Shown: one piece after another, positions 1-64,000 of the stretch
How positions within the stretch are numbered: position 1 is the stretch's first letter
How the letters are laid out: every line of letters starts with the position of its first letter
Assembly: GCA_963828255.1 (NCBI GenBank)
Contig: CAWHDZ010000008.1
Location: 118,203 to 182,202 of the forward strand
Direction of reading: 5' to 3'
Origin: an uncultured delta proteobacterium
GTDB lineage: Bacteria > Myxococcota > Myxococcia > Myxococcales > Anaeromyxobacteraceae
Length of the DNA stretch: 64,000 nt
Notes under the pieces: model-generated
The model's input: the letters and a program-made list of their open reading frames with translations, nothing else
The model's database searches: none
Told to the model about the DNA's origin: nothing
Translations under genes and position numbers: made by a program

Positions 1-893
1 CGCCCAGCGGCTCCCCGCGCGGCCTCGGCCATGGCCACCGCCGCGGGGTGGCGCAGCCGCCGCTCCACGGTGAGCACGTAGAAGCGCTCCCGCACCTCGT
101 CGGCCCGCCCCACCGGGACCACCCCGTACTGGCCGCAGACCTCCTTCTCGATGGTGTCCGGCACGGCGAACACCCCCATCCCCTTCGCCCCGAAGGCCTT
201 GAGGAGCGCGCCGTCGTCGAACTCGCCGGCCACCACCGGCTCCACCCCCCGGGCCTCGAACCAGCCCTCCAGCCCCTGGCGCAGCGCGGTGCCCGCCGCC
301 GGGAGCAGCACCGGCGCCCCGGAGAGCGAGCCCGGGAAACCCTTGCGCAGGTGGGCGAGGCCCGGCGCGGCCAGGAAGACCACCCCGCACTCGACCAGCA
401 GGTGGCCGAAGGCCTTGACCCGCACCGACTCGGGGGCCGGGCTGTCCGAGAGCACCGCGTCGAGCTCGTGCAGCGCCAGCGAGGCCAGCAGCGCCGGCAG
501 CGGTCCCTCCCGGCAGACGAGGCGTAGATCTTTCACCCCGTCCACCGCCGACTGGAGCATCCGCTCGGCCACCAGCTTCGGGATCACGTCGGCCACCCCC
601 ACGGCGAAAGGGACACGCTCCCGGGACGGCGCGCCCTTCAGCACCTGCTGCAGCTCCCGGCCGGTGCGGAAGATCTCGTCGGCATAGCGCTGCACCGTGC
701 GCCCCACATCGGTGAGCACGAGTCCGCGGCCGCGCCGCTCGACGAGCGGGTGGCCGAGCGCCCCCTCCAGCGTCTTCAGCTGGCTGGAGATGCTGGGCTG
801 GGAGACGCGCAGCTCCAGGCTGGCGCGGGCGATGCTGCCGGTCCGGGCCACGACCCAGAAGTAGTGGAGGTGGTGGTAGTTGAGCCATTCCAT
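1..893 (-). CDS. nhaR: LysR-family transcriptional regulator, NhaR type (3' end runs off the window)
   Basis: Manual translation from ATG at 893: MEWLNYHHLHYFWVVARTGSIARASLELRVSQPSISSQLKTLE...LVERRGRGLVLTDVG; later GVADVIPKLVA. Typical NhaR HTH and substrate domain; absent from the ORF track because it has no stop in the window. Confidence 0.88.
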   Translation of the reverse strand, partial: MEWLNYHHLHYFWVVARTGSIARASLELRVSQPSISSQLKTLEGALGHPLVERRGRGLVLTDVGRTVQRYADEIFRTGRELQQVLKGAPSRERVPFAVGVADVIPKLVAERMLQSAVDGVKDLRLVCREGPLPALLASLALHELDAVLSDSPAPESVRVKAFGHLLVECGVVFLAAPGLAHLRKGFPGSLSGAPVLLPAAGTALRQGLEGWFEARGVEPVVAGEFDDGALLKAFGAKGMGVFAVPDTIEKEVCGQYGVVPVGRADEVRERFYVLTVERRLRHPAAVAMAEAARGAAG

Positions 894-966
894 TCATCCA
901 GTATACCTAATTATTCATTCGATACTTCATATCGCATGGGGCGTGATCCGGGCCTAGAGAGCCGGG

Positions 967-1950
967 ATGGAGCACACGGTTCTCGAGTGGGCGGTCTTCC
1001 TGGCGTTGGTCCTGGCGATGCTGGCTCTCGACCTCGGGGTCTTCAACCGCAAGGACCACGTGGTCGGACCGCGCGAGGCGCTCGGCTGGTCGGCCGTCTG
1101 GGTCTCGCTGGCCCTGGCCTTCGGCGGGTGGGTGTGGTTCCGGCACGGCGGCGAGCTCGGGCTCCAGTACCTGACCGGCTACGTGATCGAGAAGTCGCTC
1201 TCGGTGGACAACATCTTCGTCTTCGTCGTCATCTTCGGCGCGCTGGGGATCCCGCCCATCTACCAGCACCGGGTGCTCTTCTGGGGCATCCTCTCGGCGC
1301 TGGTGATGCGCGGCGCCATGATCGCGGCCGGTGCGGCACTGATCACCCGCTTCCACTGGATCATCTACGTCTTCGGCGCCTTCCTGGTGCTCACCGGCGT
1401 GAAGCTCCTGCTGGCCCGCGGCGCCGCCGACCACCCAGAGAACAGCGCGGTCTTCAAGTTCCTCCGCCGCATCGTCCCGGCCAGCCCCCACCTCGACGGA
1501 AACCACTTCTTCACGAAGCAGAACGGCAAGTGGCTCGCCACCCCGCTCTTCTTCGCGCTGGCCCTCATCGAGGTGACCGACGTGATCTTCGCGGTGGACT
1601 CGATCCCGGCCATCTTCGCGGTGACGAGCGATCCCTTCATCGTCTTCACCTCCAACATCTTCGCCATCCTCGGGCTCCGCTCCCTCTACTTCCTCCTGGC
1701 CGGATTCGTGGAGAAGTTCACGTACCTCAAGCCCTCGCTGGCCTTCGTCCTCATGTTCGTGGGCGCCAAGATGGCGCTCGTGGACGTGGTGAAGATCCAC
1801 GCCGCGGCCTCGCTCGCGGTGGTGCTGACGATCCTCGCCGTCGGGATCGTGGCCTCCGCGCTCAAGAACCGGCGCTACCAAGCTGCCCTGGCCGCTGCCG
1901 CTGCCGAGGCCTCCCGCGCCGCGCCGCTGGTGCGCAAGGAGGCGGCCTGA
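967..1950 (+). CDS. TerC/Alx family membrane protein
   Basis: Motifs GYVIEKSLSVDNIFVF, DVIFAVDSIPAIFAVT, FTSNIFAILGLRSLYF; multiple TM segments. Confidence 0.93.
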   Translation: MEHTVLEWAVFLALVLAMLALDLGVFNRKDHVVGPREALGWSAVWVSLALAFGGWVWFRHGGELGLQYLTGYVIEKSLSVDNIFVFVVIFGALGIPPIYQHRVLFWGILSALVMRGAMIAAGAALITRFHWIIYVFGAFLVLTGVKLLLARGAADHPENSAVFKFLRRIVPASPHLDGNHFFTKQNGKWLATPLFFALALIEVTDVIFAVDSIPAIFAVTSDPFIVFTSNIFAILGLRSLYFLLAGFVEKFTYLKPSLAFVLMFVGAKMALVDVVKIHAAASLAVVLTILAVGIVASALKNRRYQAALAAAAAEASRAAPLVRKEAA

Positions 1951-1969
1951 GAGCGGCGCCCGGTGCGGG

Positions 1970-4255
1970 TCACCGCCCTCGGGGTCGGCCCTTCATGGAC
2001 TCGACCTCTGCGAGGAGCGCACGGGACTCGGCGTGCTCGGGGTGGGCGGCCAGCAGCGCGCGCAGCGTCGCCTCCGCCCCGTCCAGGTCTCCGGCGCGGG
2101 ACTGGTAGTAGCCGAGCGTCCAGGCGTAGCGGACGTCGTCGGGGCGCAACCGCGCAGCCGTCCGGGCAAGGGCGGCCGCCTCGGAAGGCTTCCGCTCCCC
2201 GACCAGCACCGCCAGGTTGAAGGCCGCGGGGGCGAGGCGCGGGTCGGCCACGAGCGCAGCGCGCAGCATCTCCTCGGCCCCGTCCCGGTCGTTCCGCTCG
2301 GCCAGCAGCAGCCCCAGGTTGAAGGCGATGCCGGCGTGGCCAGGCTGCTGGGCACGGGCCTCGCGCAGCAGCGTCTCGGCCTCGGCCCCCCTTCCGTTCA
2401 CCGCGAGCAGCATGGCCAGGTTGGAACGGGCCAGGAAGAGCTGGTCGTCGATGGCGATGGCCCGCCGGTACTGCCTCTCGGCGTCGGCGCTGCGCCCCAG
2501 CGCGGCGTACAGGTTGCCCAGGTTGTAGGGGCCGGAGGGCAGGTCGGACATGTAGCGCTGCCCGGCCTCGTACCCGGAGAGCGCCTCGGCCCATGCCTTC
2601 TGCTGCGCCCCGGTGAGCCGCCGGGAGGGCGGGCCGGCCAGGCGCGCGGCCGCCTCGGCGCGCACCCAGCGCACCGGATCCTGGAGCAGCGGTCCGAGCA
2701 GCACGGCGAGCCGCCCCGGATCGGCCTCGCCCAACCGCCCCACCGCGGTGACCCGCAGGAGCGGCTCCGGGTCGGAGAGGGCCTTCTCGACGCCCGCGCG
2801 GGCCTCGCCTCCCGGGTAGCCGGAGAGCAGGTCCACGGCGGTGGCCCGGACCACCACCGGGAAGCGCGGATCCGCGGCGAGCCGGACGAGTTCCGTCTCG
2901 GCCCCGGGCTCCCTGGCCCGCCCTGCCGCGATGGTCGTCCCGTAGTGCGGCTTGCGCTTCTTCCCGTACCAGCCGTCGTGCTTCTCCTGCACCCAGGAGA
3001 GCTTCCGGTCGGCGTGGCACCCGGAGGCGTTGCAGGCGTTGGGCACGCCGATGGAGGCGGTCAGGTCGGGACGCGGGACGCGCATGGAGTGGTCGCGCCG
3101 GAAGTGCACCACCATGAAGTCCTGGCCGGGCATGTGGCAGGAGACGCAGAGCACGCCGGCGCTCGGCTTCCCCTTCCACTCCGGCCTGTGGAAGTGGTGG
3201 GACGGAGCGTCGTAGGTGTCGGCGCGGTGGCAGCGCGTGCAGAGCCGGTTTCCCTCCTCGTGCCGCTTGCCCGAGTGGACGTCGTGGCAGTCGGCGCAGC
3301 GCACCCCGTTCGCGTGCATCTTGCTCTGCGTGAAGGCGTGCCACTCGAAGTCCTCGTCGAGGATCTGCCCGTCGGCGTGGAAGACCCCGGGGGCGAGCAG
3401 CGAGGGCAGGTAGGCGTCGAGCAGCTCCCCGCCCGGTGCGACCGGGTCGGCGAACTGGGCGCGCCGGGAGTGGCAGGGGGCGCACAGCGCCGTCATTTCA
3501 CCCGGGGTGAGACGGGCCGTCTTCGCCACCAGGCCGGCGTTCTCGACGGCCGTGCGCCCCATGGCCGGCTGCTCCGCCCAGGCGACGTGGCGTGACCCCG
3601 GGCCGTGGCAGGCCTCGCATCCCACCATGATCTCCGACCAGGTGGTCTCGTAGGCGTCCGTCTCCGGGTCGTAGCGCTTGCGGACCGCGGTGGAGTGGCA
3701 GTCGGAGCACATGGCGTTCCAGCCCTGGCCGGGGCGGGTCCAGTGGAGCCAGTCGCCGGGCGGCGCGGGCGGCCCCGGGTTCACGTGGAACCAGCGCTTC
3801 GCCCTCGTGTCCCAGGCCGCCGAGAGGGCCTGGAGCCGCCCGCCGGGGAAGGGCACCAGGTATTGCTGCAGCGGGGCCACGCCGAAGGTGTAGGCCACCT
3901 CGAAGTCGCGCATCTCGCCGTCCGGCCCCTCGGCGTGGACGAGGAACCTCTCGCCCTGCCGGAAGAAGCGCCAGGTCTTGCCCCGGTGGACGAGCGTCGC
4001 CCCGGAGAAGTCGCCGAGCACCGTCCCGTCCCGGGCCGGCTGCATGGCGAGCGCGTGGTTCGACCCCTTCCACGCCGTGAAGGCCTTCTCGTGGCAGGCC
4101 TTGCACTTCTCGCTTCCCACGTGCTGCGGCGCGGCGCCCGGCGCGCTGCGCGGCGGGCGGAACGCGCGCACCGCGAGGTACAGCGGGACCGAGAGCAGGA
4201 TGGCCGCCGTGGCGGCCACGGACGCGATCCGGTAGCGGCGCAGGGTCGGGTCCAT
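1970..4255 (-). CDS. Membrane-anchored multiheme c-type cytochrome with HEAT/TPR C-terminus
   Basis: N-terminal TM helix; 7 CxxCH motifs (CKACH, CSDCH, CEACH, CAPCH, CADCH, CTRCH, CVSCH) plus CNASGCH; TPR repeats (YNLGNLY, FNLGLLL). Confidence 0.88.
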   Translation of the reverse strand: MDPTLRRYRIASVAATAAILLSVPLYLAVRAFRPPRSAPGAAPQHVGSEKCKACHEKAFTAWKGSNHALAMQPARDGTVLGDFSGATLVHRGKTWRFFRQGERFLVHAEGPDGEMRDFEVAYTFGVAPLQQYLVPFPGGRLQALSAAWDTRAKRWFHVNPGPPAPPGDWLHWTRPGQGWNAMCSDCHSTAVRKRYDPETDAYETTWSEIMVGCEACHGPGSRHVAWAEQPAMGRTAVENAGLVAKTARLTPGEMTALCAPCHSRRAQFADPVAPGGELLDAYLPSLLAPGVFHADGQILDEDFEWHAFTQSKMHANGVRCADCHDVHSGKRHEEGNRLCTRCHRADTYDAPSHHFHRPEWKGKPSAGVLCVSCHMPGQDFMVVHFRRDHSMRVPRPDLTASIGVPNACNASGCHADRKLSWVQEKHDGWYGKKRKPHYGTTIAAGRAREPGAETELVRLAADPRFPVVVRATAVDLLSGYPGGEARAGVEKALSDPEPLLRVTAVGRLGEADPGRLAVLLGPLLQDPVRWVRAEAAARLAGPPSRRLTGAQQKAWAEALSGYEAGQRYMSDLPSGPYNLGNLYAALGRSADAERQYRRAIAIDDQLFLARSNLAMLLAVNGRGAEAETLLREARAQQPGHAGIAFNLGLLLAERNDRDGAEEMLRAALVADPRLAPAAFNLAVLVGERKPSEAAALARTAARLRPDDVRYAWTLGYYQSRAGDLDGAEATLRALLAAHPEHAESRALLAEVESMKGRPRGR

Positions 4256-4753
4256 CTAGAGGTAGGTCACCTGGCCCGGCTCGAAGCGGGCTCGCGCGAT
4301 GCGGCGGGAGGTGTCCACCTTGACGATGCCCCCCTCGATCACCACCGGGAAGAGGTCGAGGGCGCGGGTGGCCGGCGGCGCGAGCACGTCCCCCCGGTCG
4401 TCGAAGCGCGAGGCGTGGCACGGGCAGGGGAACACCCGCTGCTTCCCGTCCCACGGAACCATGCACCCGAGGTGCGTGCATCGCGAGGAGAGGGCGAGGA
4501 ACCCGCCGTCGGCGAGGCGCACCAGGTAGAACTTTCCGCCGGGGAAGGCGCGCACGGAGGAGGGCGTGAACTCGGCCACCGGGCCGGCGACGACGAGCGC
4601 GGCGCCGCGCCCCGCCCCTCCCCTGGCGGGGGCCAGGTAGGCCACCACCACCGCCAGGAGCTGGACTCCGGCCAGGATCCCCAGCCCCTTTCCGGCCTTC
4701 CCGAGGAAGTCGCGGCGGGCGGGCCCGGCCGGCTCGATGGACGGCGCCGTCAC
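4256..4753 (-). CDS. Rieske 2Fe-2S protein with Tat-type anchor
   Basis: GTG start overlapping the upstream stop (GTGA); ARRDFL; Rieske boxes CTHLGC and CPCHAS. Confidence 0.9.
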   Translation of the reverse strand: MTAPSIEPAGPARRDFLGKAGKGLGILAGVQLLAVVVAYLAPARGGAGRGAALVVAGPVAEFTPSSVRAFPGGKFYLVRLADGGFLALSSRCTHLGCMVPWDGKQRVFPCPCHASRFDDRGDVLAPPATRALDLFPVVIEGGIVKVDTSRRIARARFEPGQVTYL

Positions 4754-6074
4754 GGGAGCACCAGCGCCATTCCCTGGCCCCGGAGGAACACGCCCACCAG
4801 CGTGAGCACCACGAAGGAGGCCAGCGCGAAGCTCACGGCGGTCTGGACCGACTCGATCCGGGTCGCGCCGCGGCGGCGCGACAGCCAGGCCGCGCCGAGG
4901 AGCAGGATGGCCATGGCGGTGAGCGGAAGCAGGCCGCTGCGCACCGCGGGCGGGATCCCGGGCAGCCACGGGGGGGCCCGCCGCAGGGGCTCGTTCGCCA
5001 CCACCGCTCCCGCGGTCCCCACCGCGGCGACGGCCGCCGCCACGAGCGCGTGGCGGGCGCCCAGCGCGGAGCCGAACCAGCGGCCGGTGGGCGGCTCGCG
5101 TCCGCCCAGCGCCGGGAGCAGGAGGAGCAGGGCCACGCCGAGGACCGGGACCACGACGGCCCCGAAGGCCGGGTGGAGGTGGACCAGCAGCTCCTGCAGC
5201 CCCATGAAGTACCAGGGCGCCCTGGCCGGGTTCGGGCTCATGCCCGGGTTGGCCTGGGCGAGCAGGGGCGCGTCCCACAGGGCCGCGGCGACCAGTACCG
5301 CGGCCAGCACGCCGAGCGCCATGGCTGCTTCACGCTGCGTGAGGTTCGGCGACGAGGGAACGAGCGCCCCGCGCGGGGAGGCCCGGTCGCCCGCGCCGGG
5401 GGGAAGGATCACCCCGCCCACCTTCCTCACCAGCCAGAAGTGGAAGGCCAGCAGGAGCAGCATGGCGATGGGCAGGATGGCCACGTGGAGCACGAAGAAG
5501 CGCGCCAGCGTCGCCGGCCCGACGTCGGCGCCGCCGCGGGCGGCGCGGAGCAGGACCCCGCCCACCACCGGCGCGTACTCGAGCATCCCGGTGCCGATGG
5601 TCACCGCCCAGAAGGCCAGCTGGTCCCAGGGGAGCAGGTAGCCTGTGAAGGCGCAGGCGACCACGAGAAGCAGGAGCGCCACCCCGGCGAACCAGTTGCC
5701 CCGGCGCGGGGGCAAGTGCCCGCCCCGGTAGAAGACCCGCAGCAGGTGGAGCAGGGTGACCAGCACCATCCCGTTCGCCGCCCAGTGATGGACGTTGCGC
5801 ACGAGCGCGCCGAAGGGGACCTCGTCCACGAGCCGGACCAGCGTTCCGTGGGCCCGCTCCGGCGAGGGCTCGTAGACCACCAGCAGGAGCGACCCGGTGA
5901 CGGCGAGGATCAGGAAGAGGACCGCAGCAGTCCCCCCAGGCCGAAGGTCACCGGAAGGGGGAGTGCCGCCGCCGGAACGAGCCTGGGGTGCAGGTGGAGG
6001 ACGAGGTTTGCGAAGCCCGAGGGCTTCCGCGCCGGGAGCGGGGCCTCGCGTGGATCTGTAGCCGGGCTTGCGAT
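4750..6074 (-). CDS. Cytochrome b/b6-type subunit with a 1-nt frameshift at 5932-5937
   Basis: RNVHHWAANGM, HLLRVF, FTGYLLPWDQLAFWA, RFFVLHV, PNPARAPWYF. The N-terminus (LVLHLHPRLVP...TFGLGG) lies in another frame that joins at a G6 run. Confidence 0.85.
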
Positions 6075-6404
6075 CCGCGGATTCTAGCCCAAGGGTCAGA
6101 AGTAGGTGGCGAGGATGAGCCCGACCTGCGGCGCCCAGCTGCGGCTGGGCTGCAGGCTGGTGATGGCGCTCCAGCTGACCTCGACGGTCTGCCCCTGCGC
6201 CTGGAGGCGCAGCCCCTTGCCGACCTGACAAGCGGCGGCGGCGATGAGCAGGACACTGACTCCCATGGTGTACCCCCGTGGAGCCAAACACCGGAGCGCG
6301 CCAAGGGTTGCGGATCGCCAGTCCCCCATGGAGTGCTTGCGCGCCGCCCGGAGAAGGGGGAACCTGCGCCCGCCGTCCACGATCACGAAACAAGGAGGAG
6401 CACG

Positions 6405-6737
6405 ATGACCCGTATCCTTGCACTGGCACTCTTCGCGGTTCTCGCCGCGGGCTGCGCCACCACCTCGAGCGTGAAGGAGGAGATGGCTCCTCTTTCCGCC
6501 AGGGTGACGACGCTCGAGCAGCAGGACGCCGCGATGCAGGCCAAGCTCGCCGACCTGAGCAGGAAGTCAGACGCGCAGTCCGCCGATGTCCAGGCGCTCC
6601 GCAAGGAGATCGCCAACTCCAACGCGGCTGCCCAGAAGTCCGCGGCAGACGCCGAGGCCGCCGCCGTGCGCGCCGAGACCGCCGCCGCCAAGGCCGCCAA
6701 GGCCTTCGAGCTGCGCCAGATGAAGGGCGCGAAGTAG
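6405..6737 (+). CDS. Lpp/OprI-like alanine-zipper lipoprotein
   Basis: AGGAGG RBS; lipobox LAAGC; Ala-rich coiled coil; C-terminal Lys (KGAK). Confidence 0.8.
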   Translation: MTRILALALFAVLAAGCATTSSVKEEMAPLSARVTTLEQQDAAMQAKLADLSRKSDAQSADVQALRKEIANSNAAAQKSAADAEAAAVRAETAAAKAAKAFELRQMKGAK

Positions 6738-6804
6738 CAGTTCCGGCGCCGGGGGGTGCGGCCTCGCGCCGCGCCCCCTGGCGCGCCACTCCCTCACGGC
6801 TCGA

Positions 6805-7794
6805 TCAGCTCCGGTCCGGAGACCGATCCTGTGTGACGTCCACCGGGAGGCCCCGCGGGTCCGAGAGCGCCTCGTCGAGCTTCCCCGCGTCCACCGAGCC
6901 GAGCAGTCCGCGCTTGCCCAGGAGCCGCCGCGCCTCGGAGGCCACGTCCACCTTGGCGTCCTCGTCGGGGTGGATCTCCACGAAGACCCGCCCGGCCCGC
7001 ACGCCGACCTTCACCGGCTCGCGGACGATCCGGACCTCGGCCCCCACCGGCACCCGCTCGAAGAGGACCGGGATGTCCTCGGGGTAGAGCCGCAGGCAAC
7101 CGTGGCTGGCCCGGCGCCCCACGCCGAAGGGCGTATCGGTGCCGTGGATGAGGATCGACCCCCTGTCGAGCCGAAGCGCGTGGGTCCCGAGCGGATTGTC
7201 CGGCCCGGGCGGCACCACCGCCGGCAGGTCGGGCTCCTCCTTGCGAATCGACGCGGGCGGGTACCAGGGCGGGTTCACCTGCTTCTGGATCACCTTGAAG
7301 GTGCCGGTGGGCGTGGCCCAGCCCTCGGTGCCGATGCCCACCGGGAAGGTCATGGCCGGCCCGGGCTTGCTGGGGAAGTGGAAGAGGCGCATCTCGGAAA
7401 GGTTCACCACCACCCTCCCCGGCGCCGCGGCCCGGGGCACGATCCAGGAGGTGGGGAGGGTGACCATCGCGCCCACGGTGGGGATGAAGGCGTCCTGCCC
7501 CGGGTTGGCCGCCTCGATCTCGTTGAATCCCAGGTCGTACTGGCGCGCCATCTCGATGAGCGAGTCGCCGGGCAGCACCACCCGCTGGCAGGAGGTCCCG
7601 ATGACCTCGACGGCCTTGCATTCACCCGGTGTGTTGCAGGCGGCGGCCTGGACGATGGGGCAGCGCGGCGCGACCGCGGCGACGGGCTCGGGCTCCTTCG
7701 GTGGCTCGGGCGGCGGGGGGACGTGCGCGCAGCCGGCCCAGAGGGCGGCGAGGAGGAGCCAGGCTCCCGGGAGGAGGTGGAGTCGTGCCGGCAT
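6805..7794 (-). CDS. L,D-transpeptidase (ErfK/YbiS/YcfS type) lipoprotein with LysM-like region
   Basis: Lipobox WAGC; VVNLSEMRL, FPVGIG, PPGPDNPLG, ILIHGT...ASHGCLRL. Confidence 0.92.
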   Translation of the reverse strand: MPARLHLLPGAWLLLAALWAGCAHVPPPPEPPKEPEPVAAVAPRCPIVQAAACNTPGECKAVEVIGTSCQRVVLPGDSLIEMARQYDLGFNEIEAANPGQDAFIPTVGAMVTLPTSWIVPRAAAPGRVVVNLSEMRLFHFPSKPGPAMTFPVGIGTEGWATPTGTFKVIQKQVNPPWYPPASIRKEEPDLPAVVPPGPDNPLGTHALRLDRGSILIHGTDTPFGVGRRASHGCLRLYPEDIPVLFERVPVGAEVRIVREPVKVGVRAGRVFVEIHPDEDAKVDVASEARRLLGKRGLLGSVDAGKLDEALSDPRGLPVDVTQDRSPDRS

Positions 7795-7861
7795 GGCGCA
7801 AGGGTTAGTGGAAGGCAGGGAGCGTGACAAGGGGCTCCGGCGCGGTTAGCGTTTCCGGGCG

Positions 7862-8359
7862 ATGCGTGCGGCCGCGATCCTCATGCTTTTCCTCGCCGGG
7901 AGCGGCGCCGGGGCCGACGAGGCCGACCGGACTCCGGCGGCTTGTCCCACGACGGGCGACTGGGTGGCCGTCTTCACCCTCAAGCGGGAGATCTGGCTCT
8001 GCCGCCACGGGTCGGTGGTGGGACGGATCCCGGTGGCGCTGGGGCGGGGCGGAACCGGGAAGAGGCGGACAGGCGACCACCGGACCCCGGTCGGCGCCTA
8101 CGCCTTCGGGACCCCGAGGCAATCGAAGCTCTACGGGACCTTCATCCCCTTCGACTACCCAACCCGCGAGCAGGCGTCGCAGGGGCACTCGGGCAGCGCG
8201 CTGGGGATCCACGGCCCCCCGCGCGGACAGGCCGAGCCCGAGTACCCGACCACGGCCTTCGACTGGACCATGGGCTGCGTGGCCACCGGGACCGACTCCG
8301 ACGTGGAGACCATCGCCGAGTTCGTGCGCAGGTACCAGCCGACCTTGCTGGTGCGGTGA
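7862..8359 (+). CDS. YkuD-domain L,D-transpeptidase-like protein
   Basis: Signal peptide; GKRRTGDHRTPVG, DYP, LGIHG...DWTMGCVA. Confidence 0.85.
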   Translation: MRAAAILMLFLAGSGAGADEADRTPAACPTTGDWVAVFTLKREIWLCRHGSVVGRIPVALGRGGTGKRRTGDHRTPVGAYAFGTPRQSKLYGTFIPFDYPTREQASQGHSGSALGIHGPPRGQAEPEYPTTAFDWTMGCVATGTDSDVETIAEFVRRYQPTLLVR

Positions 8360-8368
8360 GTCACGGCG

Positions 8369-9880
8369 TCAGTCGGGGTCGCCCGCCACCGGCAACTCCA
8401 CGCGGAACGTGGACCCCTGGCCCGGGCTGCTGGTGGCCGTGATGGTTCCGCCATGCGCGGTGACGATGGAATGGCAGATGGCAGGAAGCGCATGGCCTCG
8501 TCGAGCCGGCGAACGATGGTCTCCCTGTCGACCGGTCCGCCGGAACGGATCGCCTCCTTCACCGCCTCGACCTCCTCGATGGCGAACCCTTGTCCCGCCA
8601 GCTCCCCGGTGAGCGGGTTGTCGATCTCGTGGGCCACGCCTGCCACCAGCGTCCCCAGCGCGGCGAGCCGCGACGCCACCACGAGCCGTTCCTCGAGTGC
8701 CCGTTTCTCCGTGACGTCCTGGGTCATGATGAGACCGTGGGTGACAGCGCCCGACGCGTCGCGCACCGGCTCCAGGATGACGCCGACGGCGCAGTCGCGA
8801 ACCTGGAATGGGCTCGCCGGGACTCCCTGGCAAGCACGGCCCGGGTCCCGTCCATCAGGACGTAGCGGAGGTCCCGGAAGAAGAGCCCCACCGCCCCGTT
8901 GGGGAAGTTCTCCATGACCGCACGCTGGAGGGCCTCGCTCCGGTGCAGGGCGTCCTCCGCCTCCTTCTGGGCCTGGATGCCGGAAATGGTCCCGGCGATG
9001 CGGAGGGCCTTGCCGGCCGGATCGCGGGCCGATACTCCGCCGCGGCTGCGGACCCACCGACAGGTCCCGTCGGCGTGCCGGGTGCGAAACACCCGGTCGA
9101 AGTGCCCCTCCCCGCTCGCCATCACGGCCTCGTAGACCGGGCGAATCTCGCGGAGGTCGTCGGGGTGCATCCGGGCCCGCCACTCGTCGCTGCCCGCCAC
9201 CGTGTCCACGGCGGGCCGGCCGGTGATCTCGTTCATCCGGGCGCTGTGGAAAACCTTCCCGGTGACGAGGTCACGCTCCCAGTAGCCGTCGGTGCTGGCG
9301 TCGAGGACCGATTGCAGCCGCTCCCGGCTCTCGCGGAGCTCGGTGGCGATCCCCGCCTGCTCCATCTCCGCGAGGAACTGCAGGCGGCGGACGCGATGCT
9401 GCCGCCATGAGACGAAGCCGGCGGCGAGATTCGTCATCGGCAGCATGTCGCCGATCAGCAGGGCCGCGGCAGGGGGGGGTCGCGAAACGCCAGGATCCAG
9501 GCGGCCGCCCCGACTGTGATCGTTCCGGCCCCGATGGCCTGGAGGGAGAACCGGTTGGGGAGAAGCGCCCAGACGCAGACCACGAGGAACATGTCGAACG
9601 TGACGGGAAGCAGGTAATCGGCCGGACGGGTGGACTGGATGACGACGTCGATGGTCGCGGCGGCGGCCACCCGCAGGGCGAAGAGCAGACCTCGCGTCGG
9701 CGGACCGACGAGGCGCAGGTCGTTCGAAACGGGTGCCAGGGAGGGCAGAGCCAGACCGCCAGTGATGATCGCCGCGGTGCGCCCGTCGTACCGCAGGAAC
9801 CGGGCGCGGTACTCCGCCTCCAGCGCCGGCGGCACGGGCCCCGTGCCCGCCAGTCGTCCAGGACCTCTCCCTCCACCCAT
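8369..9880 (-). pseudogene. Decayed membrane PAS/PAC sensor histidine kinase
   Basis: Pieces in several frames: TM region, PAS (STDGYWERD...HPDD...RWVRSRG), H-box (LGTLVAGVAHEIDNPL), HATPase tail (ICHSIVTAHGG...GQGSTFRVELP); frameshifts and internal deletions. Confidence 0.8.
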
Positions 9881-9919
9881 GGTGACGACGCAAGGCCCCC
9901 TGCCCGACGTGGTCAAAAG

Positions 9920-10050
9920 GCCTTTGGGGGCGCCCCTGGCGATCAGAACGGGGATCGTCTCTTTTGCCGCCTTGCGCGCCTTCCTGGTCTACGTGAGGGA
10001 TGAGGACTACTTCCACCTGCTGCCTCCGGCGGCGGGCGACGACGCCCCCG
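9920..10050 (+). repeat. Copy 1 of a 131-bp direct repeat (promoter + first codons of the radical SAM gene)
   Basis: Ungapped match to 11482-11612 with about 9 mismatches counted by eye. Confidence 0.9.
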
Positions 10051-10106
10051 GGCCAGCGACGGCCCGGGAGCGTGCGCAAGTCGCGCGGCGGGGACCTCGG
10101 TCGACC

Positions 10107-10535
10107 TCAGGCTTCCTGGATGATTCCGAGGACGTCCTTCTCCAGCAGGGGTGAGGGCGTCACGACGACCTGCCTCCCGGCCACGTTCCAGGCGAAGCGG
10201 GGTTCGCCCTTGTGTCGGATGTAGGCGTCCCGAAGGTGGTCCGAGACGATCTGCACCTTCGCCGCCGAGAGCCCCTTGTCCTTCATGAGGAGCTTCAGAT
10301 TTCCTTCCCGGCCGTCCTGGAACCAGACCAGGCCGAACGTGCTGGGGGGCTTTCCGACGAACACCCAGAGCCCCTGCTCCCCGGGGACCACCTCCAGCTT
10401 GTCCTTCGTCTTCTGCGCGAGCCCCTCGAGCGCTGTCTTGTTCTTCTCCAGCTGAATGGCCGCCTGGCCCGTGGGGTCGAGGGGCTGATGCTCCGGCTCC
10501 CCTCCGAACAGCTTTCCGAGCAAACCCATGTTCAT
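10107..10535 (-). CDS. Hypothetical protein
   Basis: GGAGGAAGGA RBS; coding-like composition; no recognised motif. Confidence 0.75.
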   Translation of the reverse strand: MNMGLLGKLFGGEPEHQPLDPTGQAAIQLEKNKTALEGLAQKTKDKLEVVPGEQGLWVFVGKPPSTFGLVWFQDGREGNLKLLMKDKGLSAAKVQIVSDHLRDAYIRHKGEPRFAWNVAGRQVVVTPSPLLEKDVLGIIQEA

Positions 10536-10834
10536 CCTTCCTTCCTCCCGGCCAGTGCCCTGGAAAAAGGAGCAGGCCCCGACCGGAGGAATCCTCCAGA
10601 TAGCGGCCCGGCTATCTGCTTCGCCTCCTCAGGCTCACGGCGAGCCCTCGGACCCTTGCCAAGAAGACAACATCGCACCGCACCGATCAAGGGCCGCGCG
10701 CTGATTTCGGGCCACGAGGGCGGCGGCGGGCGAGTTCCTGCCGCGATGCGTCGCGACTTCGGGGGCGCTGGGCGGATAGCATCGTGCCTTGGCTCGCGGG
10801 ATCCCCCGAAACGGACGCCGGTGAAGGAGGGGAC

Positions 10835-11428
10835 GTGATCTCTCGCCTCCTCGAGGGCAACAAGCAGTTCGTCGAGACCCTCTTCGTCACGGAGAAGGCC
10901 TACTACTCGGAGCTGGCCCGCGAGCAGAGGCCGACCGTGCTCTGGATCGGCTGCTCCGATTCGCGACTATCCGTGAACGTCATCACCGGGACCCGTCCCG
11001 GCGAGGTCTTCGTCCACCGGAACGTGGGCAATGTCGTGGCCGAGAACGACTGGAACCTGTCCGCGGTCCTCGAGTTCTCCATCAACCACCTCCACATCCC
11101 CGACGTCGTGATCTGCGGTCACTATGGTTGCGGAGGGATCGCGGCGCTCGAAACGGAGGACTCGGAGGATCGGTACATCCCGATCTGGCTCAACAACGCC
11201 TCCAAGGCGAGGGACCGCGTGGACGACCGGCTCCGCTCCCAGCGCGTGGAGGTGTCGCCCGAGCAGCGCCACCGGGCCATCGTGGAGGAGAACGTCCGCC
11301 TGCAGCTCGAGCATCTTCACCGGTACCCTTTCGTCCGGCGGGCCACGCGGGAGGGGAGGCTCCGGACCCACGGATGGGTTTACGACATGGGCGACGGACG
11401 GATCCGGACGGTCGAACCGACCGGGTGA
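10835..11428 (+). CDS. can: Beta-class carbonic anhydrase
   Basis: AGGAGG RBS before GTG; WIGCSDSR, FVHRNVGN, CGHYGCGG, HGWVYD. Confidence 0.95.
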   Translation: MISRLLEGNKQFVETLFVTEKAYYSELAREQRPTVLWIGCSDSRLSVNVITGTRPGEVFVHRNVGNVVAENDWNLSAVLEFSINHLHIPDVVICGHYGCGGIAALETEDSEDRYIPIWLNNASKARDRVDDRLRSQRVEVSPEQRHRAIVEENVRLQLEHLHRYPFVRRATREGRLRTHGWVYDMGDGRIRTVEPTG

Positions 11429-11481
11429 GCACGCGGTACGACCGTCCGATGCCAGGCCCCCGGCCTCCGGGGGTCACCGGA

Positions 11482-11612
11482 GCCTTCGGGGGCGGCCCTG
11501 GCGATCAGGACCGGGATCGTCTATTTTGCCGCCGTGCGCGTCTTCCTGGTCTACGTGAGGGATGAGGACTACTTCCACCTGCTGCCTCCGGCGGCGGGTG
11601 ACGACGCTCCCG
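11482..11612 (+). repeat. Copy 2 of the 131-bp direct repeat (intact 5' end of the radical SAM gene)
   Basis: Matches 9920-10050. Confidence 0.9.
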
Positions 11613-13060
11613 ATGCACGCTTGCGGGCGATGGCCTTCCCCCCGCTGGGCATCCAGACGCTCGCCCCCATCCTGCGCCGGGCCGGCCACACCGTCCGGAT
11701 GTTCGACACCTGCCACCCGCGCATGCGGGCCGACGGGGTCGCCGAGGCGGCCCGGCAGGACGCCCCCGACGTCATCGCCCTCTCCTTTCTCTCGGTGACC
11801 GCCTACCCGGGTCTGAAGAACTTCGCCCGCAAGGTGAAGGTGGCGAACCCTGGCATCCCCATCATCGTGGGCGGCGCCTTCGCCTCCATCAACGCGAGCA
11901 AGATCCTGGCCGACTGTCCCTTCATCGACCACGTCGGCGTGGGCGAGGGCGAGGACCTGCTCGTCGACTACCTCGACAACCTCCACGGCGGCCTGGGCAA
12001 CGTGGCGGGGCTGGTCTGGCGGGACGGCGGCGAGATCGTGAAGAACGTCCCGCGCCCGCTGCTCCGGGACCTGGACAAGTACCCGTACCCGGATCGCACC
12101 TCGCTCCCCATCGACTACATCGAGTCGCTGCCGCTCGACGTCCCGGCGGTGCTCTCGCTCGACAAGTTCTGCACCATCCAGACCTCGCGGGGCTGCCCCT
12201 ACACCTGCATCTACTGCGACATCCCCTCGCTCGGCGAGGGCAAGTGGCGCAGCCGCTCCGCCGAGCACGTGCTGGGCGAGATGCAGGAGCTCTCCGACCA
12301 GGGCTACCGCTCCATCTACCTCACCGACGACCACTTCCTGCTCAAGCGCAAGCGCATCGCCGACATCTGCAACGGCATCATCGACCGCAAGCTCAAGTTC
12401 CACTGGGGGTGCGAGGGGCGGGTGGACTCGATGGGCATCGAGGCGCTCCCGCTCATGGGGAAGGCCCACTGCGACATGCTGGCCTACGGCATCGAGGCCG
12501 GCACGCAGAAGATGCTCGACCGGCTGGGCAAGAAGCAGCAGCTCGAGCAGATCGAGCTCGCGGTGGGCGAGGCCAAGAAGCACGGCATCGCCCGGGTGCA
12601 CGGCTTCTTCGTCATCGGCGGGCCGGGCGAGACCGCCGAGGACATCCGCGAGACCTTCCGCTTCGCGGCCCGGCTGCCCATCGACACCTTCGGCTTCAAC
12701 CGGCTGGCCGTCTACCGGGGAACGCCGCTCTGGAACGAGTACGCCAGCCGAGGCATCGTCGACGACGACCGGGACTGGGACAAGACCTTCAAGTGCTGCG
12801 ACATCGACCCGGACACGGTCCCCAACGACGAGGTCAACGCGCTGCGGATGAAGGGCTACGTGTCGCTGCTGCTGACCCGCATCGTGAAGAGTCCGGTGCG
12901 GACCTGGGGGCTCTTCCGCACCTTCAACCGGCACATGCCGGCCCGCGACCTCTTCCGGCTCATCAGCGGCCCGTTCCGCAAGAAGCCGGGTCCCGCGCCT
13001 GCCCTGCCGGCGCCGATGGTGGACGCCGGGATCAAGGTCCCCGTCCGGCTGGCGAGCTGA
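11534..13060 (+). CDS. B12-binding radical SAM protein
   Basis: N-terminal cobalamin-binding domain (PPLGIQTLA...IIVGG); TSRGCPYTCIYC; GIEAG. Confidence 0.92.
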   Translation: MRVFLVYVRDEDYFHLLPPAAGDDAPDARLRAMAFPPLGIQTLAPILRRAGHTVRMFDTCHPRMRADGVAEAARQDAPDVIALSFLSVTAYPGLKNFARKVKVANPGIPIIVGGAFASINASKILADCPFIDHVGVGEGEDLLVDYLDNLHGGLGNVAGLVWRDGGEIVKNVPRPLLRDLDKYPYPDRTSLPIDYIESLPLDVPAVLSLDKFCTIQTSRGCPYTCIYCDIPSLGEGKWRSRSAEHVLGEMQELSDQGYRSIYLTDDHFLLKRKRIADICNGIIDRKLKFHWGCEGRVDSMGIEALPLMGKAHCDMLAYGIEAGTQKMLDRLGKKQQLEQIELAVGEAKKHGIARVHGFFVIGGPGETAEDIRETFRFAARLPIDTFGFNRLAVYRGTPLWNEYASRGIVDDDRDWDKTFKCCDIDPDTVPNDEVNALRMKGYVSLLLTRIVKSPVRTWGLFRTFNRHMPARDLFRLISGPFRKKPGPAPALPAPMVDAGIKVPVRLAS

Positions 13061-13078
13061 ACCCGCCGGCCGCGCCGC

Positions 13079-13879
13079 CTACCCGACCAGGTCCTCGGTT
13101 CCGTCCACGCCGAGCACGTTGCCGGTGAGCCAGGTGGTGTCGGGCCGGGACAGCGCCACGATCACCGCCGCCACGTCGGCCGGGGTGGTGAGCCGCTTGG
13201 CCGGGTGGATGGCCAGGCAGTGCTCGATCATCAAGGCGTTGCCGGGAATCTTGCGGAGCGCCGGCGTGTCGGTGACCCCGGCCCGCACCGCGTTCACCCC
13301 GATCTTGCGCGGCACGAGCTCCACGGCGAGCTGCCGGCAGTGGCTCTCGAGCGCCGACTTGGCGGCGGACACGGCGCCGTAGGACGGCCAGATGCGGTGG
13401 CCGCCGGCGCTGGTCATGGCGTAGACGTGGGACCCCGGCCCCATGAGGCCGGCCTGGAGCACGTCCTGGGTCCAGTAGACGAGGCTGTGGGCCATCACGT
13501 CGAGCGTCATGTCCATCTGCGTGCGGGTGATGGAGTCGGCCGCGGTGTCGGCGACGAAGGGCTTCAGCGTGCCGAAGGCGAGCGAGTGGACGAGGACGTC
13601 CACGCCGGCCGGGCTTCCCTCCCCGGCCAGGACGCGGTTCATCTCGGCGACCACCTCGGCGCGCTTCTCGGCGTCGGCGGCGTTGACGTTGAAGAAGACC
13701 GCCTTGCCTCCCGCCGCGGCGATCTCCGACTGGATGCGGTCCACGTTGGCGAGGGTGGCACGGCGGTCGAGGTGCACGCCGAAGACGTTGCGGCCGGCAC
13801 GGGCGAGCGCCAGCGAGATGGCCTCGCCGAATCCGGACGACGCTCCGAGGACGAGGGCCCATTTCCGCGTGTTTGGCAT
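13079..13879 (-). CDS. SDR oxidoreductase, FabL/FabI-like enoyl-ACP reductase
   Basis: LGASSGFG; YGAVSAAKSALE; NAVRAGVTDTPAL. Confidence 0.85.
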   Translation of the reverse strand: MPNTRKWALVLGASSGFGEAISLALARAGRNVFGVHLDRRATLANVDRIQSEIAAAGGKAVFFNVNAADAEKRAEVVAEMNRVLAGEGSPAGVDVLVHSLAFGTLKPFVADTAADSITRTQMDMTLDVMAHSLVYWTQDVLQAGLMGPGSHVYAMTSAGGHRIWPSYGAVSAAKSALESHCRQLAVELVPRKIGVNAVRAGVTDTPALRKIPGNALMIEHCLAIHPAKRLTTPADVAAVIVALSRPDTTWLTGNVLGVDGTEDLVG

Positions 13880-14099
13880 CGGCAGAAGATGGTCGAGCGG
13901 GCCGCTCCGGTCAAGCCGGTACACGGGGTCCTGGTCCCCCGGGCGTCGAACCTCTGGATGACGTCCCTGCGCCAGACGGCGACGCGCATCAGCCACGGGA
14001 GCGGGGTTCGCTCGTGGCTTCGCTGGATCCACTTGCTGGGCATCGCTCTTCGTTCCCTCCGGACGGTCCGGCAGGCGGTGGTAATGTACGAACCCGCCC

Positions 14100-15443
14100 A
14101 TGACCGACGACCGCTCCCTCGCCGCCGCCACCGCCACCGCCATCCTGGGTGTGGACACGCTCTGGGGCGGCGACGTCCTCGATCCCTCGGGCGCAGGGCG
14201 CTTCATCGCCGACTCCTGGTTCTCCGACGAGCCGCTCCCGGTCGCCTACACCCACCCGGCGGCGGCGTGGCTGCGGAAGTCGGGCGGCGTGGCCACGAAG
14301 GAGGCCGACCCCGGCGCGGTGGACGCCTACCTCGCGGCGGTGGACGTGCCGGGCGCGGTGCGCGACCTGGCGGCCCGGAGCCGGGAGATGGGCGGGCTGC
14401 GCGGCGCCTACCTCGAGGGCGTGGCGGACAGCCTCTCGGTGATGTGGGACCTGGCCCAGGAGCTGCTCGGGCGGGGGCCGGCGGTGCCCTATGAACGCTG
14501 CGTGAAATCCTCCTGCGGCGCGCCCCCCACTCCGTCCCGTCCGGAGGAGAAGCGGCGGCGCGTCGCCGAGCTGCTGGCCCGGGCCGGCCACCCCTCCCGC
14601 ACGCCGGGGGAGCTCCTCTCCGCCGTGGAGGCCTGGCGCGCCGGACGGCTCGTTCCGCGCCACTCCATCCGGCAGCTCTCCGACGCCTTCGTGGCCTGGC
14701 TCGAGGAGGGGACGCGAAGGCACGTGGTGCCGCACCTGCCCGCCTCCCTCCACGGCGTCCCGCGCGCCAACGTGCGCTTCCTGCCCCTGGCGGACGCCGT
14801 GTTCTCCGGATCCATGAACTACGTGGGGCGGGCCCGGGACGCGGACGGCGCGCCGCTCTACGAGGCCACCTACGAGCTCAACGCCTCGCTCCAGATCTCG
14901 GTGCCGGAGTTCGCCGACCTGGTGGCCCACGAGGTGGTGCCGGGGCACGCCACCACCTTCGCGCTGGCGCAGGGGCTCCACGTGCAGGGGAAGCTCGGCT
15001 TCGAGGGAACCGTGCTCACCATGAACACGCGGGGGGCCACGCTCTTCGAGGGGATCGCCAACAACGCCATCCTCATGGCCTTCGGCGTGAACGAGGTCGA
15101 GGATCTCCCCGACGAGGACCTCCAGCTGGGAACCCTCCTCTTCCTCCTGCAGGACGACGCCAAGAACCAGTCTTCCTGGCTCACCTGGGGCGAGGGGCGG
15201 CCGCAAGCGGAGGTCGCCGCCACGCTGCGGGCCGACTACCTGGTCTCGGCGGAGCGGGCCGACAAGCTCTCCGGCGCCTGGGGACGCCACCCGCTCCTGG
15301 GCCGCATGTACCTGCCCGCCTACCGCGCGGGGACCGAGAAGGTGGCGGCGCTCCGCCGCGCCCACCCGCCCGGGCGGATCATCCCGGCCCTCTTCGGCGT
15401 GAACGGGCTCGTGGACGTGGTCACCATCGACCAGGTGCTCTGA
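14100..15443 (+). CDS. Hypothetical protein with a DUF885-like metallopeptidase motif
   Basis: AHEVVPGH followed by FEG; strong coding bias. Confidence 0.6.
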   Translation: MTDDRSLAAATATAILGVDTLWGGDVLDPSGAGRFIADSWFSDEPLPVAYTHPAAAWLRKSGGVATKEADPGAVDAYLAAVDVPGAVRDLAARSREMGGLRGAYLEGVADSLSVMWDLAQELLGRGPAVPYERCVKSSCGAPPTPSRPEEKRRRVAELLARAGHPSRTPGELLSAVEAWRAGRLVPRHSIRQLSDAFVAWLEEGTRRHVVPHLPASLHGVPRANVRFLPLADAVFSGSMNYVGRARDADGAPLYEATYELNASLQISVPEFADLVAHEVVPGHATTFALAQGLHVQGKLGFEGTVLTMNTRGATLFEGIANNAILMAFGVNEVEDLPDEDLQLGTLLFLLQDDAKNQSSWLTWGEGRPQAEVAATLRADYLVSAERADKLSGAWGRHPLLGRMYLPAYRAGTEKVAALRRAHPPGRIIPALFGVNGLVDVVTIDQVL

Positions 15444-15521
15444 GGCCGCTTCGGGTGACACAAGCATTCGGGACTTTGCGACGTCGCTCCCCGGGCCAAG
15501 ACTGTTGACCGGGGGGGAGCC

Positions 15522-15977
15522 ATGTCCGGGTATCGTCGGATCTGCTGTCCGGTCGATTTCTCCGACCCGTCGCGCCTCGCCCTGGAGGAAGCCGCCCGGC
15601 TGGCCCGCCGCGAGGGCGCCTCGCTGACCGTCCTCCACGTGCCCGAGGCCCCCAGGCCGGCTCTCGCGATCCCCTACGCGCCGCCCCCTGTGTGGCAGGA
15701 CGAGGGCGCTCCCCCCGAACTCGAGGCGTGGCGGGCGGAGGCCGAGAGCCTCCGGGGCGGGACCGTGGACTCCGTCCTGCTCGGCCAGCCCGTGGCTCCG
15801 GCCATCGCCGGGTTTGCCCGGGCGACCGGCGTGGACCTGATCGTCGTCGGGAGCCACGGGAGGACCGGGCTGGCCCGGCTCGTGGTGGGCTCGGTGGCGG
15901 AGGCGGTCGTGCGGAGCGCGCCGTGTTCCGTGCTGGTGGTCCGGTCGCCGGAAGGCGTGCCCCCTGCGGCGGGTTAA
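15522..15977 (+). CDS. Universal stress protein (UspA family)
   Basis: RICCPVDFS; DLIVVGSHGRTGL..LVVGSVAEAVVRSAPCSVLVV. Confidence 0.93.
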   Translation: MSGYRRICCPVDFSDPSRLALEEAARLARREGASLTVLHVPEAPRPALAIPYAPPPVWQDEGAPPELEAWRAEAESLRGGTVDSVLLGQPVAPAIAGFARATGVDLIVVGSHGRTGLARLVVGSVAEAVVRSAPCSVLVVRSPEGVPPAAG

Positions 15978-15987
15978 GATTCTCGCC

Positions 15988-17178
15988 ATGGCGACACCAT
16001 TCGCGGACCGAGGCTCCCTTCGGCTGGTCAAGGGCTCCCTGCTGGCGGCGTTCCTCGCATCCGCCTGCTCCTCCTCCACCGGAACCAGCTACCTGGCGCA
16101 GTCCATCGCGGTGGCCGACCTGGACGGCGACGGCCGGCCCGACATCCTCTCCGCCATGGCCGCGGCCCCACCGCCGGGGTTCCTGAGCGCCCGCATCCAG
16201 GCGCCGGGGACACCGGGCACCTTCGCGAATCCGGTGCGGAGCCCGACCGGTGGCGATCCCGTGGCCATCGCCGTGGGGGACCTGGATGGCGACGGACTCC
16301 CCGACGTCGCCGTCGCCGATGCCGCCCCGGCGGCGGACGGCAGTCACGCATTGGATGTCCAGTTCCGGGTCGCGGGGACGCCGGGGGCCTTCTCCGCGCC
16401 GGTCGCGCTCCCCCTCGGAACGCTCACGCCGCGCGACCTCGCGCTCGCCGACCTGGACGCCGACGGCAGGCTCGACATCGCGGTGGCCGCGGCCGGTTCG
16501 AACGACGTCCAGGTGCTCTTCCAGCAGGCGCCGGGGACCTTCGCCGCTCCCGTCGGGTTCCCCGTCGGAGGAGGGCCCACCGCCGTCGCGGGCGCAGCGC
16601 TCGCCGGCACGGGTGGCACGGACCTCGTCGTCGTCACCGCCAGCGGGAAGCTCTCGGTCCTCGTCCGCGGGCCGACCCCGGGGACGTTCCTCCCCGCCGT
16701 GAGCTATGCGGCCGGGACGAGCCCGGCGGCCGTCCAGGTCGCCGACATGAACGGGGACCTCTTGCCGGACGTGGTCGTCGCCGGCTACGACGGGACGCTG
16801 CTGCTCTTCCTGCAGGCCCCGGCCGGCGAGGGCACCCTCCTGCCGCCGGTGGTGCACGACACCCTCGACTACGGCTCCTGCTCGATCGCCATCGGCGACA
16901 TCGACGGCGACGGCCGGCCCGACGTGGTGGTGGCGAACGCGGGCCCTCCGGGCTACCCGGGATCGGTTTCCGTGTTCATGCAGGATCACGGCGTTCCGGG
17001 GCAACTCGGACCGCCGGTGCGGTACCCGGGCTACTGGGGGCCGCTCTCGGTGGCGCTCGGCGACCTCGACGGCGACGGACTGCTCGACATGGCCGTGGCC
17101 GACGGGACCCCATACGTCCGCTTCCAGAGCACGGTGACGCCGGGGCTGTTCCTGCCCCCCACCTGGCTCAAGTTCTGA
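15988..17178 (+). CDS. FG-GAP/VCBS repeat lipoprotein
   Basis: Lipobox LASAC; six repeats of the form (A/G)D(L/I/M)xxDGxxD. Confidence 0.88.
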   Translation: MATPFADRGSLRLVKGSLLAAFLASACSSSTGTSYLAQSIAVADLDGDGRPDILSAMAAAPPPGFLSARIQAPGTPGTFANPVRSPTGGDPVAIAVGDLDGDGLPDVAVADAAPAADGSHALDVQFRVAGTPGAFSAPVALPLGTLTPRDLALADLDADGRLDIAVAAAGSNDVQVLFQQAPGTFAAPVGFPVGGGPTAVAGAALAGTGGTDLVVVTASGKLSVLVRGPTPGTFLPAVSYAAGTSPAAVQVADMNGDLLPDVVVAGYDGTLLLFLQAPAGEGTLLPPVVHDTLDYGSCSIAIGDIDGDGRPDVVVANAGPPGYPGSVSVFMQDHGVPGQLGPPVRYPGYWGPLSVALGDLDGDGLLDMAVADGTPYVRFQSTVTPGLFLPPTWLKF

Positions 17179-17220
17179 GCCGAACTGGCCCGGGAAGGCC
17201 GGTCGTTGTAATCAGTCCTC

Positions 17221-17739
17221 GTGCGCCAGACCATTCCCCTCCGGGAGCGTCCCGTAGACTGGATCCTGCTCGGGTTCTTCGTGGTGAACCTCGGCTTCAT
17301 CACCTACATCGTCGATCTCGAGCAGCTGGTGATCGCCGACGTCACGCGGTTCGAGTACCCGTTCTGGCCGCCGCGCGCGCTCGTGGACCTCGTCCACTGG
17401 TGGGGAAACAACTTCGATCCGCTCCAGAACGCCAGGCCGGCCTGGTGGCGCGCCACCATCTGGCTCGACGTCCTGCTGTTCGGGCCGTTCTACGTCGCGG
17501 CCATCTGGGCCATCGTCAAGGGGCGGGAGTGGATCCGCGTCCCGGCCATCTTCTGGTCCGGCGTGATGTTCGCCAACGTCTCCATCATCATGTTCGAGGA
17601 GTACTTCGGGCCCCACGCCACGCCGGCCCGCGGAATCGTGACCGTGGCCAACCTCCCGTGGTGGCTCCTGCCGCTCTTCGTGACCTGGAGGTTCGGGCGC
17701 AGCGAGCACCCGTTCAGCCGGGATGTGCCGACGCCCTGA
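17221..17739 (+). CDS. EXPERA / emopamil-binding-like membrane protein
   Basis: About four TM helices; D(L)E...DPL...P.W...W.D...GPFY...AN.PW pattern. Confidence 0.7.
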   Translation: MRQTIPLRERPVDWILLGFFVVNLGFITYIVDLEQLVIADVTRFEYPFWPPRALVDLVHWWGNNFDPLQNARPAWWRATIWLDVLLFGPFYVAAIWAIVKGREWIRVPAIFWSGVMFANVSIIMFEEYFGPHATPARGIVTVANLPWWLLPLFVTWRFGRSEHPFSRDVPTP

Positions 17740-17990
17740 CGACGGGCGACTCCACCGTGAAGGTGGATCCCTTGCCGACCTCGCTCTCCACGGTCAGCGT
17801 CCCGCCGTGGGTCGTCACGATGGTGTGGCACGACCTCCAGGCGCGCCATCTCCGGTCCAGCCGGTCCGATCCGGATCGTGATCGCTTCGGTCGTCCCGGG
17901 CGTCGTCGCCTTCGCTGCGTTGGTGAAGAGGTTCACCACCACCTGCTCGATCTGGCCGAAGGTCGCCACGACGCCCGACCGACGAGCCCG
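17737..17990 (-). pseudogene. Histidine kinase HATPase fragment
   Basis: GQIEQVVVNLFTNAAKA and, in another frame, HGGTLTVESEVGKGSTFTVE. Confidence 0.7.
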
Positions 17991-18045
17991 CTTCCTCCGG
18001 CTAGCCATGCGTGCGCTGGGCTCCGGGGTGACAGTGAGGGTGAAG

Positions 18046-18380
18046 GCTCGCGGTGAAGGGAAGGCCGTCGAGAAGGTTCTGGCGCTCACGGGTGGGAAGG
18101 GGGTGGACGTTGCCATCGAGGCGGTCGGAATCCTGGCGACGTTCGACGTGTGCCTGGACATCGTCGCGGCGGGGGGACACGTCGCCAACGTGGGCGTGCA
18201 TGGCAAGCCCGTTTCCCTCAAGCTGGAGAAGCTCTGGATCCACAACGTCACGATCACGACGGGGCTCGTCGACACCAGCACGACGCCGATGCTGCTCAAG
18301 ACCGTGGTGGCGGGTCGTCTCCAGCCGACGCGGACGCAGCGAAGGAGAAGGCGCTCAAGGTCATCATCCGGCGGGGGTGA
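18046..18380 (+). pseudogene. Zinc-dependent alcohol dehydrogenase C-terminal fragment
   Basis: LTGGKGVDVAIEAVG...GGHVANVGVHGKPV...TTGLVDT, then after a deletion AAKEKALKVII; no N-terminus. Confidence 0.75.
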
Positions 18381-18570
18381 CGTGGCGCGTTCCAACCGGG
18401 GACGAGGACGTAGGCGACGAGGTCCGGGTGCTGCCGGAGCGCGACGATGGCCTTCCGGGTGTCCCCGGTCCAGGTGCTCCCAGGTGTGGAGGGCGTCGAC
18501 GAAGACCACGTCCACGCCGTCCGCGAAAACCCGGGGCGCATCCGTCTCGAAGAAGGCGTCGCTGGTACGA
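18380..18570 (-). pseudogene. Possible class I SAM methyltransferase fragment
   Basis: DAFFE...VDVVFVDALHTWEH resembles a methyltransferase DxxFIDxxH motif; fragment only. Confidence 0.35.
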
Positions 18571-18695
18571 TCGAAGTACAGGACGCCGGGCTTTAGATAC
18601 GCACTGCCGTTCCCCCAGTATAGGCGGCTCTGTCCGGGGTGGCCCGCGTTGCGACGTGGTACACAGCCTTCTCGATCTCCTCAAAGGATTCCGCC

Positions 18696-19283
18696 ATGAA
18701 GCGTCTCGTCGCCGCAGCCGCTGCCCTCGCCACGCTCGCCACCACCGGGTGCGCCGGGATCACCGTCACCCAGCTCTGGCGGGATCCGGACTTCGCCTCC
18801 CGGCCGGGTACGCGCGTCTTCATCCTCGCCGCCATGGACAACAGCGCCAACCCCGCCCAGTTCGAGAATGCGATGGCCCAGGCGCTCCGGGCCAGGGGGT
18901 TCCAGGCAACGACGAACCTGGGCAACTTCCCCCCTGGCCGGATCAATCGGATGGCGATCCGGCAATACGTCGCCGAGAACCAGGTCGACCTGATCCTCAT
19001 GACGCGGCTCACCACCGAGCCCGCCACCCCGGTGGTCGTGACCAAGACGGCGGTTGTTTCCTCGGGCTGGCCCGGCAACTTCTCGAGCGTGGCGGGTTCC
19101 CAGACCATGGTCATCCAGGGCACCAACGTGAACGCCCGGGTCGAGGCCTTCGACGCCCGCACCGAACCCAACGCGCTCGTCTGGAGCGGCCAGTCGAACA
19201 CCGTCGACGTGCAGACCGCGCCGCAGTCGCTGGCGACAACGGTGGCGGCGGATCTCGTCGCGGCCCGGATCCTGGTCCGGTAG
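18696..19283 (+). CDS. Hypothetical lipoprotein
   Basis: Lipobox TTGC; WRDPDF...FENAMA...LVWSGQS. Confidence 0.75.
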   Translation: MKRLVAAAAALATLATTGCAGITVTQLWRDPDFASRPGTRVFILAAMDNSANPAQFENAMAQALRARGFQATTNLGNFPPGRINRMAIRQYVAENQVDLILMTRLTTEPATPVVVTKTAVVSSGWPGNFSSVAGSQTMVIQGTNVNARVEAFDARTEPNALVWSGQSNTVDVQTAPQSLATTVAADLVAARILVR

Positions 19284-19284
19284 C

Positions 19285-19470
19285 CGCCGCCAACCTCGGC
19301 CGCATCTTCGAGCCCTTCTTCACGACACGCAGAGGGGGCGAGGGCACGGGAACAGGCCTTGGCCTCGCGGTCTGCCAAGCCATCGTGGCCGCCCACGGCG
19401 GTGCGCTCACGGTCCAGGGCCAACTCGGCAAGGGTTCCACGTTTCGCATGGAACTACCGTCGGCACCGTT
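19285..19470 (+). pseudogene. Histidine kinase HATPase C-terminal fragment
   Basis: RIFEPFFTTR..GTGLGLAVCQAIVAAHGG..GKGSTFRMELP with no upstream gene body. Confidence 0.8.
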
Positions 19471-19489
19471 TCGGGGCCCCGCCGAAAGA

Positions 19490-19524
19490 CAAGAGGCCCA
19501 CCAGGATTTGCGTCCTGATGGGCC
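19490..19524 (-). terminator. Hairpin terminator downstream of the tRNA-Phe 3' end (distal copy)
   Basis: Minus strand GGCCCATCAGGAC-GCAA-ATCCTGGTGGGCC then TCTTGTCTTT; near-identical copy at about 27998-28032. Confidence 0.65.
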
Positions 19525-19542
19525 GGTGTCGGCGCGAGTTGA

Positions 19543-19589
19543 AGAAGTGCCTGGACCCGGAATCGAACCAGGGACACGGGGATTTTCAG
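19543..19589 (-). repeat. att copy 1 (3' part of tRNA-Phe), outer end of island A
   Basis: AGAAGTGCCTGGACCCGGAATCGAACCAGGGACACGGGGATTTTCAG, identical to 28051-28097 and 50744-50790. Confidence 0.96.
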
Positions 19590-19656
19590 GCCTGGTACGG
19601 GAGTGGCCAAGGCCCCGGGATCCGCTGGAGAAACGGAGGAGGCGGGAGGGGGCTGA

Positions 19657-19673
19657 AGCACATTTGTGTCAGC
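19657..19673 (+). repeat. Putative arm-type site of integrase A
   Basis: AGCACATTTGTGTCAGC; second copy AGCACATTTGTATCAGC at 27902-27918. Confidence 0.7.
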
Positions 19674-19773
19674 CGGACGCGGGGAGCGAGGGGCAGCTGG
19701 ACTTCGGGTTCGAGGACGACCGATGAGCCTCCGGGGTGACGAGAACTTCCGGTGGCACTATGCTTCCCCTGTC

Positions 19774-20040
19774 ATGAGCAGCACGGCCCGAAAGGATCTC
19801 CACGCGCTGGTGGACGCGCTTCCCGCAAGCGAGGAGCAGGCGGCGCGGCGCTACCTGGAATACCTGCGGGATGCGAGCGATCCGTACGCCAGCCTCGACA
19901 GGGTCGACCCGTTCGTGGACATGCCCGACGACGAGCGTGCCAGGCTCCACGCCTCGCTCCAGCGGGCTGAGGAGGAGATCGCCTCCGGCGATTCGACCTC
20001 GGCCGAGGATCTCGTTCGCGAGCTCCGAGCGGCGCGGTGA
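19774..20040 (+). CDS. Putative antitoxin (partner of the ParE/RelE toxin)
   Basis: 88 aa, acidic, GTGA overlap with the toxin; LHALVDALP...AEEEIASG. Confidence 0.7.
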   Translation: MSSTARKDLHALVDALPASEEQAARRYLEYLRDASDPYASLDRVDPFVDMPDDERARLHASLQRAEEEIASGDSTSAEDLVRELRAAR

Positions 20041-20333
20041 AGGTCCAGATCTCGCCGACGGCGCGGCGGCAGATCGTCGCGCTGTCTGCCTGGTGGAACG
20101 AGAATCGCAGGTCGGCCCGTGTTCGCGTCGAGGATGCGGTCGACGCGGCGGTCGGCGCCATGCGGGAGCATCCGGGGCTTGGGCCTGCCTACCCGCCGAA
20201 CCCGAGGTACCGGACATGGCGGCTCAAGGGCACGCCCTACGTCCTCTTCTACCGAATCGACGATGCCGCGGGGACCATCTGGATCATGGTCGCGTGGAGC
20301 GCCATGAGGGGTTCGGGGCCCGAGTTGCCCTGA
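20037..20333 (+). CDS. ParE/RelE family toxin
   Basis: 98 aa; VQISPTARRQI...HPGLG...PYVLFYRID...IWIMVAW. Confidence 0.8.
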   Translation: MKVQISPTARRQIVALSAWWNENRRSARVRVEDAVDAAVGAMREHPGLGPAYPPNPRYRTWRLKGTPYVLFYRIDDAAGTIWIMVAWSAMRGSGPELP

Positions 20334-20394
20334 GTTGACGCTGATGTGCCACGACACATATTGATGCCCGGGCGCCATCACCCTGGAGGTCGTC

Positions 20395-20769
20395 GTGAGC
20401 CGCAAGTTCAAGGACTTCATCCGCGAGCTCGAGGAGGAGGCCCAGCGCGAGGGTCCCCAGGCCGTCGCCGAGCTCAAGGCGTTCGACGCGCACTTCCAGC
20501 TGGCCACCGAGTTCATCCTCCTTCGAAAGCAGCGCGGGCTCACGCAGCGACAGCTGTCGACAAAGTCGGGGGTCCAGCAAGCGGAGATCAGCCGAATCGA
20601 GGGCGGGCGCGCCAATCCGACGGTGTTCACCCTGTCCGCCCTCGCTTCGGCTCTCGGCGGGGAACTGGGAATCCGGATCCGTGCAGGCAGCCGCCGACCG
20701 CGGTCCGTTCATGTGGCGCGAGGTCGTCACGCAGCACGGCAGCGACCGGTCGCGACCGGGGGGCGCTGA
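20395..20769 (+). CDS. XRE-family HTH regulator (HigA-like)
   Basis: GGAGG RBS; LRKQRGLTQRQLSTKSGVQQAEISRIEGGRANPTVFTL. Confidence 0.88.
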   Translation: MSRKFKDFIRELEEEAQREGPQAVAELKAFDAHFQLATEFILLRKQRGLTQRQLSTKSGVQQAEISRIEGGRANPTVFTLSALASALGGELGIRIRAGSRRPRSVHVARGRHAARQRPVATGGR

Positions 20770-20888
20770 CGGGAATCCGGGAAGGTCCTGGAGGAGGCCG
20801 AAACCCTGTATCTCGCTGCATGACGACGCGGGGCAGTGAGCCGCCGGGGTGATGCAAACATCCGGAGTGACACTATCCTTTCGGAGGC

Positions 20889-21005
20889 ATGGTCTTCGAC
20901 TGGCGCGAGCACATCACCGTCGACCCCGCGGTCCTCGTGAGCAATCCCGTCGTCCGCGGCATGCGGCTCTCGTCGGTTGCCCCGGCACCTCCTCGACCAT
21001 GTTAG
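20889..21005 (+). pseudogene. Truncated DUF433-family antitoxin
   Basis: GGAGG-ATG; MVFDWREHITVDPAVLVSNPVVRGMRL then loses similarity where the kinase gene ends. Confidence 0.6.
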
Positions 21006-23347
21006 GGCGACCAGAAGTCCACCTCCAGGCCGAGCCTCTTGAGCATCGCGGTGTAGCGAGGGTCTCCGTGCACACCGCGGAGAAGGGGATCGACCTGAAT
21101 CATATTGAGGCCATTGTCGCGCGTTGCGAACGCGTGCTCCAGCCACTCGAACGCACGGTCGGCCTCTCCTCTCCACGCGTAAACCTGGGCGATCTGGTAA
21201 GCCGCTGTGTCTGGACGTTCGGCGATCAGGGTGTCGAGCGCCTCCTGCGATTCCCGGGCGCGCCTCAGGCCGTGGAGGGCCTCGGCGGTGCACGTGAGCG
21301 GGAGCGCCCTTCCGCTTTGCCTGGCTGCAAACGCCAGCGCCTCTTCGTTCAGGCCGTCCGCGACCAGTGACATGCACATGTACATGCTGGCCTCCACGTG
21401 ACCGGGGCTGAGTTCGAGCGCGCGACCCAACGCCTCCCTGGCGTGAACGAAATCAGCGGCTGCCATGTACAGACGCCCCAGTATGACCAACCGATATGGA
21501 TCGAGGGGGTCGCGGTCCACCCGCACCTTCCCGGAAGCGATCGACGCCTGGATCCGCTCGGCCCTGTTCAACTTCCTGGGGTCAGTTCCTGTGGCGCTGG
21601 CATCCTTCGGCCGGAGTTCGGCCGCTCTCGCGAAGTCGGCTTCCGAACCGGGCCTGTCGAAGGCGAAGTTCCAGCGCGCCAGCCCACGAATGCGGTAGCT
21701 CTGGGGGAGATCGGGCGCAAGCGCGACGGCCTTCTCGGCGGCTGCAAGTCCCCGCTCGACCATCCCGGGCTGGCCACCGTCCGCACGGAGGTCCATGGCT
21801 GCCTGGACGATTCCTGCCCATGCCGCCGCGTACCCGGGGTCGAGCGCCACCGCCTTCTCGAAGGCCGCCATGGCTCGCCAGTGGTCCTCCATGGTTCCGC
21901 GCTTCGCGAAGTGTCGCCCAAGAAGGAGCTGCGCATACGCTTCGGGCTTGTCGGTCCGGAGCCACCTCGCATTCTGGTCCTTGTCGGGGAGCAGGTTCAC
22001 CTGGAGTGCTGTAGCTACGGCCTGGGCGATGTCCTTCTGGATGGCGAGCAAACCTTCCTGGCCCCGATCGAATGCCTGCGACCACAGGTGCGCACCGTCC
22101 GCGGCGCGGATGAGCTGGGCGGAGATCCTGAGGACGCCCCCCTCCTTCCGCACGCTTCCCTCGAGCAGGGTCTCGACGTTGAGCTTCTGGCCAATGGCGC
22201 GGAGGTCGTCGGGCTTCCCCTTGAAGGAGAACGAGGAGGTTCGCCCGATCACCTTGAGCCCCTTCACCTGCGCGAGCGTGTTCAGGATCTCCTCGGCGAT
22301 CCCGTCCCCGAAGTATTCCAGGTCCTTCCCCGGACTCATGTCCACGAACGGCAGAACGGCAACGGACGGCTTGGTCTCGGCCCGAGCCGCGTCTGCTGAA
22401 CGCCCCGCGCGATGTACGACCACGCCGACGACCACGCCACCGAGGACGACGCCGAGCCCCGCGAGCACCGCGACCCGACCCATGCGAGCTGGCCGCTCGG
22501 TGGCATGGCGCGCCTCCTGGAGGACCTCCAGCCACGCCTGACCATCTCTTGGGCGGGCCGCCGGGTCGGCGGAAGTGGCCAGGGCTATGGCTCGCTCCAG
22601 GCGTCGTGGGCGTCGCCCTCCGAGCATGTCGCCCAGCACTCGGCCTGCCGCGTACACGTCGGCCCGCTGGTCCACCTCCTCGCCCCGCGCCTGCTCCGGA
22701 GCCATGTACTTAGGGGTTCCGGCTCCGCTGATTCCCTCGGTGCCAAGCAGGTGCGCGAGCCCGAAGTCGAGGAGCTTCACCCTCCCGTCCTCGCAGACGA
22801 ACACGTTCGCGGGCTTGAGGTCCCGGTGCAGGACGCCTCGCTGGTGGGCGTGGGCGAGCCCCTTCGCCATCTCCTCGGCGATGCGCAGGGCCTCGGCCTG
22901 TGGGATCGGGCCTTCCGCGATGCGCTGCGCAAGCGTGTTCCCGTGCAGCAGTTCCATCACGAGGTAGGGACCGGCTTGGCTCGTTCCTACATCGTGAAGC
23001 GTTACGATGCAGGGGTGGTCCAGGCGCGCCACCGCCTCGGCTTCCTTCTTGATCCAGTCCGACGAGAGGTCTCGCCGAGGCCGGGACAGGCGTAGCGTCT
23101 TCACTGCCACGACCCGGTTCAACTCGGTGTCGAACGCCTCGTAGACCGCGCCGAAGCCTCCCCGCCCGACTTCGCGACGGATCTCGAAGCGGCCGAGCCG
23201 GTCGCCCGGCTGAAGCTCGTTCTTCCAGGCGTCGAGGGCGTCCTCACTGGAAGCATCGGCCAGTTCCTGGAGAAGTCGGGAGAGCGGGCCGGGCTCGCCG
23301 GCGCTCGACACGACCGCGCTGTCGCGCTGCTCCTGGCTCTCCGGCAA
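21002..23347 (-). CDS. Ser/Thr protein kinase with TM, TolB-N-like and TPR domains
   Basis: GRGGFGAVY, VAVK, HRDLKPAN, DFG, GTPKYMAPE; SVAVLPFVDMS..EYFGDGIAEEIL; TPRs. Confidence 0.93.
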   Translation of the reverse strand: MPESQEQRDSAVVSSAGEPGPLSRLLQELADASSEDALDAWKNELQPGDRLGRFEIRREVGRGGFGAVYEAFDTELNRVVAVKTLRLSRPRRDLSSDWIKKEAEAVARLDHPCIVTLHDVGTSQAGPYLVMELLHGNTLAQRIAEGPIPQAEALRIAEEMAKGLAHAHQRGVLHRDLKPANVFVCEDGRVKLLDFGLAHLLGTEGISGAGTPKYMAPEQARGEEVDQRADVYAAGRVLGDMLGGRRPRRLERAIALATSADPAARPRDGQAWLEVLQEARHATERPARMGRVAVLAGLGVVLGGVVVGVVVHRAGRSADAARAETKPSVAVLPFVDMSPGKDLEYFGDGIAEEILNTLAQVKGLKVIGRTSSFSFKGKPDDLRAIGQKLNVETLLEGSVRKEGGVLRISAQLIRAADGAHLWSQAFDRGQEGLLAIQKDIAQAVATALQVNLLPDKDQNARWLRTDKPEAYAQLLLGRHFAKRGTMEDHWRAMAAFEKAVALDPGYAAAWAGIVQAAMDLRADGGQPGMVERGLAAAEKAVALAPDLPQSYRIRGLARWNFAFDRPGSEADFARAAELRPKDASATGTDPRKLNRAERIQASIASGKVRVDRDPLDPYRLVILGRLYMAAADFVHAREALGRALELSPGHVEASMYMCMSLVADGLNEEALAFAARQSGRALPLTCTAEALHGLRRARESQEALDTLIAERPDTAAYQIAQVYAWRGEADRAFEWLEHAFATRDNGLNMIQVDPLLRGVHGDPRYTAMLKRLGLEVDFWSP

Positions 23348-23378
23348 GGCGAGCCCCCCAGGGGTGGTCCAAGGAGGC

Positions 23379-23417
23379 TAGCAGGGGGCCACCGAGGGTG
23401 TCATCCGCTCCACTGCC
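23379..23417 (-). repeat. 39-bp direct repeat, copy 1 (promoter-like)
   Basis: TAGCAGGGGGCCACCG(A/C)GGGTGTCATCCGCTCCACTGCC, one mismatch to 25533-25571. Confidence 0.88.
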
Positions 23418-23469
23418 AGGAGTTACCTGGAAGACGGTCCCGTCGAGTCTAGAACTCCAAGTCTCCCCC

Positions 23470-25356
23470 TCAACGCGGGCAGCGGAGCGAGCCAGGCACG
23501 GTGCTCGCCTTGAGCGCGGTGGCCCGGCCAGTGAGCGGGTTCAGCTTCACGTCGAGGACGGCCTCGCCCCGCTGGCAGGTCAGGAGGAAGGTCCCGCGGG
23601 TGGTCCCGTCGCCCTTCAGCGATGAGCCAACGCTGCACGCGCCGTGGTTGGCCGAGAGGCGGGCCAGGTTCTTGCGGAGCGCCCCGGCGTCCGCACCCGG
23701 CTCGAGCAGCTTGGCGGCAGCACCGTCGTCCCACTGCTCCATCAACTGTGCCCCCTCGGCGGCCGCCCTGGTCAACGGCTCGCCGGGAGGGAGCACGGAG
23801 GCGAGCTCGAGCGCCTGGATCCGCGGCGGTAGGTCCGAGGTGAGCTCGATCGACAGTTCAATGCCCCCTCTCTCGCAGGTGAGCAGCAGCCGGCCGCGCA
23901 GGGCGTTCTGGGCCTTCCCGCCCTCCGCGGGCTTGCAGGTGCCGTGCACCCTGGCGAAGCCCGCCAGGCGAGCCTCGAGCCTGTCCGGCGCCTCGTAGGC
24001 AGAGTAGTTGACGTCGAAGGCAGCCGTCGCACGCTCGGCGTTCCAAGACGTCAGGAGGTCCAGGACCGTCGCACGCGCCCGGACGAGCTGGTCCGAGATC
24101 GGCCGCGGCCGCTCCGGCAAGAGACCCCGCTCCCGCAGGCCGCTGACCAGGGCGTCCACGACGGGCCGGCCGTTGGTGTAGGTAAGGTTGGTCATCACGA
24201 AGACGCCCACGTCCTGCTCGGGCAGGAGCAGCACGAACGAGCCGTAGCCCGGGAGCCCGCCACTGTGCCGGACCACCTTCGGGAACTTGCAGTTGGTTCC
24301 GGATCCCCAGCCGAAGCCGTATCCGCCGGCGTACACTTGCAGCTCCCCGAGGTCGTTGCGCGTGGCGGCGAATGGGATAGGACGCTGGACCTCCTGAGTC
24401 TCGCGGATCGAGGCGCGCCGCACCGGGCCGGTGTCCGGCTCGTCGCGCGGGGGCCAGGCCGACAGCTGGAACGCCACCCATCGCGCGTAGTCGCGAGGCG
24501 AGGTCCACAGGCCGCCAGCGGCGGCCCATGCTCCGTCGGACAGCTCCGGCTCCTCGTGGAAGGCGTCGTCGGCATACTTCTCCAGGCCGGCAGAGGGCAT
24601 GTCCGAGCCCCTCCGCCCGTAGCCGTGTGCCTTTCGCGCCTCCGGGACCCGGGCCGCCTCCCACGTCGTGGCGCTCATGCCGAGCGGCACCAGCAGGCGC
24701 TGGGTCACGTAGTCCTGGGCACGCACGCCGCTGGTGCGCCCGATCACCCGGCCGGCCAGCGCGTAGCCCAGATTGGAGTACTCGAACTCGGTGCCCGGCG
24801 CGGTGGAGAAGGAGAAGCCCGTCGCCAGGAAGCGGTCGAAGTCGGCCTCGCTCATCGAAACGCGCAGGTCGGCAGTGGCGTTGTCCTCGGGTAGACCGCC
24901 CCCGTGCGAGAGCAACTGGCGGACCGTGATGCGGGGCGAGTCGGTGGTGAGAGAGGCGACCTTTCGCAACTCCGGGAGGTATCGCTCGGCCGGGTCATCC
25001 AGGGAGAACTTGCCCTCGTCGCGCAGCCCGAGCGCCGCCGCCCCGACGAAGGCCTTCGACATGGAGGCGATGCGGAACACCGTGTCCTGGTCCACGGGCG
25101 CGCCGCTGGTCAAGTCGCTCACTCCCCACGCCTTGAACCACGCCAGCTGGCCGCCGGTTACCAGGCCCACCGCCATGCCGGGCGCCTTCATGCCCGCCAC
25201 GGCCTTTGTCAGTGCCGGCTCCAGCTCGGTTGCCCCAGCGATCAGCCGGGCAGTTCGATCGGCGTCGCTCCAGGCCAACGGCGGAGCGGGGGAGCGCCGG
25301 GAGGAGGCCTGGGGCGAGGCACAGCCCAGACCGAGCGCCAGGAGAGCGAGGAGCAT
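23470..25356 (-). CDS. Serine hydrolase, beta-lactamase class C/PBP family lipoprotein
   Basis: LGLGC lipobox-like; FRIASMSK (SxxK), LLSHGGGL, FEYSN, HSGGLPG; start uncertain. Confidence 0.88.
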   Translation of the reverse strand: MLLALLALGLGCASPQASSRRSPAPPLAWSDADRTARLIAGATELEPALTKAVAGMKAPGMAVGLVTGGQLAWFKAWGVSDLTSGAPVDQDTVFRIASMSKAFVGAAALGLRDEGKFSLDDPAERYLPELRKVASLTTDSPRITVRQLLSHGGGLPEDNATADLRVSMSEADFDRFLATGFSFSTAPGTEFEYSNLGYALAGRVIGRTSGVRAQDYVTQRLLVPLGMSATTWEAARVPEARKAHGYGRRGSDMPSAGLEKYADDAFHEEPELSDGAWAAAGGLWTSPRDYARWVAFQLSAWPPRDEPDTGPVRRASIRETQEVQRPIPFAATRNDLGELQVYAGGYGFGWGSGTNCKFPKVVRHSGGLPGYGSFVLLLPEQDVGVFVMTNLTYTNGRPVVDALVSGLRERGLLPERPRPISDQLVRARATVLDLLTSWNAERATAAFDVNYSAYEAPDRLEARLAGFARVHGTCKPAEGGKAQNALRGRLLLTCERGGIELSIELTSDLPPRIQALELASVLPPGEPLTRAAAEGAQLMEQWDDGAAAKLLEPGADAGALRKNLARLSANHGACSVGSSLKGDGTTRGTFLLTCQRGEAVLDVKLNPLTGRATALKASTVPGSLRCPR

Positions 25357-25501
25357 GCTCGGCCGGCCGGGGTCACCTCGGGGTCTGGATGGTGGCGAGG
25401 ACCGGGTCTTGCATACCCAGCTCGACTGCTCGAGATCACGCATGGTGACGATCCTCCGGCCATCGGGTTCCGGTGGGCGAAGCCTACCTGATCTCGGCGC
25501 C

Positions 25502-25615
25502 TCAGCATGACGCGCGCCCCGCCGCCTCTCCATAGCAGGGGGCCACCGCGGGTGTCATCCGCTCCACTGCCGCCAGGATGTCGGTGATGCGAAGGCGCCA
25601 GTCCCTAGGCGGCAC
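25502..25615 (-). pseudogene. Truncated HepT/DUF86 HEPN toxin
   Basis: VPPRDWRLRITDILAAVERM, overlapping the MNT stop, is a typical DUF86 N-terminus; the Rx4-6H part is missing. Confidence 0.7.
25533..25571 (-). repeat. 39-bp direct repeat, copy 2
   Basis: Matches 23379-23417. Confidence 0.88.
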
Positions 25616-25895
25616 GGACCGCCTCGGACAGGATCTGCTGGCGCAGCTCCGGTCGAAGGCCGCCTTGCGTGACCAGGTCGACCTTGCAGCCCAGGAAGGC
25701 CTCGAGGCGATCCTGGACCTCGAAGAGGTGGAAGTAGCCGACCGGCGGGTCGAAGTCGACGAGCAGGTCGACGTCGCTTCCAGGGGCCGCCTGGTCGCGC
25801 GCCACGGAGCCGAACAGCGACAGGCTCCGGACTCCGAGCTCGCGGAGTTCCCCTGCGTGCTGGGCGATGATCTGGAGGACGTCGGCACGCCGCAT
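25605..25895 (-). CDS. Minimal nucleotidyltransferase (MntA-type antitoxin)
   Basis: LFGSVARDQAAPGSDVDLLVDF...KVDLVT (GSx10DxD). Confidence 0.92.
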   Translation of the reverse strand: MRRADVLQIIAQHAGELRELGVRSLSLFGSVARDQAAPGSDVDLLVDFDPPVGYFHLFEVQDRLEAFLGCKVDLVTQGGLRPELRQQILSEAVRAA

Positions 25896-26229
25896 GCGGG
25901 TCATCATAGGCCTCAGCCGTGTGACGGGCCAGGGTACCCAACCCTGCCCTCGACCCCTGCCCTGCGGGGTGCCCTGCGGAGAGGGCAGGATTGAGGACGA
26001 GGCGGCTGGCAGGATTGAAAGCAGGGCTGCCCTCGTAACCCCCCGAAACTCGTGCCCCGGCCCCGCCACCCTTCACCTGGCGTGCACACCGACGAACGGG
26101 GTGCCATCCGCCCGACCCCTCCCCCACGACCACCATGTGGGGAAGGGGTCGGCCGGCTGTCACCCAATGAGATTCCAGAGGGTGGATGGCGGGGCCAGGG
26201 CAAAGGGGCCGGAGGCGGCAGGGTCTGTG

Positions 26230-26258
26230 TTGCAAAGCACAAGATGTGTCTATACACT
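26230..26258 (+). promoter_or_regulatory. Sigma70-like promoter for the regulator-xis-int operon of island A
   Basis: TTGCAA-17 nt-TACACT in an AT-rich patch upstream of 26311. Confidence 0.6.
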
Positions 26259-26310
26259 AGGATAGTCATAAGAAATACTCTCAAACAAGAATGAAGGCGA
26301 GGGGAACGAG

Positions 26311-26649
26311 ATGGCTTCGAAGAAGGCGCGGGAGAAGTCGGAGGCGTTCGAGACGACGGAGAAGGTGATGCAGACGTTCCGGATACCTCGGGAGCTCGTG
26401 GGGAGGCTCCGGGCAGAGGCGGACCGGAGGGGGCTCGATCTCACCGCCTACGTCATCCGGGTCATGGGGGGCGTCATCGGGGATTTCGGGCTGCCGGAGG
26501 TCGCGAGGGTCATCCTGGACGACGACCGCGCGGCGCTCGGCATGGACCGGGAGGCTTACCTCCTGCACCTGCTCTTCCAGCGGAGCCTCGCCGTCCGCGA
26601 AGAGGGGCCCGGGTTCGACGGCCCGAGGTCCCGGAAGAAGGGACGCTGA
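26311..26649 (+). CDS. Small DNA-binding protein (ribbon-helix-helix-like)
   Basis: QTFRIPRELVGRLRAEADRRGLDLTAYV resembles RHH. Confidence 0.6.
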   Translation: MASKKAREKSEAFETTEKVMQTFRIPRELVGRLRAEADRRGLDLTAYVIRVMGGVIGDFGLPEVARVILDDDRAALGMDREAYLLHLLFQRSLAVREEGPGFDGPRSRKKGR

Positions 26650-27026
26650 TGCTGGGCGAGGTCACCGAGTCGCGCCGCTTCGGCCTGGTCACGATGTGGG
26701 TCTCGGCGACCGACGTCCGCCGGGCCCTGGGCTGCTCGCGGGCACTGGCCTACGAGCATCTTCGTCGGGCGGCGCGGCGGTCACCGGGGGAGCGGGGCCT
26801 GCTCCGGGTCCCCCTCGACGTCTGGGAGCGTTACGCCAGGGAGGTGCTGTCGTGCAGCGGATCTTCAAGCGAGGCCGGGTCTGGTACGGGTGGTTCTACG
26901 AGGACGGCCGGCGGGTGGTCCGGACCACCCGCTGCCGGGACCGCGCGGCGGCCGATAGGGTCGCCCGCCAGTGGGAGCTCGACGCCGCCGATCCGGATCA
27001 CGCGGCCGCGCGAACCGCGACGCTGA
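26649..27026 (+). CDS. Putative excisionase (HTH)
   Basis: VSATDVRRALGCSRALAYEHL...LRVP..W..Y; overlaps the integrase start. Confidence 0.6.
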   Translation: MLGEVTESRRFGLVTMWVSATDVRRALGCSRALAYEHLRRAARRSPGERGLLRVPLDVWERYAREVLSCSGSSSEAGSGTGGSTRTAGGWSGPPAAGTARRPIGSPASGSSTPPIRITRPREPRR

Positions 27027-28165
27027 CCGACGCGCTACAGCTCCTGCTCGCCCGGGACGAGGAGGAGGTCCAGGCCGGCCGGCGCAGCCCCGACACGGTC
27101 GCCTTCCACCGCTCCAAGGCAGGCCACCTGGTCCGCCTGTTCGAGACCGCCGACGGCGGCGGCCACGTCCCCTTCCCTCTCGTGCGGCTCCGCGCCGCGA
27201 ACGTGGACGGCTACGTCTCCCGACGGCGCGCCGAGAAGGTGACCGACGCCACCATCGCGAAGGAGCTCGTCGTCCTCCGAAAGTCGCTCCGCCTGGCCAT
27301 CCGCGCCGGCCTGTGGAAGGGACGGGTCGAGGAGGTCATCCCGGTGGCCTTCTCGGCGGGCTACGAGCCCCGGACCCGCGCGCTCACGGCCGGCGAGGTG
27401 GGGAAGCTCCTCCACGAGCTCCTCCCGGACCGCGCCGCGAGGGTGGCCTTCATCGTCGCCACCTCGGCCTGCTGGCGGGAGTCGGAGCTGGCCCGACGCG
27501 AGGACACCGGCGAGGGGCTCGCGACCGTGCTCCTCCGCGGGACGAAGCGGAAGACGCGCTTCCGGACCGTGCCCATCGTGAGCCCCGCGCAGCGCTCGCT
27601 CCTCGAGTACGCGGTCGAGCACGCGCAGGGAACGGGCGGCGCGGTCTTCCGCGTCTGGCGCAACGCGCGGCGCGACCTCCTCGAGGCCTGCGAGCGGGCC
27701 GGCATCGAGCGCTGCAGCCCGAACGATCTCAGGCGCACCTTCGCAAGCTGGCAGGTGGAGGCGGGCGTGCCGCTCTACCCCATCGCGCAGGCCATGGGGC
27801 ACAAGGACACGAGGATGCTGGAGCGGGTCTACGGCCGGCAGACCCCGGAGCAGCTCGCGGCGGTCATGGCGCGCGCGATGGGTTTGACGCAGGGCGTATG
27901 TAGCACATTTGTATCAGCGCCCCCGGAAACGGCGGATCCGGTGGACGCAGTGGACGACGACGCGGCGAACGCGTCTCCGGCGGCCGCGACCGAAAAGCAA
28001 AAGGCCCACCAGGATTTGCGTCCTGATGGGCCGGTGTCGGCGCGAGTTGTAGAAGTGCCTGGACCCGGAATCGAACCAGGGACACGGGGATTTTCAGTCC
28101 CCTTATCAAGGACCTCAAGGCCGCGACTTCATGTGGTTTCTCCTCGGGTCAAGCGTGCCGGGTAG
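26852..28165 (+). CDS. Tyrosine integrase A (reads through att copy 2)
   Basis: GGAGGT RBS + GTG; arm-binding-like N-terminus; catalytic set R(WRESE), K(RGTK), NDLRRTFASW, MGH, VY. Confidence 0.92.
   Translation: MQRIFKRGRVWYGWFYEDGRRVVRTTRCRDRAAADRVARQWELDAADPDHAAARTATLTDALQLLLARDEEEVQAGRRSPDTVAFHRSKAGHLVRLFETADGGGHVPFPLVRLRAANVDGYVSRRRAEKVTDATIAKELVVLRKSLRLAIRAGLWKGRVEEVIPVAFSAGYEPRTRALTAGEVGKLLHELLPDRAARVAFIVATSACWRESELARREDTGEGLATVLLRGTKRKTRFRTVPIVSPAQRSLLEYAVEHAQGTGGAVFRVWRNARRDLLEACERAGIERCSPNDLRRTFASWQVEAGVPLYPIAQAMGHKDTRMLERVYGRQTPEQLAAVMARAMGLTQGVCSTFVSAPPETADPVDAVDDDAANASPAAATEKQKAHQDLRPDGPVSARVVEVPGPGIEPGTRGFSVPLSRTSRPRLHVVSPRVKRAG
28051..28103 (-). repeat. att copy 2 (junction of islands A and B)
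   Basis: 53-bp identity with 50744-50796 (tRNA-Phe 3' half through the anticodon stem). Confidence 0.96.
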
Positions 28166-28179
28166 CAAATGGGTAGCAA
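28160..28179 (+). repeat. Putative arm-type tandem site of integrase B
   Basis: GGGTAGCAAATGGGTAGCAA, identical at 50588-50607. Confidence 0.8.
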
Positions 28180-28212
28180 GCCCCTGCTTTGGGTCGTCCC
28201 CTTCCATCTACG

Positions 28213-31116
28213 TCACGACGTTTCCGGCAGCGCGAACTTGTCGAGTATCTCCCCCAGCCGGTTCGGCTCCTTGCAGACCATGAAGGCCCAGGTCCCGAAC
28301 CCGCCGTGGTGGTTCACGGCACGCACCCACTTCTCGGCCGCGGTGTACTTGGCGCGGTCCTGCTCCTTTTCCTGGCCCTTGATCTCCACGATGAGCGTGC
28401 TGTCGGGACCGTCAGGCATCGACAGGCGTACGAGGAAGTCGGGGATGTACTTGTGGGTCGCCCCCTCCCACTCGTAGAGGACCTCGAAGTCGAGACGGTC
28501 ATTCTTCACGTACGCTTGGACGCGGTCGTTGTTCTCCAGGTGCCATGCAGCCTGGCCCTCGCCGAACTCCTGACTGTCCAGGACGACGTGGGAGACGTGG
28601 CTCTTCCAGGCTTCCTTGCATGGTTTCACCGTTCGGAACTGGACGTCGCCGGTGGACCCGGTCGGCCGGAACCTCTCGATGCGGGGCAGGATGGGTGCCT
28701 CACCGGCGCTGACGTCGGGCTCGATGGCATCCAGCAACCGTGAAACCACGTGGTCGCGGTACTTCGACAACGCGACCTCCTCCTTGTGGGCTCCCGGAGC
28801 GGTCTCGACTCGACGCTCCAGGTACTCCTCCACGATGCGAAGCACTTGGGGGAAGAGGAGCCTAGCACCCTCCTGGAGCTTCTTGGGAGGCGGCTCCACG
28901 CCCGTCGTGACGTGGCCACCGGCCAGTACCTCGGTGATGTCCCGGGCGATCTCGAACGCGGTCCGTTGGAGCCGGTGCTCCGCGTAGAACTGGTCTCGCG
29001 TGAGTGTCTCCGCCTCGCCGGTGGTCGTCTTCGCCGCCGTCCGGGCTGGGGTCCATCCCATCTTGCTTCGCGTCACGACCTGCGTCGGCTCTATCTGCGG
29101 CTCAACCTTCAGCTCGGGGACCTTGTCCACGTCGCACCTGACCCGAGCGCGCACGTCCACGACGTACCCTTCGACGCGAGGGAAGGTAATCTCGTACCCC
29201 TTCCTCGACGGCAGGGCCTGGACGAGCGTGGAGGGTGGAAGCGTCGTCGGGTCGGCCGGGCGCACTCCCTTCACCGGGATGACCTCGAACGGGACCCCGA
29301 AGATGTCGGCGTACTCCGGTTGCAGCAGGCCCGTCGCCGGGTCCACGTCGTAGTTCATGCGCCGCAGCGCCCGTCCAACGACCTGCTCGCAGAGGAGCTG
29401 TGACGAGAATGCTCGCAGCCCGAGTATCTGGGTCACGTTCTGGGCGTCCCATCCCTCGGTCAGCATGCCCACCGACACGACGGCCCGGACATCCTTGCCC
29501 GGAGGCTCCTGCCCCTCGTAACCCTCGGGCGACTTGTCCCCTGGCCAGTGCGCCTTGCCGACGGTGGCCGTCTTGACGCGGAGCTTCTGGGCGGCGTCCT
29601 CCTTCGTGCCCCCTTCCTCGGCCTCGGCCTGGGCTAGGGCCTTCGAGTCGATGCGGAAGGAGTTGTCACCTGCGAGTTCCTTGATGATGTCCCCTCGTTT
29701 GAGCGATTCCTCGATGAGCTGTGACAGCGTGGTGTTGGCCGCGACCACGATGAGCGCAGGCGGCACCGGGTACTCGCACTTCTCGAAGTAGTCGAGCGTC
29801 TCCTTCCACTTCGCTGCGAGCGTGGCCAGCGCCGGCTGTGCCTCACGCCACACGGACTCCGGCTTCGCCCTCCGCTTCGAGGTCTCGCGCTCGGAGTCGG
29901 GGAGCTTGTCCATGATGTCCCGCCACAGGCGGAAGTACTTGGGGTCGGGACGCCCCGAGTCGTCAAGGACTGGGATGCGCGGGACCTTGCAGATGCCGGC
30001 CTCGATGGCGTCCACGAGCCCGTAGTCCGACACCACCCACGGCAGCGGGTCCCCCTCCGGGTAGCCCGTGCCCTTCAGGTAGAAGGGGGTCGCCGACAGG
30101 TCAACGACCACCTTCACGCCTCGCACTGCGTTGATGCGGTCGAGCCCACCGACCCACACCGTGGCCTCCTCGGCGAACTCCTCGGCCTCTCCCTTCTCCT
30201 CCGGGGCCAGGCCTTCGAGCTCCAGCTGGCCGTCGTCGTCTTCACGCAGCGCGGGCCGGTAGGCGTGATGCGCCTCGTCGTTCAAGACGAGCAACTCACC
30301 GGACTTCCCCAGGTCTCGGTCTAGTACTCGACGCACGAAAGCTGCGTCGCTCTCCCTGCCCTTCTTCACCACGCCCCTCGTGCCGGTGTCATCCTTCACG
30401 CCGAACACGTGCCAGTTGGTGATGTGTACTCGGCCGCGGGCCAGCATGTCGCGGTAGCCCACCGGGACGATGTCGAAGCTCTCGTAGTAGTTGCCCGCGA
30501 GCTGCGGCCGGAGCACCTGGAGGCGCTCCTTGACCGTGAGATTGGGGCACACCACCAGCACTGCGTCGGTGAACCGGCCATCCTGCTTGTTGGCCAGCTT
30601 GTTGAGGATGGACCAGGCCGCCACCATCGCCATCACGGTCGTCTTGCCCGACCCGGTCGCCATCTTGGTGCAGTAACGATGCAGCGCCTTGTAACCCTTC
30701 TTCAGGGACTCCGAGTCCACAGGCGGGTCGCCGGGGACCTCTATGCCCTGCCGGTCCGCTGGCGTGGCCTCCACGAGCCAGATGAGGGTCTCGGCGGCCT
30801 CCCGCTGGGCGAAGAAGAGCGGGCGCCGGTCGGGCCGGTGCCAGTGCTCCAGAAGGTCCCTGGTGACCGGCGTGACCCCGGGCCAGCGCCGTGCTCGCCA
30901 CTCGTCCACCCGGTGACGCAGGTCGTTGACCAGCGGGAGCGGGAAGAACTCGTGCGATGCGAGGGCACCTGACACCTTCTCGGTCCTTGGGACGCCGAAG
31001 TACCCAGCCGCCCTCCGGCCGGAGACGACACGGGGCTCGGGGCCGGAGAAGTCGTAGTGCTGCTTCGGCTCCGAGAAGGGCGGGTTTAGGATGGGGTTCT
31101 CGACGGCGTTCGCCAT
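28213..31116 (-). CDS. res: Type III restriction enzyme Res subunit
   Basis: KMATGSGKT, NDEAHHAY, DLSATP, MLTEGWD, EQVVGRALRR; C-terminal YIPDF...IVEIKG nuclease. Confidence 0.92.
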   Translation of the reverse strand: MANAVENPILNPPFSEPKQHYDFSGPEPRVVSGRRAAGYFGVPRTEKVSGALASHEFFPLPLVNDLRHRVDEWRARRWPGVTPVTRDLLEHWHRPDRRPLFFAQREAAETLIWLVEATPADRQGIEVPGDPPVDSESLKKGYKALHRYCTKMATGSGKTTVMAMVAAWSILNKLANKQDGRFTDAVLVVCPNLTVKERLQVLRPQLAGNYYESFDIVPVGYRDMLARGRVHITNWHVFGVKDDTGTRGVVKKGRESDAAFVRRVLDRDLGKSGELLVLNDEAHHAYRPALREDDDGQLELEGLAPEEKGEAEEFAEEATVWVGGLDRINAVRGVKVVVDLSATPFYLKGTGYPEGDPLPWVVSDYGLVDAIEAGICKVPRIPVLDDSGRPDPKYFRLWRDIMDKLPDSERETSKRRAKPESVWREAQPALATLAAKWKETLDYFEKCEYPVPPALIVVAANTTLSQLIEESLKRGDIIKELAGDNSFRIDSKALAQAEAEEGGTKEDAAQKLRVKTATVGKAHWPGDKSPEGYEGQEPPGKDVRAVVSVGMLTEGWDAQNVTQILGLRAFSSQLLCEQVVGRALRRMNYDVDPATGLLQPEYADIFGVPFEVIPVKGVRPADPTTLPPSTLVQALPSRKGYEITFPRVEGYVVDVRARVRCDVDKVPELKVEPQIEPTQVVTRSKMGWTPARTAAKTTTGEAETLTRDQFYAEHRLQRTAFEIARDITEVLAGGHVTTGVEPPPKKLQEGARLLFPQVLRIVEEYLERRVETAPGAHKEEVALSKYRDHVVSRLLDAIEPDVSAGEAPILPRIERFRPTGSTGDVQFRTVKPCKEAWKSHVSHVVLDSQEFGEGQAAWHLENNDRVQAYVKNDRLDFEVLYEWEGATHKYIPDFLVRLSMPDGPDSTLIVEIKGQEKEQDRAKYTAAEKWVRAVNHHGGFGTWAFMVCKEPNRLGEILDKFALPETS

Positions 31117-31125
31117 GGTGGCTCC

Positions 31126-34059
31126 CTATACCCCGACCACCTTCACCACCTCGTTGCCTCGGTCGTCGATGACCTTCACCGCCACCTTGCCGCCCGGCTT
31201 GAAGGGAATGGACGTCGTGCTGCGAAGCGACTCGAACTTGTCCTCGTCGATGGACCCCTTGAGTGCCTTCTGGAGCTTCTCCCATGGGTTCTTGATCTTC
31301 CCGCTGGGGAAGAAGGCCTGGCCGACGCAGAAGGTTCGCCCGTCGTAGTCCTGGTCCAGGAACCAGGCAGCGACGTTCTCGCCGTCGTCGTGGTTGGTCT
31401 CCCCGGTGACGGGGTCGTAGATGTCGACGCCGGTGAGCGTGACGACGACGTTCCCGTCCTTCTCCTTCTTCACTTTCACATCGGGCAAACCGAACACCGT
31501 GAAGAGCTTGGTGGTCTTGCTGGTCTTCACCAGGTCGCCCACCAGAATGTCTGGCGCGGCGTGGACGAACTGGAACGTGCGGTCGACGGTGCCCTTCTCA
31601 ATCATCCCAAGGGCCTCGGGGTCGCAGGCGAACCCCACGAACAGCACGATGTCGTAGCCCCGAGTCTCGCGGATGGTGTCGAGCACCTGCTTGGGCGTCA
31701 CCGGCGCGTGGCGTGGGCCGAACGACACCGCTACCCTGCGCGGGTCGTCTCCTGCGAAGCCCGTCGCGCTCTCGGCGTGCAACCACTCGAAGGAGGTCTT
31801 CACCGGGCGCAGGTCGGATAGCGGGAGAGACTTGCCGTTCTTGAAGTGGACCCCACCCGACTTCTTGAGCAGGTCAATCATGTAGGCAACGTAGTCGGCA
31901 CCGGCGTCAATCCCGGGAGTGCCGCGTCCGGGTCGCGAGATGTCGTCCTGCCGGGCTGCCGAGTCGAGCTGCGGGATAGCTGACTCGCTTGGGTCCTCCA
32001 TCGACGCCACCGGGATGGCCTCCACCGTGAACGGTCCGGACACACGGACCTTGCCCTTGTCCTCCTCGGGCTGGTCGTAAAGCACTTCCTGCTCGGCCGT
32101 CTCCCGGATGACCTGCTCGCGTTCCTCGTGCGATTGGCAGGAATCGAGCTTCGGGTTCTGTGCGATGGACTTGAGTGTGATGTGGGGGACGGTCTTGTAG
32201 GTGAAGCCGTCCTTCACCTTCTCGGAGCGCAGCCGGTAGTACGGGTACTTGGCGGTGAGAATGCGCTGGCGGGCGATGGCTAGCGCAACGCGCGATGTGT
32301 CGCAAGTGACCCAGCGGCGGCCCCACTGCTCGGCGACGTGAGCGGTCGTGCCTGAGCCGCACGTCGGGTCGAGGACCAGGTCGCCGGGGTCCGTGGTCAT
32401 CAGAATGCACCGGGCGATGACCTTGGCGCTTGTCTGAACGACGTAGACCTTCTGGTCACGGCCGGCAAACGTGCCGCCCATCTGGGTGTCGGTCCACATG
32501 GCGTTCAGCGCGATGACCGGAAAGTCGTCGAAGTAACGCTTGTAGTAGAGACCTGCGCCGTTGGGCGTCGCGCGCCCTGCCCTCACGAGGCGAGCCATCC
32601 CTCCAGGATTCGTCTTCCAGTAGTAGTTCTTGCCAGGAACGTAGGTCTTCCCGTCGACTTCGACTGGATAGTCACCCGGTGGGCGCTGCGAGCGCAGGTC
32701 GCTCAGAGCGAACAGCCGTGCTCCTTGGGGTAAGTCGGCCAAGTCGTCACCGTCGAACCGCTCCCGACGCTGGTCTGCGTACTCGACCCAGTTGTACATT
32801 CCATCCGCGCCATACTCTTTTGCACGGTAGAGCCTACGAAACTTCACGGCCTCACGGCTGCGCGCGTACCAGAGCAGGTGGTCGCCCACGGCCGCTAGTA
32901 GCTCATCCGTCTGCGAGCTGGTGGTCTTGAAGTCGATCTGCCCGCAGTAGTTCTCAGCCCCTAGCACTTCATCCATCAACTCCCGCACATGGTGAAGGTT
33001 CACGTCCGAGATCTGCACGAAGATGCTTCCGCTTTCGTGCAGCAACTCGCGTGCGAGGAGGAGGCGGTCGCGCAGGTAGGTAAGGTAGCTGTGAACGCCC
33101 AGGGTCCAGGTGTCCCGGTACGCCTGAATCTGCTCCGGCTCGCGCGTGAGACTCCCGTCGTCGCCGTCCTTAACGTCTCGCTTTGAGATGAGGGGCTGGA
33201 AGTTGGAGTTGAACCTGACGCCGTAGGGCGGGTCCACGTAGATGCACTGGACCTTGCCCGCCATTTGCTCCCGCTCCAGGAGCGAGTTCATGACCAGCAG
33301 CGAGTCGCCGAGCACCAGGCGGTTCGCCCACCCTACATCGTGGGCGTAGAAGTCGATGGCCTTCGACTCCGGCAGGTCGTCACCACCGAACAGGCTGCGC
33401 TGTGCATCCTCGCGCTTCACGGCCCGCATGATGGCCTGTGTGGAGATGCGTTCGTGGATGTGGAGCGAGACCGTGTCCACCTGGAAGGACGTGTGCTCCG
33501 CCTTGCCGGCCCACTGGAGGTGCGGGTCGAGGTGTGGGTCGTAGCTGTACTTCTTCGTGGGCTGGGGCGGCGGCTTCTCCAAGTCGATGAGTCCGGCAGG
33601 GGGGTTGTTCTTGCGGGTGGCGTCGTGGCGGTAGTCCCCGGTGGGGTCCCCGCCCTTCGAGCGTGTCGCCGCGGGAACTCGGGTCTTCTTCTCCCTGGGT
33701 TCGGGCGCCCTCAACTCGAAGCCCTTGCTGCCCTTCTTCCCGTTGCCGTCAGCCACGTCGCCCCCGTCGCTAGCGTTGCCATCTCCAGTCGCGAGGATGC
33801 GCTGGATGATGGACTCCTTCTCCCGCCCCGAGTCGTCCAGGCCCAACTCTCCACAGATGGCCTTCAACTCGTCCCGGGAGACCTGCCGGAGCACGTCCCC
33901 GAAGGCCACGGTCCTCGACCGCACGATGGCACCGATGTGGGCAACCTGGGTCCGGCCGTCGTCGACCGTGAGGTTCAGCTTCCTGGTGATCGCCGCCAGG
34001 GTGTCCCTCGACAACACTTCGAGCGCCATCCGGCGCCTCTTCGCAGGCAGTTCAGGCAT
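31126..34059 (-). CDS. mod: Type III Mod DNA methyltransferase with N-terminal SAP-like extension
   Basis: NRLVLGDSL, IYVDPPYG, DPTCGSGTT; C-terminal VAVKVIDDRGNE; adjacent to res. Confidence 0.92.
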   Translation of the reverse strand: MPELPAKRRRMALEVLSRDTLAAITRKLNLTVDDGRTQVAHIGAIVRSRTVAFGDVLRQVSRDELKAICGELGLDDSGREKESIIQRILATGDGNASDGGDVADGNGKKGSKGFELRAPEPREKKTRVPAATRSKGGDPTGDYRHDATRKNNPPAGLIDLEKPPPQPTKKYSYDPHLDPHLQWAGKAEHTSFQVDTVSLHIHERISTQAIMRAVKREDAQRSLFGGDDLPESKAIDFYAHDVGWANRLVLGDSLLVMNSLLEREQMAGKVQCIYVDPPYGVRFNSNFQPLISKRDVKDGDDGSLTREPEQIQAYRDTWTLGVHSYLTYLRDRLLLARELLHESGSIFVQISDVNLHHVRELMDEVLGAENYCGQIDFKTTSSQTDELLAAVGDHLLWYARSREAVKFRRLYRAKEYGADGMYNWVEYADQRRERFDGDDLADLPQGARLFALSDLRSQRPPGDYPVEVDGKTYVPGKNYYWKTNPGGMARLVRAGRATPNGAGLYYKRYFDDFPVIALNAMWTDTQMGGTFAGRDQKVYVVQTSAKVIARCILMTTDPGDLVLDPTCGSGTTAHVAEQWGRRWVTCDTSRVALAIARQRILTAKYPYYRLRSEKVKDGFTYKTVPHITLKSIAQNPKLDSCQSHEEREQVIRETAEQEVLYDQPEEDKGKVRVSGPFTVEAIPVASMEDPSESAIPQLDSAARQDDISRPGRGTPGIDAGADYVAYMIDLLKKSGGVHFKNGKSLPLSDLRPVKTSFEWLHAESATGFAGDDPRRVAVSFGPRHAPVTPKQVLDTIRETRGYDIVLFVGFACDPEALGMIEKGTVDRTFQFVHAAPDILVGDLVKTSKTTKLFTVFGLPDVKVKKEKDGNVVVTLTGVDIYDPVTGETNHDDGENVAAWFLDQDYDGRTFCVGQAFFPSGKIKNPWEKLQKALKGSIDEDKFESLRSTTSIPFKPGGKVAVKVIDDRGNEVVKVVGV

Positions 34060-34200
34060 CGCACGGCATCCTACCCGGCCCAACGACAGGGAGTAGACCG
34101 AAGGTACGGGTCGTCGGGGTGAATCTTGATCTGGCTCAGCCCCGATAGGGCCTGTCACCTTGGCGCGGATACATCGACCGGGGTCGGCGTTATTTGACTC

Positions 34201-34962
34201 CTAGCATCGGTCCTGGGCCGGGCCGTCGGGAAACCACTCCGCAACCTGGACGCCGCCTTCCGTGAGCCGCGCCTTGGCGGCATCCACGGCCTCGGCGCAG
34301 ATGTCGCTCCCCTCGAACCGGCGCCCGAGCCGCACAGCCGCGACCCCCACCGACCCCGACCCCATGAACGGATCGATCACCGTCTCGCCAATCTGGGTGC
34401 TCTGCCTGATGAGCACGTCGCTCACCTCCACCGGCTTTTCGGTGGGGTATCCCTTGTAGATCCGCGGGCACTCGATGATGTCCGCGATCCCGAGGTCGTT
34501 GAGCTTCCGCTTGCCCTTCTCGAAGAACAGGACGAACTCGTACCGGGAGCGGTAGTGGTAGCCCATGCCGATCCGTTTCTTGTCCCAGATGAGGGGCTTC
34601 CAGAACTTGAATCCAGCGGCCTCGGCCATCGACTTCGCCACGAAGGCCGTCTCGGGGTCGCAGAACAGGTAGAAGTGCCGGTTCTTACGTAGCACGCGGT
34701 AGATCTCGCGGAACAGCTCCGGGAAGCGGGCGTTGAGGAAGATCGCGAACCAGTCGTTGCTCGACGCCTTGCTGTGCTTGAGCCGTGTCGTGGTCCCGAT
34801 GGCGCGGTGCTTCTCCAGGGACTCGTACGGTGGATCCGTGACAACCAAGTCCACCGACACAGCCGGCATGCCGCGAAGCCACTCGACAGCGTCGAGCTGC
34901 GCGACGCGCGCTGCGGGAATCTGGTCGACCATCTCCGCCCTTGTACCCTTTCGGACCGACAC
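34201..34962 (-). CDS. Orphan N6/N4 DNA methyltransferase (beta class)
   Basis: VDLVVTDPPY, YPTEKP, IDPFMGSGS. Confidence 0.92.
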   Translation of the reverse strand: MSVRKGTRAEMVDQIPAARVAQLDAVEWLRGMPAVSVDLVVTDPPYESLEKHRAIGTTTRLKHSKASSNDWFAIFLNARFPELFREIYRVLRKNRHFYLFCDPETAFVAKSMAEAAGFKFWKPLIWDKKRIGMGYHYRSRYEFVLFFEKGKRKLNDLGIADIIECPRIYKGYPTEKPVEVSDVLIRQSTQIGETVIDPFMGSGSVGVAAVRLGRRFEGSDICAEAVDAAKARLTEGGVQVAEWFPDGPAQDRC

Positions 34963-35220
34963 ATACGCCCGTCAGAATCAGCGGCTTGTAGGCATCACAT
35001 GGTGGCTACTGTCGGCGGGCTCCGAGAACCCCTGGCATGGGGGGCCGGCTGGTGCCTGGTTGAGGGTGTCGTTCGGCCATTTCCTCGTGAATAACGGCAT
35101 AAGGACTAGGTAGGAATCCCTGCCATCGCGCGCCATCTGGCACGCGGTTCATCCCCATCACCGCGGCGTACTCCATCTGGTTCATCGCCAGCGCGGGAGA
35201 TATCCGCATCGAGGTTCTGC

Positions 35221-36198
35221 ATGGCTCACGACATCAACCGCATGATCTACGTCGGCGAGGTGCCCTGGCATGGGCTCGGCGTCCGACTCCCCGCTCGCGC
35301 CACCTACGACGAGATCGTCGAGGCGGCCGGGTTCTACGACGCCGTCGAGCGACCCGTCTTCATCCCGCCGTTCAACTCGCCGATCCCCGACAAGAAGGCG
35401 CTCGTCCGGGGCGACACCGGCGCGTACCTCTCCGTCGTCGGCAAGTCCTACGAGGTCGTCCAGTTCGCCGACGTTGCCCGCACGCTCGTCGAGGCGGCCG
35501 GGGCCGTGAAGGCGGTCTTCACCACCGCCGGCACGCTCGGGCCGGTCGGCATCCGTGGCTGGCTGCTCGGCGAGCTGCCCGATCCCATCAAGGTCCGGGG
35601 CGACGACAGCCCCATCAAGAAGTACGTTCTCGGCTGCGCCGGCCACGACGGCTACACCGCGGTCGTCATCAAGAACGTGGCGACTCGGGTGGTCTGCGCG
35701 AACACCTTGGGTGTGGCGCTCGGCGAGCGTGGTGGCGCCTCCTGGCGCATCCAGCACACCGCGAGCGCCAAGGAGCGGCTGGAGGAGGCCGGCAAGGCGT
35801 TCGCCCGCATCGTCCGGTCCTACGAAACCTTCGGCGACCTGGCCAACGTGATGGCGACGACCCGGTTCACCCCGCAGCAGATGGCGAGCACCGTCGACAA
35901 CATCCTTCCCGTCCCCCAGGACGACAAGGACCACCGCCGGCTGCTCGTGGAGCGCGAGAAGGTCCAGCGCCTCTACGAGACCGCCGTCGGCGTCGAGAAG
36001 CTCCGGGGCACGGCCTGGGGCGGGTTCCAGGCCTGGACCGAGTTCGCCGACCACCACCGGGCGCTCCGGGACACCGGCCGCCAGGACCCGAAGCGGGCCC
36101 GGCTGGAGTCCATCTGGATGGGGCGCTCCGCGGCCATGAAGCAGGCGGCGCTCACGGCCATCGCCCTCCACACGGGCATCCAGCTCGCGGCGGCCTAG
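35221..36198 (+). CDS. DUF932-family phage/plasmid protein
   Basis: MAH...PWHGLG, YEVVQ, TAGTL, HDG, RVVCANTL, GTAWG..QA.TE..DH. Confidence 0.88.
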   Translation: MAHDINRMIYVGEVPWHGLGVRLPARATYDEIVEAAGFYDAVERPVFIPPFNSPIPDKKALVRGDTGAYLSVVGKSYEVVQFADVARTLVEAAGAVKAVFTTAGTLGPVGIRGWLLGELPDPIKVRGDDSPIKKYVLGCAGHDGYTAVVIKNVATRVVCANTLGVALGERGGASWRIQHTASAKERLEEAGKAFARIVRSYETFGDLANVMATTRFTPQQMASTVDNILPVPQDDKDHRRLLVEREKVQRLYETAVGVEKLRGTAWGGFQAWTEFADHHRALRDTGRQDPKRARLESIWMGRSAAMKQAALTAIALHTGIQLAAA

Positions 36199-36834
36199 AT
36201 GCGGCGCCCACCTCCGCTTCACCAGCTCGCCCGTGAGCGAGCAGAGGCCGGGCACCTGCATCACGTTGGGGACGATGACCTTGTTCGGGTGCTGGTGGGG
36301 GCCGACGTCGCCCTCACCACGCCTGTCACGGCCTTGGCCCGCTCGACGCCGTTCGAGCTGGCCGAACAGCTCGGGGTCTCCACGGACCAGGCGACGCGCC
36401 TCGCCTCAGCGTTCGAGCTGGGGCGACGAGGGGCCTGGTCGGCTCCCAGGCGAGGGGTCCGCTGCCTTGACCCGGCCACCGTGGCCGACCTCATGCGCGA
36501 CGTGGCGCACGAGGAGCACGAGGATTTCCACGTCGTGCTCCTGGATGTCCGTGGGCGCCTGCTCGGGCGGCGTCTAGTCTCCCGGGGCAGCCTGACCCAA
36601 TGCCCGGTCTCTCCCCGCGATGTGCTGCGGTGCGCGATACGGGAGGGGGCGCACAGCGTCGTGTACGTCCACAACCATCCGTCGGGCGACCCGTCGCCCA
36701 GCTTCGAGGACGCGGACCTCACCGAGCGACTCCGCTCAGCCGCGGAACTCGTGGGCGTCGTGGCCCGTGACCACGTCATCGTGGCAACGGGCGGCTACTT
36801 CAGCTTCGTCGAGGCGGGAAGGTGGCGAAGGTGA
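36199..36834 (+). CDS. radC: RadC-like JAB-domain protein
   Basis: E.F.V.LLD, SPRDV, VHNHPSGDPSPSFED, DHVIV. Confidence 0.92.
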   Translation: MRRPPPLHQLARERAEAGHLHHVGDDDLVRVLVGADVALTTPVTALARSTPFELAEQLGVSTDQATRLASAFELGRRGAWSAPRRGVRCLDPATVADLMRDVAHEEHEDFHVVLLDVRGRLLGRRLVSRGSLTQCPVSPRDVLRCAIREGAHSVVYVHNHPSGDPSPSFEDADLTERLRSAAELVGVVARDHVIVATGGYFSFVEAGRWRR

Positions 36835-36932
36835 CCGTGCTGGAATCGTGTGTCTGGCGATGTCTACGGTCCTACCCACACGGTGGGACCACCGGTACGC
36901 TCCAAGTCACGACGTCGAGGAGGGAAAACCGC

Positions 36933-37502
36933 ATGGCCGTTCTCGTAGAAGCAATCACGGTAGTCATCCGGCGCGAGGCGCTCGATGCCAAGTACCCCGG
37001 TGGTTTCACGGCGTTCAAGCAGCAGGCGCCGTTCCTCGCGTTGAGAGACACCTTCGTTACCGACGGAGAGCTCGTCGGCCTCGGCTTCATGAACCCCGTT
37101 GACGTCCGATGCTTCTGCGACGATATGGCGCGAGTCGGCTTCAGCCCCCCCGGGGATCCCGTTGACCTTGTCGTCGTCGACCAGTACGCGGGGCCGACGG
37201 TGCCCTGCGAATGGATCGAGGGCCGAGCCATCGTGTTCGAAGAGGGTGGCGAGGTAACGGCGGTGCGCCTTGTCGGCGGGAATGTCACGACCCTCTTCGT
37301 CCCGGAGGGATGGAGCTATCCAGACTCCCTGACTGCGCACCACGAGTACGTCCCGCTCGACCATGTGGACGAGCGGGCGGTATTCGTCCGAGTCGAAGGT
37401 GCCCTCGAAGTGTGGCGCGACAGGGCGACGGGCGAGGAGCGGTACATCGAGCGCCCGGTCCCGGCCGACGACGGGTACGCGATTCCCAAGGCGCTGGCCT
37501 AG
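36933..37502 (+). CDS. Hypothetical protein
   Basis: GAGGAGG RBS; MAVLVEAITVVIR...DGEL..GFMNP.D. Confidence 0.7.
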   Translation: MAVLVEAITVVIRREALDAKYPGGFTAFKQQAPFLALRDTFVTDGELVGLGFMNPVDVRCFCDDMARVGFSPPGDPVDLVVVDQYAGPTVPCEWIEGRAIVFEEGGEVTAVRLVGGNVTTLFVPEGWSYPDSLTAHHEYVPLDHVDERAVFVRVEGALEVWRDRATGEERYIERPVPADDGYAIPKALA

Positions 37503-37574
37503 CCCCAATCCGCATCGGCCGCCGCCGCTCCTCCGGACCCCTTCTCGGCGAGCTCGCCGGAACGGAGGAGCAAC

Positions 37575-37685
37575 GTGCTGCCCGTCGGTCTCCTGAGTCG
37601 GGTCCTGCTGAAGAAGGTCATCATCGCCGCGCTTGTGGCGGCGGCGGAGGTCGTCATCTTGAGCGCGGGAAAGCGCAAGCGGTAG
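37575..37685 (+). CDS. Small 36-aa hydrophobic peptide
   Basis: GGAGGAG RBS, GTG start: MLPVGLLSRVLLKKVIIAALVAAAEVVILSAGKRKR; below the ORF track cutoff. Confidence 0.55.
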   Translation: MLPVGLLSRVLLKKVIIAALVAAAEVVILSAGKRKR

Positions 37686-37825
37686 TCGAGGGGCGCGTCG
37701 TCATCACGGGGCGCGCCCCGTAGTTCTCCCAGCACAACCAGCAGTTCAACCAGGCAGGGCCCCAGCTCCACGCGAGCTTAGGGCCCTTGCCATTCATGGG
37801 CGCGTCCGCGCCCGAGGAGAGCAGC

Positions 37826-38581
37826 ATGACCCCCGAGGCGAAGAAGAAGCTGTACCAGCAGCTCGCGCAGCCATTCCCGGAGGAGGCCATCGAGCGCACC
37901 GACGGCCGCCAGACCGGGCGGGGCTACTCGACCACCGGCATCAAGGCGCAGTTCATCATCAACAGGTTGAACGAGACGCTCGGCATCGGCGGCTGGCGCA
38001 CCCACCGCACGATCACGGTGAAGGAGCTCACCACCAACTCCGGTCGCAAGGCCTACGAGGCGGTGTGCGACCTCGTGCTGGAGCTGGGTGAGTGGACCGA
38101 CGGGGCGTTCGTCCCGTGCGCCGAGGCGCTAGCGGACGGCGGCCACATCTCGGTGTCCGAGGCCGACGCGAGGAAGGGCAGCTTCAGCAACGCGCTGAAG
38201 AAGGCTGCGGCGGCGTTCGGTGCCGGTTGGCAGGCTTACGCCGGGACCATCGACGACGACAACGTGCCGACCGACTCCCCGGTCCAGCCCGAGCATCAGC
38301 CGGTCTCCGCCGGGCCCACGCGGACGGTGACGACCACGCCGGTCACGCCGGCTCCGCCCAGGAACCGGCTCAGCTCGAAGCAGTTGGGCGCCATCCAGGC
38401 CATCGGTCGGAAGCTGGGGCTCGACCACACCGGGCTCCGCGCCGTGGCGAAGCAGCGGTACGGCGTGGTCCCCGAGCACCTGACGAAGGCGCAGGCGAGC
38501 GAGTTCATCGGCTCGCTGTCGGCGCAGGCGAACGGGAACGGGCACGACCACGACGACCAGGTCGACGAGATGGGGGCCTAG
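37826..38581 (+). CDS. Rad52/Rad22-family single-strand annealing protein
   Basis: GAGGAG RBS; LAQPFPEEAIE...IINRLNETLG.GGW...KGSFSNALKKAAAAFG; C-terminal helical motif LSSKQ...LTKAQASEFI. Confidence 0.82.
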   Translation: MTPEAKKKLYQQLAQPFPEEAIERTDGRQTGRGYSTTGIKAQFIINRLNETLGIGGWRTHRTITVKELTTNSGRKAYEAVCDLVLELGEWTDGAFVPCAEALADGGHISVSEADARKGSFSNALKKAAAAFGAGWQAYAGTIDDDNVPTDSPVQPEHQPVSAGPTRTVTTTPVTPAPPRNRLSSKQLGAIQAIGRKLGLDHTGLRAVAKQRYGVVPEHLTKAQASEFIGSLSAQANGNGHDHDDQVDEMGA

Positions 38582-38583
38582 CC

Positions 38584-39420
38584 ATGCCGCTCCCCGCCAT
38601 GCCCGATGGGCTGCACACGAGCATCTCGCAGATGAAGTGCTTCCTGCGGTGCCCGCGGCAGTACGAGCTCAAGTACAAGCTCGGCATCCAGCCGGCGTTC
38701 ATGCCCGTGGCGTTCGCGTTCGGCCTGAGCTTCCACGGGGCAGCAGCGGCCCTGTACTCCGAGCTCAAGGCCACCGGCAAGCTCCCGCCCCGGGAGATGC
38801 TCGTGGACACGTTCAGGGACGCCTGGAGCCGGGCATCCGAGGGCCCGCTCCCGCTCCGGGACGATGAGGACGAGCCCGTGGACTCCGGCGCGGTCACCGA
38901 CAAGGGCATCTCGATGCTCGACGTCTTCCACGCCCACGTCGCGAAGACCATGAACGGTCACACCGTCGAGGGTGTGGAGGTCCCGTTCGTGGCTGCGCTC
39001 CATGACCCGGACACGGGAGAAGTCCTCGACGAGCAACTCGTCGGCACGATGGACCTCGTGCTCCGCCACGGGGACCACCGGGTCATCGTCGAGCACAAGA
39101 CGTCGGCCAGGAAGTGGTCCGACGACCAACTCGCCTACGACTTGCAGCCGACCGGCTACAAGTTCGCGGCGCAGCAGACCGGGCTGGGTGACGTGGGGCT
39201 CCGGCTCCAGGTGGTCACGAAGACGAAGCTGCCGGTGGTGCAGGTGGCCGACGTGGAGCGTGGTCCCCGGGATGAGGACGACTTCTTGAGGACCGCCGTC
39301 GGGGTCCTGCGCGCCGTCGACGCCGGGGTCGCCTACCCGGTGCGCGGGTGGGCCTGCAAGGGCTGCCAGTTCGCCCACGCCTGCAAGCCTAAGCGGCCGA
39401 AGCTGGCGCTGGTGGCGTAG
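38584..39420 (+). CDS. PD-(D/E)XK exonuclease, Cas4/AddB-like with Fe-S cysteines
   Basis: SISQMKCFLRCPRQY, G..FH, GTMDLV..IVEHKT, QPTGY, CKGCQFAHAC. Confidence 0.88.
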   Translation: MPLPAMPDGLHTSISQMKCFLRCPRQYELKYKLGIQPAFMPVAFAFGLSFHGAAAALYSELKATGKLPPREMLVDTFRDAWSRASEGPLPLRDDEDEPVDSGAVTDKGISMLDVFHAHVAKTMNGHTVEGVEVPFVAALHDPDTGEVLDEQLVGTMDLVLRHGDHRVIVEHKTSARKWSDDQLAYDLQPTGYKFAAQQTGLGDVGLRLQVVTKTKLPVVQVADVERGPRDEDDFLRTAVGVLRAVDAGVAYPVRGWACKGCQFAHACKPKRPKLALVA

Positions 39421-39679
39421 TTGCAGTTGGGGACGGCCAGGTCGGCCGCTTCCCCATTAGCGTTTGGTCACGCCTCGGCCGACGCTAAAGGCAACGTCAC
39501 CGTGAAGGTCGACCTCGTTCTCGACGGTCATCGTTCACCCGGGCCAGCGGGTGCCAGTACCTGACCCTGCCTGAGGCGGCTGCCGGCGGACATGCTGGTG
39601 CGGATCGAGGCCGAGACGAACCCGGCCGTCCCCTCTCGGAGACGACCGGGATCGTCAAGGCGGGCTGTTCGACGGCGTG

Positions 39680-40978
39680 CTAGCCGATCCGCCGCGCCTC
39701 CGCCTGCAGCTCGGAGGCTTCGGGCAGCTTCTCCGAGGTCTTCTTCTTCCACTGCTCCTCGATCAACTCCTTGGCGGCTAGTTCGAGGAACTCCGGCGCG
39801 GCCCAAGCGCGCACGTCGAAATCGTTCTTGATGTAGCCGTGCTTCAGCATGAACTCCTTGCCGGTCTCTACGCACTCAAGGTTCTGAAGCGACAGGTTCG
39901 GCACCATGTCGACGTTCTTGATGCCCTGATAGGTGTCCTCGGGATCACGGTAGAACGTCTGCCGGTCGAGGAGGTGCGCCGCCGCCTCCGGGAACTTGTT
40001 GGCCCAGCGGCCCACCTTGATCATCGCCTTCATGTAGGTGACCACGAGCTCGGGGTGCTCCTTGGCCATCACGTCCGTGCAGGTGATGACCGCAGGGGTG
40101 TTGGCGACCTGCAGCCGGTAGTCCGGGTACCGCGTCAGATCCTCGATCATCCTGATCTTGCCCGTGTCCTCCTGCAGGTGCTGGAAGACCTTGCTCTGCG
40201 TGTAGATCGCGTCGACCTTGCCGCCGAGCAGCGCAGCCTCCATCGGCCGGAACGCGAGGTCGCGCTTGTGATCGCGCGTCGCCCAGAGGTCCGTCGGGTT
40301 GATCAGCGGTTCCAACATCTTCGGGCTGTCGTACCAGTCGTCGGCGTAGGGGAACTCGACGATCTGCACGTCCTTCATGGTCATGTTGTGCAGCATGAGC
40401 ATGTTGGCGATTCCCATGTGCTCCTGGATGCGCCACCAGTCGTTCTTGATGGTGTTCAGGCTCTTGGAGAGGGCGATTCGCTTCCCCTTGAGATCGGACA
40501 TGCGATGGATCGGGTCGTCGACGCGCACGGCCATGCAGCCGCCTTCGTAGACCCAGGTGCAGCCGAGCAGCCGGGTCCTGCGGATGTCGGCCTGGACGTG
40601 GATCGGGGGGTACAGCCCGCCGAAGCGGATCAGGTTCTCCTGGTTGTGGATGTAGTGCGGATACCAATCGGTCTCGCGGCGGCTGCGGAAGTACGAGTAG
40701 TCGATGCCCTTGGCCTTGAAGTCGGTCTTGCACCAGCCGAGCTCCTGGTCGATGTTGTTCGCCGACACCATCGGGCAGTTGGTGAAGTAGACCTCTTTCC
40801 AGTTCAGGGCCACCGTGCCGCCCTTTCGGCCGCCTGACGGCGCCGCGGTGGCAGCCTGCGCCTGCGCCACCGGGACGACAGATGAAAGGGCAGCCCCGGC
40901 CGCCATGGTTCCGGCAGCCAGCAGCGCTTCGCGTCGGGTCATGCCGTTACCGTCGTGCTTGCTCATCGACTCCTCCAT
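39680..40978 (-). CDS. Tat-exported DszB-like (desulfinase / SsuA-fold) protein
   Basis: TRREAL Tat signal with AQA site; YFTNCP, H..., IRFGGLYPP, RTRLLG and DLKGKRIA match the DszB pattern as recalled. Confidence 0.75.
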   Translation of the reverse strand: MEESMSKHDGNGMTRREALLAAGTMAAGAALSSVVPVAQAQAATAAPSGGRKGGTVALNWKEVYFTNCPMVSANNIDQELGWCKTDFKAKGIDYSYFRSRRETDWYPHYIHNQENLIRFGGLYPPIHVQADIRRTRLLGCTWVYEGGCMAVRVDDPIHRMSDLKGKRIALSKSLNTIKNDWWRIQEHMGIANMLMLHNMTMKDVQIVEFPYADDWYDSPKMLEPLINPTDLWATRDHKRDLAFRPMEAALLGGKVDAIYTQSKVFQHLQEDTGKIRMIEDLTRYPDYRLQVANTPAVITCTDVMAKEHPELVVTYMKAMIKVGRWANKFPEAAAHLLDRQTFYRDPEDTYQGIKNVDMVPNLSLQNLECVETGKEFMLKHGYIKNDFDVRAWAAPEFLELAAKELIEEQWKKKTSEKLPEASELQAEARRIG

Positions 40979-41020
40979 CCGTTGAGGTCCTCTCGGACCG
41001 TTGCCGTCGGCGCCGTTGCA

Positions 41021-41512
41021 CTACTTCGCGGGCGCGAGGATGATCTCGTCGTCCGTGATCGAGGTCTTGACCGGGTAGCCGGCCCTGGCCCAGTCCTTCA
41101 TGCCTTCCTTAACGCTCACGGCGTTCTTGTAGCCGAGTTCGTTGAGCACCTTGGTCGCGAGTGCCGCCCGGCCGCCCGTCCTGCAGTAGACGTAGATCTT
41201 CTTGGCCTTGTCCGGGACGGCGGACCAGATGTTGAACTCCAGCACGCCGCGGGCGACGTTGACGGCGCCCGGCACGTGGGCGGCGCTGAACTCGTCGGGG
41301 TTGCGCACGTCGATGATGACGAAGTCCCCCTTGGAGTCGAAGGCGGCCTTGAATTCCGCGAGCGGCACCTGAACCGTCGCAGCCCGCGCCTTCTCGACCA
41401 TCTCCTTGACGGGGGTCGACATCCACGCGGGCTGGGCGGGCGCCTGAGCACCGGCCACCGAGGTGACGGCGAGGCTCATGGCGACTGCGGATGACAACAG
41501 GATCTTCTTCAT
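41021..41512 (-). CDS. Exported rhodanese-domain sulfurtransferase
   Basis: Sec signal; IIDVRNPDEFSAAHVPGA, YCRTGGRA, GMKDW. Confidence 0.9.
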   Translation of the reverse strand: MKKILLSSAVAMSLAVTSVAGAQAPAQPAWMSTPVKEMVEKARAATVQVPLAEFKAAFDSKGDFVIIDVRNPDEFSAAHVPGAVNVARGVLEFNIWSAVPDKAKKIYVYCRTGGRAALATKVLNELGYKNAVSVKEGMKDWARAGYPVKTSITDDEIILAPAK

Positions 41513-41673
41513 GGCTCTTTGCTCCTCATCCAGTTCGGCCCGGGCGAAGTGTTCTGATCAGACGGCGTCGATGCGGCAGTATGACTCATGGTTCCCTTAG
41601 TTCACCTCGCGGCCGCTCAGCGCCAGGTCACCTCGACCGGCCTTCGCAATGGAACCCGGTCTGGTGGGGGGTG

Positions 41674-42693
41674 TCAAAACTCGGGATCCGGGAACGCTGG
41701 CTCTCGGCCCTCGGTGAAGGCGCGGATCCCCTCAATGCGGTCGGGGTGGACGACAGATCGCCAGTGCATGTCCATCATGATCGCGTTGGCCTGCTCCACC
41801 GGTGCGCCCTGTCCCAGCTGGACGGCACGTTTGACGGACTGCACGGCCGTGGGGGAGTTGTCGGCAATCTTCTCCGCGATGGCGAGCACCCGCGTCATCA
41901 GCTGAGCCCTCGGGTGAACCTCGTTGACCATGCCGAGCCGGTGGGCCTCCCGTGCCGTGATGGGCTCCCCGGTCATCAGCATCTGCATGGCCATCCCCGG
42001 TGGGAGGAACCGGGGGAGGAAGATCGGTGCACCACCACCGGCGGACAGTCCGACCATCGCCTCGGGTTGGCCGAAGCGTGCCTCATCGGACGCGATGATG
42101 AAGTCCGTGCTGATGGCGATCTCGCAGCCACCGCCGTAGGACATCCCGTGGACGGCGGCGATGATCGGTCTGCGCAGCTGGCGCAGCGTGTAGAGCAGGC
42201 GGTCGAAGACCTGGCGCTGGCGCAACCACTGCTCCTGCGTCATCTGCTTGCGCTGGTACAGATCACCGCCGACGGAGAAGGCCCGGTCGCCTGCACCGGT
42301 GAGGATGGCGACGCGCACGGAGGCCCGGGCCGCGACGGTCTCCAGGACCTCGATCATCTGAGCCGCCAACTCCGTCGTAATGGCGTTGTCAGCATGCGGC
42401 CGGTTGAGGGTGATGACCGCGATGCGCCCGCTGGAGACGTACTCGACGAGCACGAGTTGCTTTGGCTCTGGAACATCGGCAGGCGACCGGTAGCCCATCC
42501 TCTTCATCCGCGTGTCTGCGCTGTCCGTCATGGTTTCCCCCGGCAGCTTGACGGCCGGGACCGCACTCGCCTTCTCCGGAGCCTGCGCCTGCGCTGGCAA
42601 GGCGACGGCGGCGAGCGCCGCGCCGACCGCCGCGGTTCCCCCTGCGATCATCACCTGCCGTCGAGTCACTCCCTGTTCAGGCTTCTCGCTCAT
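41674..42693 (-). CDS. Enoyl-CoA hydratase/crotonase family protein with Tat-like signal
   Basis: VTRRQVM + hydrophobic stretch + AQA; ITLNRP..NA, AFSVGGDL, GGGCE, FGQPE. Confidence 0.88.
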   Translation of the reverse strand: MSEKPEQGVTRRQVMIAGGTAAVGAALAAVALPAQAQAPEKASAVPAVKLPGETMTDSADTRMKRMGYRSPADVPEPKQLVLVEYVSSGRIAVITLNRPHADNAITTELAAQMIEVLETVAARASVRVAILTGAGDRAFSVGGDLYQRKQMTQEQWLRQRQVFDRLLYTLRQLRRPIIAAVHGMSYGGGCEIAISTDFIIASDEARFGQPEAMVGLSAGGGAPIFLPRFLPPGMAMQMLMTGEPITAREAHRLGMVNEVHPRAQLMTRVLAIAEKIADNSPTAVQSVKRAVQLGQGAPVEQANAIMMDMHWRSVVHPDRIEGIRAFTEGREPAFPDPEF

Positions 42694-42961
42694 GGGTGCA
42701 ATACCTCGGGACCGTGTGGTGAGACCGCTTGCGACCTAGTAGGACGCGCTGCCGCTGCGGCGCAGAGCATACAGAGGGCGCACCGGCCTGTGACCTGGGA
42801 GTTCCACTAGGTAGTTTCAGAGTTTCTCGTGGCCTTCCAGCGACTTACGGACCCAGGTCCGGATCTGGAAACATCTCCGTGTCCCGGCAGGTCGATCCGG
42901 AGAGGCCCGGGGAGGGTGTTCCCCGGCTGGCCAACCAGTTCGGGATTTGGTCGGAGATGTC

Positions 42962-43519
42962 TTACGCCGCAGCCGGTTCACCAGCCTGGTGGGCAAGCGA
43001 CACGGCGAGCCGCAAGTACGGAACTGAGTTCCGGAGTCCCTCCACGCTTCTCAGGACGGAAGGGGCGGAGGATCCTTCTCGCTCAAGCTCCGCCTGGCGT
43101 GTCTCGAAGTCGTCAGCGGCATCGCCTAGCGTCCCAGCAAACTGAGTGGCCGCGTCCTGGCATCCGGCGTGGAGTGCGCTCCATTCGTCGGGGTAGTCAG
43201 CTGCGAGGTGTTCTCGGAGCACCTCCTCCAGGAGTGAAACGGACTCTTCGATGACGTCCCTGGGCGGCAAGGTGGAATGGTCGGCACGGCGGAGCCCGTC
43301 GAGCATCGCGACCATTTCTTCTTCAGCGTTCCGCTGATTAGATCCTTCTCCCGAGCGTGCCTTCCTGGCGATTTCTCGCAGGTCGAGAACAGCATCTAGG
43401 GCCCAAAATGTGAGGGCGATCCGTCCCAGATCCCAGTGGCCGTCGGATTCCTGGGCGGCGTCTGTCGGGTTGGTCGTCGGGCTGGAGTTGGATTCCATGG
43501 GCGTTTTCTCCTGCACCAT
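42962..43519 (-). CDS. Hypothetical protein
   Basis: Acidic helical-looking ORF; no recognised motif. Confidence 0.55.
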   Translation of the reverse strand: MVQEKTPMESNSSPTTNPTDAAQESDGHWDLGRIALTFWALDAVLDLREIARKARSGEGSNQRNAEEEMVAMLDGLRRADHSTLPPRDVIEESVSLLEEVLREHLAADYPDEWSALHAGCQDAATQFAGTLGDAADDFETRQAELEREGSSAPSVLRSVEGLRNSVPYLRLAVSLAHQAGEPAAA

Positions 43520-44008
43520 GCTCACCGCGGCCAGATTGTGTGGGAAGGGAGAACTGGGGATTCCCGCTGGGGCTTGCGGTGATTTCCGACCTTCGCTGGG
43601 CCTTGATCGGTCCCGGCGATGAGTCGGTGGAAGGTCTCGCCATCGAGACATTCGAACCTGGGATACCGGCCTCCGCCAGGGTTCCCAGCCTGGAGAGCCA
43701 GACCTGGCTCCAGAAATCCCCCCGAAATTTCGGCCAAGTCGATTTGAGAACCAAATCTCAAATGCCGGGTGGGGGACTGGAGGGACGATCTGGCGGCAGC
43801 CAGGGGAATGGGCAGGCCAGATTCGTCCCTGGGGGCCCTGAGGGAATCCTGACGGGCCTGACGAGGCCCTCGTGTGAGGCACGAGGCTCGGCTACCACCC
43901 TCCCCCATCCCCCGGCTGGCGATTCGACGCTTCATAGCCGCGGCGCCAGGCGAGGTCAGGGGGCCAGCTTCGGCCTGTCTCCTGACCTTGCCGAGCGACC
44001 CTCGCGCC

Positions 44009-44410
44009 CTATGCCACGCCGACACCATCCGAGAACGGCTCCGTGCACCAACCGCGGCCCGGCAAGTGGTTCAGGAGCAGAGTTCCGAGTTGCGTAATCA
44101 CGAAGACGCGGACTTGGAGGCCTTCCGGGTCGGCCTCGCGGGCAAGCCATTGTTGAGTTACTGGATCTAGCTGCTCTATCGCTTGTGCCAGAAGTATCCC
44201 CCGAACCTCGGCGCTCATGGCGAACACATTCTGCTTTCCATCCCAGCCAATGTTCCTCGCCGCCTCGATGGCCACGCCATGTGGCTCGAAGACCGCCACG
44301 GCGATGGCCCCAGTGCTGGCGATCTCCGCGATGGCCTCGACGTTGGGCCGTAGGCACTTCTCCAGAAGATCCCTCCTGAACTTGCGTTCCAATTCCCTTG
44401 AGTTCTTCAT
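44009..44410 (-). CDS. Hypothetical protein
   Basis: Globular-looking ORF; start uncertain. Confidence 0.55.
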   Translation of the reverse strand: MKNSRELERKFRRDLLEKCLRPNVEAIAEIASTGAIAVAVFEPHGVAIEAARNIGWDGKQNVFAMSAEVRGILLAQAIEQLDPVTQQWLAREADPEGLQVRVFVITQLGTLLLNHLPGRGWCTEPFSDGVGVA

Positions 44411-44607
44411 TATGGATTCCCAAAGCCATGTAGTGGCTTGGGGCCGGCCCTGTGTGCGCCTTACCGTGTGTGATTTCACGTCCCTGTAATCGAGTCGGGA
44501 CATGAGCTGTTTCCCGCACGACCAGACGCTCCATGGGTACGAACGAAGCTCGTCCGGCCCGTCGCCGTTCACTCCTGGTCTGGAACCTGTCTCGACGGTC
44601 GAGAAGG

Positions 44608-45366
44608 CTAGGCAGCTTTGTGGGCCGGTAATGCCTTGGCGGAGCTGACGGCGGCATCGGCAGGTCCTGGCTGCATCTCGCCGCGAATCGCCGCCATTTC
44701 CTGCGCGACTGCCTTGCCGACGTTGTTTAGCTCCGCCCCCATTTCGTTGATGACGGTCTGGATTCCCGCAAGAGTCTGCTCAGCGAGTTCTGCGTCACCA
44801 GCGGCCATCATTCCCCTAGCCCGGCGAACGTCGGCCATCGTGGTCGCCATGCGTCCCTTGAAGGCATCGCCGTAAGTGCGAACCTGGCGCAGGGTGCTGT
44901 CCAGGAGAGCCGGGGCGGTGCGAGGAAGGTCTGGGGACGAGCTTGTGGTCCTAGCGCTCCGCGCCGTCACGTTGTCGTCGCCTTCCACCTTCTCGATCAC
45001 GCTCGTGAGGAACTTGTTGCGTTCAGCAGCGCTCCCGAGCTGGGCCGCCTCGACGAAGTGGGACCGGGAGAGGAGCCCCTGCACGTCTCTCGTCAGCCAC
45101 TTGCCGATGTCCCGCTTCGAGAACACGTCCGGCACCTTGGCCCAGGCGTAGATTGTCTTCGGGTCCCGGCGAAGCGCCTCGGCCAGTTGCTTGACTCGTC
45201 CCTCGCCAAGGTTCTTGTTGTCGCGCGCCTTCTTCACCTCCAGTGCGGCCTGGAACCAAGCCTTGATCGCTGCGGTGCTCATTCCGTGGGCGTGCTTCAG
45301 GTGCTTCTCAACCGTTGCCGCAATGCGGATTACGAGCGTTTTTGTGGACTTCATTTTGTGCTCCAC
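44608..45366 (-). CDS. Hypothetical protein, possible HTH + coiled coil
   Basis: VKQLAEALRRDPKTIYAW is HTH-like; helical C-terminus. Confidence 0.6.
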   Translation of the reverse strand: MEHKMKSTKTLVIRIAATVEKHLKHAHGMSTAAIKAWFQAALEVKKARDNKNLGEGRVKQLAEALRRDPKTIYAWAKVPDVFSKRDIGKWLTRDVQGLLSRSHFVEAAQLGSAAERNKFLTSVIEKVEGDDNVTARSARTTSSSPDLPRTAPALLDSTLRQVRTYGDAFKGRMATTMADVRRARGMMAAGDAELAEQTLAGIQTVINEMGAELNNVGKAVAQEMAAIRGEMQPGPADAAVSSAKALPAHKAA

Positions 45367-45905
45367 GATCGGCGATGCCGATCTGCATCGGAAGAACTTT
45401 TGCGCGTCCAGGGATCACCAACGAAGGACACCGTCGGCTGCTCGTCCCTCGGATGCGCTGCGCTTTTGGCCGGCGCCTGACGGCGCGGCCGACTCACTGG
45501 CGCGGCAGGACGCGATTCCTTTGCGTCTAGCGCGTTCTCAGAGCGTTCCGCCTTCGTATCGGTGGCCCGCATGCCGCATCAACTGCCGCACGGCGCGGAT
45601 CTGCCCAACGCCCACCGAACTCATCAGCGGCTGTTCACCCGATGCCTCCCGAATCACTGAGCATGGCCGACGCACTCGTCTCGTATGCGCTGATCAACGC
45701 CGGTGCTGCCCGTTTCACTCCACGATTGCTTGCCAGAAGACGGGCCTCAAGACCCCCTCCCGGGGTGGGGCGGAGTCACCCCAGGGTCGCGGCCCGTAAC
45801 ACCTCGGATGAACTTGACTCCTGGTCGCACACACCCCAGCAGCCTTGATGGGTCCCCTCGTTGGGCGCAAAGCCTGCCGCGCGAGGGCCCCGAGTGGCTT
45901 TTGAC

Positions 45906-46790
45906 TCAGCAGCCAGGGAGGATTCGACCCTCGATTACTCTCAGTTCCACCCCGACAAACGAACCCGGCTCGGTGGTTCCATCGGCGGCCAAGGCCCGCA
46001 CGTCGCGCAGGAGGTTCAGGCTGTCCTCGATCTCGCGCGTGGTTCGCCTTCTGTAGATGTCGAGTCTCCCGAGCTGCGCCGGATCGCCGACCGATGGATC
46101 TTGCGCGAGCTGGATGCGCTCCTCTTCGATCGCGGCACGGGCGGCAGCCCGCGCCACGGTGAGGTAGGTCTCGACGTCTCGCGCAACGACGCCGAGGTCA
46201 TGGAATGTCTCGGGCTCGACACCGATGACGGCGTCGGTGAGGACGGCGTTGACCGCGTCTCGAAGGGGAACGAGGAGCGACATCGGGACATCTACGGCCT
46301 CGACCATCTCCACGGTTCGCCGCATCGCTGGCCCGAGCGCCAGTATGACCTCCAGCTCCACGGACCCGGCGACAGTCTCGACTGTCTCGGCAAGCGCCCC
46401 GACAGCCTGGAGCGCATCGGTCACCACGGAGAGCCGTCGACCCGACTCAGCCTGCTTCAACGCGACGTCGACTCCCTCATCGGCGACGCGCCTCGCCTGG
46501 CGGTCGATGCGGTCCAGTCGCAGGAACGCATCGGAGATCTTCGCGACCAGGATCGCCTCGCCGGCCGTTCTGGGCCCGAGCGTGGTCGTCCACGCATCGA
46601 GCTGATGCCGATGCTCTTCGAGGGTCTCGCCGGGCATGAGCACGCGTTTCGCCGAGATGCCGTGCGCCGTGGCGTTCAACGACGACCGCTCCTTGCCGGG
46701 CGGCGTAACGGGACCGACGCTCCTGCTACCGTTCGTTCGGCTGGCCGCGAGCTGGGATTCCGTGCGCGACGTGGTCTGGGTGCCATTCAT
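45906..46790 (-). CDS. Hypothetical protein with N-terminal GPxTxxGK motif
   Basis: QLAASRTNGSRSVGPVTPPGKERSSLNATAHG resembles a recurring uncharacterised motif. Confidence 0.7.
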   Translation of the reverse strand: MNGTQTTSRTESQLAASRTNGSRSVGPVTPPGKERSSLNATAHGISAKRVLMPGETLEEHRHQLDAWTTTLGPRTAGEAILVAKISDAFLRLDRIDRQARRVADEGVDVALKQAESGRRLSVVTDALQAVGALAETVETVAGSVELEVILALGPAMRRTVEMVEAVDVPMSLLVPLRDAVNAVLTDAVIGVEPETFHDLGVVARDVETYLTVARAAARAAIEEERIQLAQDPSVGDPAQLGRLDIYRRRTTREIEDSLNLLRDVRALAADGTTEPGSFVGVELRVIEGRILPGC

Positions 46791-46850
46791 GACGAAAGTT
46801 TGGAGCAGGATTTCGCCCTGTGGGAAGAGCGGCGATTGCCGCCAGGAGCT

Positions 46851-47825
46851 TCACGTTCCACGGCTGGCCTTCTTCCTGTAGGGCCTCACCTTCTTCGGGG
46901 GACAAGGGGGTGGAAGGCGCTTCCAGCCGCGCCAGTTCCTGATGGCGAGGTCCACGGCCGGCTCCTGGAGCATCTCGTTGATGACGGCCACCGAGACCGA
47001 GCCGTCCCTCGACGCCTCCTCCAGGTCGAACTGGTTCTTCACGAGCAGCCGGACGAGAGCGGCCTCGCCAGGGGTGCAGCCGCGTCCGATTCGGGAGATG
47101 CCGAGCAGTCGGTCACGCTGAACGGGCCTGTGAGATGGTGGCGGGATCTTCTTGCCGCTGTCGAGATGGTCTACTTCGCCGCGCAGACGGGGAAGAGCAC
47201 AGGCCAGGACTTGTTCCGCGCTCTTACGGTCTTGCGCAAGAGGTGAAGACGAACCGGAAGAAGGGGAAGACGGAGGGGGCTGACGACCCCGCTTCCGGGC
47301 ACGCGCGGCTTCTAGTTCTTGGGTTTCTTGAAGAGCCGTCTTGAGTCTCTCGCGAAGAGCTGCTTTGTCCTGCTCGCGCTTGGCGATCTCTTCCATAACC
47401 CGCAGCTCGTCGATGAACCCGAGGCGATGGGCTGGAGACATGGCAGGTGGGCGGAACCAGCCGAAGAGATTCCACCTCTTGCGGCGTGTGAACCGCTGCC
47501 GCTGGAGCGCGTGGGCAAGACCGTGGGCTGAGCGGGAGCCAATTCCCAGGTTTTCAATCGTCGCATTCAACTTATTGCCATCTATATGGTGAATGATTTC
47601 ATTTCTCTTCTTTTCGCGACGAAGAGGGGCAAAGAAGTCCCACACGCATTCGTGCAACGGAGCAACCGGACCTTCTCCGTCAAATAACCATGGATATTCA
47701 GACATATACGGAACATCCGGCGCAATACCGACGGAAATATCTGGTTCGGAAATGCCCTGGATATAGAACCAGGAATTCATCCTGATCCCATTAACATCAA
47801 CATATATGGAATTGCCATTAGTCAT
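46851..47825 (-). CDS. HNH endonuclease-domain protein with C-terminal helical/HTH-like region
   Basis: LHECVW...IHHIDGNKLNATIENL...H...H (HNH_3-like); low-GC 5' half. Confidence 0.75.
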   Translation of the reverse strand: MTNGNSIYVDVNGIRMNSWFYIQGISEPDISVGIAPDVPYMSEYPWLFDGEGPVAPLHECVWDFFAPLRREKKRNEIIHHIDGNKLNATIENLGIGSRSAHGLAHALQRQRFTRRKRWNLFGWFRPPAMSPAHRLGFIDELRVMEEIAKREQDKAALRERLKTALQETQELEAARARKRGRQPPPSSPSSGSSSPLAQDRKSAEQVLACALPRLRGEVDHLDSGKKIPPPSHRPVQRDRLLGISRIGRGCTPGEAALVRLLVKNQFDLEEASRDGSVSVAVINEMLQEPAVDLAIRNWRGWKRLPPPCPPKKVRPYRKKASRGT

Positions 47826-48154
47826 ATCGTTACCCCGCTTACCGACAATTCAGACATCAAATCAATATGGGGACTCGGAGAGCTGGTGCCAGGTGGACGA
47901 GACCGCGTAGCGGTTGAGGCCCCTGCTGAAGATGCACCTCTCCGAGTCCCCTGATGTAGAGGGACGACGGAATGCTCCGGAAGGTGCGGACCAGCCGAGT
48001 CCAGTGAGATCCAACTGGCTGGGACCTGAACCGTCCGAAGGTGAAGACGCACTCCAGTCCGGACAATAGCCGGGGGTCTCTCAAGTGCGCCGCGGTCAAT
48101 GACCGCCGCGAGGAATCTTGCCTCACTACCCGGTCGGTCTATCGTGACGCACGG

Positions 48155-49012
48155 ATGGCCCGTGTTACGCCCCCCATGACCATTTCTGGTATCGAGGCCC
48201 TGCTCAGGCGCGCGAGGTTCTTCACCTCCGTCGAGCCCGGCTACATGGAAGACGCGACCAGTGAAGGGGTGTTCACGGCGTTCTTGGGGCCTGAACTGGA
48301 ACAAGAGTTCCTGGCCGACGTCCGGACCTTCCTTGGCGGCCGAGAACGCGACCTGGAGGACACCGAAGTCGAGAAGGTCATGACGGACCTTCTTCTCCGG
48401 CGTCTTCGTGTTGATGGGGAGATTACCGTCGAGTGCGGGCCCGGGTACTACTACGACCGCGACGAGCCCTCGATGCCCGACTACGTCGTTCTTACCGTTC
48501 GTCTTAAGTGGCCCAAGACGTCGGGGAAGAAGCGGAAGAAGAGCGCGAAGACGAAGTCGGCCGTCGAGAAGAACTCCAGGAGCTCCAAGAAGGCCCAGGC
48601 CCGGACTCCTTCCGGCTCGTCCGAAGAGGAGCGCAGGATTGTTCTCCAGCGCGGCGCGGAACGTGAGCGCTCTAGACGACGGCGAGCAGGAGCAAGAACG
48701 GCCAAGCTCCTAGCCGGCGATGAGGTTCGCGTCGGGAGAGTCGGCTACACGCGCAAGGTGTGGGACAGCGCCTTGCAGCAGAAGGTCTGGGCGCCTACAC
48801 CGGGGGCCGAAAAGGTGATGCGCGAGGTCGACCGGGTTTGGGGAAAGTCCATCCACACCGGGGCTGACCTTGCGGCGCACCTCGACTCCCGGGGGATGAA
48901 GTCTCTCAACGGGAAGCGATTCACGAGAAACATGATGACCGCGTTACTTCGACACCTGGCGCGCCTTCGTCGGAGCGGAGCCTTTGCCCGTCACGATGAA
49001 CCGACCAGGTGA
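48155..49012 (+). CDS. Hypothetical protein with C-terminal recombinase-type DNA-binding motif
   Basis: LAAHLDSRGMKSLNGKRFTRNMMTALL resembles the serine-recombinase DNA-binding (Recombinase) motif; no catalytic domain seen. Confidence 0.6.
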   Translation: MARVTPPMTISGIEALLRRARFFTSVEPGYMEDATSEGVFTAFLGPELEQEFLADVRTFLGGRERDLEDTEVEKVMTDLLLRRLRVDGEITVECGPGYYYDRDEPSMPDYVVLTVRLKWPKTSGKKRKKSAKTKSAVEKNSRSSKKAQARTPSGSSEEERRIVLQRGAERERSRRRRAGARTAKLLAGDEVRVGRVGYTRKVWDSALQQKVWAPTPGAEKVMREVDRVWGKSIHTGADLAAHLDSRGMKSLNGKRFTRNMMTALLRHLARLRRSGAFARHDEPTR

Positions 49013-49374
49013 TGTGGGACCATCTGGCGCGTGACCAAGCAATCAGCGCCGACCACGAAAACCGACGGGCGATCTCGGCATCAGGATAGAGGCGCCTTCC
49101 TCTGCGCGTCGGGCACGCTCCTCCCCGTGCACGCCCAAGTCGTCCCGATGCCTTGGATGACGACGAGGTATCCGTCCCCCCAGGCCGGTGACGAGCGGCA
49201 ACTGCGACGTCATGTAGGCCGAACAACAGTTCATCGTGATCGCGGGGGCGGGCATCGCCGCCCCGCCCGTACCCGGCGGTCTCGGTCAACAAGTCGGTGC
49301 CGATCCGACGATGACGATGGCCCAGCGGAGCCCGAGTCCCCGGACACAACTCGGGAGTTGGGCTGGGGGCGGCC

Positions 49375-49794
49375 ATGAAGCCGCTCCTCACCGTTACCGA
49401 GGTTGCCGCGGCCCTCGGCGTCCACAAGTCGGTCGCCTTTCGCGAGGTTCACGCCCACATGGTCCACGTCATCGTGGGCATCAATTCCATTCGGGTTCCG
49501 CAGGCATCTCTCGACGCCTATCTTATGAGAAGGACGAAGGAGCCAACATGGCCAAGCGCTGCGGGGATCGGATCTACCAAAAGAGGAAGGGCGCCACCTG
49601 GTACGGCTGGTACTACACCCCCGACACCGGCGACCGCGTCGTCGTCTGCACCCACACACGAGACCGGCACGCCGCCAAGCTCCTCCTTGCAAAGACAGAG
49701 CGAGACGCATTCGAGGCCTACGCTACGGGCCGTCCAGCCGCGAACCGCGCCGCGGGCAGCCACACCGTCGCCGAGGCCCTCACGCAGTTCGTGA
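49375..49794 (+). CDS. Putative excisionase (HTH_17)
   Basis: LLTVTEVAAALGVHKSVAFR...IRVPQASLDAYL; overlaps the integrase. Confidence 0.75.
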   Translation: MKPLLTVTEVAAALGVHKSVAFREVHAHMVHVIVGINSIRVPQASLDAYLMRRTKEPTWPSAAGIGSTKRGRAPPGTAGTTPPTPATASSSAPTHETGTPPSSSLQRQSETHSRPTLRAVQPRTAPRAATPSPRPSRSS

Positions 49795-50810
49795 CGCTCG
49801 GGGGCTCCGATTTCCGGGCAGGCACCTGGCACATGGTCGGCGTGAAGGCCGGTCATCTCCTCAGGCTTCTCGGCGCGAAGCAAGTAGGGGCACTCGTCGT
49901 CGATGACATCCAGACCTACATCGAGGCCAGACTGGGCGAGGGCGCGGCTCGGGAAACTTGCCGAAAGGAATTATCGGTGCTCCGGCAGGTCCTGAAGCTC
50001 GCCCAGGACCGAGGGCGGCTTCGCCAAGACCCGAGGTTCCTCTTTCCCCGCTTCCGGGTCCGCTACACTCCGAAGGAGCGATACCTCACCAAGGCCGAGG
50101 CCCAGGGGCTCTTCCAGAAGCTTCCGCAGAAACGTCGGCTCTGGGTTCTGCTGGCCGTCACCTTCGGGGCTCGGCTCTCCGAGGTGGAGTCGGCACGGTG
50201 GGAGGACATCGATCTCGACGGCTGCTGGGTGCGGCTGCGCGGGACAAAGACGTTCGGGTCCGACCGGCACATCTCCATCCCCGCCTCTGTCGTGCCGATC
50301 CTGGAGGCCTTCGAGGGCAAGAGCGGTCCCGTGGTGGAGCGCTGGCTCAACGTCCGTCGCGATCTCGCCGACGCCTGCCGCCGGGCCGGGATCCCCACGG
50401 TCACGCCGAACGACCTTCGTAGGACATTCGCCTCGTGGATGAAGCAGCAGGGCGAGGACTCGGCCGTGGTGGCCAAGCTCATGGGCCACTCCTCCACGCG
50501 GATGGTGGATCTCGTCTACGGAAAGCTGAACGAGGAGAACTACCGGACGGCCGCCCGGCGGCTGCCGAGCCTGGATCTCCCGGAGCCGGGTAGCAAATGG
50601 GTAGCAAAACCGGCGCGAACTGGGAGAACCGGGAGAGCCAGGAGAAGGTCGGCGGCGACCATCACCTCAGGCACTCCGGGAGCAGAAAACATTGAGACCC
50701 AGGGGACTTTGCAGTCCACTGGGCCTCTGATGTTCGATCAAGAAGAAGTGCCTGGACCCGGAATCGAACCAGGGACACGGGGATTTTCAGTCCCCTGCTC
50801 TACCAGCTGA
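49548..50810 (+). CDS. Tyrosine integrase B (reads through att into the antisense of tRNA-Phe)
   Basis: AAGGAG RBS; GARLSE, RGTKT, TPNDLRRTFASW, LMGHSS..MV..VY. Confidence 0.94.
   Translation: MAKRCGDRIYQKRKGATWYGWYYTPDTGDRVVVCTHTRDRHAAKLLLAKTERDAFEAYATGRPAANRAAGSHTVAEALTQFVTLGGSDFRAGTWHMVGVKAGHLLRLLGAKQVGALVVDDIQTYIEARLGEGAARETCRKELSVLRQVLKLAQDRGRLRQDPRFLFPRFRVRYTPKERYLTKAEAQGLFQKLPQKRRLWVLLAVTFGARLSEVESARWEDIDLDGCWVRLRGTKTFGSDRHISIPASVVPILEAFEGKSGPVVERWLNVRRDLADACRRAGIPTVTPNDLRRTFASWMKQQGEDSAVVAKLMGHSSTRMVDLVYGKLNEENYRTAARRLPSLDLPEPGSKWVAKPARTGRTGRARRRSAATITSGTPGAENIETQGTLQSTGPLMFDQEEVPGPGIEPGTRGFSVPCSTS
50695..50728 (-). terminator. Island-B-supplied hairpin downstream of tRNA-Phe
   Basis: Minus strand GAGGCCCAGTGGACT-GCAA-AGTCCCCTGGGTCTC followed by AATGTTTT. 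Confidence 0.6.
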
Positions 50811-50821
50811 GCTATCCAGGC
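50749..50821 (-). tRNA. tRNA-Phe (GAA)
   Basis: GCCTGGATAGCTCAGCTGGTAGAGCAGGGGACTGAAAATCCCCGTGTCCCTGGTTCGATTCCGGGTCCAGGCA folds as a cloverleaf; CCA not encoded. Confidence 0.97.
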
Positions 50822-50911
50822 GTGCAGCGCGGTCACCCTGTCGGGTCACCGAGGGGGGCTGTTTTACGATCGCTCCAGGGGTTTCGCAAGCCCGGAGCGC
50901 CCGGGCCCCGA

Positions 50912-51745
50912 TCACGCCCAGGTGGCCCGGTGGTCCTTCGCGAAGCGGGAGAAGGAGATCGGCGGGCGCCCCAGCACCTTCTGCACGTCGTCGGTCCGCG
51001 CCTCCGCCCAACCGGCGCGCACGCCAGCGTACAGCATCGAGAGCAGCTCGACGTAGCTCTCGGTGAGGTGCCCCTTCACCGCGGCGCGGAACTGCTCGTC
51101 GGTGACCGGCAGGTAGCCGACCTTCCGCCCCAGTTCCTTTCCCAGGATCTCGACCACCTCGGCGCGGGAGAGCAGGTCGGGGCCGGTGAGGGTGTAGGTC
51201 TTTCCGTCGTGCCCCGGCATCGTGAGCACCTCGGCCGCCACCGCCGCGATGTCGCGCGTGTCGATGAAGGCGGTCTTCCGGTCGGCGGCCGGCTCGGCCA
51301 GCGTCCCAGCCTTGATCGCGCCGGCGTGCGAGGTGGTGAAGTTCTGCATGAACCAGGTCGGGTGCAGGAAGGTGAAGGCCAGCCTGGAGGCCCGGATGTG
51401 CTCCTCCACCTGCCGCATGGGGTTGTCGCTCCCCTCGATGCCCATGGCGGCGAGCTTCACCACCTTCTTCACGCCGGCCTCCTTCGCCGCGTCCACGAGG
51501 GCCTTCTCCGGCGCCGACGGGAAGTCGCCGGGCGCCGCCAGGTACACGGCGTCCACGCCCTTCACGGCGGCCTCGAGGGTGGCCGGCGTTCCGTAGTCGA
51601 GGGGGACCACCTCCAGCCCGGGGAACGCCCGGCGGGTCTTCTCCACCGCGTGCGCACCGAGCCGCACCGCTACGCCGCGCTCCTTCAGGACCTTCACGAG
51701 CTCCTGCCCGACCTTTCCACTTGGGGTTGTGATGAGGATCTTCAT
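50912..51745 (-). CDS. NmrA-like / atypical SDR oxidoreductase
   Basis: ILITTPSGKVG, GVDAVYL, PTWFMQN, FIDTRDIA, YTLTGP. Confidence 0.9.
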   Translation of the reverse strand: MKILITTPSGKVGQELVKVLKERGVAVRLGAHAVEKTRRAFPGLEVVPLDYGTPATLEAAVKGVDAVYLAAPGDFPSAPEKALVDAAKEAGVKKVVKLAAMGIEGSDNPMRQVEEHIRASRLAFTFLHPTWFMQNFTTSHAGAIKAGTLAEPAADRKTAFIDTRDIAAVAAEVLTMPGHDGKTYTLTGPDLLSRAEVVEILGKELGRKVGYLPVTDEQFRAAVKGHLTESYVELLSMLYAGVRAGWAEARTDDVQKVLGRPPISFSRFAKDHRATWA

Positions 51746-51852
51746 TTCGGCCTCTCCTTCCTGGCTGGGGTTGGGTGGCAAGCCCTTCTTATCCCTCTCT
51801 CATCTTCGGGGCGCCGGGAAGCGTTCCGGCAGGTCGTGGGTTAATTCCAGCC

Positions 51853-52263
51853 ATGCGGAAGATCCTTCTCGTCCCCCTCCTCGCCCTCGTGGCCTGTGAC
51901 CGCTCCACCCCGGCCACACCGCCCCCCGAGGCCGTGCAGCTTCGCGCCCTCGGGAGCGCCGTCGCTCGGACCGTCGAGACCTACGGCGCCCGCTCCTCCT
52001 CGATGCCCGACGCCGCCTCCTGCAGGGCCCTCCGCGACGAGCACGAGAGGCAGGTCCGCCCCGCCCTCAGGGAGATTGCCGCTCTCGCTCCCCGCCTGGG
52101 TCCCTGGCTCCGCACCCGTGGCCCGACCGAGCACGCCGACACCGAGTGCCTGGCCGGCGCCATGCTCGCCGAGATCGAGCGCCACACGGACATCGGCTGC
52201 ACCTCGCTCGACCTGGCCGTGAACCGGGCCGAGGCCGCCCGTTACGCCGCCGCCATGGATTGA
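51853..52263 (+). CDS. Hypothetical lipoprotein
   Basis: MRKILLVPLLALVAC lipobox. Confidence 0.65.
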   Translation: MRKILLVPLLALVACDRSTPATPPPEAVQLRALGSAVARTVETYGARSSSMPDAASCRALRDEHERQVRPALREIAALAPRLGPWLRTRGPTEHADTECLAGAMLAEIERHTDIGCTSLDLAVNRAEAARYAAAMD

Positions 52264-52380
52264 TGGGCCGATCTCGCCGTCGCCCGCGGCGACCCGACCG
52301 GCGAGCTCCGCGAGGGAACCGGACCGCGCTGCGTCCGCTTCTCCGACGGCGAGCGGATGTACCAGCCCTGAGCCGCGGCC

Positions 52381-53166
52381 CTAGATCTTGGGCACCGCGG
52401 TGAGCACGGCCCGGCCGTCCCGAACGGCCACCTTGAACTCGACCCGCTTGGCCTTGAACTTCGCGGCGATCTCGGGGGCCTGCTTGTTCACCGTCCGCGT
52501 GATCGACTCGAGCGTGACCTTCGACACGTCCTCGTTGCAGCTCCGCTTGGCCGCCACGAACGACTCGAAGAGCGAGCGCAGGTCGGCGTCGCTCATGGCC
52601 GGCGCGGCGCCCTTCTGTGCGGGCAGCGGCGGGGGCCGGACCCGGGGGGCGACCGGCGCGGATGCCGTCACGGGCGCTGGCGTCGGCGCCGGTGTCGGTG
52701 TGGGCGTCGTCACGGGAGGCTGGACCAGCTCCGGCGCGGCCGCCACGGGGCCCGGCGCTCCCGTCCTCTCGGCAGCTTTGCGCCGTGCCTTCAGCACGTC
52801 GCGCCGGTAGGTGCCCGATTCCTTCTCGCGCGTCGAGCGCAGCCAGAGCCGCTCGTAGGACAGGTACCGCGCGTGGAGGGCCTGGATGCGGAAGCGGATC
52901 CCGGCGTTGCGGGTGAAGGCGTTCTTGAGCCGGGCGATGTTGCGCTTCAGGTCGTCGCGCCGCCGGGACGGCTCCATGCGCTCGGCCCCGATGAAGTACA
53001 TCTCGTACTTCACCTTCACCTCCTCGAGCTCCTCCTCGAGGGCCCCGGCCAGGTCGGAGAGCTGGTCGTTGGCGAGCCGCTCCTTGCCGGTCTCCCACTC
53101 GGGCGGGACCGTCGCCGCGGCGCCGCCGACGCGAGGACCACCGGGCTTCTTGGGGGGCAGCGCCAC
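52381..53166 (-). CDS. MXAN_5187 C-terminal-domain-like protein
   Basis: KYEMYFIGAERMEP; Pro-rich linker; LFESFVAAKRSCNE...VEFKVAVRDGRAVL. Confidence 0.75.
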   Translation of the reverse strand: MALPPKKPGGPRVGGAAATVPPEWETGKERLANDQLSDLAGALEEELEEVKVKYEMYFIGAERMEPSRRRDDLKRNIARLKNAFTRNAGIRFRIQALHARYLSYERLWLRSTREKESGTYRRDVLKARRKAAERTGAPGPVAAAPELVQPPVTTPTPTPAPTPAPVTASAPVAPRVRPPPLPAQKGAAPAMSDADLRSLFESFVAAKRSCNEDVSKVTLESITRTVNKQAPEIAAKFKAKRVEFKVAVRDGRAVLTAVPKI

Positions 53167-53215
53167 CCGGGGAGTCTACCCCCTGGGGCGCATCGCACAA
53201 CTCCCGGGCCAGGCG

Positions 53216-54295
53216 CTACCCGGGCAGGGCGGCCACGGCCCTCCGGGTGGCCCGGCTCCCCACCACCCAGATGGCGAGGCCGGTGGCGAAGATGACGATG
53301 GACGTCCACTGGCCCGTTCCGAGCCCGAGGGCCATGCCGCGCTCGACGTCGCCGCGGAAGGTCTCGGTGACGGTGCGCAGCACGGCGTAGAGCATGAGCC
53401 AGGCCGCCATCACCTGCCCGTTGAACCGCTTGCGGGGGCGCAGCCAGAGGGCCAGGAAGGCGAAGAGCAGCAGCTCGCCCAGCGCCTCGTAGAGCTGCAC
53501 CGGGTGGATGGGGATGGTGTGCAGGTGGTCGGGGTCGATGAAGCGCGACGCGTTGGCCCGCGCGGCCATCGACTGGAAGGCCAGCGACTCCGGCGGGAAC
53601 CGGGCCGCCCAGGGCAGCGCCGGATCGCAGCTCCGGCCCCAGCAGCAGCCGGCCGAGAAGCACCCGATGCGCCCCATGAACTGGCCGAAGGCCACCGATG
53701 GGATGAGCGTGTCGGCCCAGGGCAGGAAGGTCATCTTCTTCACGCGCAGGTACACGGCCGCGGCCAGCGCCGCCGCGATGAACCCGCCGTAGAAGACCAT
53801 CCCGCCCTCCCAGAGCGCGAAGAAGCGCGGGATGCGGCCGAAGCGGGTGGTCACGAAGGCGTTGGCCCCGAAGTAGTCGCCCAGGTTCACGAGGATGAAC
53901 ATCACCCGCGCTCCCACGAGCGAGGAGACCAGGATCCAGAAGGAGAGGTCGCCCACCAGCACCGGATCCTGCCCCTGCCGCTCCGCCTCCTTCTGGGCCA
54001 GCCAGATGGATGCCACGAAGGCCAGCGCCAGCATGACGCCGTAGGTGTGGAGCGGGAGCCGGATGGTCTCGTCGAGGACGCCGGAGCGCCAGGCCGCCAG
54101 GAACGCCACGAGGATCGCGCCCACCACGGCCTTGTCGGACCAGATGGCCTCGCCCCAGGAGGGCTTCTTGCCGTCCTTCGCGGCGCCTTTCCGGAAGGAG
54201 ACGGCCCGGCCCGCGACGACGGCGAGCGCCACGCCCACGGCGAGCACCCAGGCCCAGGCCGGCTCGAGAACGATGCGGAGGAGGACGGGGAGCAT
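53216..54295 (-). CDS. lgt: Prolipoprotein diacylglyceryl transferase
   Basis: TYGVMLA, GAR, GGMVFYGG, GRIGCF, HPVQLYE, ETFRGD. Confidence 0.95.
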   Translation of the reverse strand: MLPVLLRIVLEPAWAWVLAVGVALAVVAGRAVSFRKGAAKDGKKPSWGEAIWSDKAVVGAILVAFLAAWRSGVLDETIRLPLHTYGVMLALAFVASIWLAQKEAERQGQDPVLVGDLSFWILVSSLVGARVMFILVNLGDYFGANAFVTTRFGRIPRFFALWEGGMVFYGGFIAAALAAAVYLRVKKMTFLPWADTLIPSVAFGQFMGRIGCFSAGCCWGRSCDPALPWAARFPPESLAFQSMAARANASRFIDPDHLHTIPIHPVQLYEALGELLLFAFLALWLRPRKRFNGQVMAAWLMLYAVLRTVTETFRGDVERGMALGLGTGQWTSIVIFATGLAIWVVGSRATRRAVAALPG

Positions 54296-54892
54296 CTACG
54301 GGTGAACCCCCTTGGCTTCGCCCTTCTTCCCTGCGGGGTGGAGCAGGATCATGGCGACCCCGACCACGATGAGCGAGTCGGCCAGGTTGAAGATGGGCCA
54401 GTAGAGCTGGGGGTTGCGCCACCAGTGCCACTGCACGAAGTCGATGACGTAGCCGCGCGCCAGGCGGTCGAGGAGGTTCCCCACCGCGCCGGAGAAGACG
54501 AAGGAGAGCGCCACCTGCATGAAGCGCTCGTCGCGTCCGAGCTTGCGGTAGTACCAGAGGATGAAGCCGAGCGCCCCGAGCGTCATGACCACGAAGAAGC
54601 CGTGGCGGAAACCGGCGGGGAGGTCGCGCAGCATGCCCCAGGCCGCGCCGGGATTCTCGGCGTAGGTCATCCGCCACATGGGATCCCAGACCACATGGGG
54701 CGGGCGGGCCAGCGACTCGAGGTGCTTCACCGAGAGGAAGGCCTCCACCTTGGCGGCGGCTCCGACGGCCCCGGCCCGCTGGAAGGCCCAGGTGAGCCGG
54801 TCCACCGCCAGGAACTTGGACCACTGGTCGGAGACCACCATCACCGCGACGATGGCGGCGAGCAGGGTCCACTTGGAGATCCCGCCCTTCAT
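54296..54892 (-). CDS. lspA: Lipoprotein signal peptidase II
   Basis: [34 protein letters not shown]. Confidence 0.95.
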
Positions 54893-57729
54893 GCCAGCGC
54901 CGCCGCGCACTTCCCGCACAGCGTGGGGTGGGCCGGGACGACCCCCCGGTCCTCGGCGAAGACCCAGCAGCGGTCGCACTTCTCGCCGGGGGCCCGCTCC
55001 ACCTTCACGGAGAGCGAACCGGGGGCGAGGAGCACCTTGGAGACGATGAGGAGGGTGGGCAGCTCGGCGGCCGCCTCGCGCAGGAGCGAAAGCGTGTCGC
55101 CCTCGGCCGCGATGGTGACCTGCGCCTCCAGGCCGGAGCCGATGAGCTTGTCCCTGCGGGCCAGCTCGAGCGCCTTCATGGCCTCGGCCCGGACCGTGAG
55201 CAGCTTCGCGTAGCGCTCGGTGAGCGCGGCGCCATCGGCCGGGGGCGGGCGGGCAGGCAGGCCGGCCTCGAACACCGACCCGGGCGGGCGGCCCGGAAGG
55301 AACTTCCAGGCCTCGTGGGCCGTGAAGGAGAGCACCGGGGCCAGCATGCGGAGCAGGTCCTGCGCGACCATGTGGAGCAGCGTCTGGGCGCTGCGGCGCG
55401 GCTTGCCGCCGGCGCGCGACGTGTAGAGCCGGTCCTTCACCACGTCGAAGTAGACCGAGGAGAGGGTCACCGAGACGAACTCCATGGTGGCGTGGTAGGC
55501 CACGTGGAACTCGTAGTCGGCGTAGGCTTTCGCCACCGTGTCCTGCCACTCGACCATCCGGGCGTAGGCCCAGCGGTCGAAGGGCTCCATCTCGGCCACC
55601 GGGACCGCGTCCCGCTCCGGGTCGAAGCCGGCCAGGTTCCCGAGCGCCCAGCGCACGGTGTTGCGGATCTTACGGTAGCCCTCGGCCAGGCCGTCGAGGA
55701 TCTGGCCGGAGACCCGCACGTCGTCGCGGTAGTCGGAGGCGGCCACCCAGAGGCGCAGGACGTCGGCGCCGTACTTCTTGATGATCTCCTCGGGCGCCAC
55801 CACGTTGCCCACGCTCTTCGACATGGCCCGCCCCTGGCCGTCGAGGACGAAGCCGTGGGTGAGCACCGCCCTGTAGGGGGCGATGCCGCGGATGGCCATG
55901 GAGGTGAGGAGCGAGGAGTGGAACCAGCCGCGGTGCTGGTCGGAGCCTTCCAGGTAGAGGCTCACGGGGAACTCACTGTTCCGCCCGTGCTCGGCCACCG
56001 CCGCCCAGGAGACGCCCGAGTCCCACCAGACGTCGAGGATGTCCTGCTCGCGCCGGAAGTCGGCGCCGCCGCAGGAACCGCACTTCTCACCCTGCGTGAA
56101 GTAGGCGGGCTCGTGCCGGTACCAGGCCTCGACGCCCTCCTTCTCGAACTCGTCGGCCACGCGCCGCATGAGCGCCGGGGAGACCAGCGGCTCGTTGCAC
56201 CCCTCGCAGTAGAAGACCGTGATGGGCACACCCCAGGTGCGCTGGCGCGAGAGGCACCAGTCGGGCCGGTGCTCGATCATGTTGTAGATGCGGTCCCGGC
56301 CCCAGCGCGGGATCCACTGGACCCGGTCGATCTCGGCCAGCGTCCGGCCGCGCAGGCCGTCGTGCCCCAGCGAGAGGAACCACTGATCGGTGGCCCGGAA
56401 GACCACCGGCCGGTGGCAGCGCCAGCAGTGCGGATAGCTGTGGCGCAGCGAGGCCTTGGGGTCGGAGAGCAGGTGGCCGGAGGCGTGCAGGTCGGCCACG
56501 ATCTCGGCGTTGGCGGCGAAGATCTCCTTGCCGGCGTACTTTCCCGCCGCCTCGGTGAAGCGCCCGGCCCCGTCCACCGGGTTCAGGATCTCGAGCCCGT
56601 ACTTCACGCCGGTCTCGTAGTCCTCCTGGCCGTGGCCGGGAGCGGTGTGCACGAGCCCGGTGCCGGCCTCGAGCGTGACGTGCTCGCCGAGCACCACCGG
56701 GGACTCGCGCCCCATGAACGGGTGTCGGTACCTCACCCCCTCGAGCTGCTTGCCCTCCAGGTGGGCGAGGATGCGGGTGGGGTCCCGCAGCGCCAGTCCC
56801 GGGACGCCGGCGCCGCCGGTGGCCGCCTCATGGGCCTGCGGCGAGTGGGCGGGCGGGGCGGCCCCGTCCACGAGCTCGTCGGGCGCCACCGCGGCCAGGA
56901 AGCTGGCCAGCAGGTCCTTGGCGACCACGACCACCTTCCCGCGGAGGTCGTAGGCGACGTAGACGAAGTCGGGGTGGGCGGCCACCGCCAGGTTGGCGGG
57001 CAGCGTCCAGGGGGTGGTCGTCCAGATGACCAGGCTCGCCGCGCGCCCCGCCGGCACCGGCGCGGGCAGGTCGCCCACCACCTCGAAGGCCACGTGGATG
57101 GACGGCGAGGTGTGCTCCTCGTACTCGACCTCGGCCTCGGCGAGCGCCGTCCGGTCGGTGGTGCACCAGTAGACCGGCTTCTTGCCGCGGGAGAGGTACC
57201 CCTTCTCGGCGACCAGGGCCAGCGCACGGACCGTGTCGGCCTCGTAGCGGCGGTCCATCGTGGCGTAGGGCTCCTCCCAGCGGCCGAAGATGCCGAGCCG
57301 CTTGAACTCCTCGCGCTGCCTGTCGATCCACTTCCCGGCGTAGGCGCGAGCCGCCGCGATCACCGCCGGCCGGTCCATCTCGCGCTTCTTCGAGCCGAGT
57401 TCCTCGTCCACCTTCCGCTCGATAGGCAGGCCGTGGCAGTCCCACCCCGGCCGGTAGTCGGCCACCTCGCCGGCCATGTTCCGGTACTTGACGATGACGT
57501 CCTTCAGGATCTTGTTGAGGGCGTGGCCGATGTGGATGTGGCCGTTGGCGTAGGGCGGCCCGTCGTGGAGGACGAAGAGCTTGCCGCCCCTGGCCACGTT
57601 CCCCGCCACCAGGCTCTCGAAGGTCCTGGCGGCCTCCCACTCCTTCAGGATCTCGGGCTCCCGCTGGGGCAGGTTGGCCTTCATCGGGAAGTCGGTCTTC
57701 GGGAGGTTGACGGTGTCCTTGTATTCCAC
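54889..57729 (-). CDS. ileS: Isoleucyl-tRNA synthetase
   Basis: [41 protein letters not shown]-terminal Zn finger. Confidence 0.98.
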
Positions 57730-57858
57730 GTCCGCTCTCTTCTCTCTTCGCCTGTCGGGGGGGATCGAGGGTTCTACCAGCGCGGCCAGCCCCGATCAAC
57801 GAACCGATCCGCGCCGGCTTGCGACCCCTCGGGATCGCGTCGTAGGCTCGGCGCGACC

Positions 57859-58848
57859 ATGGCCAGGAACGGATCTCGGCGCGCCGCGAAGGCGACCCGG
57901 CGCCCCCGCGCCCCTGCCCCTCCGGGCGGCCGCCTCACCGTGGCCATCCTCTCCCGGAACCCCCGGCTCCACTCGACCCGGAGGCTCGTCGAGGCCATCC
58001 GCGCGCTGGGCCACCGCGCCCGCGTCCTCGACACCCTCCACTGCAACATGGTGCTGGCCCGGGAGCGCCCGGCCATCTTCTACCGGGGCGAGGAGGTGGG
58101 GCACCTCGACGTGGTCATCCCGCGCATCGGCGCCTCGATCACCGCCTACGGCCTCGCGGTGGTGAACCAGCTCGACATGATGGGCGTGCCGGTGCTGAAC
58201 GACGCCATCCCCATCGCCCGCTCGCGCGACAAGCTGCGCGCGCTGCAGTTGCTCTCCCGCTTCGGCCTGGACATCCCGCGCACAGCCATGTGCCGGTACC
58301 GCGACGAGGTGGCGCAGGTGGTCGAGCACGTGGGGGGGCTCCCCTGCATCATCAAGCTCATCCAGGGCACGCAGGGGGTGGGCGTCATGATCGCCTCCAC
58401 CATGGACGAGGTGCAGGGGATGCTCGACACCTTCTGGGACCTGGGACAGGAGATCCTGCTCCAGGAGTTCGTGGCCGAGTCGAAGGGGCGCGACCTGCGG
58501 GCGCTGGTCATCGGCGACCGGGTGGTGGCGGCGATGCGGCGGCAGGCGCGCACCGGCGAGTTCCGCTCCAACATCCACCGCGGGGGCAAGGCCCGCGCGG
58601 TGGTGCTGCCCCGCGAGTACGCCGAGGCGGCGGTGAAGGCGGCGCGGGTCATCGGGCTCGAGGTGGCCGGCGTGGACATGCTCGAGTCGCGCACCGGCCC
58701 GAAGATCATGGAGGTGAACAGCTCGCCCGGGTTCGAGGGGCTGGAGCGGGCCACCAAGAAGGACATCGCCCGGATGTACGTGGAGCACGCCGTCGAGCTG
58801 GCCCGCTCGCGGCAGTCGGGGCCAGGCGCCCCCCGCGCGCGGGTCTGA
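57859..58848 (+). CDS. rimK: RimK-family ATP-grasp alpha-L-glutamate ligase
   Basis: VIPRIGASIT, SRDKLR, GTQGVGV, FRSNIHRGG, AGVDM, EVNSSPG. Confidence 0.92.
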   Translation: MARNGSRRAAKATRRPRAPAPPGGRLTVAILSRNPRLHSTRRLVEAIRALGHRARVLDTLHCNMVLARERPAIFYRGEEVGHLDVVIPRIGASITAYGLAVVNQLDMMGVPVLNDAIPIARSRDKLRALQLLSRFGLDIPRTAMCRYRDEVAQVVEHVGGLPCIIKLIQGTQGVGVMIASTMDEVQGMLDTFWDLGQEILLQEFVAESKGRDLRALVIGDRVVAAMRRQARTGEFRSNIHRGGKARAVVLPREYAEAAVKAARVIGLEVAGVDMLESRTGPKIMEVNSSPGFEGLERATKKDIARMYVEHAVELARSRQSGPGAPRARV

Positions 58849-58898
58849 ATTTCCGGGCGGCCCCGGCCGTCCCAGGGTACGTCTACCAGGGGTGAACC

Positions 58899-59835
58899 AT
58901 GCGACGAATCGCGCTCACGATGCTCCTGCTCTCCATCACCGGCTGCGTGATCACCGCCGGGACGGTGGTCCCCGCCCCGCCGCCGCCCCAGGTGGTCGAG
59001 GTCTGGTACGGCGGGCAACACGCCATCCCGCCCGGCAGCGCCGGCGGCTGGTGCTGGTACGACGGCCCCCACGCCCATGACTACTTCCCCGACCGGCCCG
59101 ACTGGTTCGCCTACGACGACGGCTTCCTCTTCTGGCGCGGCCCGGTGATGTTCACCTACTTCGATGGCCACCCCATGCCCGGAGGCGGCTGGTGCCCCGT
59201 GGGCGGCCCGCACCGGCACGACTTCTACCCTCCCTACGGCGCCGGGTTCACCTGGCGTGGATCGGGCTGGAACTACGGCGGCCCGTGGGCCCCGTCGCGC
59301 CCGCCGCCTCCGGGCTGGTGGAACTACGCGCCGCCCCGCCCACCGCCACCCGCCGCGGTCCGTCCTCCCCCTCCGGGCCAGTACCGTCCGCCTCCCCCGT
59401 CGGCGCGCAAGCCCGTTCCTCCTCCCCGGCCCTACGATGACGGCTCCCCGGAAAAGGGGCAGGGTTCCGGCCACGACCGTGGGCCGGATTGCCCCCACGA
59501 CCAGGGGGGGGGGAAAGCAGCAGTCCCCGGCCTCGCCGCCCAGCGCTCCCCCGACCGTTCCGCCGCCCCCCGCGCAGCGCCCCCCGCCTCCGAAGCCGGC
59601 TCCTGCGGCGACGCCGTCGACGGCTCCCGCCCAGCGGTCGCCACGGCCTACCCAGCCGGCGCCCTCCACCTCGCGCCCCCCTCCCGCACCGCCGGCGGCG
59701 GCGAACCCACCTTCCAGGGCGCCGCCCCCGAAGAAGGACGACCAGAAGAAGAAGGACGACCAGAAGAAGAAGGAAGAGCAGCCCTCGAAGGCCCGGGGCC
59801 GCCCGGAGAAGGACCCGGCGAAGCAAGTGGACTGA
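58899..59835 (+). CDS. Pro-rich lipoprotein, split by a G10 tract at 59504-59513
   Basis: ITGC lipobox; duplicated HxxPxxxGWCxxxGPHxHD unit; Pro-rich and KKDDQK tail continues in another frame after the G run. Confidence 0.7.
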
Positions 59836-59866
59836 TTCCAGAATCAGGGGGTACACTCTCCGCCCC

Positions 59867-61888
59867 ATGAGCCCCTGGTTCACCGCGCTGCTGCTCCTGT
59901 CGGCCGGCGGATTCTTCGCCTTCACGATGGTTCGCCGGCTGGCCCCGCTGCGGGCCTTCCGGAAGGACGAACGGCTCGACCGGCCCGGGGAACGCATCCG
60001 CGGGCTGCTCCGCTTCGGCTTCGGCCAGTCGCGGCTGACCGACCGGGGCGAGACCTGGCCCGGGTTCCTGCACATCCTCATCTTCGCGGCCTTCCTCGTC
60101 CTGGGGGCCCGGACGGTCACCCTCTTCGGCGTGGGCTTCTCGCCCCACTTCCACCTCCCGCTCCTCGGGCCGGGAACGCCCGTCGGCGACGCCTACGCCT
60201 TCTTGAAGGACGTGGCGGTCCTCCTCGCCCTCTTCGCGGCGCTGGCCTTCATCTGGCGGCGCGTCGTCACGAAGCCCGACCGGGTCACCCGAAGCTGGGA
60301 GGGCGTCCTCATCCTCGGCTTCATCGCCGGCCTGATGGTGACCGACATCCTCTTCGAGGGGGCGGAGCGGCTCGCAGCCGGCCTGGACTCGCACCTCGCC
60401 TGGAGCGCGCCGGCCGGGTCGCTCGGCGCGGCGCTCCTCGCCGGCATCGATCCCGGCGTCACCGCTGGAATCGGGGCGGCCTCGTTCTGGCTCCACCTCG
60501 TCATCGTTCTCGTCTTCCTGAACTTCCTGCCCTTCGGGAAGCACTTCCACGTCATCACCGCGCTGCCCGACGTCTACGTGCAGCGGTTGCCCCCGCGCGG
60601 ATTGCTGCGCAAGCTCGACCTGGAATCGGAGACCCCCGACTACGGTGCACGCGCCGTGAAGGACCTCTCCTGGAAGGAGGCCCTCGACACCTACTCCTGC
60701 ACCGAGTGCGGACGCTGCCAGACCCATTGCCCGACCTACGTCACCGGGAAACCCCTGAGCCACAAGGAGGTGAACCGGACGCTGCGCCACCACATCCAGG
60801 ACCAGGCCCCCGCGCTCCTCGCCTTCGCCCGCGCCCCCGACGCTGCGGCCCGCGACGCCGCCGCCGAGAAGCTGCCTGCGGTGGTGGGGAACGTGCTGGC
60901 CGAGGCCACCGTCTGGGCCTGCACCACCTGCGGCTGGTGCGAGACCGCCTGCCCGGTGCTCATCGAGCAGGTCCCCCGCATCGTGGACCTGCGGCGCCAC
61001 CAGGTGCTCGTCGAGTCGGCCTTCCCGGACGAGGCCGCCCGCGTCTTCAAGAACATCGAGACCCAGGGAAACCCCTGGGGCATCGGCTCCAACCGGCGCG
61101 CCGAGTGGTGCGACGACCTGGCCGTGCCGCGCGCCAGCGAGGGCGACTTCGAGTGGCTCTTCTTCGTGGGCTGCGCCGGCGCCTTCGACGACCGGCAGAA
61201 GAAGGTCTCCCGCGCCATCGTGAAGATCCTGCGGGCCGCCGGGGTGAAGTTCGCCATCCTGGGCGAGGAGGAGACGTGCAACGGCGAGACCGCGCGCCGG
61301 CTGGGCAACGAGTACCTCTTCCAGATGCAGGCCACCGCCAACGTCGAGCTCATGAAGGGCTACGGGGTGAAGAAGGTCATCGCCCAGTGCCCCCACTGCC
61401 TGAACACCATCAAGAACGAGTTCCCCCAGTTCGGCGGTGCGTTCGAGGTGGTGCACCACGCGGAGCTCATCGCGCGCCTCGTCTCCGAGGGAAAGCTCAC
61501 CCCCGGGGCCGCCAGCGCCTACGAGGGGCAGCTCGTCACCTTCCACGACCCGTGCTACCTGGCGCGCTGGAACGGCGTGACCGACGAGCCCCGCGCGGCC
61601 CTGGCCGCGGTGCCCGGACTGCGCGTGATCGAGATGGAGCGCAACCGCGAGCAGGGCTTCTGCTGCGGCGCGGGCGGCGGGCGCATGTGGCTCGAGGAGA
61701 AGCTCGGCACCCGCATCAACCAGAACCGGGTCGAGGAGGCCGCGCGCGTCCTGGGCGACAAGGGCGGCGTGGTGGCGGTGGGCTGCCCGTTCTGCCTCAC
61801 CATGCTGAAGGACGGCGTGGCCGAGCTGGGGAAGGAAGAGACCATGAAGGTGGTGGACATCGCGGAGATCGTTGCCGCTGGCTTGTAG
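59867..61888 (+). CDS. Membrane Fe-S oxidoreductase, FadF/GlpC/HdrD-like
   Basis: N-terminal TM domain; CTECGRCQTHCP, CTTCGWCETACP; CCG-type domains (HDPCY, CCGAGGG, CPFC). Confidence 0.92.
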   Translation: MSPWFTALLLLSAGGFFAFTMVRRLAPLRAFRKDERLDRPGERIRGLLRFGFGQSRLTDRGETWPGFLHILIFAAFLVLGARTVTLFGVGFSPHFHLPLLGPGTPVGDAYAFLKDVAVLLALFAALAFIWRRVVTKPDRVTRSWEGVLILGFIAGLMVTDILFEGAERLAAGLDSHLAWSAPAGSLGAALLAGIDPGVTAGIGAASFWLHLVIVLVFLNFLPFGKHFHVITALPDVYVQRLPPRGLLRKLDLESETPDYGARAVKDLSWKEALDTYSCTECGRCQTHCPTYVTGKPLSHKEVNRTLRHHIQDQAPALLAFARAPDAAARDAAAEKLPAVVGNVLAEATVWACTTCGWCETACPVLIEQVPRIVDLRRHQVLVESAFPDEAARVFKNIETQGNPWGIGSNRRAEWCDDLAVPRASEGDFEWLFFVGCAGAFDDRQKKVSRAIVKILRAAGVKFAILGEEETCNGETARRLGNEYLFQMQATANVELMKGYGVKKVIAQCPHCLNTIKNEFPQFGGAFEVVHHAELIARLVSEGKLTPGAASAYEGQLVTFHDPCYLARWNGVTDEPRAALAAVPGLRVIEMERNREQGFCCGAGGGRMWLEEKLGTRINQNRVEEAARVLGDKGGVVAVGCPFCLTMLKDGVAELGKEETMKVVDIAEIVAAGL

Positions 61889-61946
61889 CGGCAGCTTCAG
61901 CTGCCGCAGGAGCGGGAACACGAAGACGCCCGTCCTCGTCGAAACC

Positions 61947-62738
61947 TCAGCTCCCCCGGCTTAGCGCCCGCGCGCACTCCTCGAGCCTCCCCCGCACCTC
62001 CCTCTCCAGCCGGTCGAGATCGTTGCCCGACCTCGGATCCGCTCCCACGCAGACCAAGATCGCGTCCCACGGGGAGACCTCGCGCTCCACCCCCGCGTAG
62101 TCGATGCTGCGCGGCACCGGCTCCCCGTCCGCGCCGGGCCGGAAGGCCCCGAAGAGCCCCTCCGAGCCGGGCTCGAGCTCCTCCTTGAGCGCGAAGAGCC
62201 GGCGCAGGGCGTCGCGCACCGGCGCCCGATCCAGGTGGCGCCGCTCGATGCGCGCACCGGCGAGCCGCCCCACCGCGTCGAGCACCGCCCGCACGAAGGG
62301 CACGTCGGTGGCCACGAGCCCGTAGAGGTGCGCGTCGGCGCAGGTGTCGTCCACGATCTCCGCCTCCTCCTCGGCGAGCCAGGAGTGGCTCGGGCAGAGG
62401 AAGGTCTCGCAGATGGAGGCGTCGTAGACCCCCTGGTCGCGCAGGTCGGCGCCGCCGGTCACGAGCGGGTGGGCCAGGCAGCCCACCCGGGTCCGCTCCG
62501 GGTCGAGCCAGCCGAGCAGCGGGCATACCCGCACCGACGGGAAGAGCGCCTGGGGCTCGGAGGCGGCGATGCGCGCCGACGCCGCGCGGAAGCCATCCGG
62601 GGTGCGGGGAACGCCGGCGAGCGCGTCGGTACGGGCGTCGAGCCGCTCCCGGACCGCCTCCTCCCCATGGTCCTCGCGGTTGTAGAGGCCGCAGCAGGCG
62701 CCGCAGCTCGAGCGGGCGCGCTGGCAGAGGGAGTTCAC
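61947..62738 (-). CDS. Hypothetical Cys-rich protein
   Basis: SCGACCGLYN, CPLLG, GCLAHP, CETFLCPS. Confidence 0.75.
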   Translation of the reverse strand: MNSLCQRARSSCGACCGLYNREDHGEEAVRERLDARTDALAGVPRTPDGFRAASARIAASEPQALFPSVRVCPLLGWLDPERTRVGCLAHPLVTGGADLRDQGVYDASICETFLCPSHSWLAEEEAEIVDDTCADAHLYGLVATDVPFVRAVLDAVGRLAGARIERRHLDRAPVRDALRRLFALKEELEPGSEGLFGAFRPGADGEPVPRSIDYAGVEREVSPWDAILVCVGADPRSGNDLDRLEREVRGRLEECARALSRGS

Positions 62739-62763
62739 GCGGACGTCGCGAACCCGGCCGGCG

Positions 62764-63306
62764 TCACGGGCGTCCCACGGCGGAGCGGCAGGCGGCGCAC
62801 AGCCCGTCGCCCTTCCGGTCGGAGTCCGCCGGGGTGTGCGCGAGGAACATGACGCAGCGGAAGTCGCCGCAGTGGGAGAGGCCGAGCAGGTGCCCGGTGG
62901 CGTGGGCCGCCTCGACCCGGGCGCGGTGGGCGAGCCGCTCCGGCGACACCGGCTGGCCCTCCCCCCTTGAGCCGGAAGACGCTCACCAGCGCGCTGCGGG
63001 AGTCCCGGTCGGACTCGCCGAAGACGAAGGGCTGGTCGGGCACGAAGAGATCCACGTCCACCACCCCCAGCACCGGCGCGTCGCTCCCCTGGGGGCGCAA
63101 GGCCTCCAGCCGGCGCAGCACGGCGGTGGAGTGGTACTGGCGCCGGTCCTTGTTGAAGGCGAACTCCGGCTTCACTTGGGGCGGAATGGGCTCGGCCGGG
63201 GGCCCGAAATCTCCTGCAGCGCGGCCGAGATCGAGGCGATCGTCCCGCGCGGCAGCGGCCCGATGGGCGCGAGCAGGAAGCGCCCGGGCAGGGGCAGCGC
63301 CTTCAC
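62764..63306 (-). CDS. Non-proteolytic archaemetzincin-like protein (two apparent frameshifts)
   Basis: RRQY, VDLFVP..FVFGE, HATGHLLGLSHC..RCVM..D.K..LC..C; frames change near 63200 and at 62961-62966. Confidence 0.8.
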
Positions 63307-63362
63307 CTCGGCGCGGTGGTTGGCGGCGCGGCCCGCGTGCCGGCCCGGTTCCGGGGCCGAGG

Positions 63363-63433
63363 TTGAGGCGGAAGGATTCGAACCTTCATACGCGGATCCA
63401 AAGTCCGCAGTCCTGCCATTGGACGACGCCTCA
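63363..63433 (-). tRNA. tRNA-Gln (TTG)
   Basis: TGAGGCGTCGTCCAATGGCAGGACTGCGGACTTTGGATCCGCGTATGAAGGTTCGAATCCTTCCGCCTCAA cloverleaf. Confidence 0.95.
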
Positions 63434-63449
63434 AGTTCCTTGCGGGGCA

Positions 63450-64000
63450 TCACCACCTCGCGAGAGCTGCACCCCAGGTGAAACCTGCTCCGAAGGCCGC
63501 CAGGGCGACGAGCTCGCCGCGCTTCACGCCGCGCTCCGGGATGGCCTCGGCGAGCGCCAGCGGGATGCTCGCCGCCGTGGTGTTGCCGTACTTCTGGATG
63601 TTGTTGAAGACCTGGTCGTCGCGCAGCCCGAGCGACTTCTGCACCGTCTCGGCGATGCGCAGGTTGGCCTGGTGCGGCACGAGGACCTTGATGTCCGCGG
63701 TGGTGAGGCCGGTCTTGCCGAGCAGGCTGCGCACCACCTCGGGCATGCGGACGATGGCGTGCTTGAAGACCTTCTGCCCCTCCATCTTGGGGTACCCGCT
63801 GCCGTCGTCGATCATGGCGTGGGTGTTGCGCGGGCTGTGGATCGAGCCCGGCTGGTCGGTCCAGAGGTCGGTGGCGAAGCGTCCGTCGGCGTGCAGCTCG
63901 ATGGCGAGCACGCCCCTCCCCGGGTCGTCGGTGGCCTCGAGGAGCGCCGCGGCGGCGCCGTCCCCGAAGATCACGGTCACGTCGCGCCCTGCCGTGGAGA
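63450..64000 (-). CDS. fabH: 3-oxoacyl-ACP synthase III (5' part outside the window)
   Basis: IFGDGAAA, MEGQKVFK, PHQANLRI, YGNTTAASIPL, AFGAGFTWG. Confidence 0.95.
   Translation of the reverse strand, partial: STAGRDVTVIFGDGAAAALLEATDDPGRGVLAIELHADGRFATDLWTDQPGSIHSPRNTHAMIDDGSGYPKMEGQKVFKHAIVRMPEVVRSLLGKTGLTTADIKVLVPHQANLRIAETVQKSLGLRDDQVFNNIQKYGNTTAASIPLALAEAIPERGVKRGELVALAAFGAGFTWGAALARW

Follow-up and report, generated by a model that had tools for sequence, protein, structure and literature searches.

The exchange of an integrase's C-terminal tail through integration has been known for decades from the myxophage Mx8. In Mx8 and Mx9, attP is found inside the coding region of int, which thereby acquires a new 3' end on integration (excerpts of PMC6070905 and PMC4383910); a sequence-only reading of the present locus had invoked this precedent, and the excerpts bear it out. 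In the archaeal 'suicidal' integrases of the SSV type, att also lies inside the integrase gene, and chimeras formed from several resident elements have been discussed (PMC8371274, in excerpt). Islander, with a crossover in the anticodon loop, recorded 125 tandems among 3,919 islands, and the accessible parts of that paper treat integrase/att overlap as a filter exception only, without mention of tails being exchanged from one member to another (PMC4383910). Among transposases, motifs that bind the replication clamp are short, of the Q-L-x-L-F type, usually found in an unstructured C-terminus and readily gained or lost; examples are IS1634, peptides from IS5, IS30, IS66, IS91, IS200, IS1380 and ISL3, Tn7 and the Tn3 family (excerpts of PMC3971601, PMC4549789 and PMC11417375), and transposition of IS1634 rises with a stronger clamp motif (PMC4549789, in excerpt).

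The locus compared here lies in a window (the whole stretch analyzed, 64,000 nucleotides) where two islands, A and B, are found in tandem at tRNA-Phe in the same orientation, each with its own integrase and tRNA 3' fragment, as are the members of Islander arrays. Its layout is as follows.

50748-50821, minus strand: intact tRNA-Phe(GAA)
19543-19589: att copy 1, at the left end of island A, tRNA-Phe 3' half to anticodon loop
28051-28103: att copy 2, at the A/B junction
50744-50796: att copy 3, overlapping the intact tRNA-Phe
19590..28097: island A, 8,508 bp
28098..50790: island B, 22,693 bp, 65% GC
19495..19524, minus strand: terminator-like hairpin 3' of the displaced tRNA 3' half (folding z -5.8)
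28003..28032, minus strand: terminator-like hairpin on A, antisense to the intA linker (z -4.7 for 27988-28054)

By repeat comparison, 19543-19589 equals 28051-28097 exactly over 47 nt and 28051-28103 equals 50744-50796 exactly over 53 nt, so that the three tRNA-Phe 3' ends proposed earlier (at 19543, 28051 and 50744) are confirmed as exact shared blocks, and they are the only three copies of the att core in the whole genome. All three copies share a block that extends as far as the anticodon loop (19583-19589, 28091-28097 and 50784-50790), and its end there is the likely crossover. The order in which A and B arrived cannot be read from the tandem layout. No true empty site was found, the sequence left of tRNA-Phe differing between genomes of the same genus, and an att1-att2 joint was absent among the joints listed in four runs over 19000-28600, a search limited by the 47-nt core. 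For circles, 24 runs were listed, the best with 0.44 of the words, and this contig search is uninformative because the contigs are short and come from relatives. ORF 18053-19726, which crosses att copy 1, was considered as a third integrase to its left and rejected, having an HATPase_c fragment only; an alcohol-dehydrogenase fragment lies close by.

The integrase genes and the sequences that bear on their tails are the following.

26649..27026, plus strand: small ORF overlapping the intA start in a different frame
26852..28165, plus strand: intA, tyrosine integrase, 437 aa
27899-27917, plus strand: arm-type repeat of island A inside intA
19654-19672, plus strand: its partner at the other end of A, the putative outer arm
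19589..19726, plus strand: IntA attP tail, 45 aa, predicted to join IntA in the excised circle
19604..19618, plus strand: WPRPR motif, conserved and at a fixed distance from the crossover (related B motif at 28116)
19694..19711, plus strand: QLDFGF, beta-clamp-binding-like motif close to where the attP tail ends
49375..49794, plus strand: HTH_17 ORF overlapping the intB start (E 1.9e-5, under the curated cut-off)
49548..50810, plus strand: intB, tyrosine integrase from ATG 49548, 420 aa
50589-50607, plus strand: arm-type repeat of island B inside intB
28161-28179, plus strand: its partner at the other end of B, the outer arm
28097..28165, plus strand: IntB attP tail, 22 aa, currently read by IntA

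IntA, with GTG 26852 as the likely start, consists of 415 aa up to the crossover and a 22-aa tail derived from island B, and IntB of 414 aa and a 6-aa tail off the tRNA antisense strand. Translation agreed with the earlier claim that both cross the att core in one frame, IntB ending in VPCSTS and IntA in the B-derived tail, and the reading frame of the third IntA tail that had been predicted, the 45 aa of 19589-19726, is open and matches that of the integrase. The B tail terminates at a stop codon that sits within the outer arm repeat of B. Both integrases match PF00589 (41.2 and 58.1 bits vs a cut-off of 27.1) and share 35% identity. Tyrosine integrases have the catalytic set R-K-H-R-H/W-Y. 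K232, R295 and H317 are kept in 85 of 85 homologs, and Y327, the catalytic tyrosine, in 83; Asn stands at the first His position in both IntA and IntB, and the first catalytic Arg is present in IntB, the IntA position aligning to C207 or R209 depending on the alignment.

Judged by sequence, the A and B integrases work like Mx8 Int, outside its clade. As in Mx8, a tyrosine integrase of the Myxococcota has the att core inside its frame and gains a new C-terminus upon integration, and a small ORF or excisionase gene overlaps the start of int (in Mx8, uoi at 4991-5215 and int from 5085 or 5208); the HTH_17 ORF is the likely excisionase of B and the ORF at 26649..27026, which has no Pfam match, is judged by its position the likely one of A. 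Unlike Mx8, the target is tRNA-Phe, whereas the Mx8 att core resembles the tRNA-Asp site of this genome, and the relationship is distant, with 26% identity over 243 aa for IntB and no significant match for IntA. The SSV-type system differs in that integration splits off the catalytic C-terminal part, whereas the present integrases keep an intact catalytic domain and exchange just a tail some 90 residues beyond the tyrosine.

Reading through att in frame appears, from the sequences of relatives, to be the rule of this integrase family. A catalytic-domain-only query yielded about 245 fetched loci with 39 distinct integrase ends, from which six were left out (no att within 700 nt, or contig end reached). 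As many as 31 of the remaining 33 were in frame with att, 28 being open up to att and three stopping earlier, and two were frame-shifted; one row is a duplicate, without which 30 of 32 are in frame, and the relatives are not independent of one another. The survey, a check that had been proposed with the earlier reading, speaks for conserved read-through. Spacers before att varied between 99 and 282 nt, and the two other frames were open over the 198 nt before att at only 6 of 35 sites each. An earlier count of 34 out of 35 in frame was dropped as circular, since the sites had been chosen by in-frame match. Among the 120 best protein matches, a tally biased by a query that included the tail, 92 cross att in the integrase frame, eight in other frames, and 20 stop short.

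All three tails assigned to IntA were found on its relatives: the tRNA tail (L021, L022, L028), the B-type tail (P0003, P0042) and the A-type tail (L042, L126, P0022). The uncut attP form is exemplified by IMG/VR record G130 (45,992 bp, with a 127-bp terminal repeat, no tRNA and a single att core), whose integrase is 56% identical and reads through att between two matching arms. With head, tail and terminase matches, G130 is by its sequence a circular phage carrying the attP form of int. Close relatives were not found in the GenBank phage set, where none exceeded about 26% among the matches listed.

The three tails and their assignment stand as they had been read, but that reading overlooked a clamp-like motif ending the A attP tail, in which QLDFGF is followed by EDDR and a stop, giving it the acidic flank and the place close to a flexible C-terminus that are looked for in beta-clamp motifs. 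A-type arms were picked by DNA pattern alone (46 of 185 non-tRNA att sites, with 32 representatives at 90% identity), and the motif, searched with a pattern written after the tails had been seen, was in frame and open in 21 of the 32, in another frame in two and absent from nine. By chance, as estimated from shuffles, it would occur at 0.0007 per frame; it was found in 0 of 13 B-type arms and in the last 25 aa of 3 out of 1,933 coding-like host frames. The beta-clamp consensus is Q, aliphatic, x, L/M, then F/L at position 5 or 6 (PMC11139829, in excerpt). Strict fits to this are 10 of the 21 copies, and the other 11, like the window copy, have F at position 4, where the consensus has L/M. The motif starts 98, 101 or 104 nt past the crossover, and its codons differ while Q, L/M and the hydrophobic positions are kept, pentamer and hexamer forms with different codons alternating in frame just before the stop, which lies nine residues past Q in 13 of 21 copies and 8-10 residues past Q in 17. 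Only a subgroup is concerned (21 of 61 WPRPR-type arms), and the motif is absent from the circular phage G130, island B and Mx8 Int, so it is dispensable for the life cycle of the family. As a whole, the tail is near neutral, with a pN/pS of 0.85 over codons 1-28 vs 0.89-1.04 in five other frames; a value of 0.61 in the motif window was given no weight, its rows having been selected by motif, and a B-type pN/pS was set aside since its pattern had picked up A-type arms as well.

A structure model of the tail with the host clamp scored 0.68, against 0.00 for the best of three controls, the score mark being one reached by roughly 116 of 157 solved pairs and by 2 of 215 mismatched ones with own alignments. 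Runs shared at least 54% of contacts, with a partner pLDDT of at least 45. The modeled contacts, from tail residues 35-42 to clamp residues 173-178, 250, 255, 328, 352-354 and 372-375, agree with two pocket subsites named in the excerpt of PMC11139829, although the model may possibly have passed through likeness to solved clamp-peptide complexes. The A attP tail is thus predicted to end in a motif that binds the host beta clamp. Like the transposase motifs, it is short, of Q-L type and near the C-terminus; unlike them, around half of its copies carry F at position 4, and instead of being permanent it is expected only in the attP or A-behind-A form of a site-specific tyrosine integrase. A word search of the literature, which misses variants and covers subscription journals in part, turned up no paper describing a clamp motif on an integrase tail of this kind, and PMC11139829 and PMC4549789 lack the word 'integrase'.

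What is new here is the clamp-binding-like motif on a swapped tail, the exchange itself being Mx8-like, and the motif gives the swap a specific candidate function. Since int runs in frame through its own att, its last residues are set by the DNA beyond the crossover. We put at about even the chance that this read-through provides excised A with a clamp-motif tail, likely pro-integration, that is lost on insertion. The sequence shows that no stop interrupts int across the inner arm, the terminator, the tRNA 3' half and the crossover, and that past the crossover it reads the tRNA (6 aa), a neighbor's arm or the outer arm of its own element (45 aa for A, 22 aa for B). In this scheme, the free circle would make a long-form integrase that, in the manner of several transposases, docks on clamps at replication forks or behind them, and this form would be the better integrating enzyme. 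Insertion would swap the clamp-motif tail for the six-residue stub read from the tRNA and, as the motif is only on the attP tail, would likely remove the link to DNA replication; the stub form may be weaker and help the element to stay in place. As a by-product, the upstream integrase of a tandem would read its neighbor's attP tail, so that IntA behind B carries B's basic tail without the clamp motif, whereas behind another A-type element it would carry the motif while integrated. That a site-specific tyrosine integrase thus has a replication-clamp tether switched by its own recombination, its presence in tandems decided by the neighbor's arm, we hold only tentatively, at somewhat under an even chance.

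If true, the integrase made by the free element is clamp-bound and fork-directed, and insertion deletes the tether from the gene. This would add a site-specific integrase to the clamp-using transposases, provide control of directionality without an extra gene and show a route for tandem neighbors to alter each other's enzyme. It would also bear on integrase tools for Myxococcota, with which it would make a difference what tail form is cloned. Because the motif has a named, purifiable partner, the function of the swapped tail can be put to the test using one peptide and three versions of the integrase.

The strongest rival, to which we give about one chance in four, is an Mx8-like swap without a clamp role, where the basic RPR tail alters activity or stability and the QLxFxF ending has another function or too low an affinity for the clamp to count. 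Mx8 integration does alter the Int C-terminus and site use (PMC6070905, in excerpt), the majority of tail types lack the clamp motif, and RPR stands at a fixed place common to A, B and other tails, its last P and R varying synonymously (R in 32 of 32, by five codons). Such a role would nevertheless leave the switching between pentamer and hexamer, with differing codons and in frame before the stop, hard to explain without a partner of that specificity, and the clamp model seats the motif in the canonical pocket.

A tether that comes and goes with insertion is also to be set against the cross-element switch proposed earlier, i.e. a selected one in which the outer arm re-tails the neighbor's integrase and controls its mobility. 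From the sequences, the geometry entails a neighbor-driven tail switch, cases of which are also seen in other genomes: A-like integrases with a B-type tail are found in the window, P0003, P0042 and probably L138, A lies behind A in L041, L042, L126 and L255, L117 has a B-like end with a WPxPR tail, and 20 of the 92 in-frame proteins have a non-tRNA tail, although some of these may be free circles. Selection for it is nonetheless improbable, as such fusions arise automatically from tandem insertion, the tail of every arm is fully accounted for as the attP tail of the element to which the arm belongs (cognate pairs in L050, L058 and L061, B-type with B-type in the first two), and no sign of adaptation to the neighbor was found.

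Still less probable is that the frame is kept only for a quick stop in the tRNA antisense strand, the tails arising passively as by-products of DNA sites, the genome being GC-rich. The integrase frame alone among the three stops inside the tRNA, tail pN/pS is close to 1, and the W-P-R codons are almost invariant, the first three of WPRPR being almost without synonymous change, as expected of the DNA site that this stretch likely is. A stop before att would serve equally, yet 28 of 33 ends remain open, and passive tails leave the in-frame motif beyond the arm unexplained (21 of 32 vs about 0.001 by chance). It is very improbable that the integrated left junction expresses the tail frame alone, to yield a small clamp-binding peptide beginning with the in-frame GTG 19547, for although the frame is open from there to 19726 and no integrase lies directly upstream of many of the motif-bearing arms, left junctions lack one simply by geometry, integrase-tail fusions are present in assemblies (L042, L126, P0022), and no promoter-like site was found in 19300-19900, a weak test in a GC-rich genome.

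Lastly, a domain search identified the following among the remaining genes of the two islands.

20037-20333: ParE-family toxin, island A
20395-20769: HTH, island A
21002-23347: Ser/Thr kinase-TPR, island A
23470-25533: beta-lactamase-family, island A
25605-26069: nucleotidyltransferase, island A
28213-31116: ResIII protein, island B
31126-34158 and 34201-34962: methyltransferases, island B

By the same search, island B further holds DUF932, Rad52/22, PD-(D/E)XK and HNH domains.

Besides the intact gene, the window holds two extra copies of the tRNA-Phe 3' half, and the three copies proposed by the sequence-only reading were recovered as exact att blocks at 19543, 28051 and 50744 (19543-19589 equals 28051-28097, and 28051-28103 equals 50744-50796), with no further copies in the whole genome. 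The stretch shared by all three copies stops at the anticodon loop, where the crossover point likely lies. Between the copies are two islands, A of 8,508 bp and B of 22,693 bp (the latter with GC 65% vs 72% on the flanks), with the following genes at their ends:

26852-28165, integrase IntA, matching PF00589
49548-50810, integrase IntB, matching PF00589
50748-50821, minus strand, intact tRNA-Phe(GAA), the only such gene in the window

Both integrase genes cross the att core in the same frame, with the tails originally described, and within each of them lies a terminator-like hairpin on the strand of the tRNA. Each island carries a pair of arm-type repeats, one within the int gene and its partner just inside the far end; since these match in pairs, each integrase's own far end is confirmed as initially assigned. 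The arrival order of the two islands cannot be read from the layout. The genome's relatives bear the titles Anaeromyxobacter or Anaeromyxobacteraceae. The left flank of the first att copy (19482-19592) matches the 3' end of IntA itself at 95% identity over 111 nt and adjoins HATPase and dehydrogenase fragments; it may stem from the host or be what remains of an older element. Island A also has a 39-nt direct repeat (97%; 23379-23417 and 25533-25571) bracketing a beta-lactamase-family gene, and island B has, at 28213-39420, a ResIII protein with two methyltransferases, plus a block of DUF932, Rad52/22 and PD-(D/E)XK.

Because an open frame is cheap in GC-rich DNA, relatives were tested for read-through, using the integrase catalytic end only as query and excluding own-genome copies. 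The fetched loci (L021-L266) gave 39 distinct integrase ends, six of which ran off the contig or had no att within 700 nt. The other 33, with spacers to att of 99-282 nt, comprised 31 in frame with att (28 open, three with an earlier stop) and two shifted, or 30 of 32 in frame once a duplicate row is removed; in the 198 nt leading up to att, each of the other two frames was open at 6 of 35 sites. These relatives are not independent, yet spacers of many different lengths are divisible by three. The integrase frame through att is selected, and the read-through that the sequence-only reading wanted surveyed is indeed conserved. In a protein tally, biased by a query that included the tail, the best 120 of 637 matches included 92 crossing att in the integrase frame, eight in other frames, 13 stopping before att and seven without the catalytic end. 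The 92 tails were tRNA stubs (72), WPxPR-type (13), B-type (two) and other (five).

The claim that IntA has three possible tails holds among relatives, where all types occur. Genomes of the same genus hold IntA-like genes, 93-99% identical, that lie directly at the tRNA with a stub tail (L021, L022, L028) or, in one case, run into an A-type tail (L042), and the fusion of IntA to a B-type tail seen in the window recurs in proteins P0003 and P0042. Single islands pair a B-type integrase with a B-type far end (L050, L058) or an A-type integrase with a motif-bearing one (L061). A-behind-A fusions were found at L041, L042, L126 and L255, although L042 and L126 could be circles rather than such tandems. 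An uncut form is provided by the IMG/VR phage record G130 (45,992 bp, 127-bp terminal repeat), with a single att core, no tRNA genes in the whole record, and matches to terminase, head and tail proteins. Its integrase, 56% identical to IntA and overlapped upstream by a small gene, runs through att into a WPRPR tail flanked by two matching arms. Tails of a third type, which are short and basic (WPSPR then Arg/Lys), occur at L255, L208, L247 and L204, one of them a tandem; the titles of these records read Myxococcaceae or delta proteobacterium.

The 45-aa attP tail of island A ends in GQLDFGFEDDR, resembling a beta-clamp-binding motif. Att junctions were collected from 92 family genomes, 90 metagenome stretches chosen by a pattern ending at the crossover, and scans of viruses and genomes with a pattern in which TGGCC was obligatory. 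By DNA pattern alone, 46 of 185 non-tRNA att sites had an A-type arm, giving 32 representatives at 90% identity and 24 at 80%. With a pattern chosen after the data were seen (Q-[LM]-x-[LF]-x-[LF] or QLSLF), the motif lay in the integrase frame without a preceding stop in 21 of the 32, one base off in two and absent in nine (15, one and eight of the 24). It was found in 21 of 61 arms of a wider WPRPR-defined set, starting 98, 101 or 104 nt beyond the crossover (shuffles gave 0.0007 per frame), in 0 of 13 B-type arms, and within the last 25 residues of only three of 1,933 coding-like frames of the window's genome. It sits past the arm, is written with varying codons, and switches between a form of five residues and one of six. 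The clamp consensus given in a review, Q-aliphatic-x-[L/M]-[F/L] or Q-aliphatic-x-[L/M]-x-[F/L] flanked by acidic residues (available part of PMC11139829), is strictly fitted by 10 of the 21 copies; the other 11, the window's included, have F at position 4. The motif is absent from G130, island B and phage Mx8, and marks a subgroup only. QLALF stands in the linker ahead of att in P0033 and L031, whose integrases would hold a clamp-like motif in both states.

For tail codons 1-28, pN/pS was 0.85 vs 0.89-1.04 in other frames, which by this measure is barely any protein-level constraint on the whole tail. W-P-R almost always uses the same three codons and is therefore likely a DNA site, although the P and R after it do show synonymous changes. 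A predicted complex of host clamp and attP tail scored 0.68, whereas the best of three controls scored 0.00; the score mark is reached by roughly 116 of 157 solved pairs and by 2 of 215 mismatched ones. Runs agreed in at least 54% of contacts with partner pLDDT of at least 45, and modeled tail residues 35-42 occupy both subsites of the known clamp pocket. This outcome may stem from resemblance to clamp-peptide complexes already solved. The genome has two clamp genes, 93% identical (G000:C6:32605-33732 and C10:16503-17630), in an assembly rated 6.6% contaminated.

On the likeliest reading, the IntA encoded by a free A circle would have a basic tail with a putative clamp motif at its end, which would dock the enzyme near replication forks and favor integration, by analogy with IS1634, where a stronger clamp motif gives more transposition (available parts of PMC4549789 and PMC3971601). 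Integration would swap the long tail for a six-residue end encoded by the antisense strand of the tRNA, in the one frame with a stop within that gene, and would weaken the enzyme. Where elements stand in tandem, the upstream integrase reads the attP tail of its neighbor, and IntA now reads that of B, without the clamp motif. Tails and frames are observed directly; clamp binding and differences in tail activity we infer. The switchable clamp motif is the part worth following, with somewhat under even chances that it operates in this way. The sequence-only reading stands in its observations and in part of its interpretation, namely the conserved in-frame tails of three types. A neighbor switch between elements that is under selection is possible but unsupported and improbable.

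Myxophage Mx8 carries attP within int, and integration creates a new 3' end and altered site use (available parts of PMC6070905 and PMC4383910). IntA and IntB work in the manner of Mx8 Int but fall outside its clade, and they differ from integrases of the SSV type, in which integration splits off the catalytic part (available part of PMC8371274). A literature search covering few subscription journals found no report of a clamp motif on an integrase tail.

The first catalytic arginine of IntA is ambiguous in alignments. At the position of IntB's first catalytic Arg, members of the A clade carry C, N, S or E (window 27470-27565, IntA 207-238), and R236 and R238 are invariant beside K232; the arginine has possibly been relocated. 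Elsewhere in the genome, a second tandem-like array lies at tRNA-Asp (G000:C17:46876-55181). Its two integrase ends are 98% identical and run through the att core in a different frame, with only a few codons from catalytic Tyr to terminator in both copies, the distal one truncated. Another integrase, beside tRNA-Pro (G000:C3:87453-88334), continues for 109 codons after the end of its domain, across the entire tRNA antisense strand, and those at tRNA-Met (C40) and tRNA-Lys (C15) stop ahead of their tRNA.
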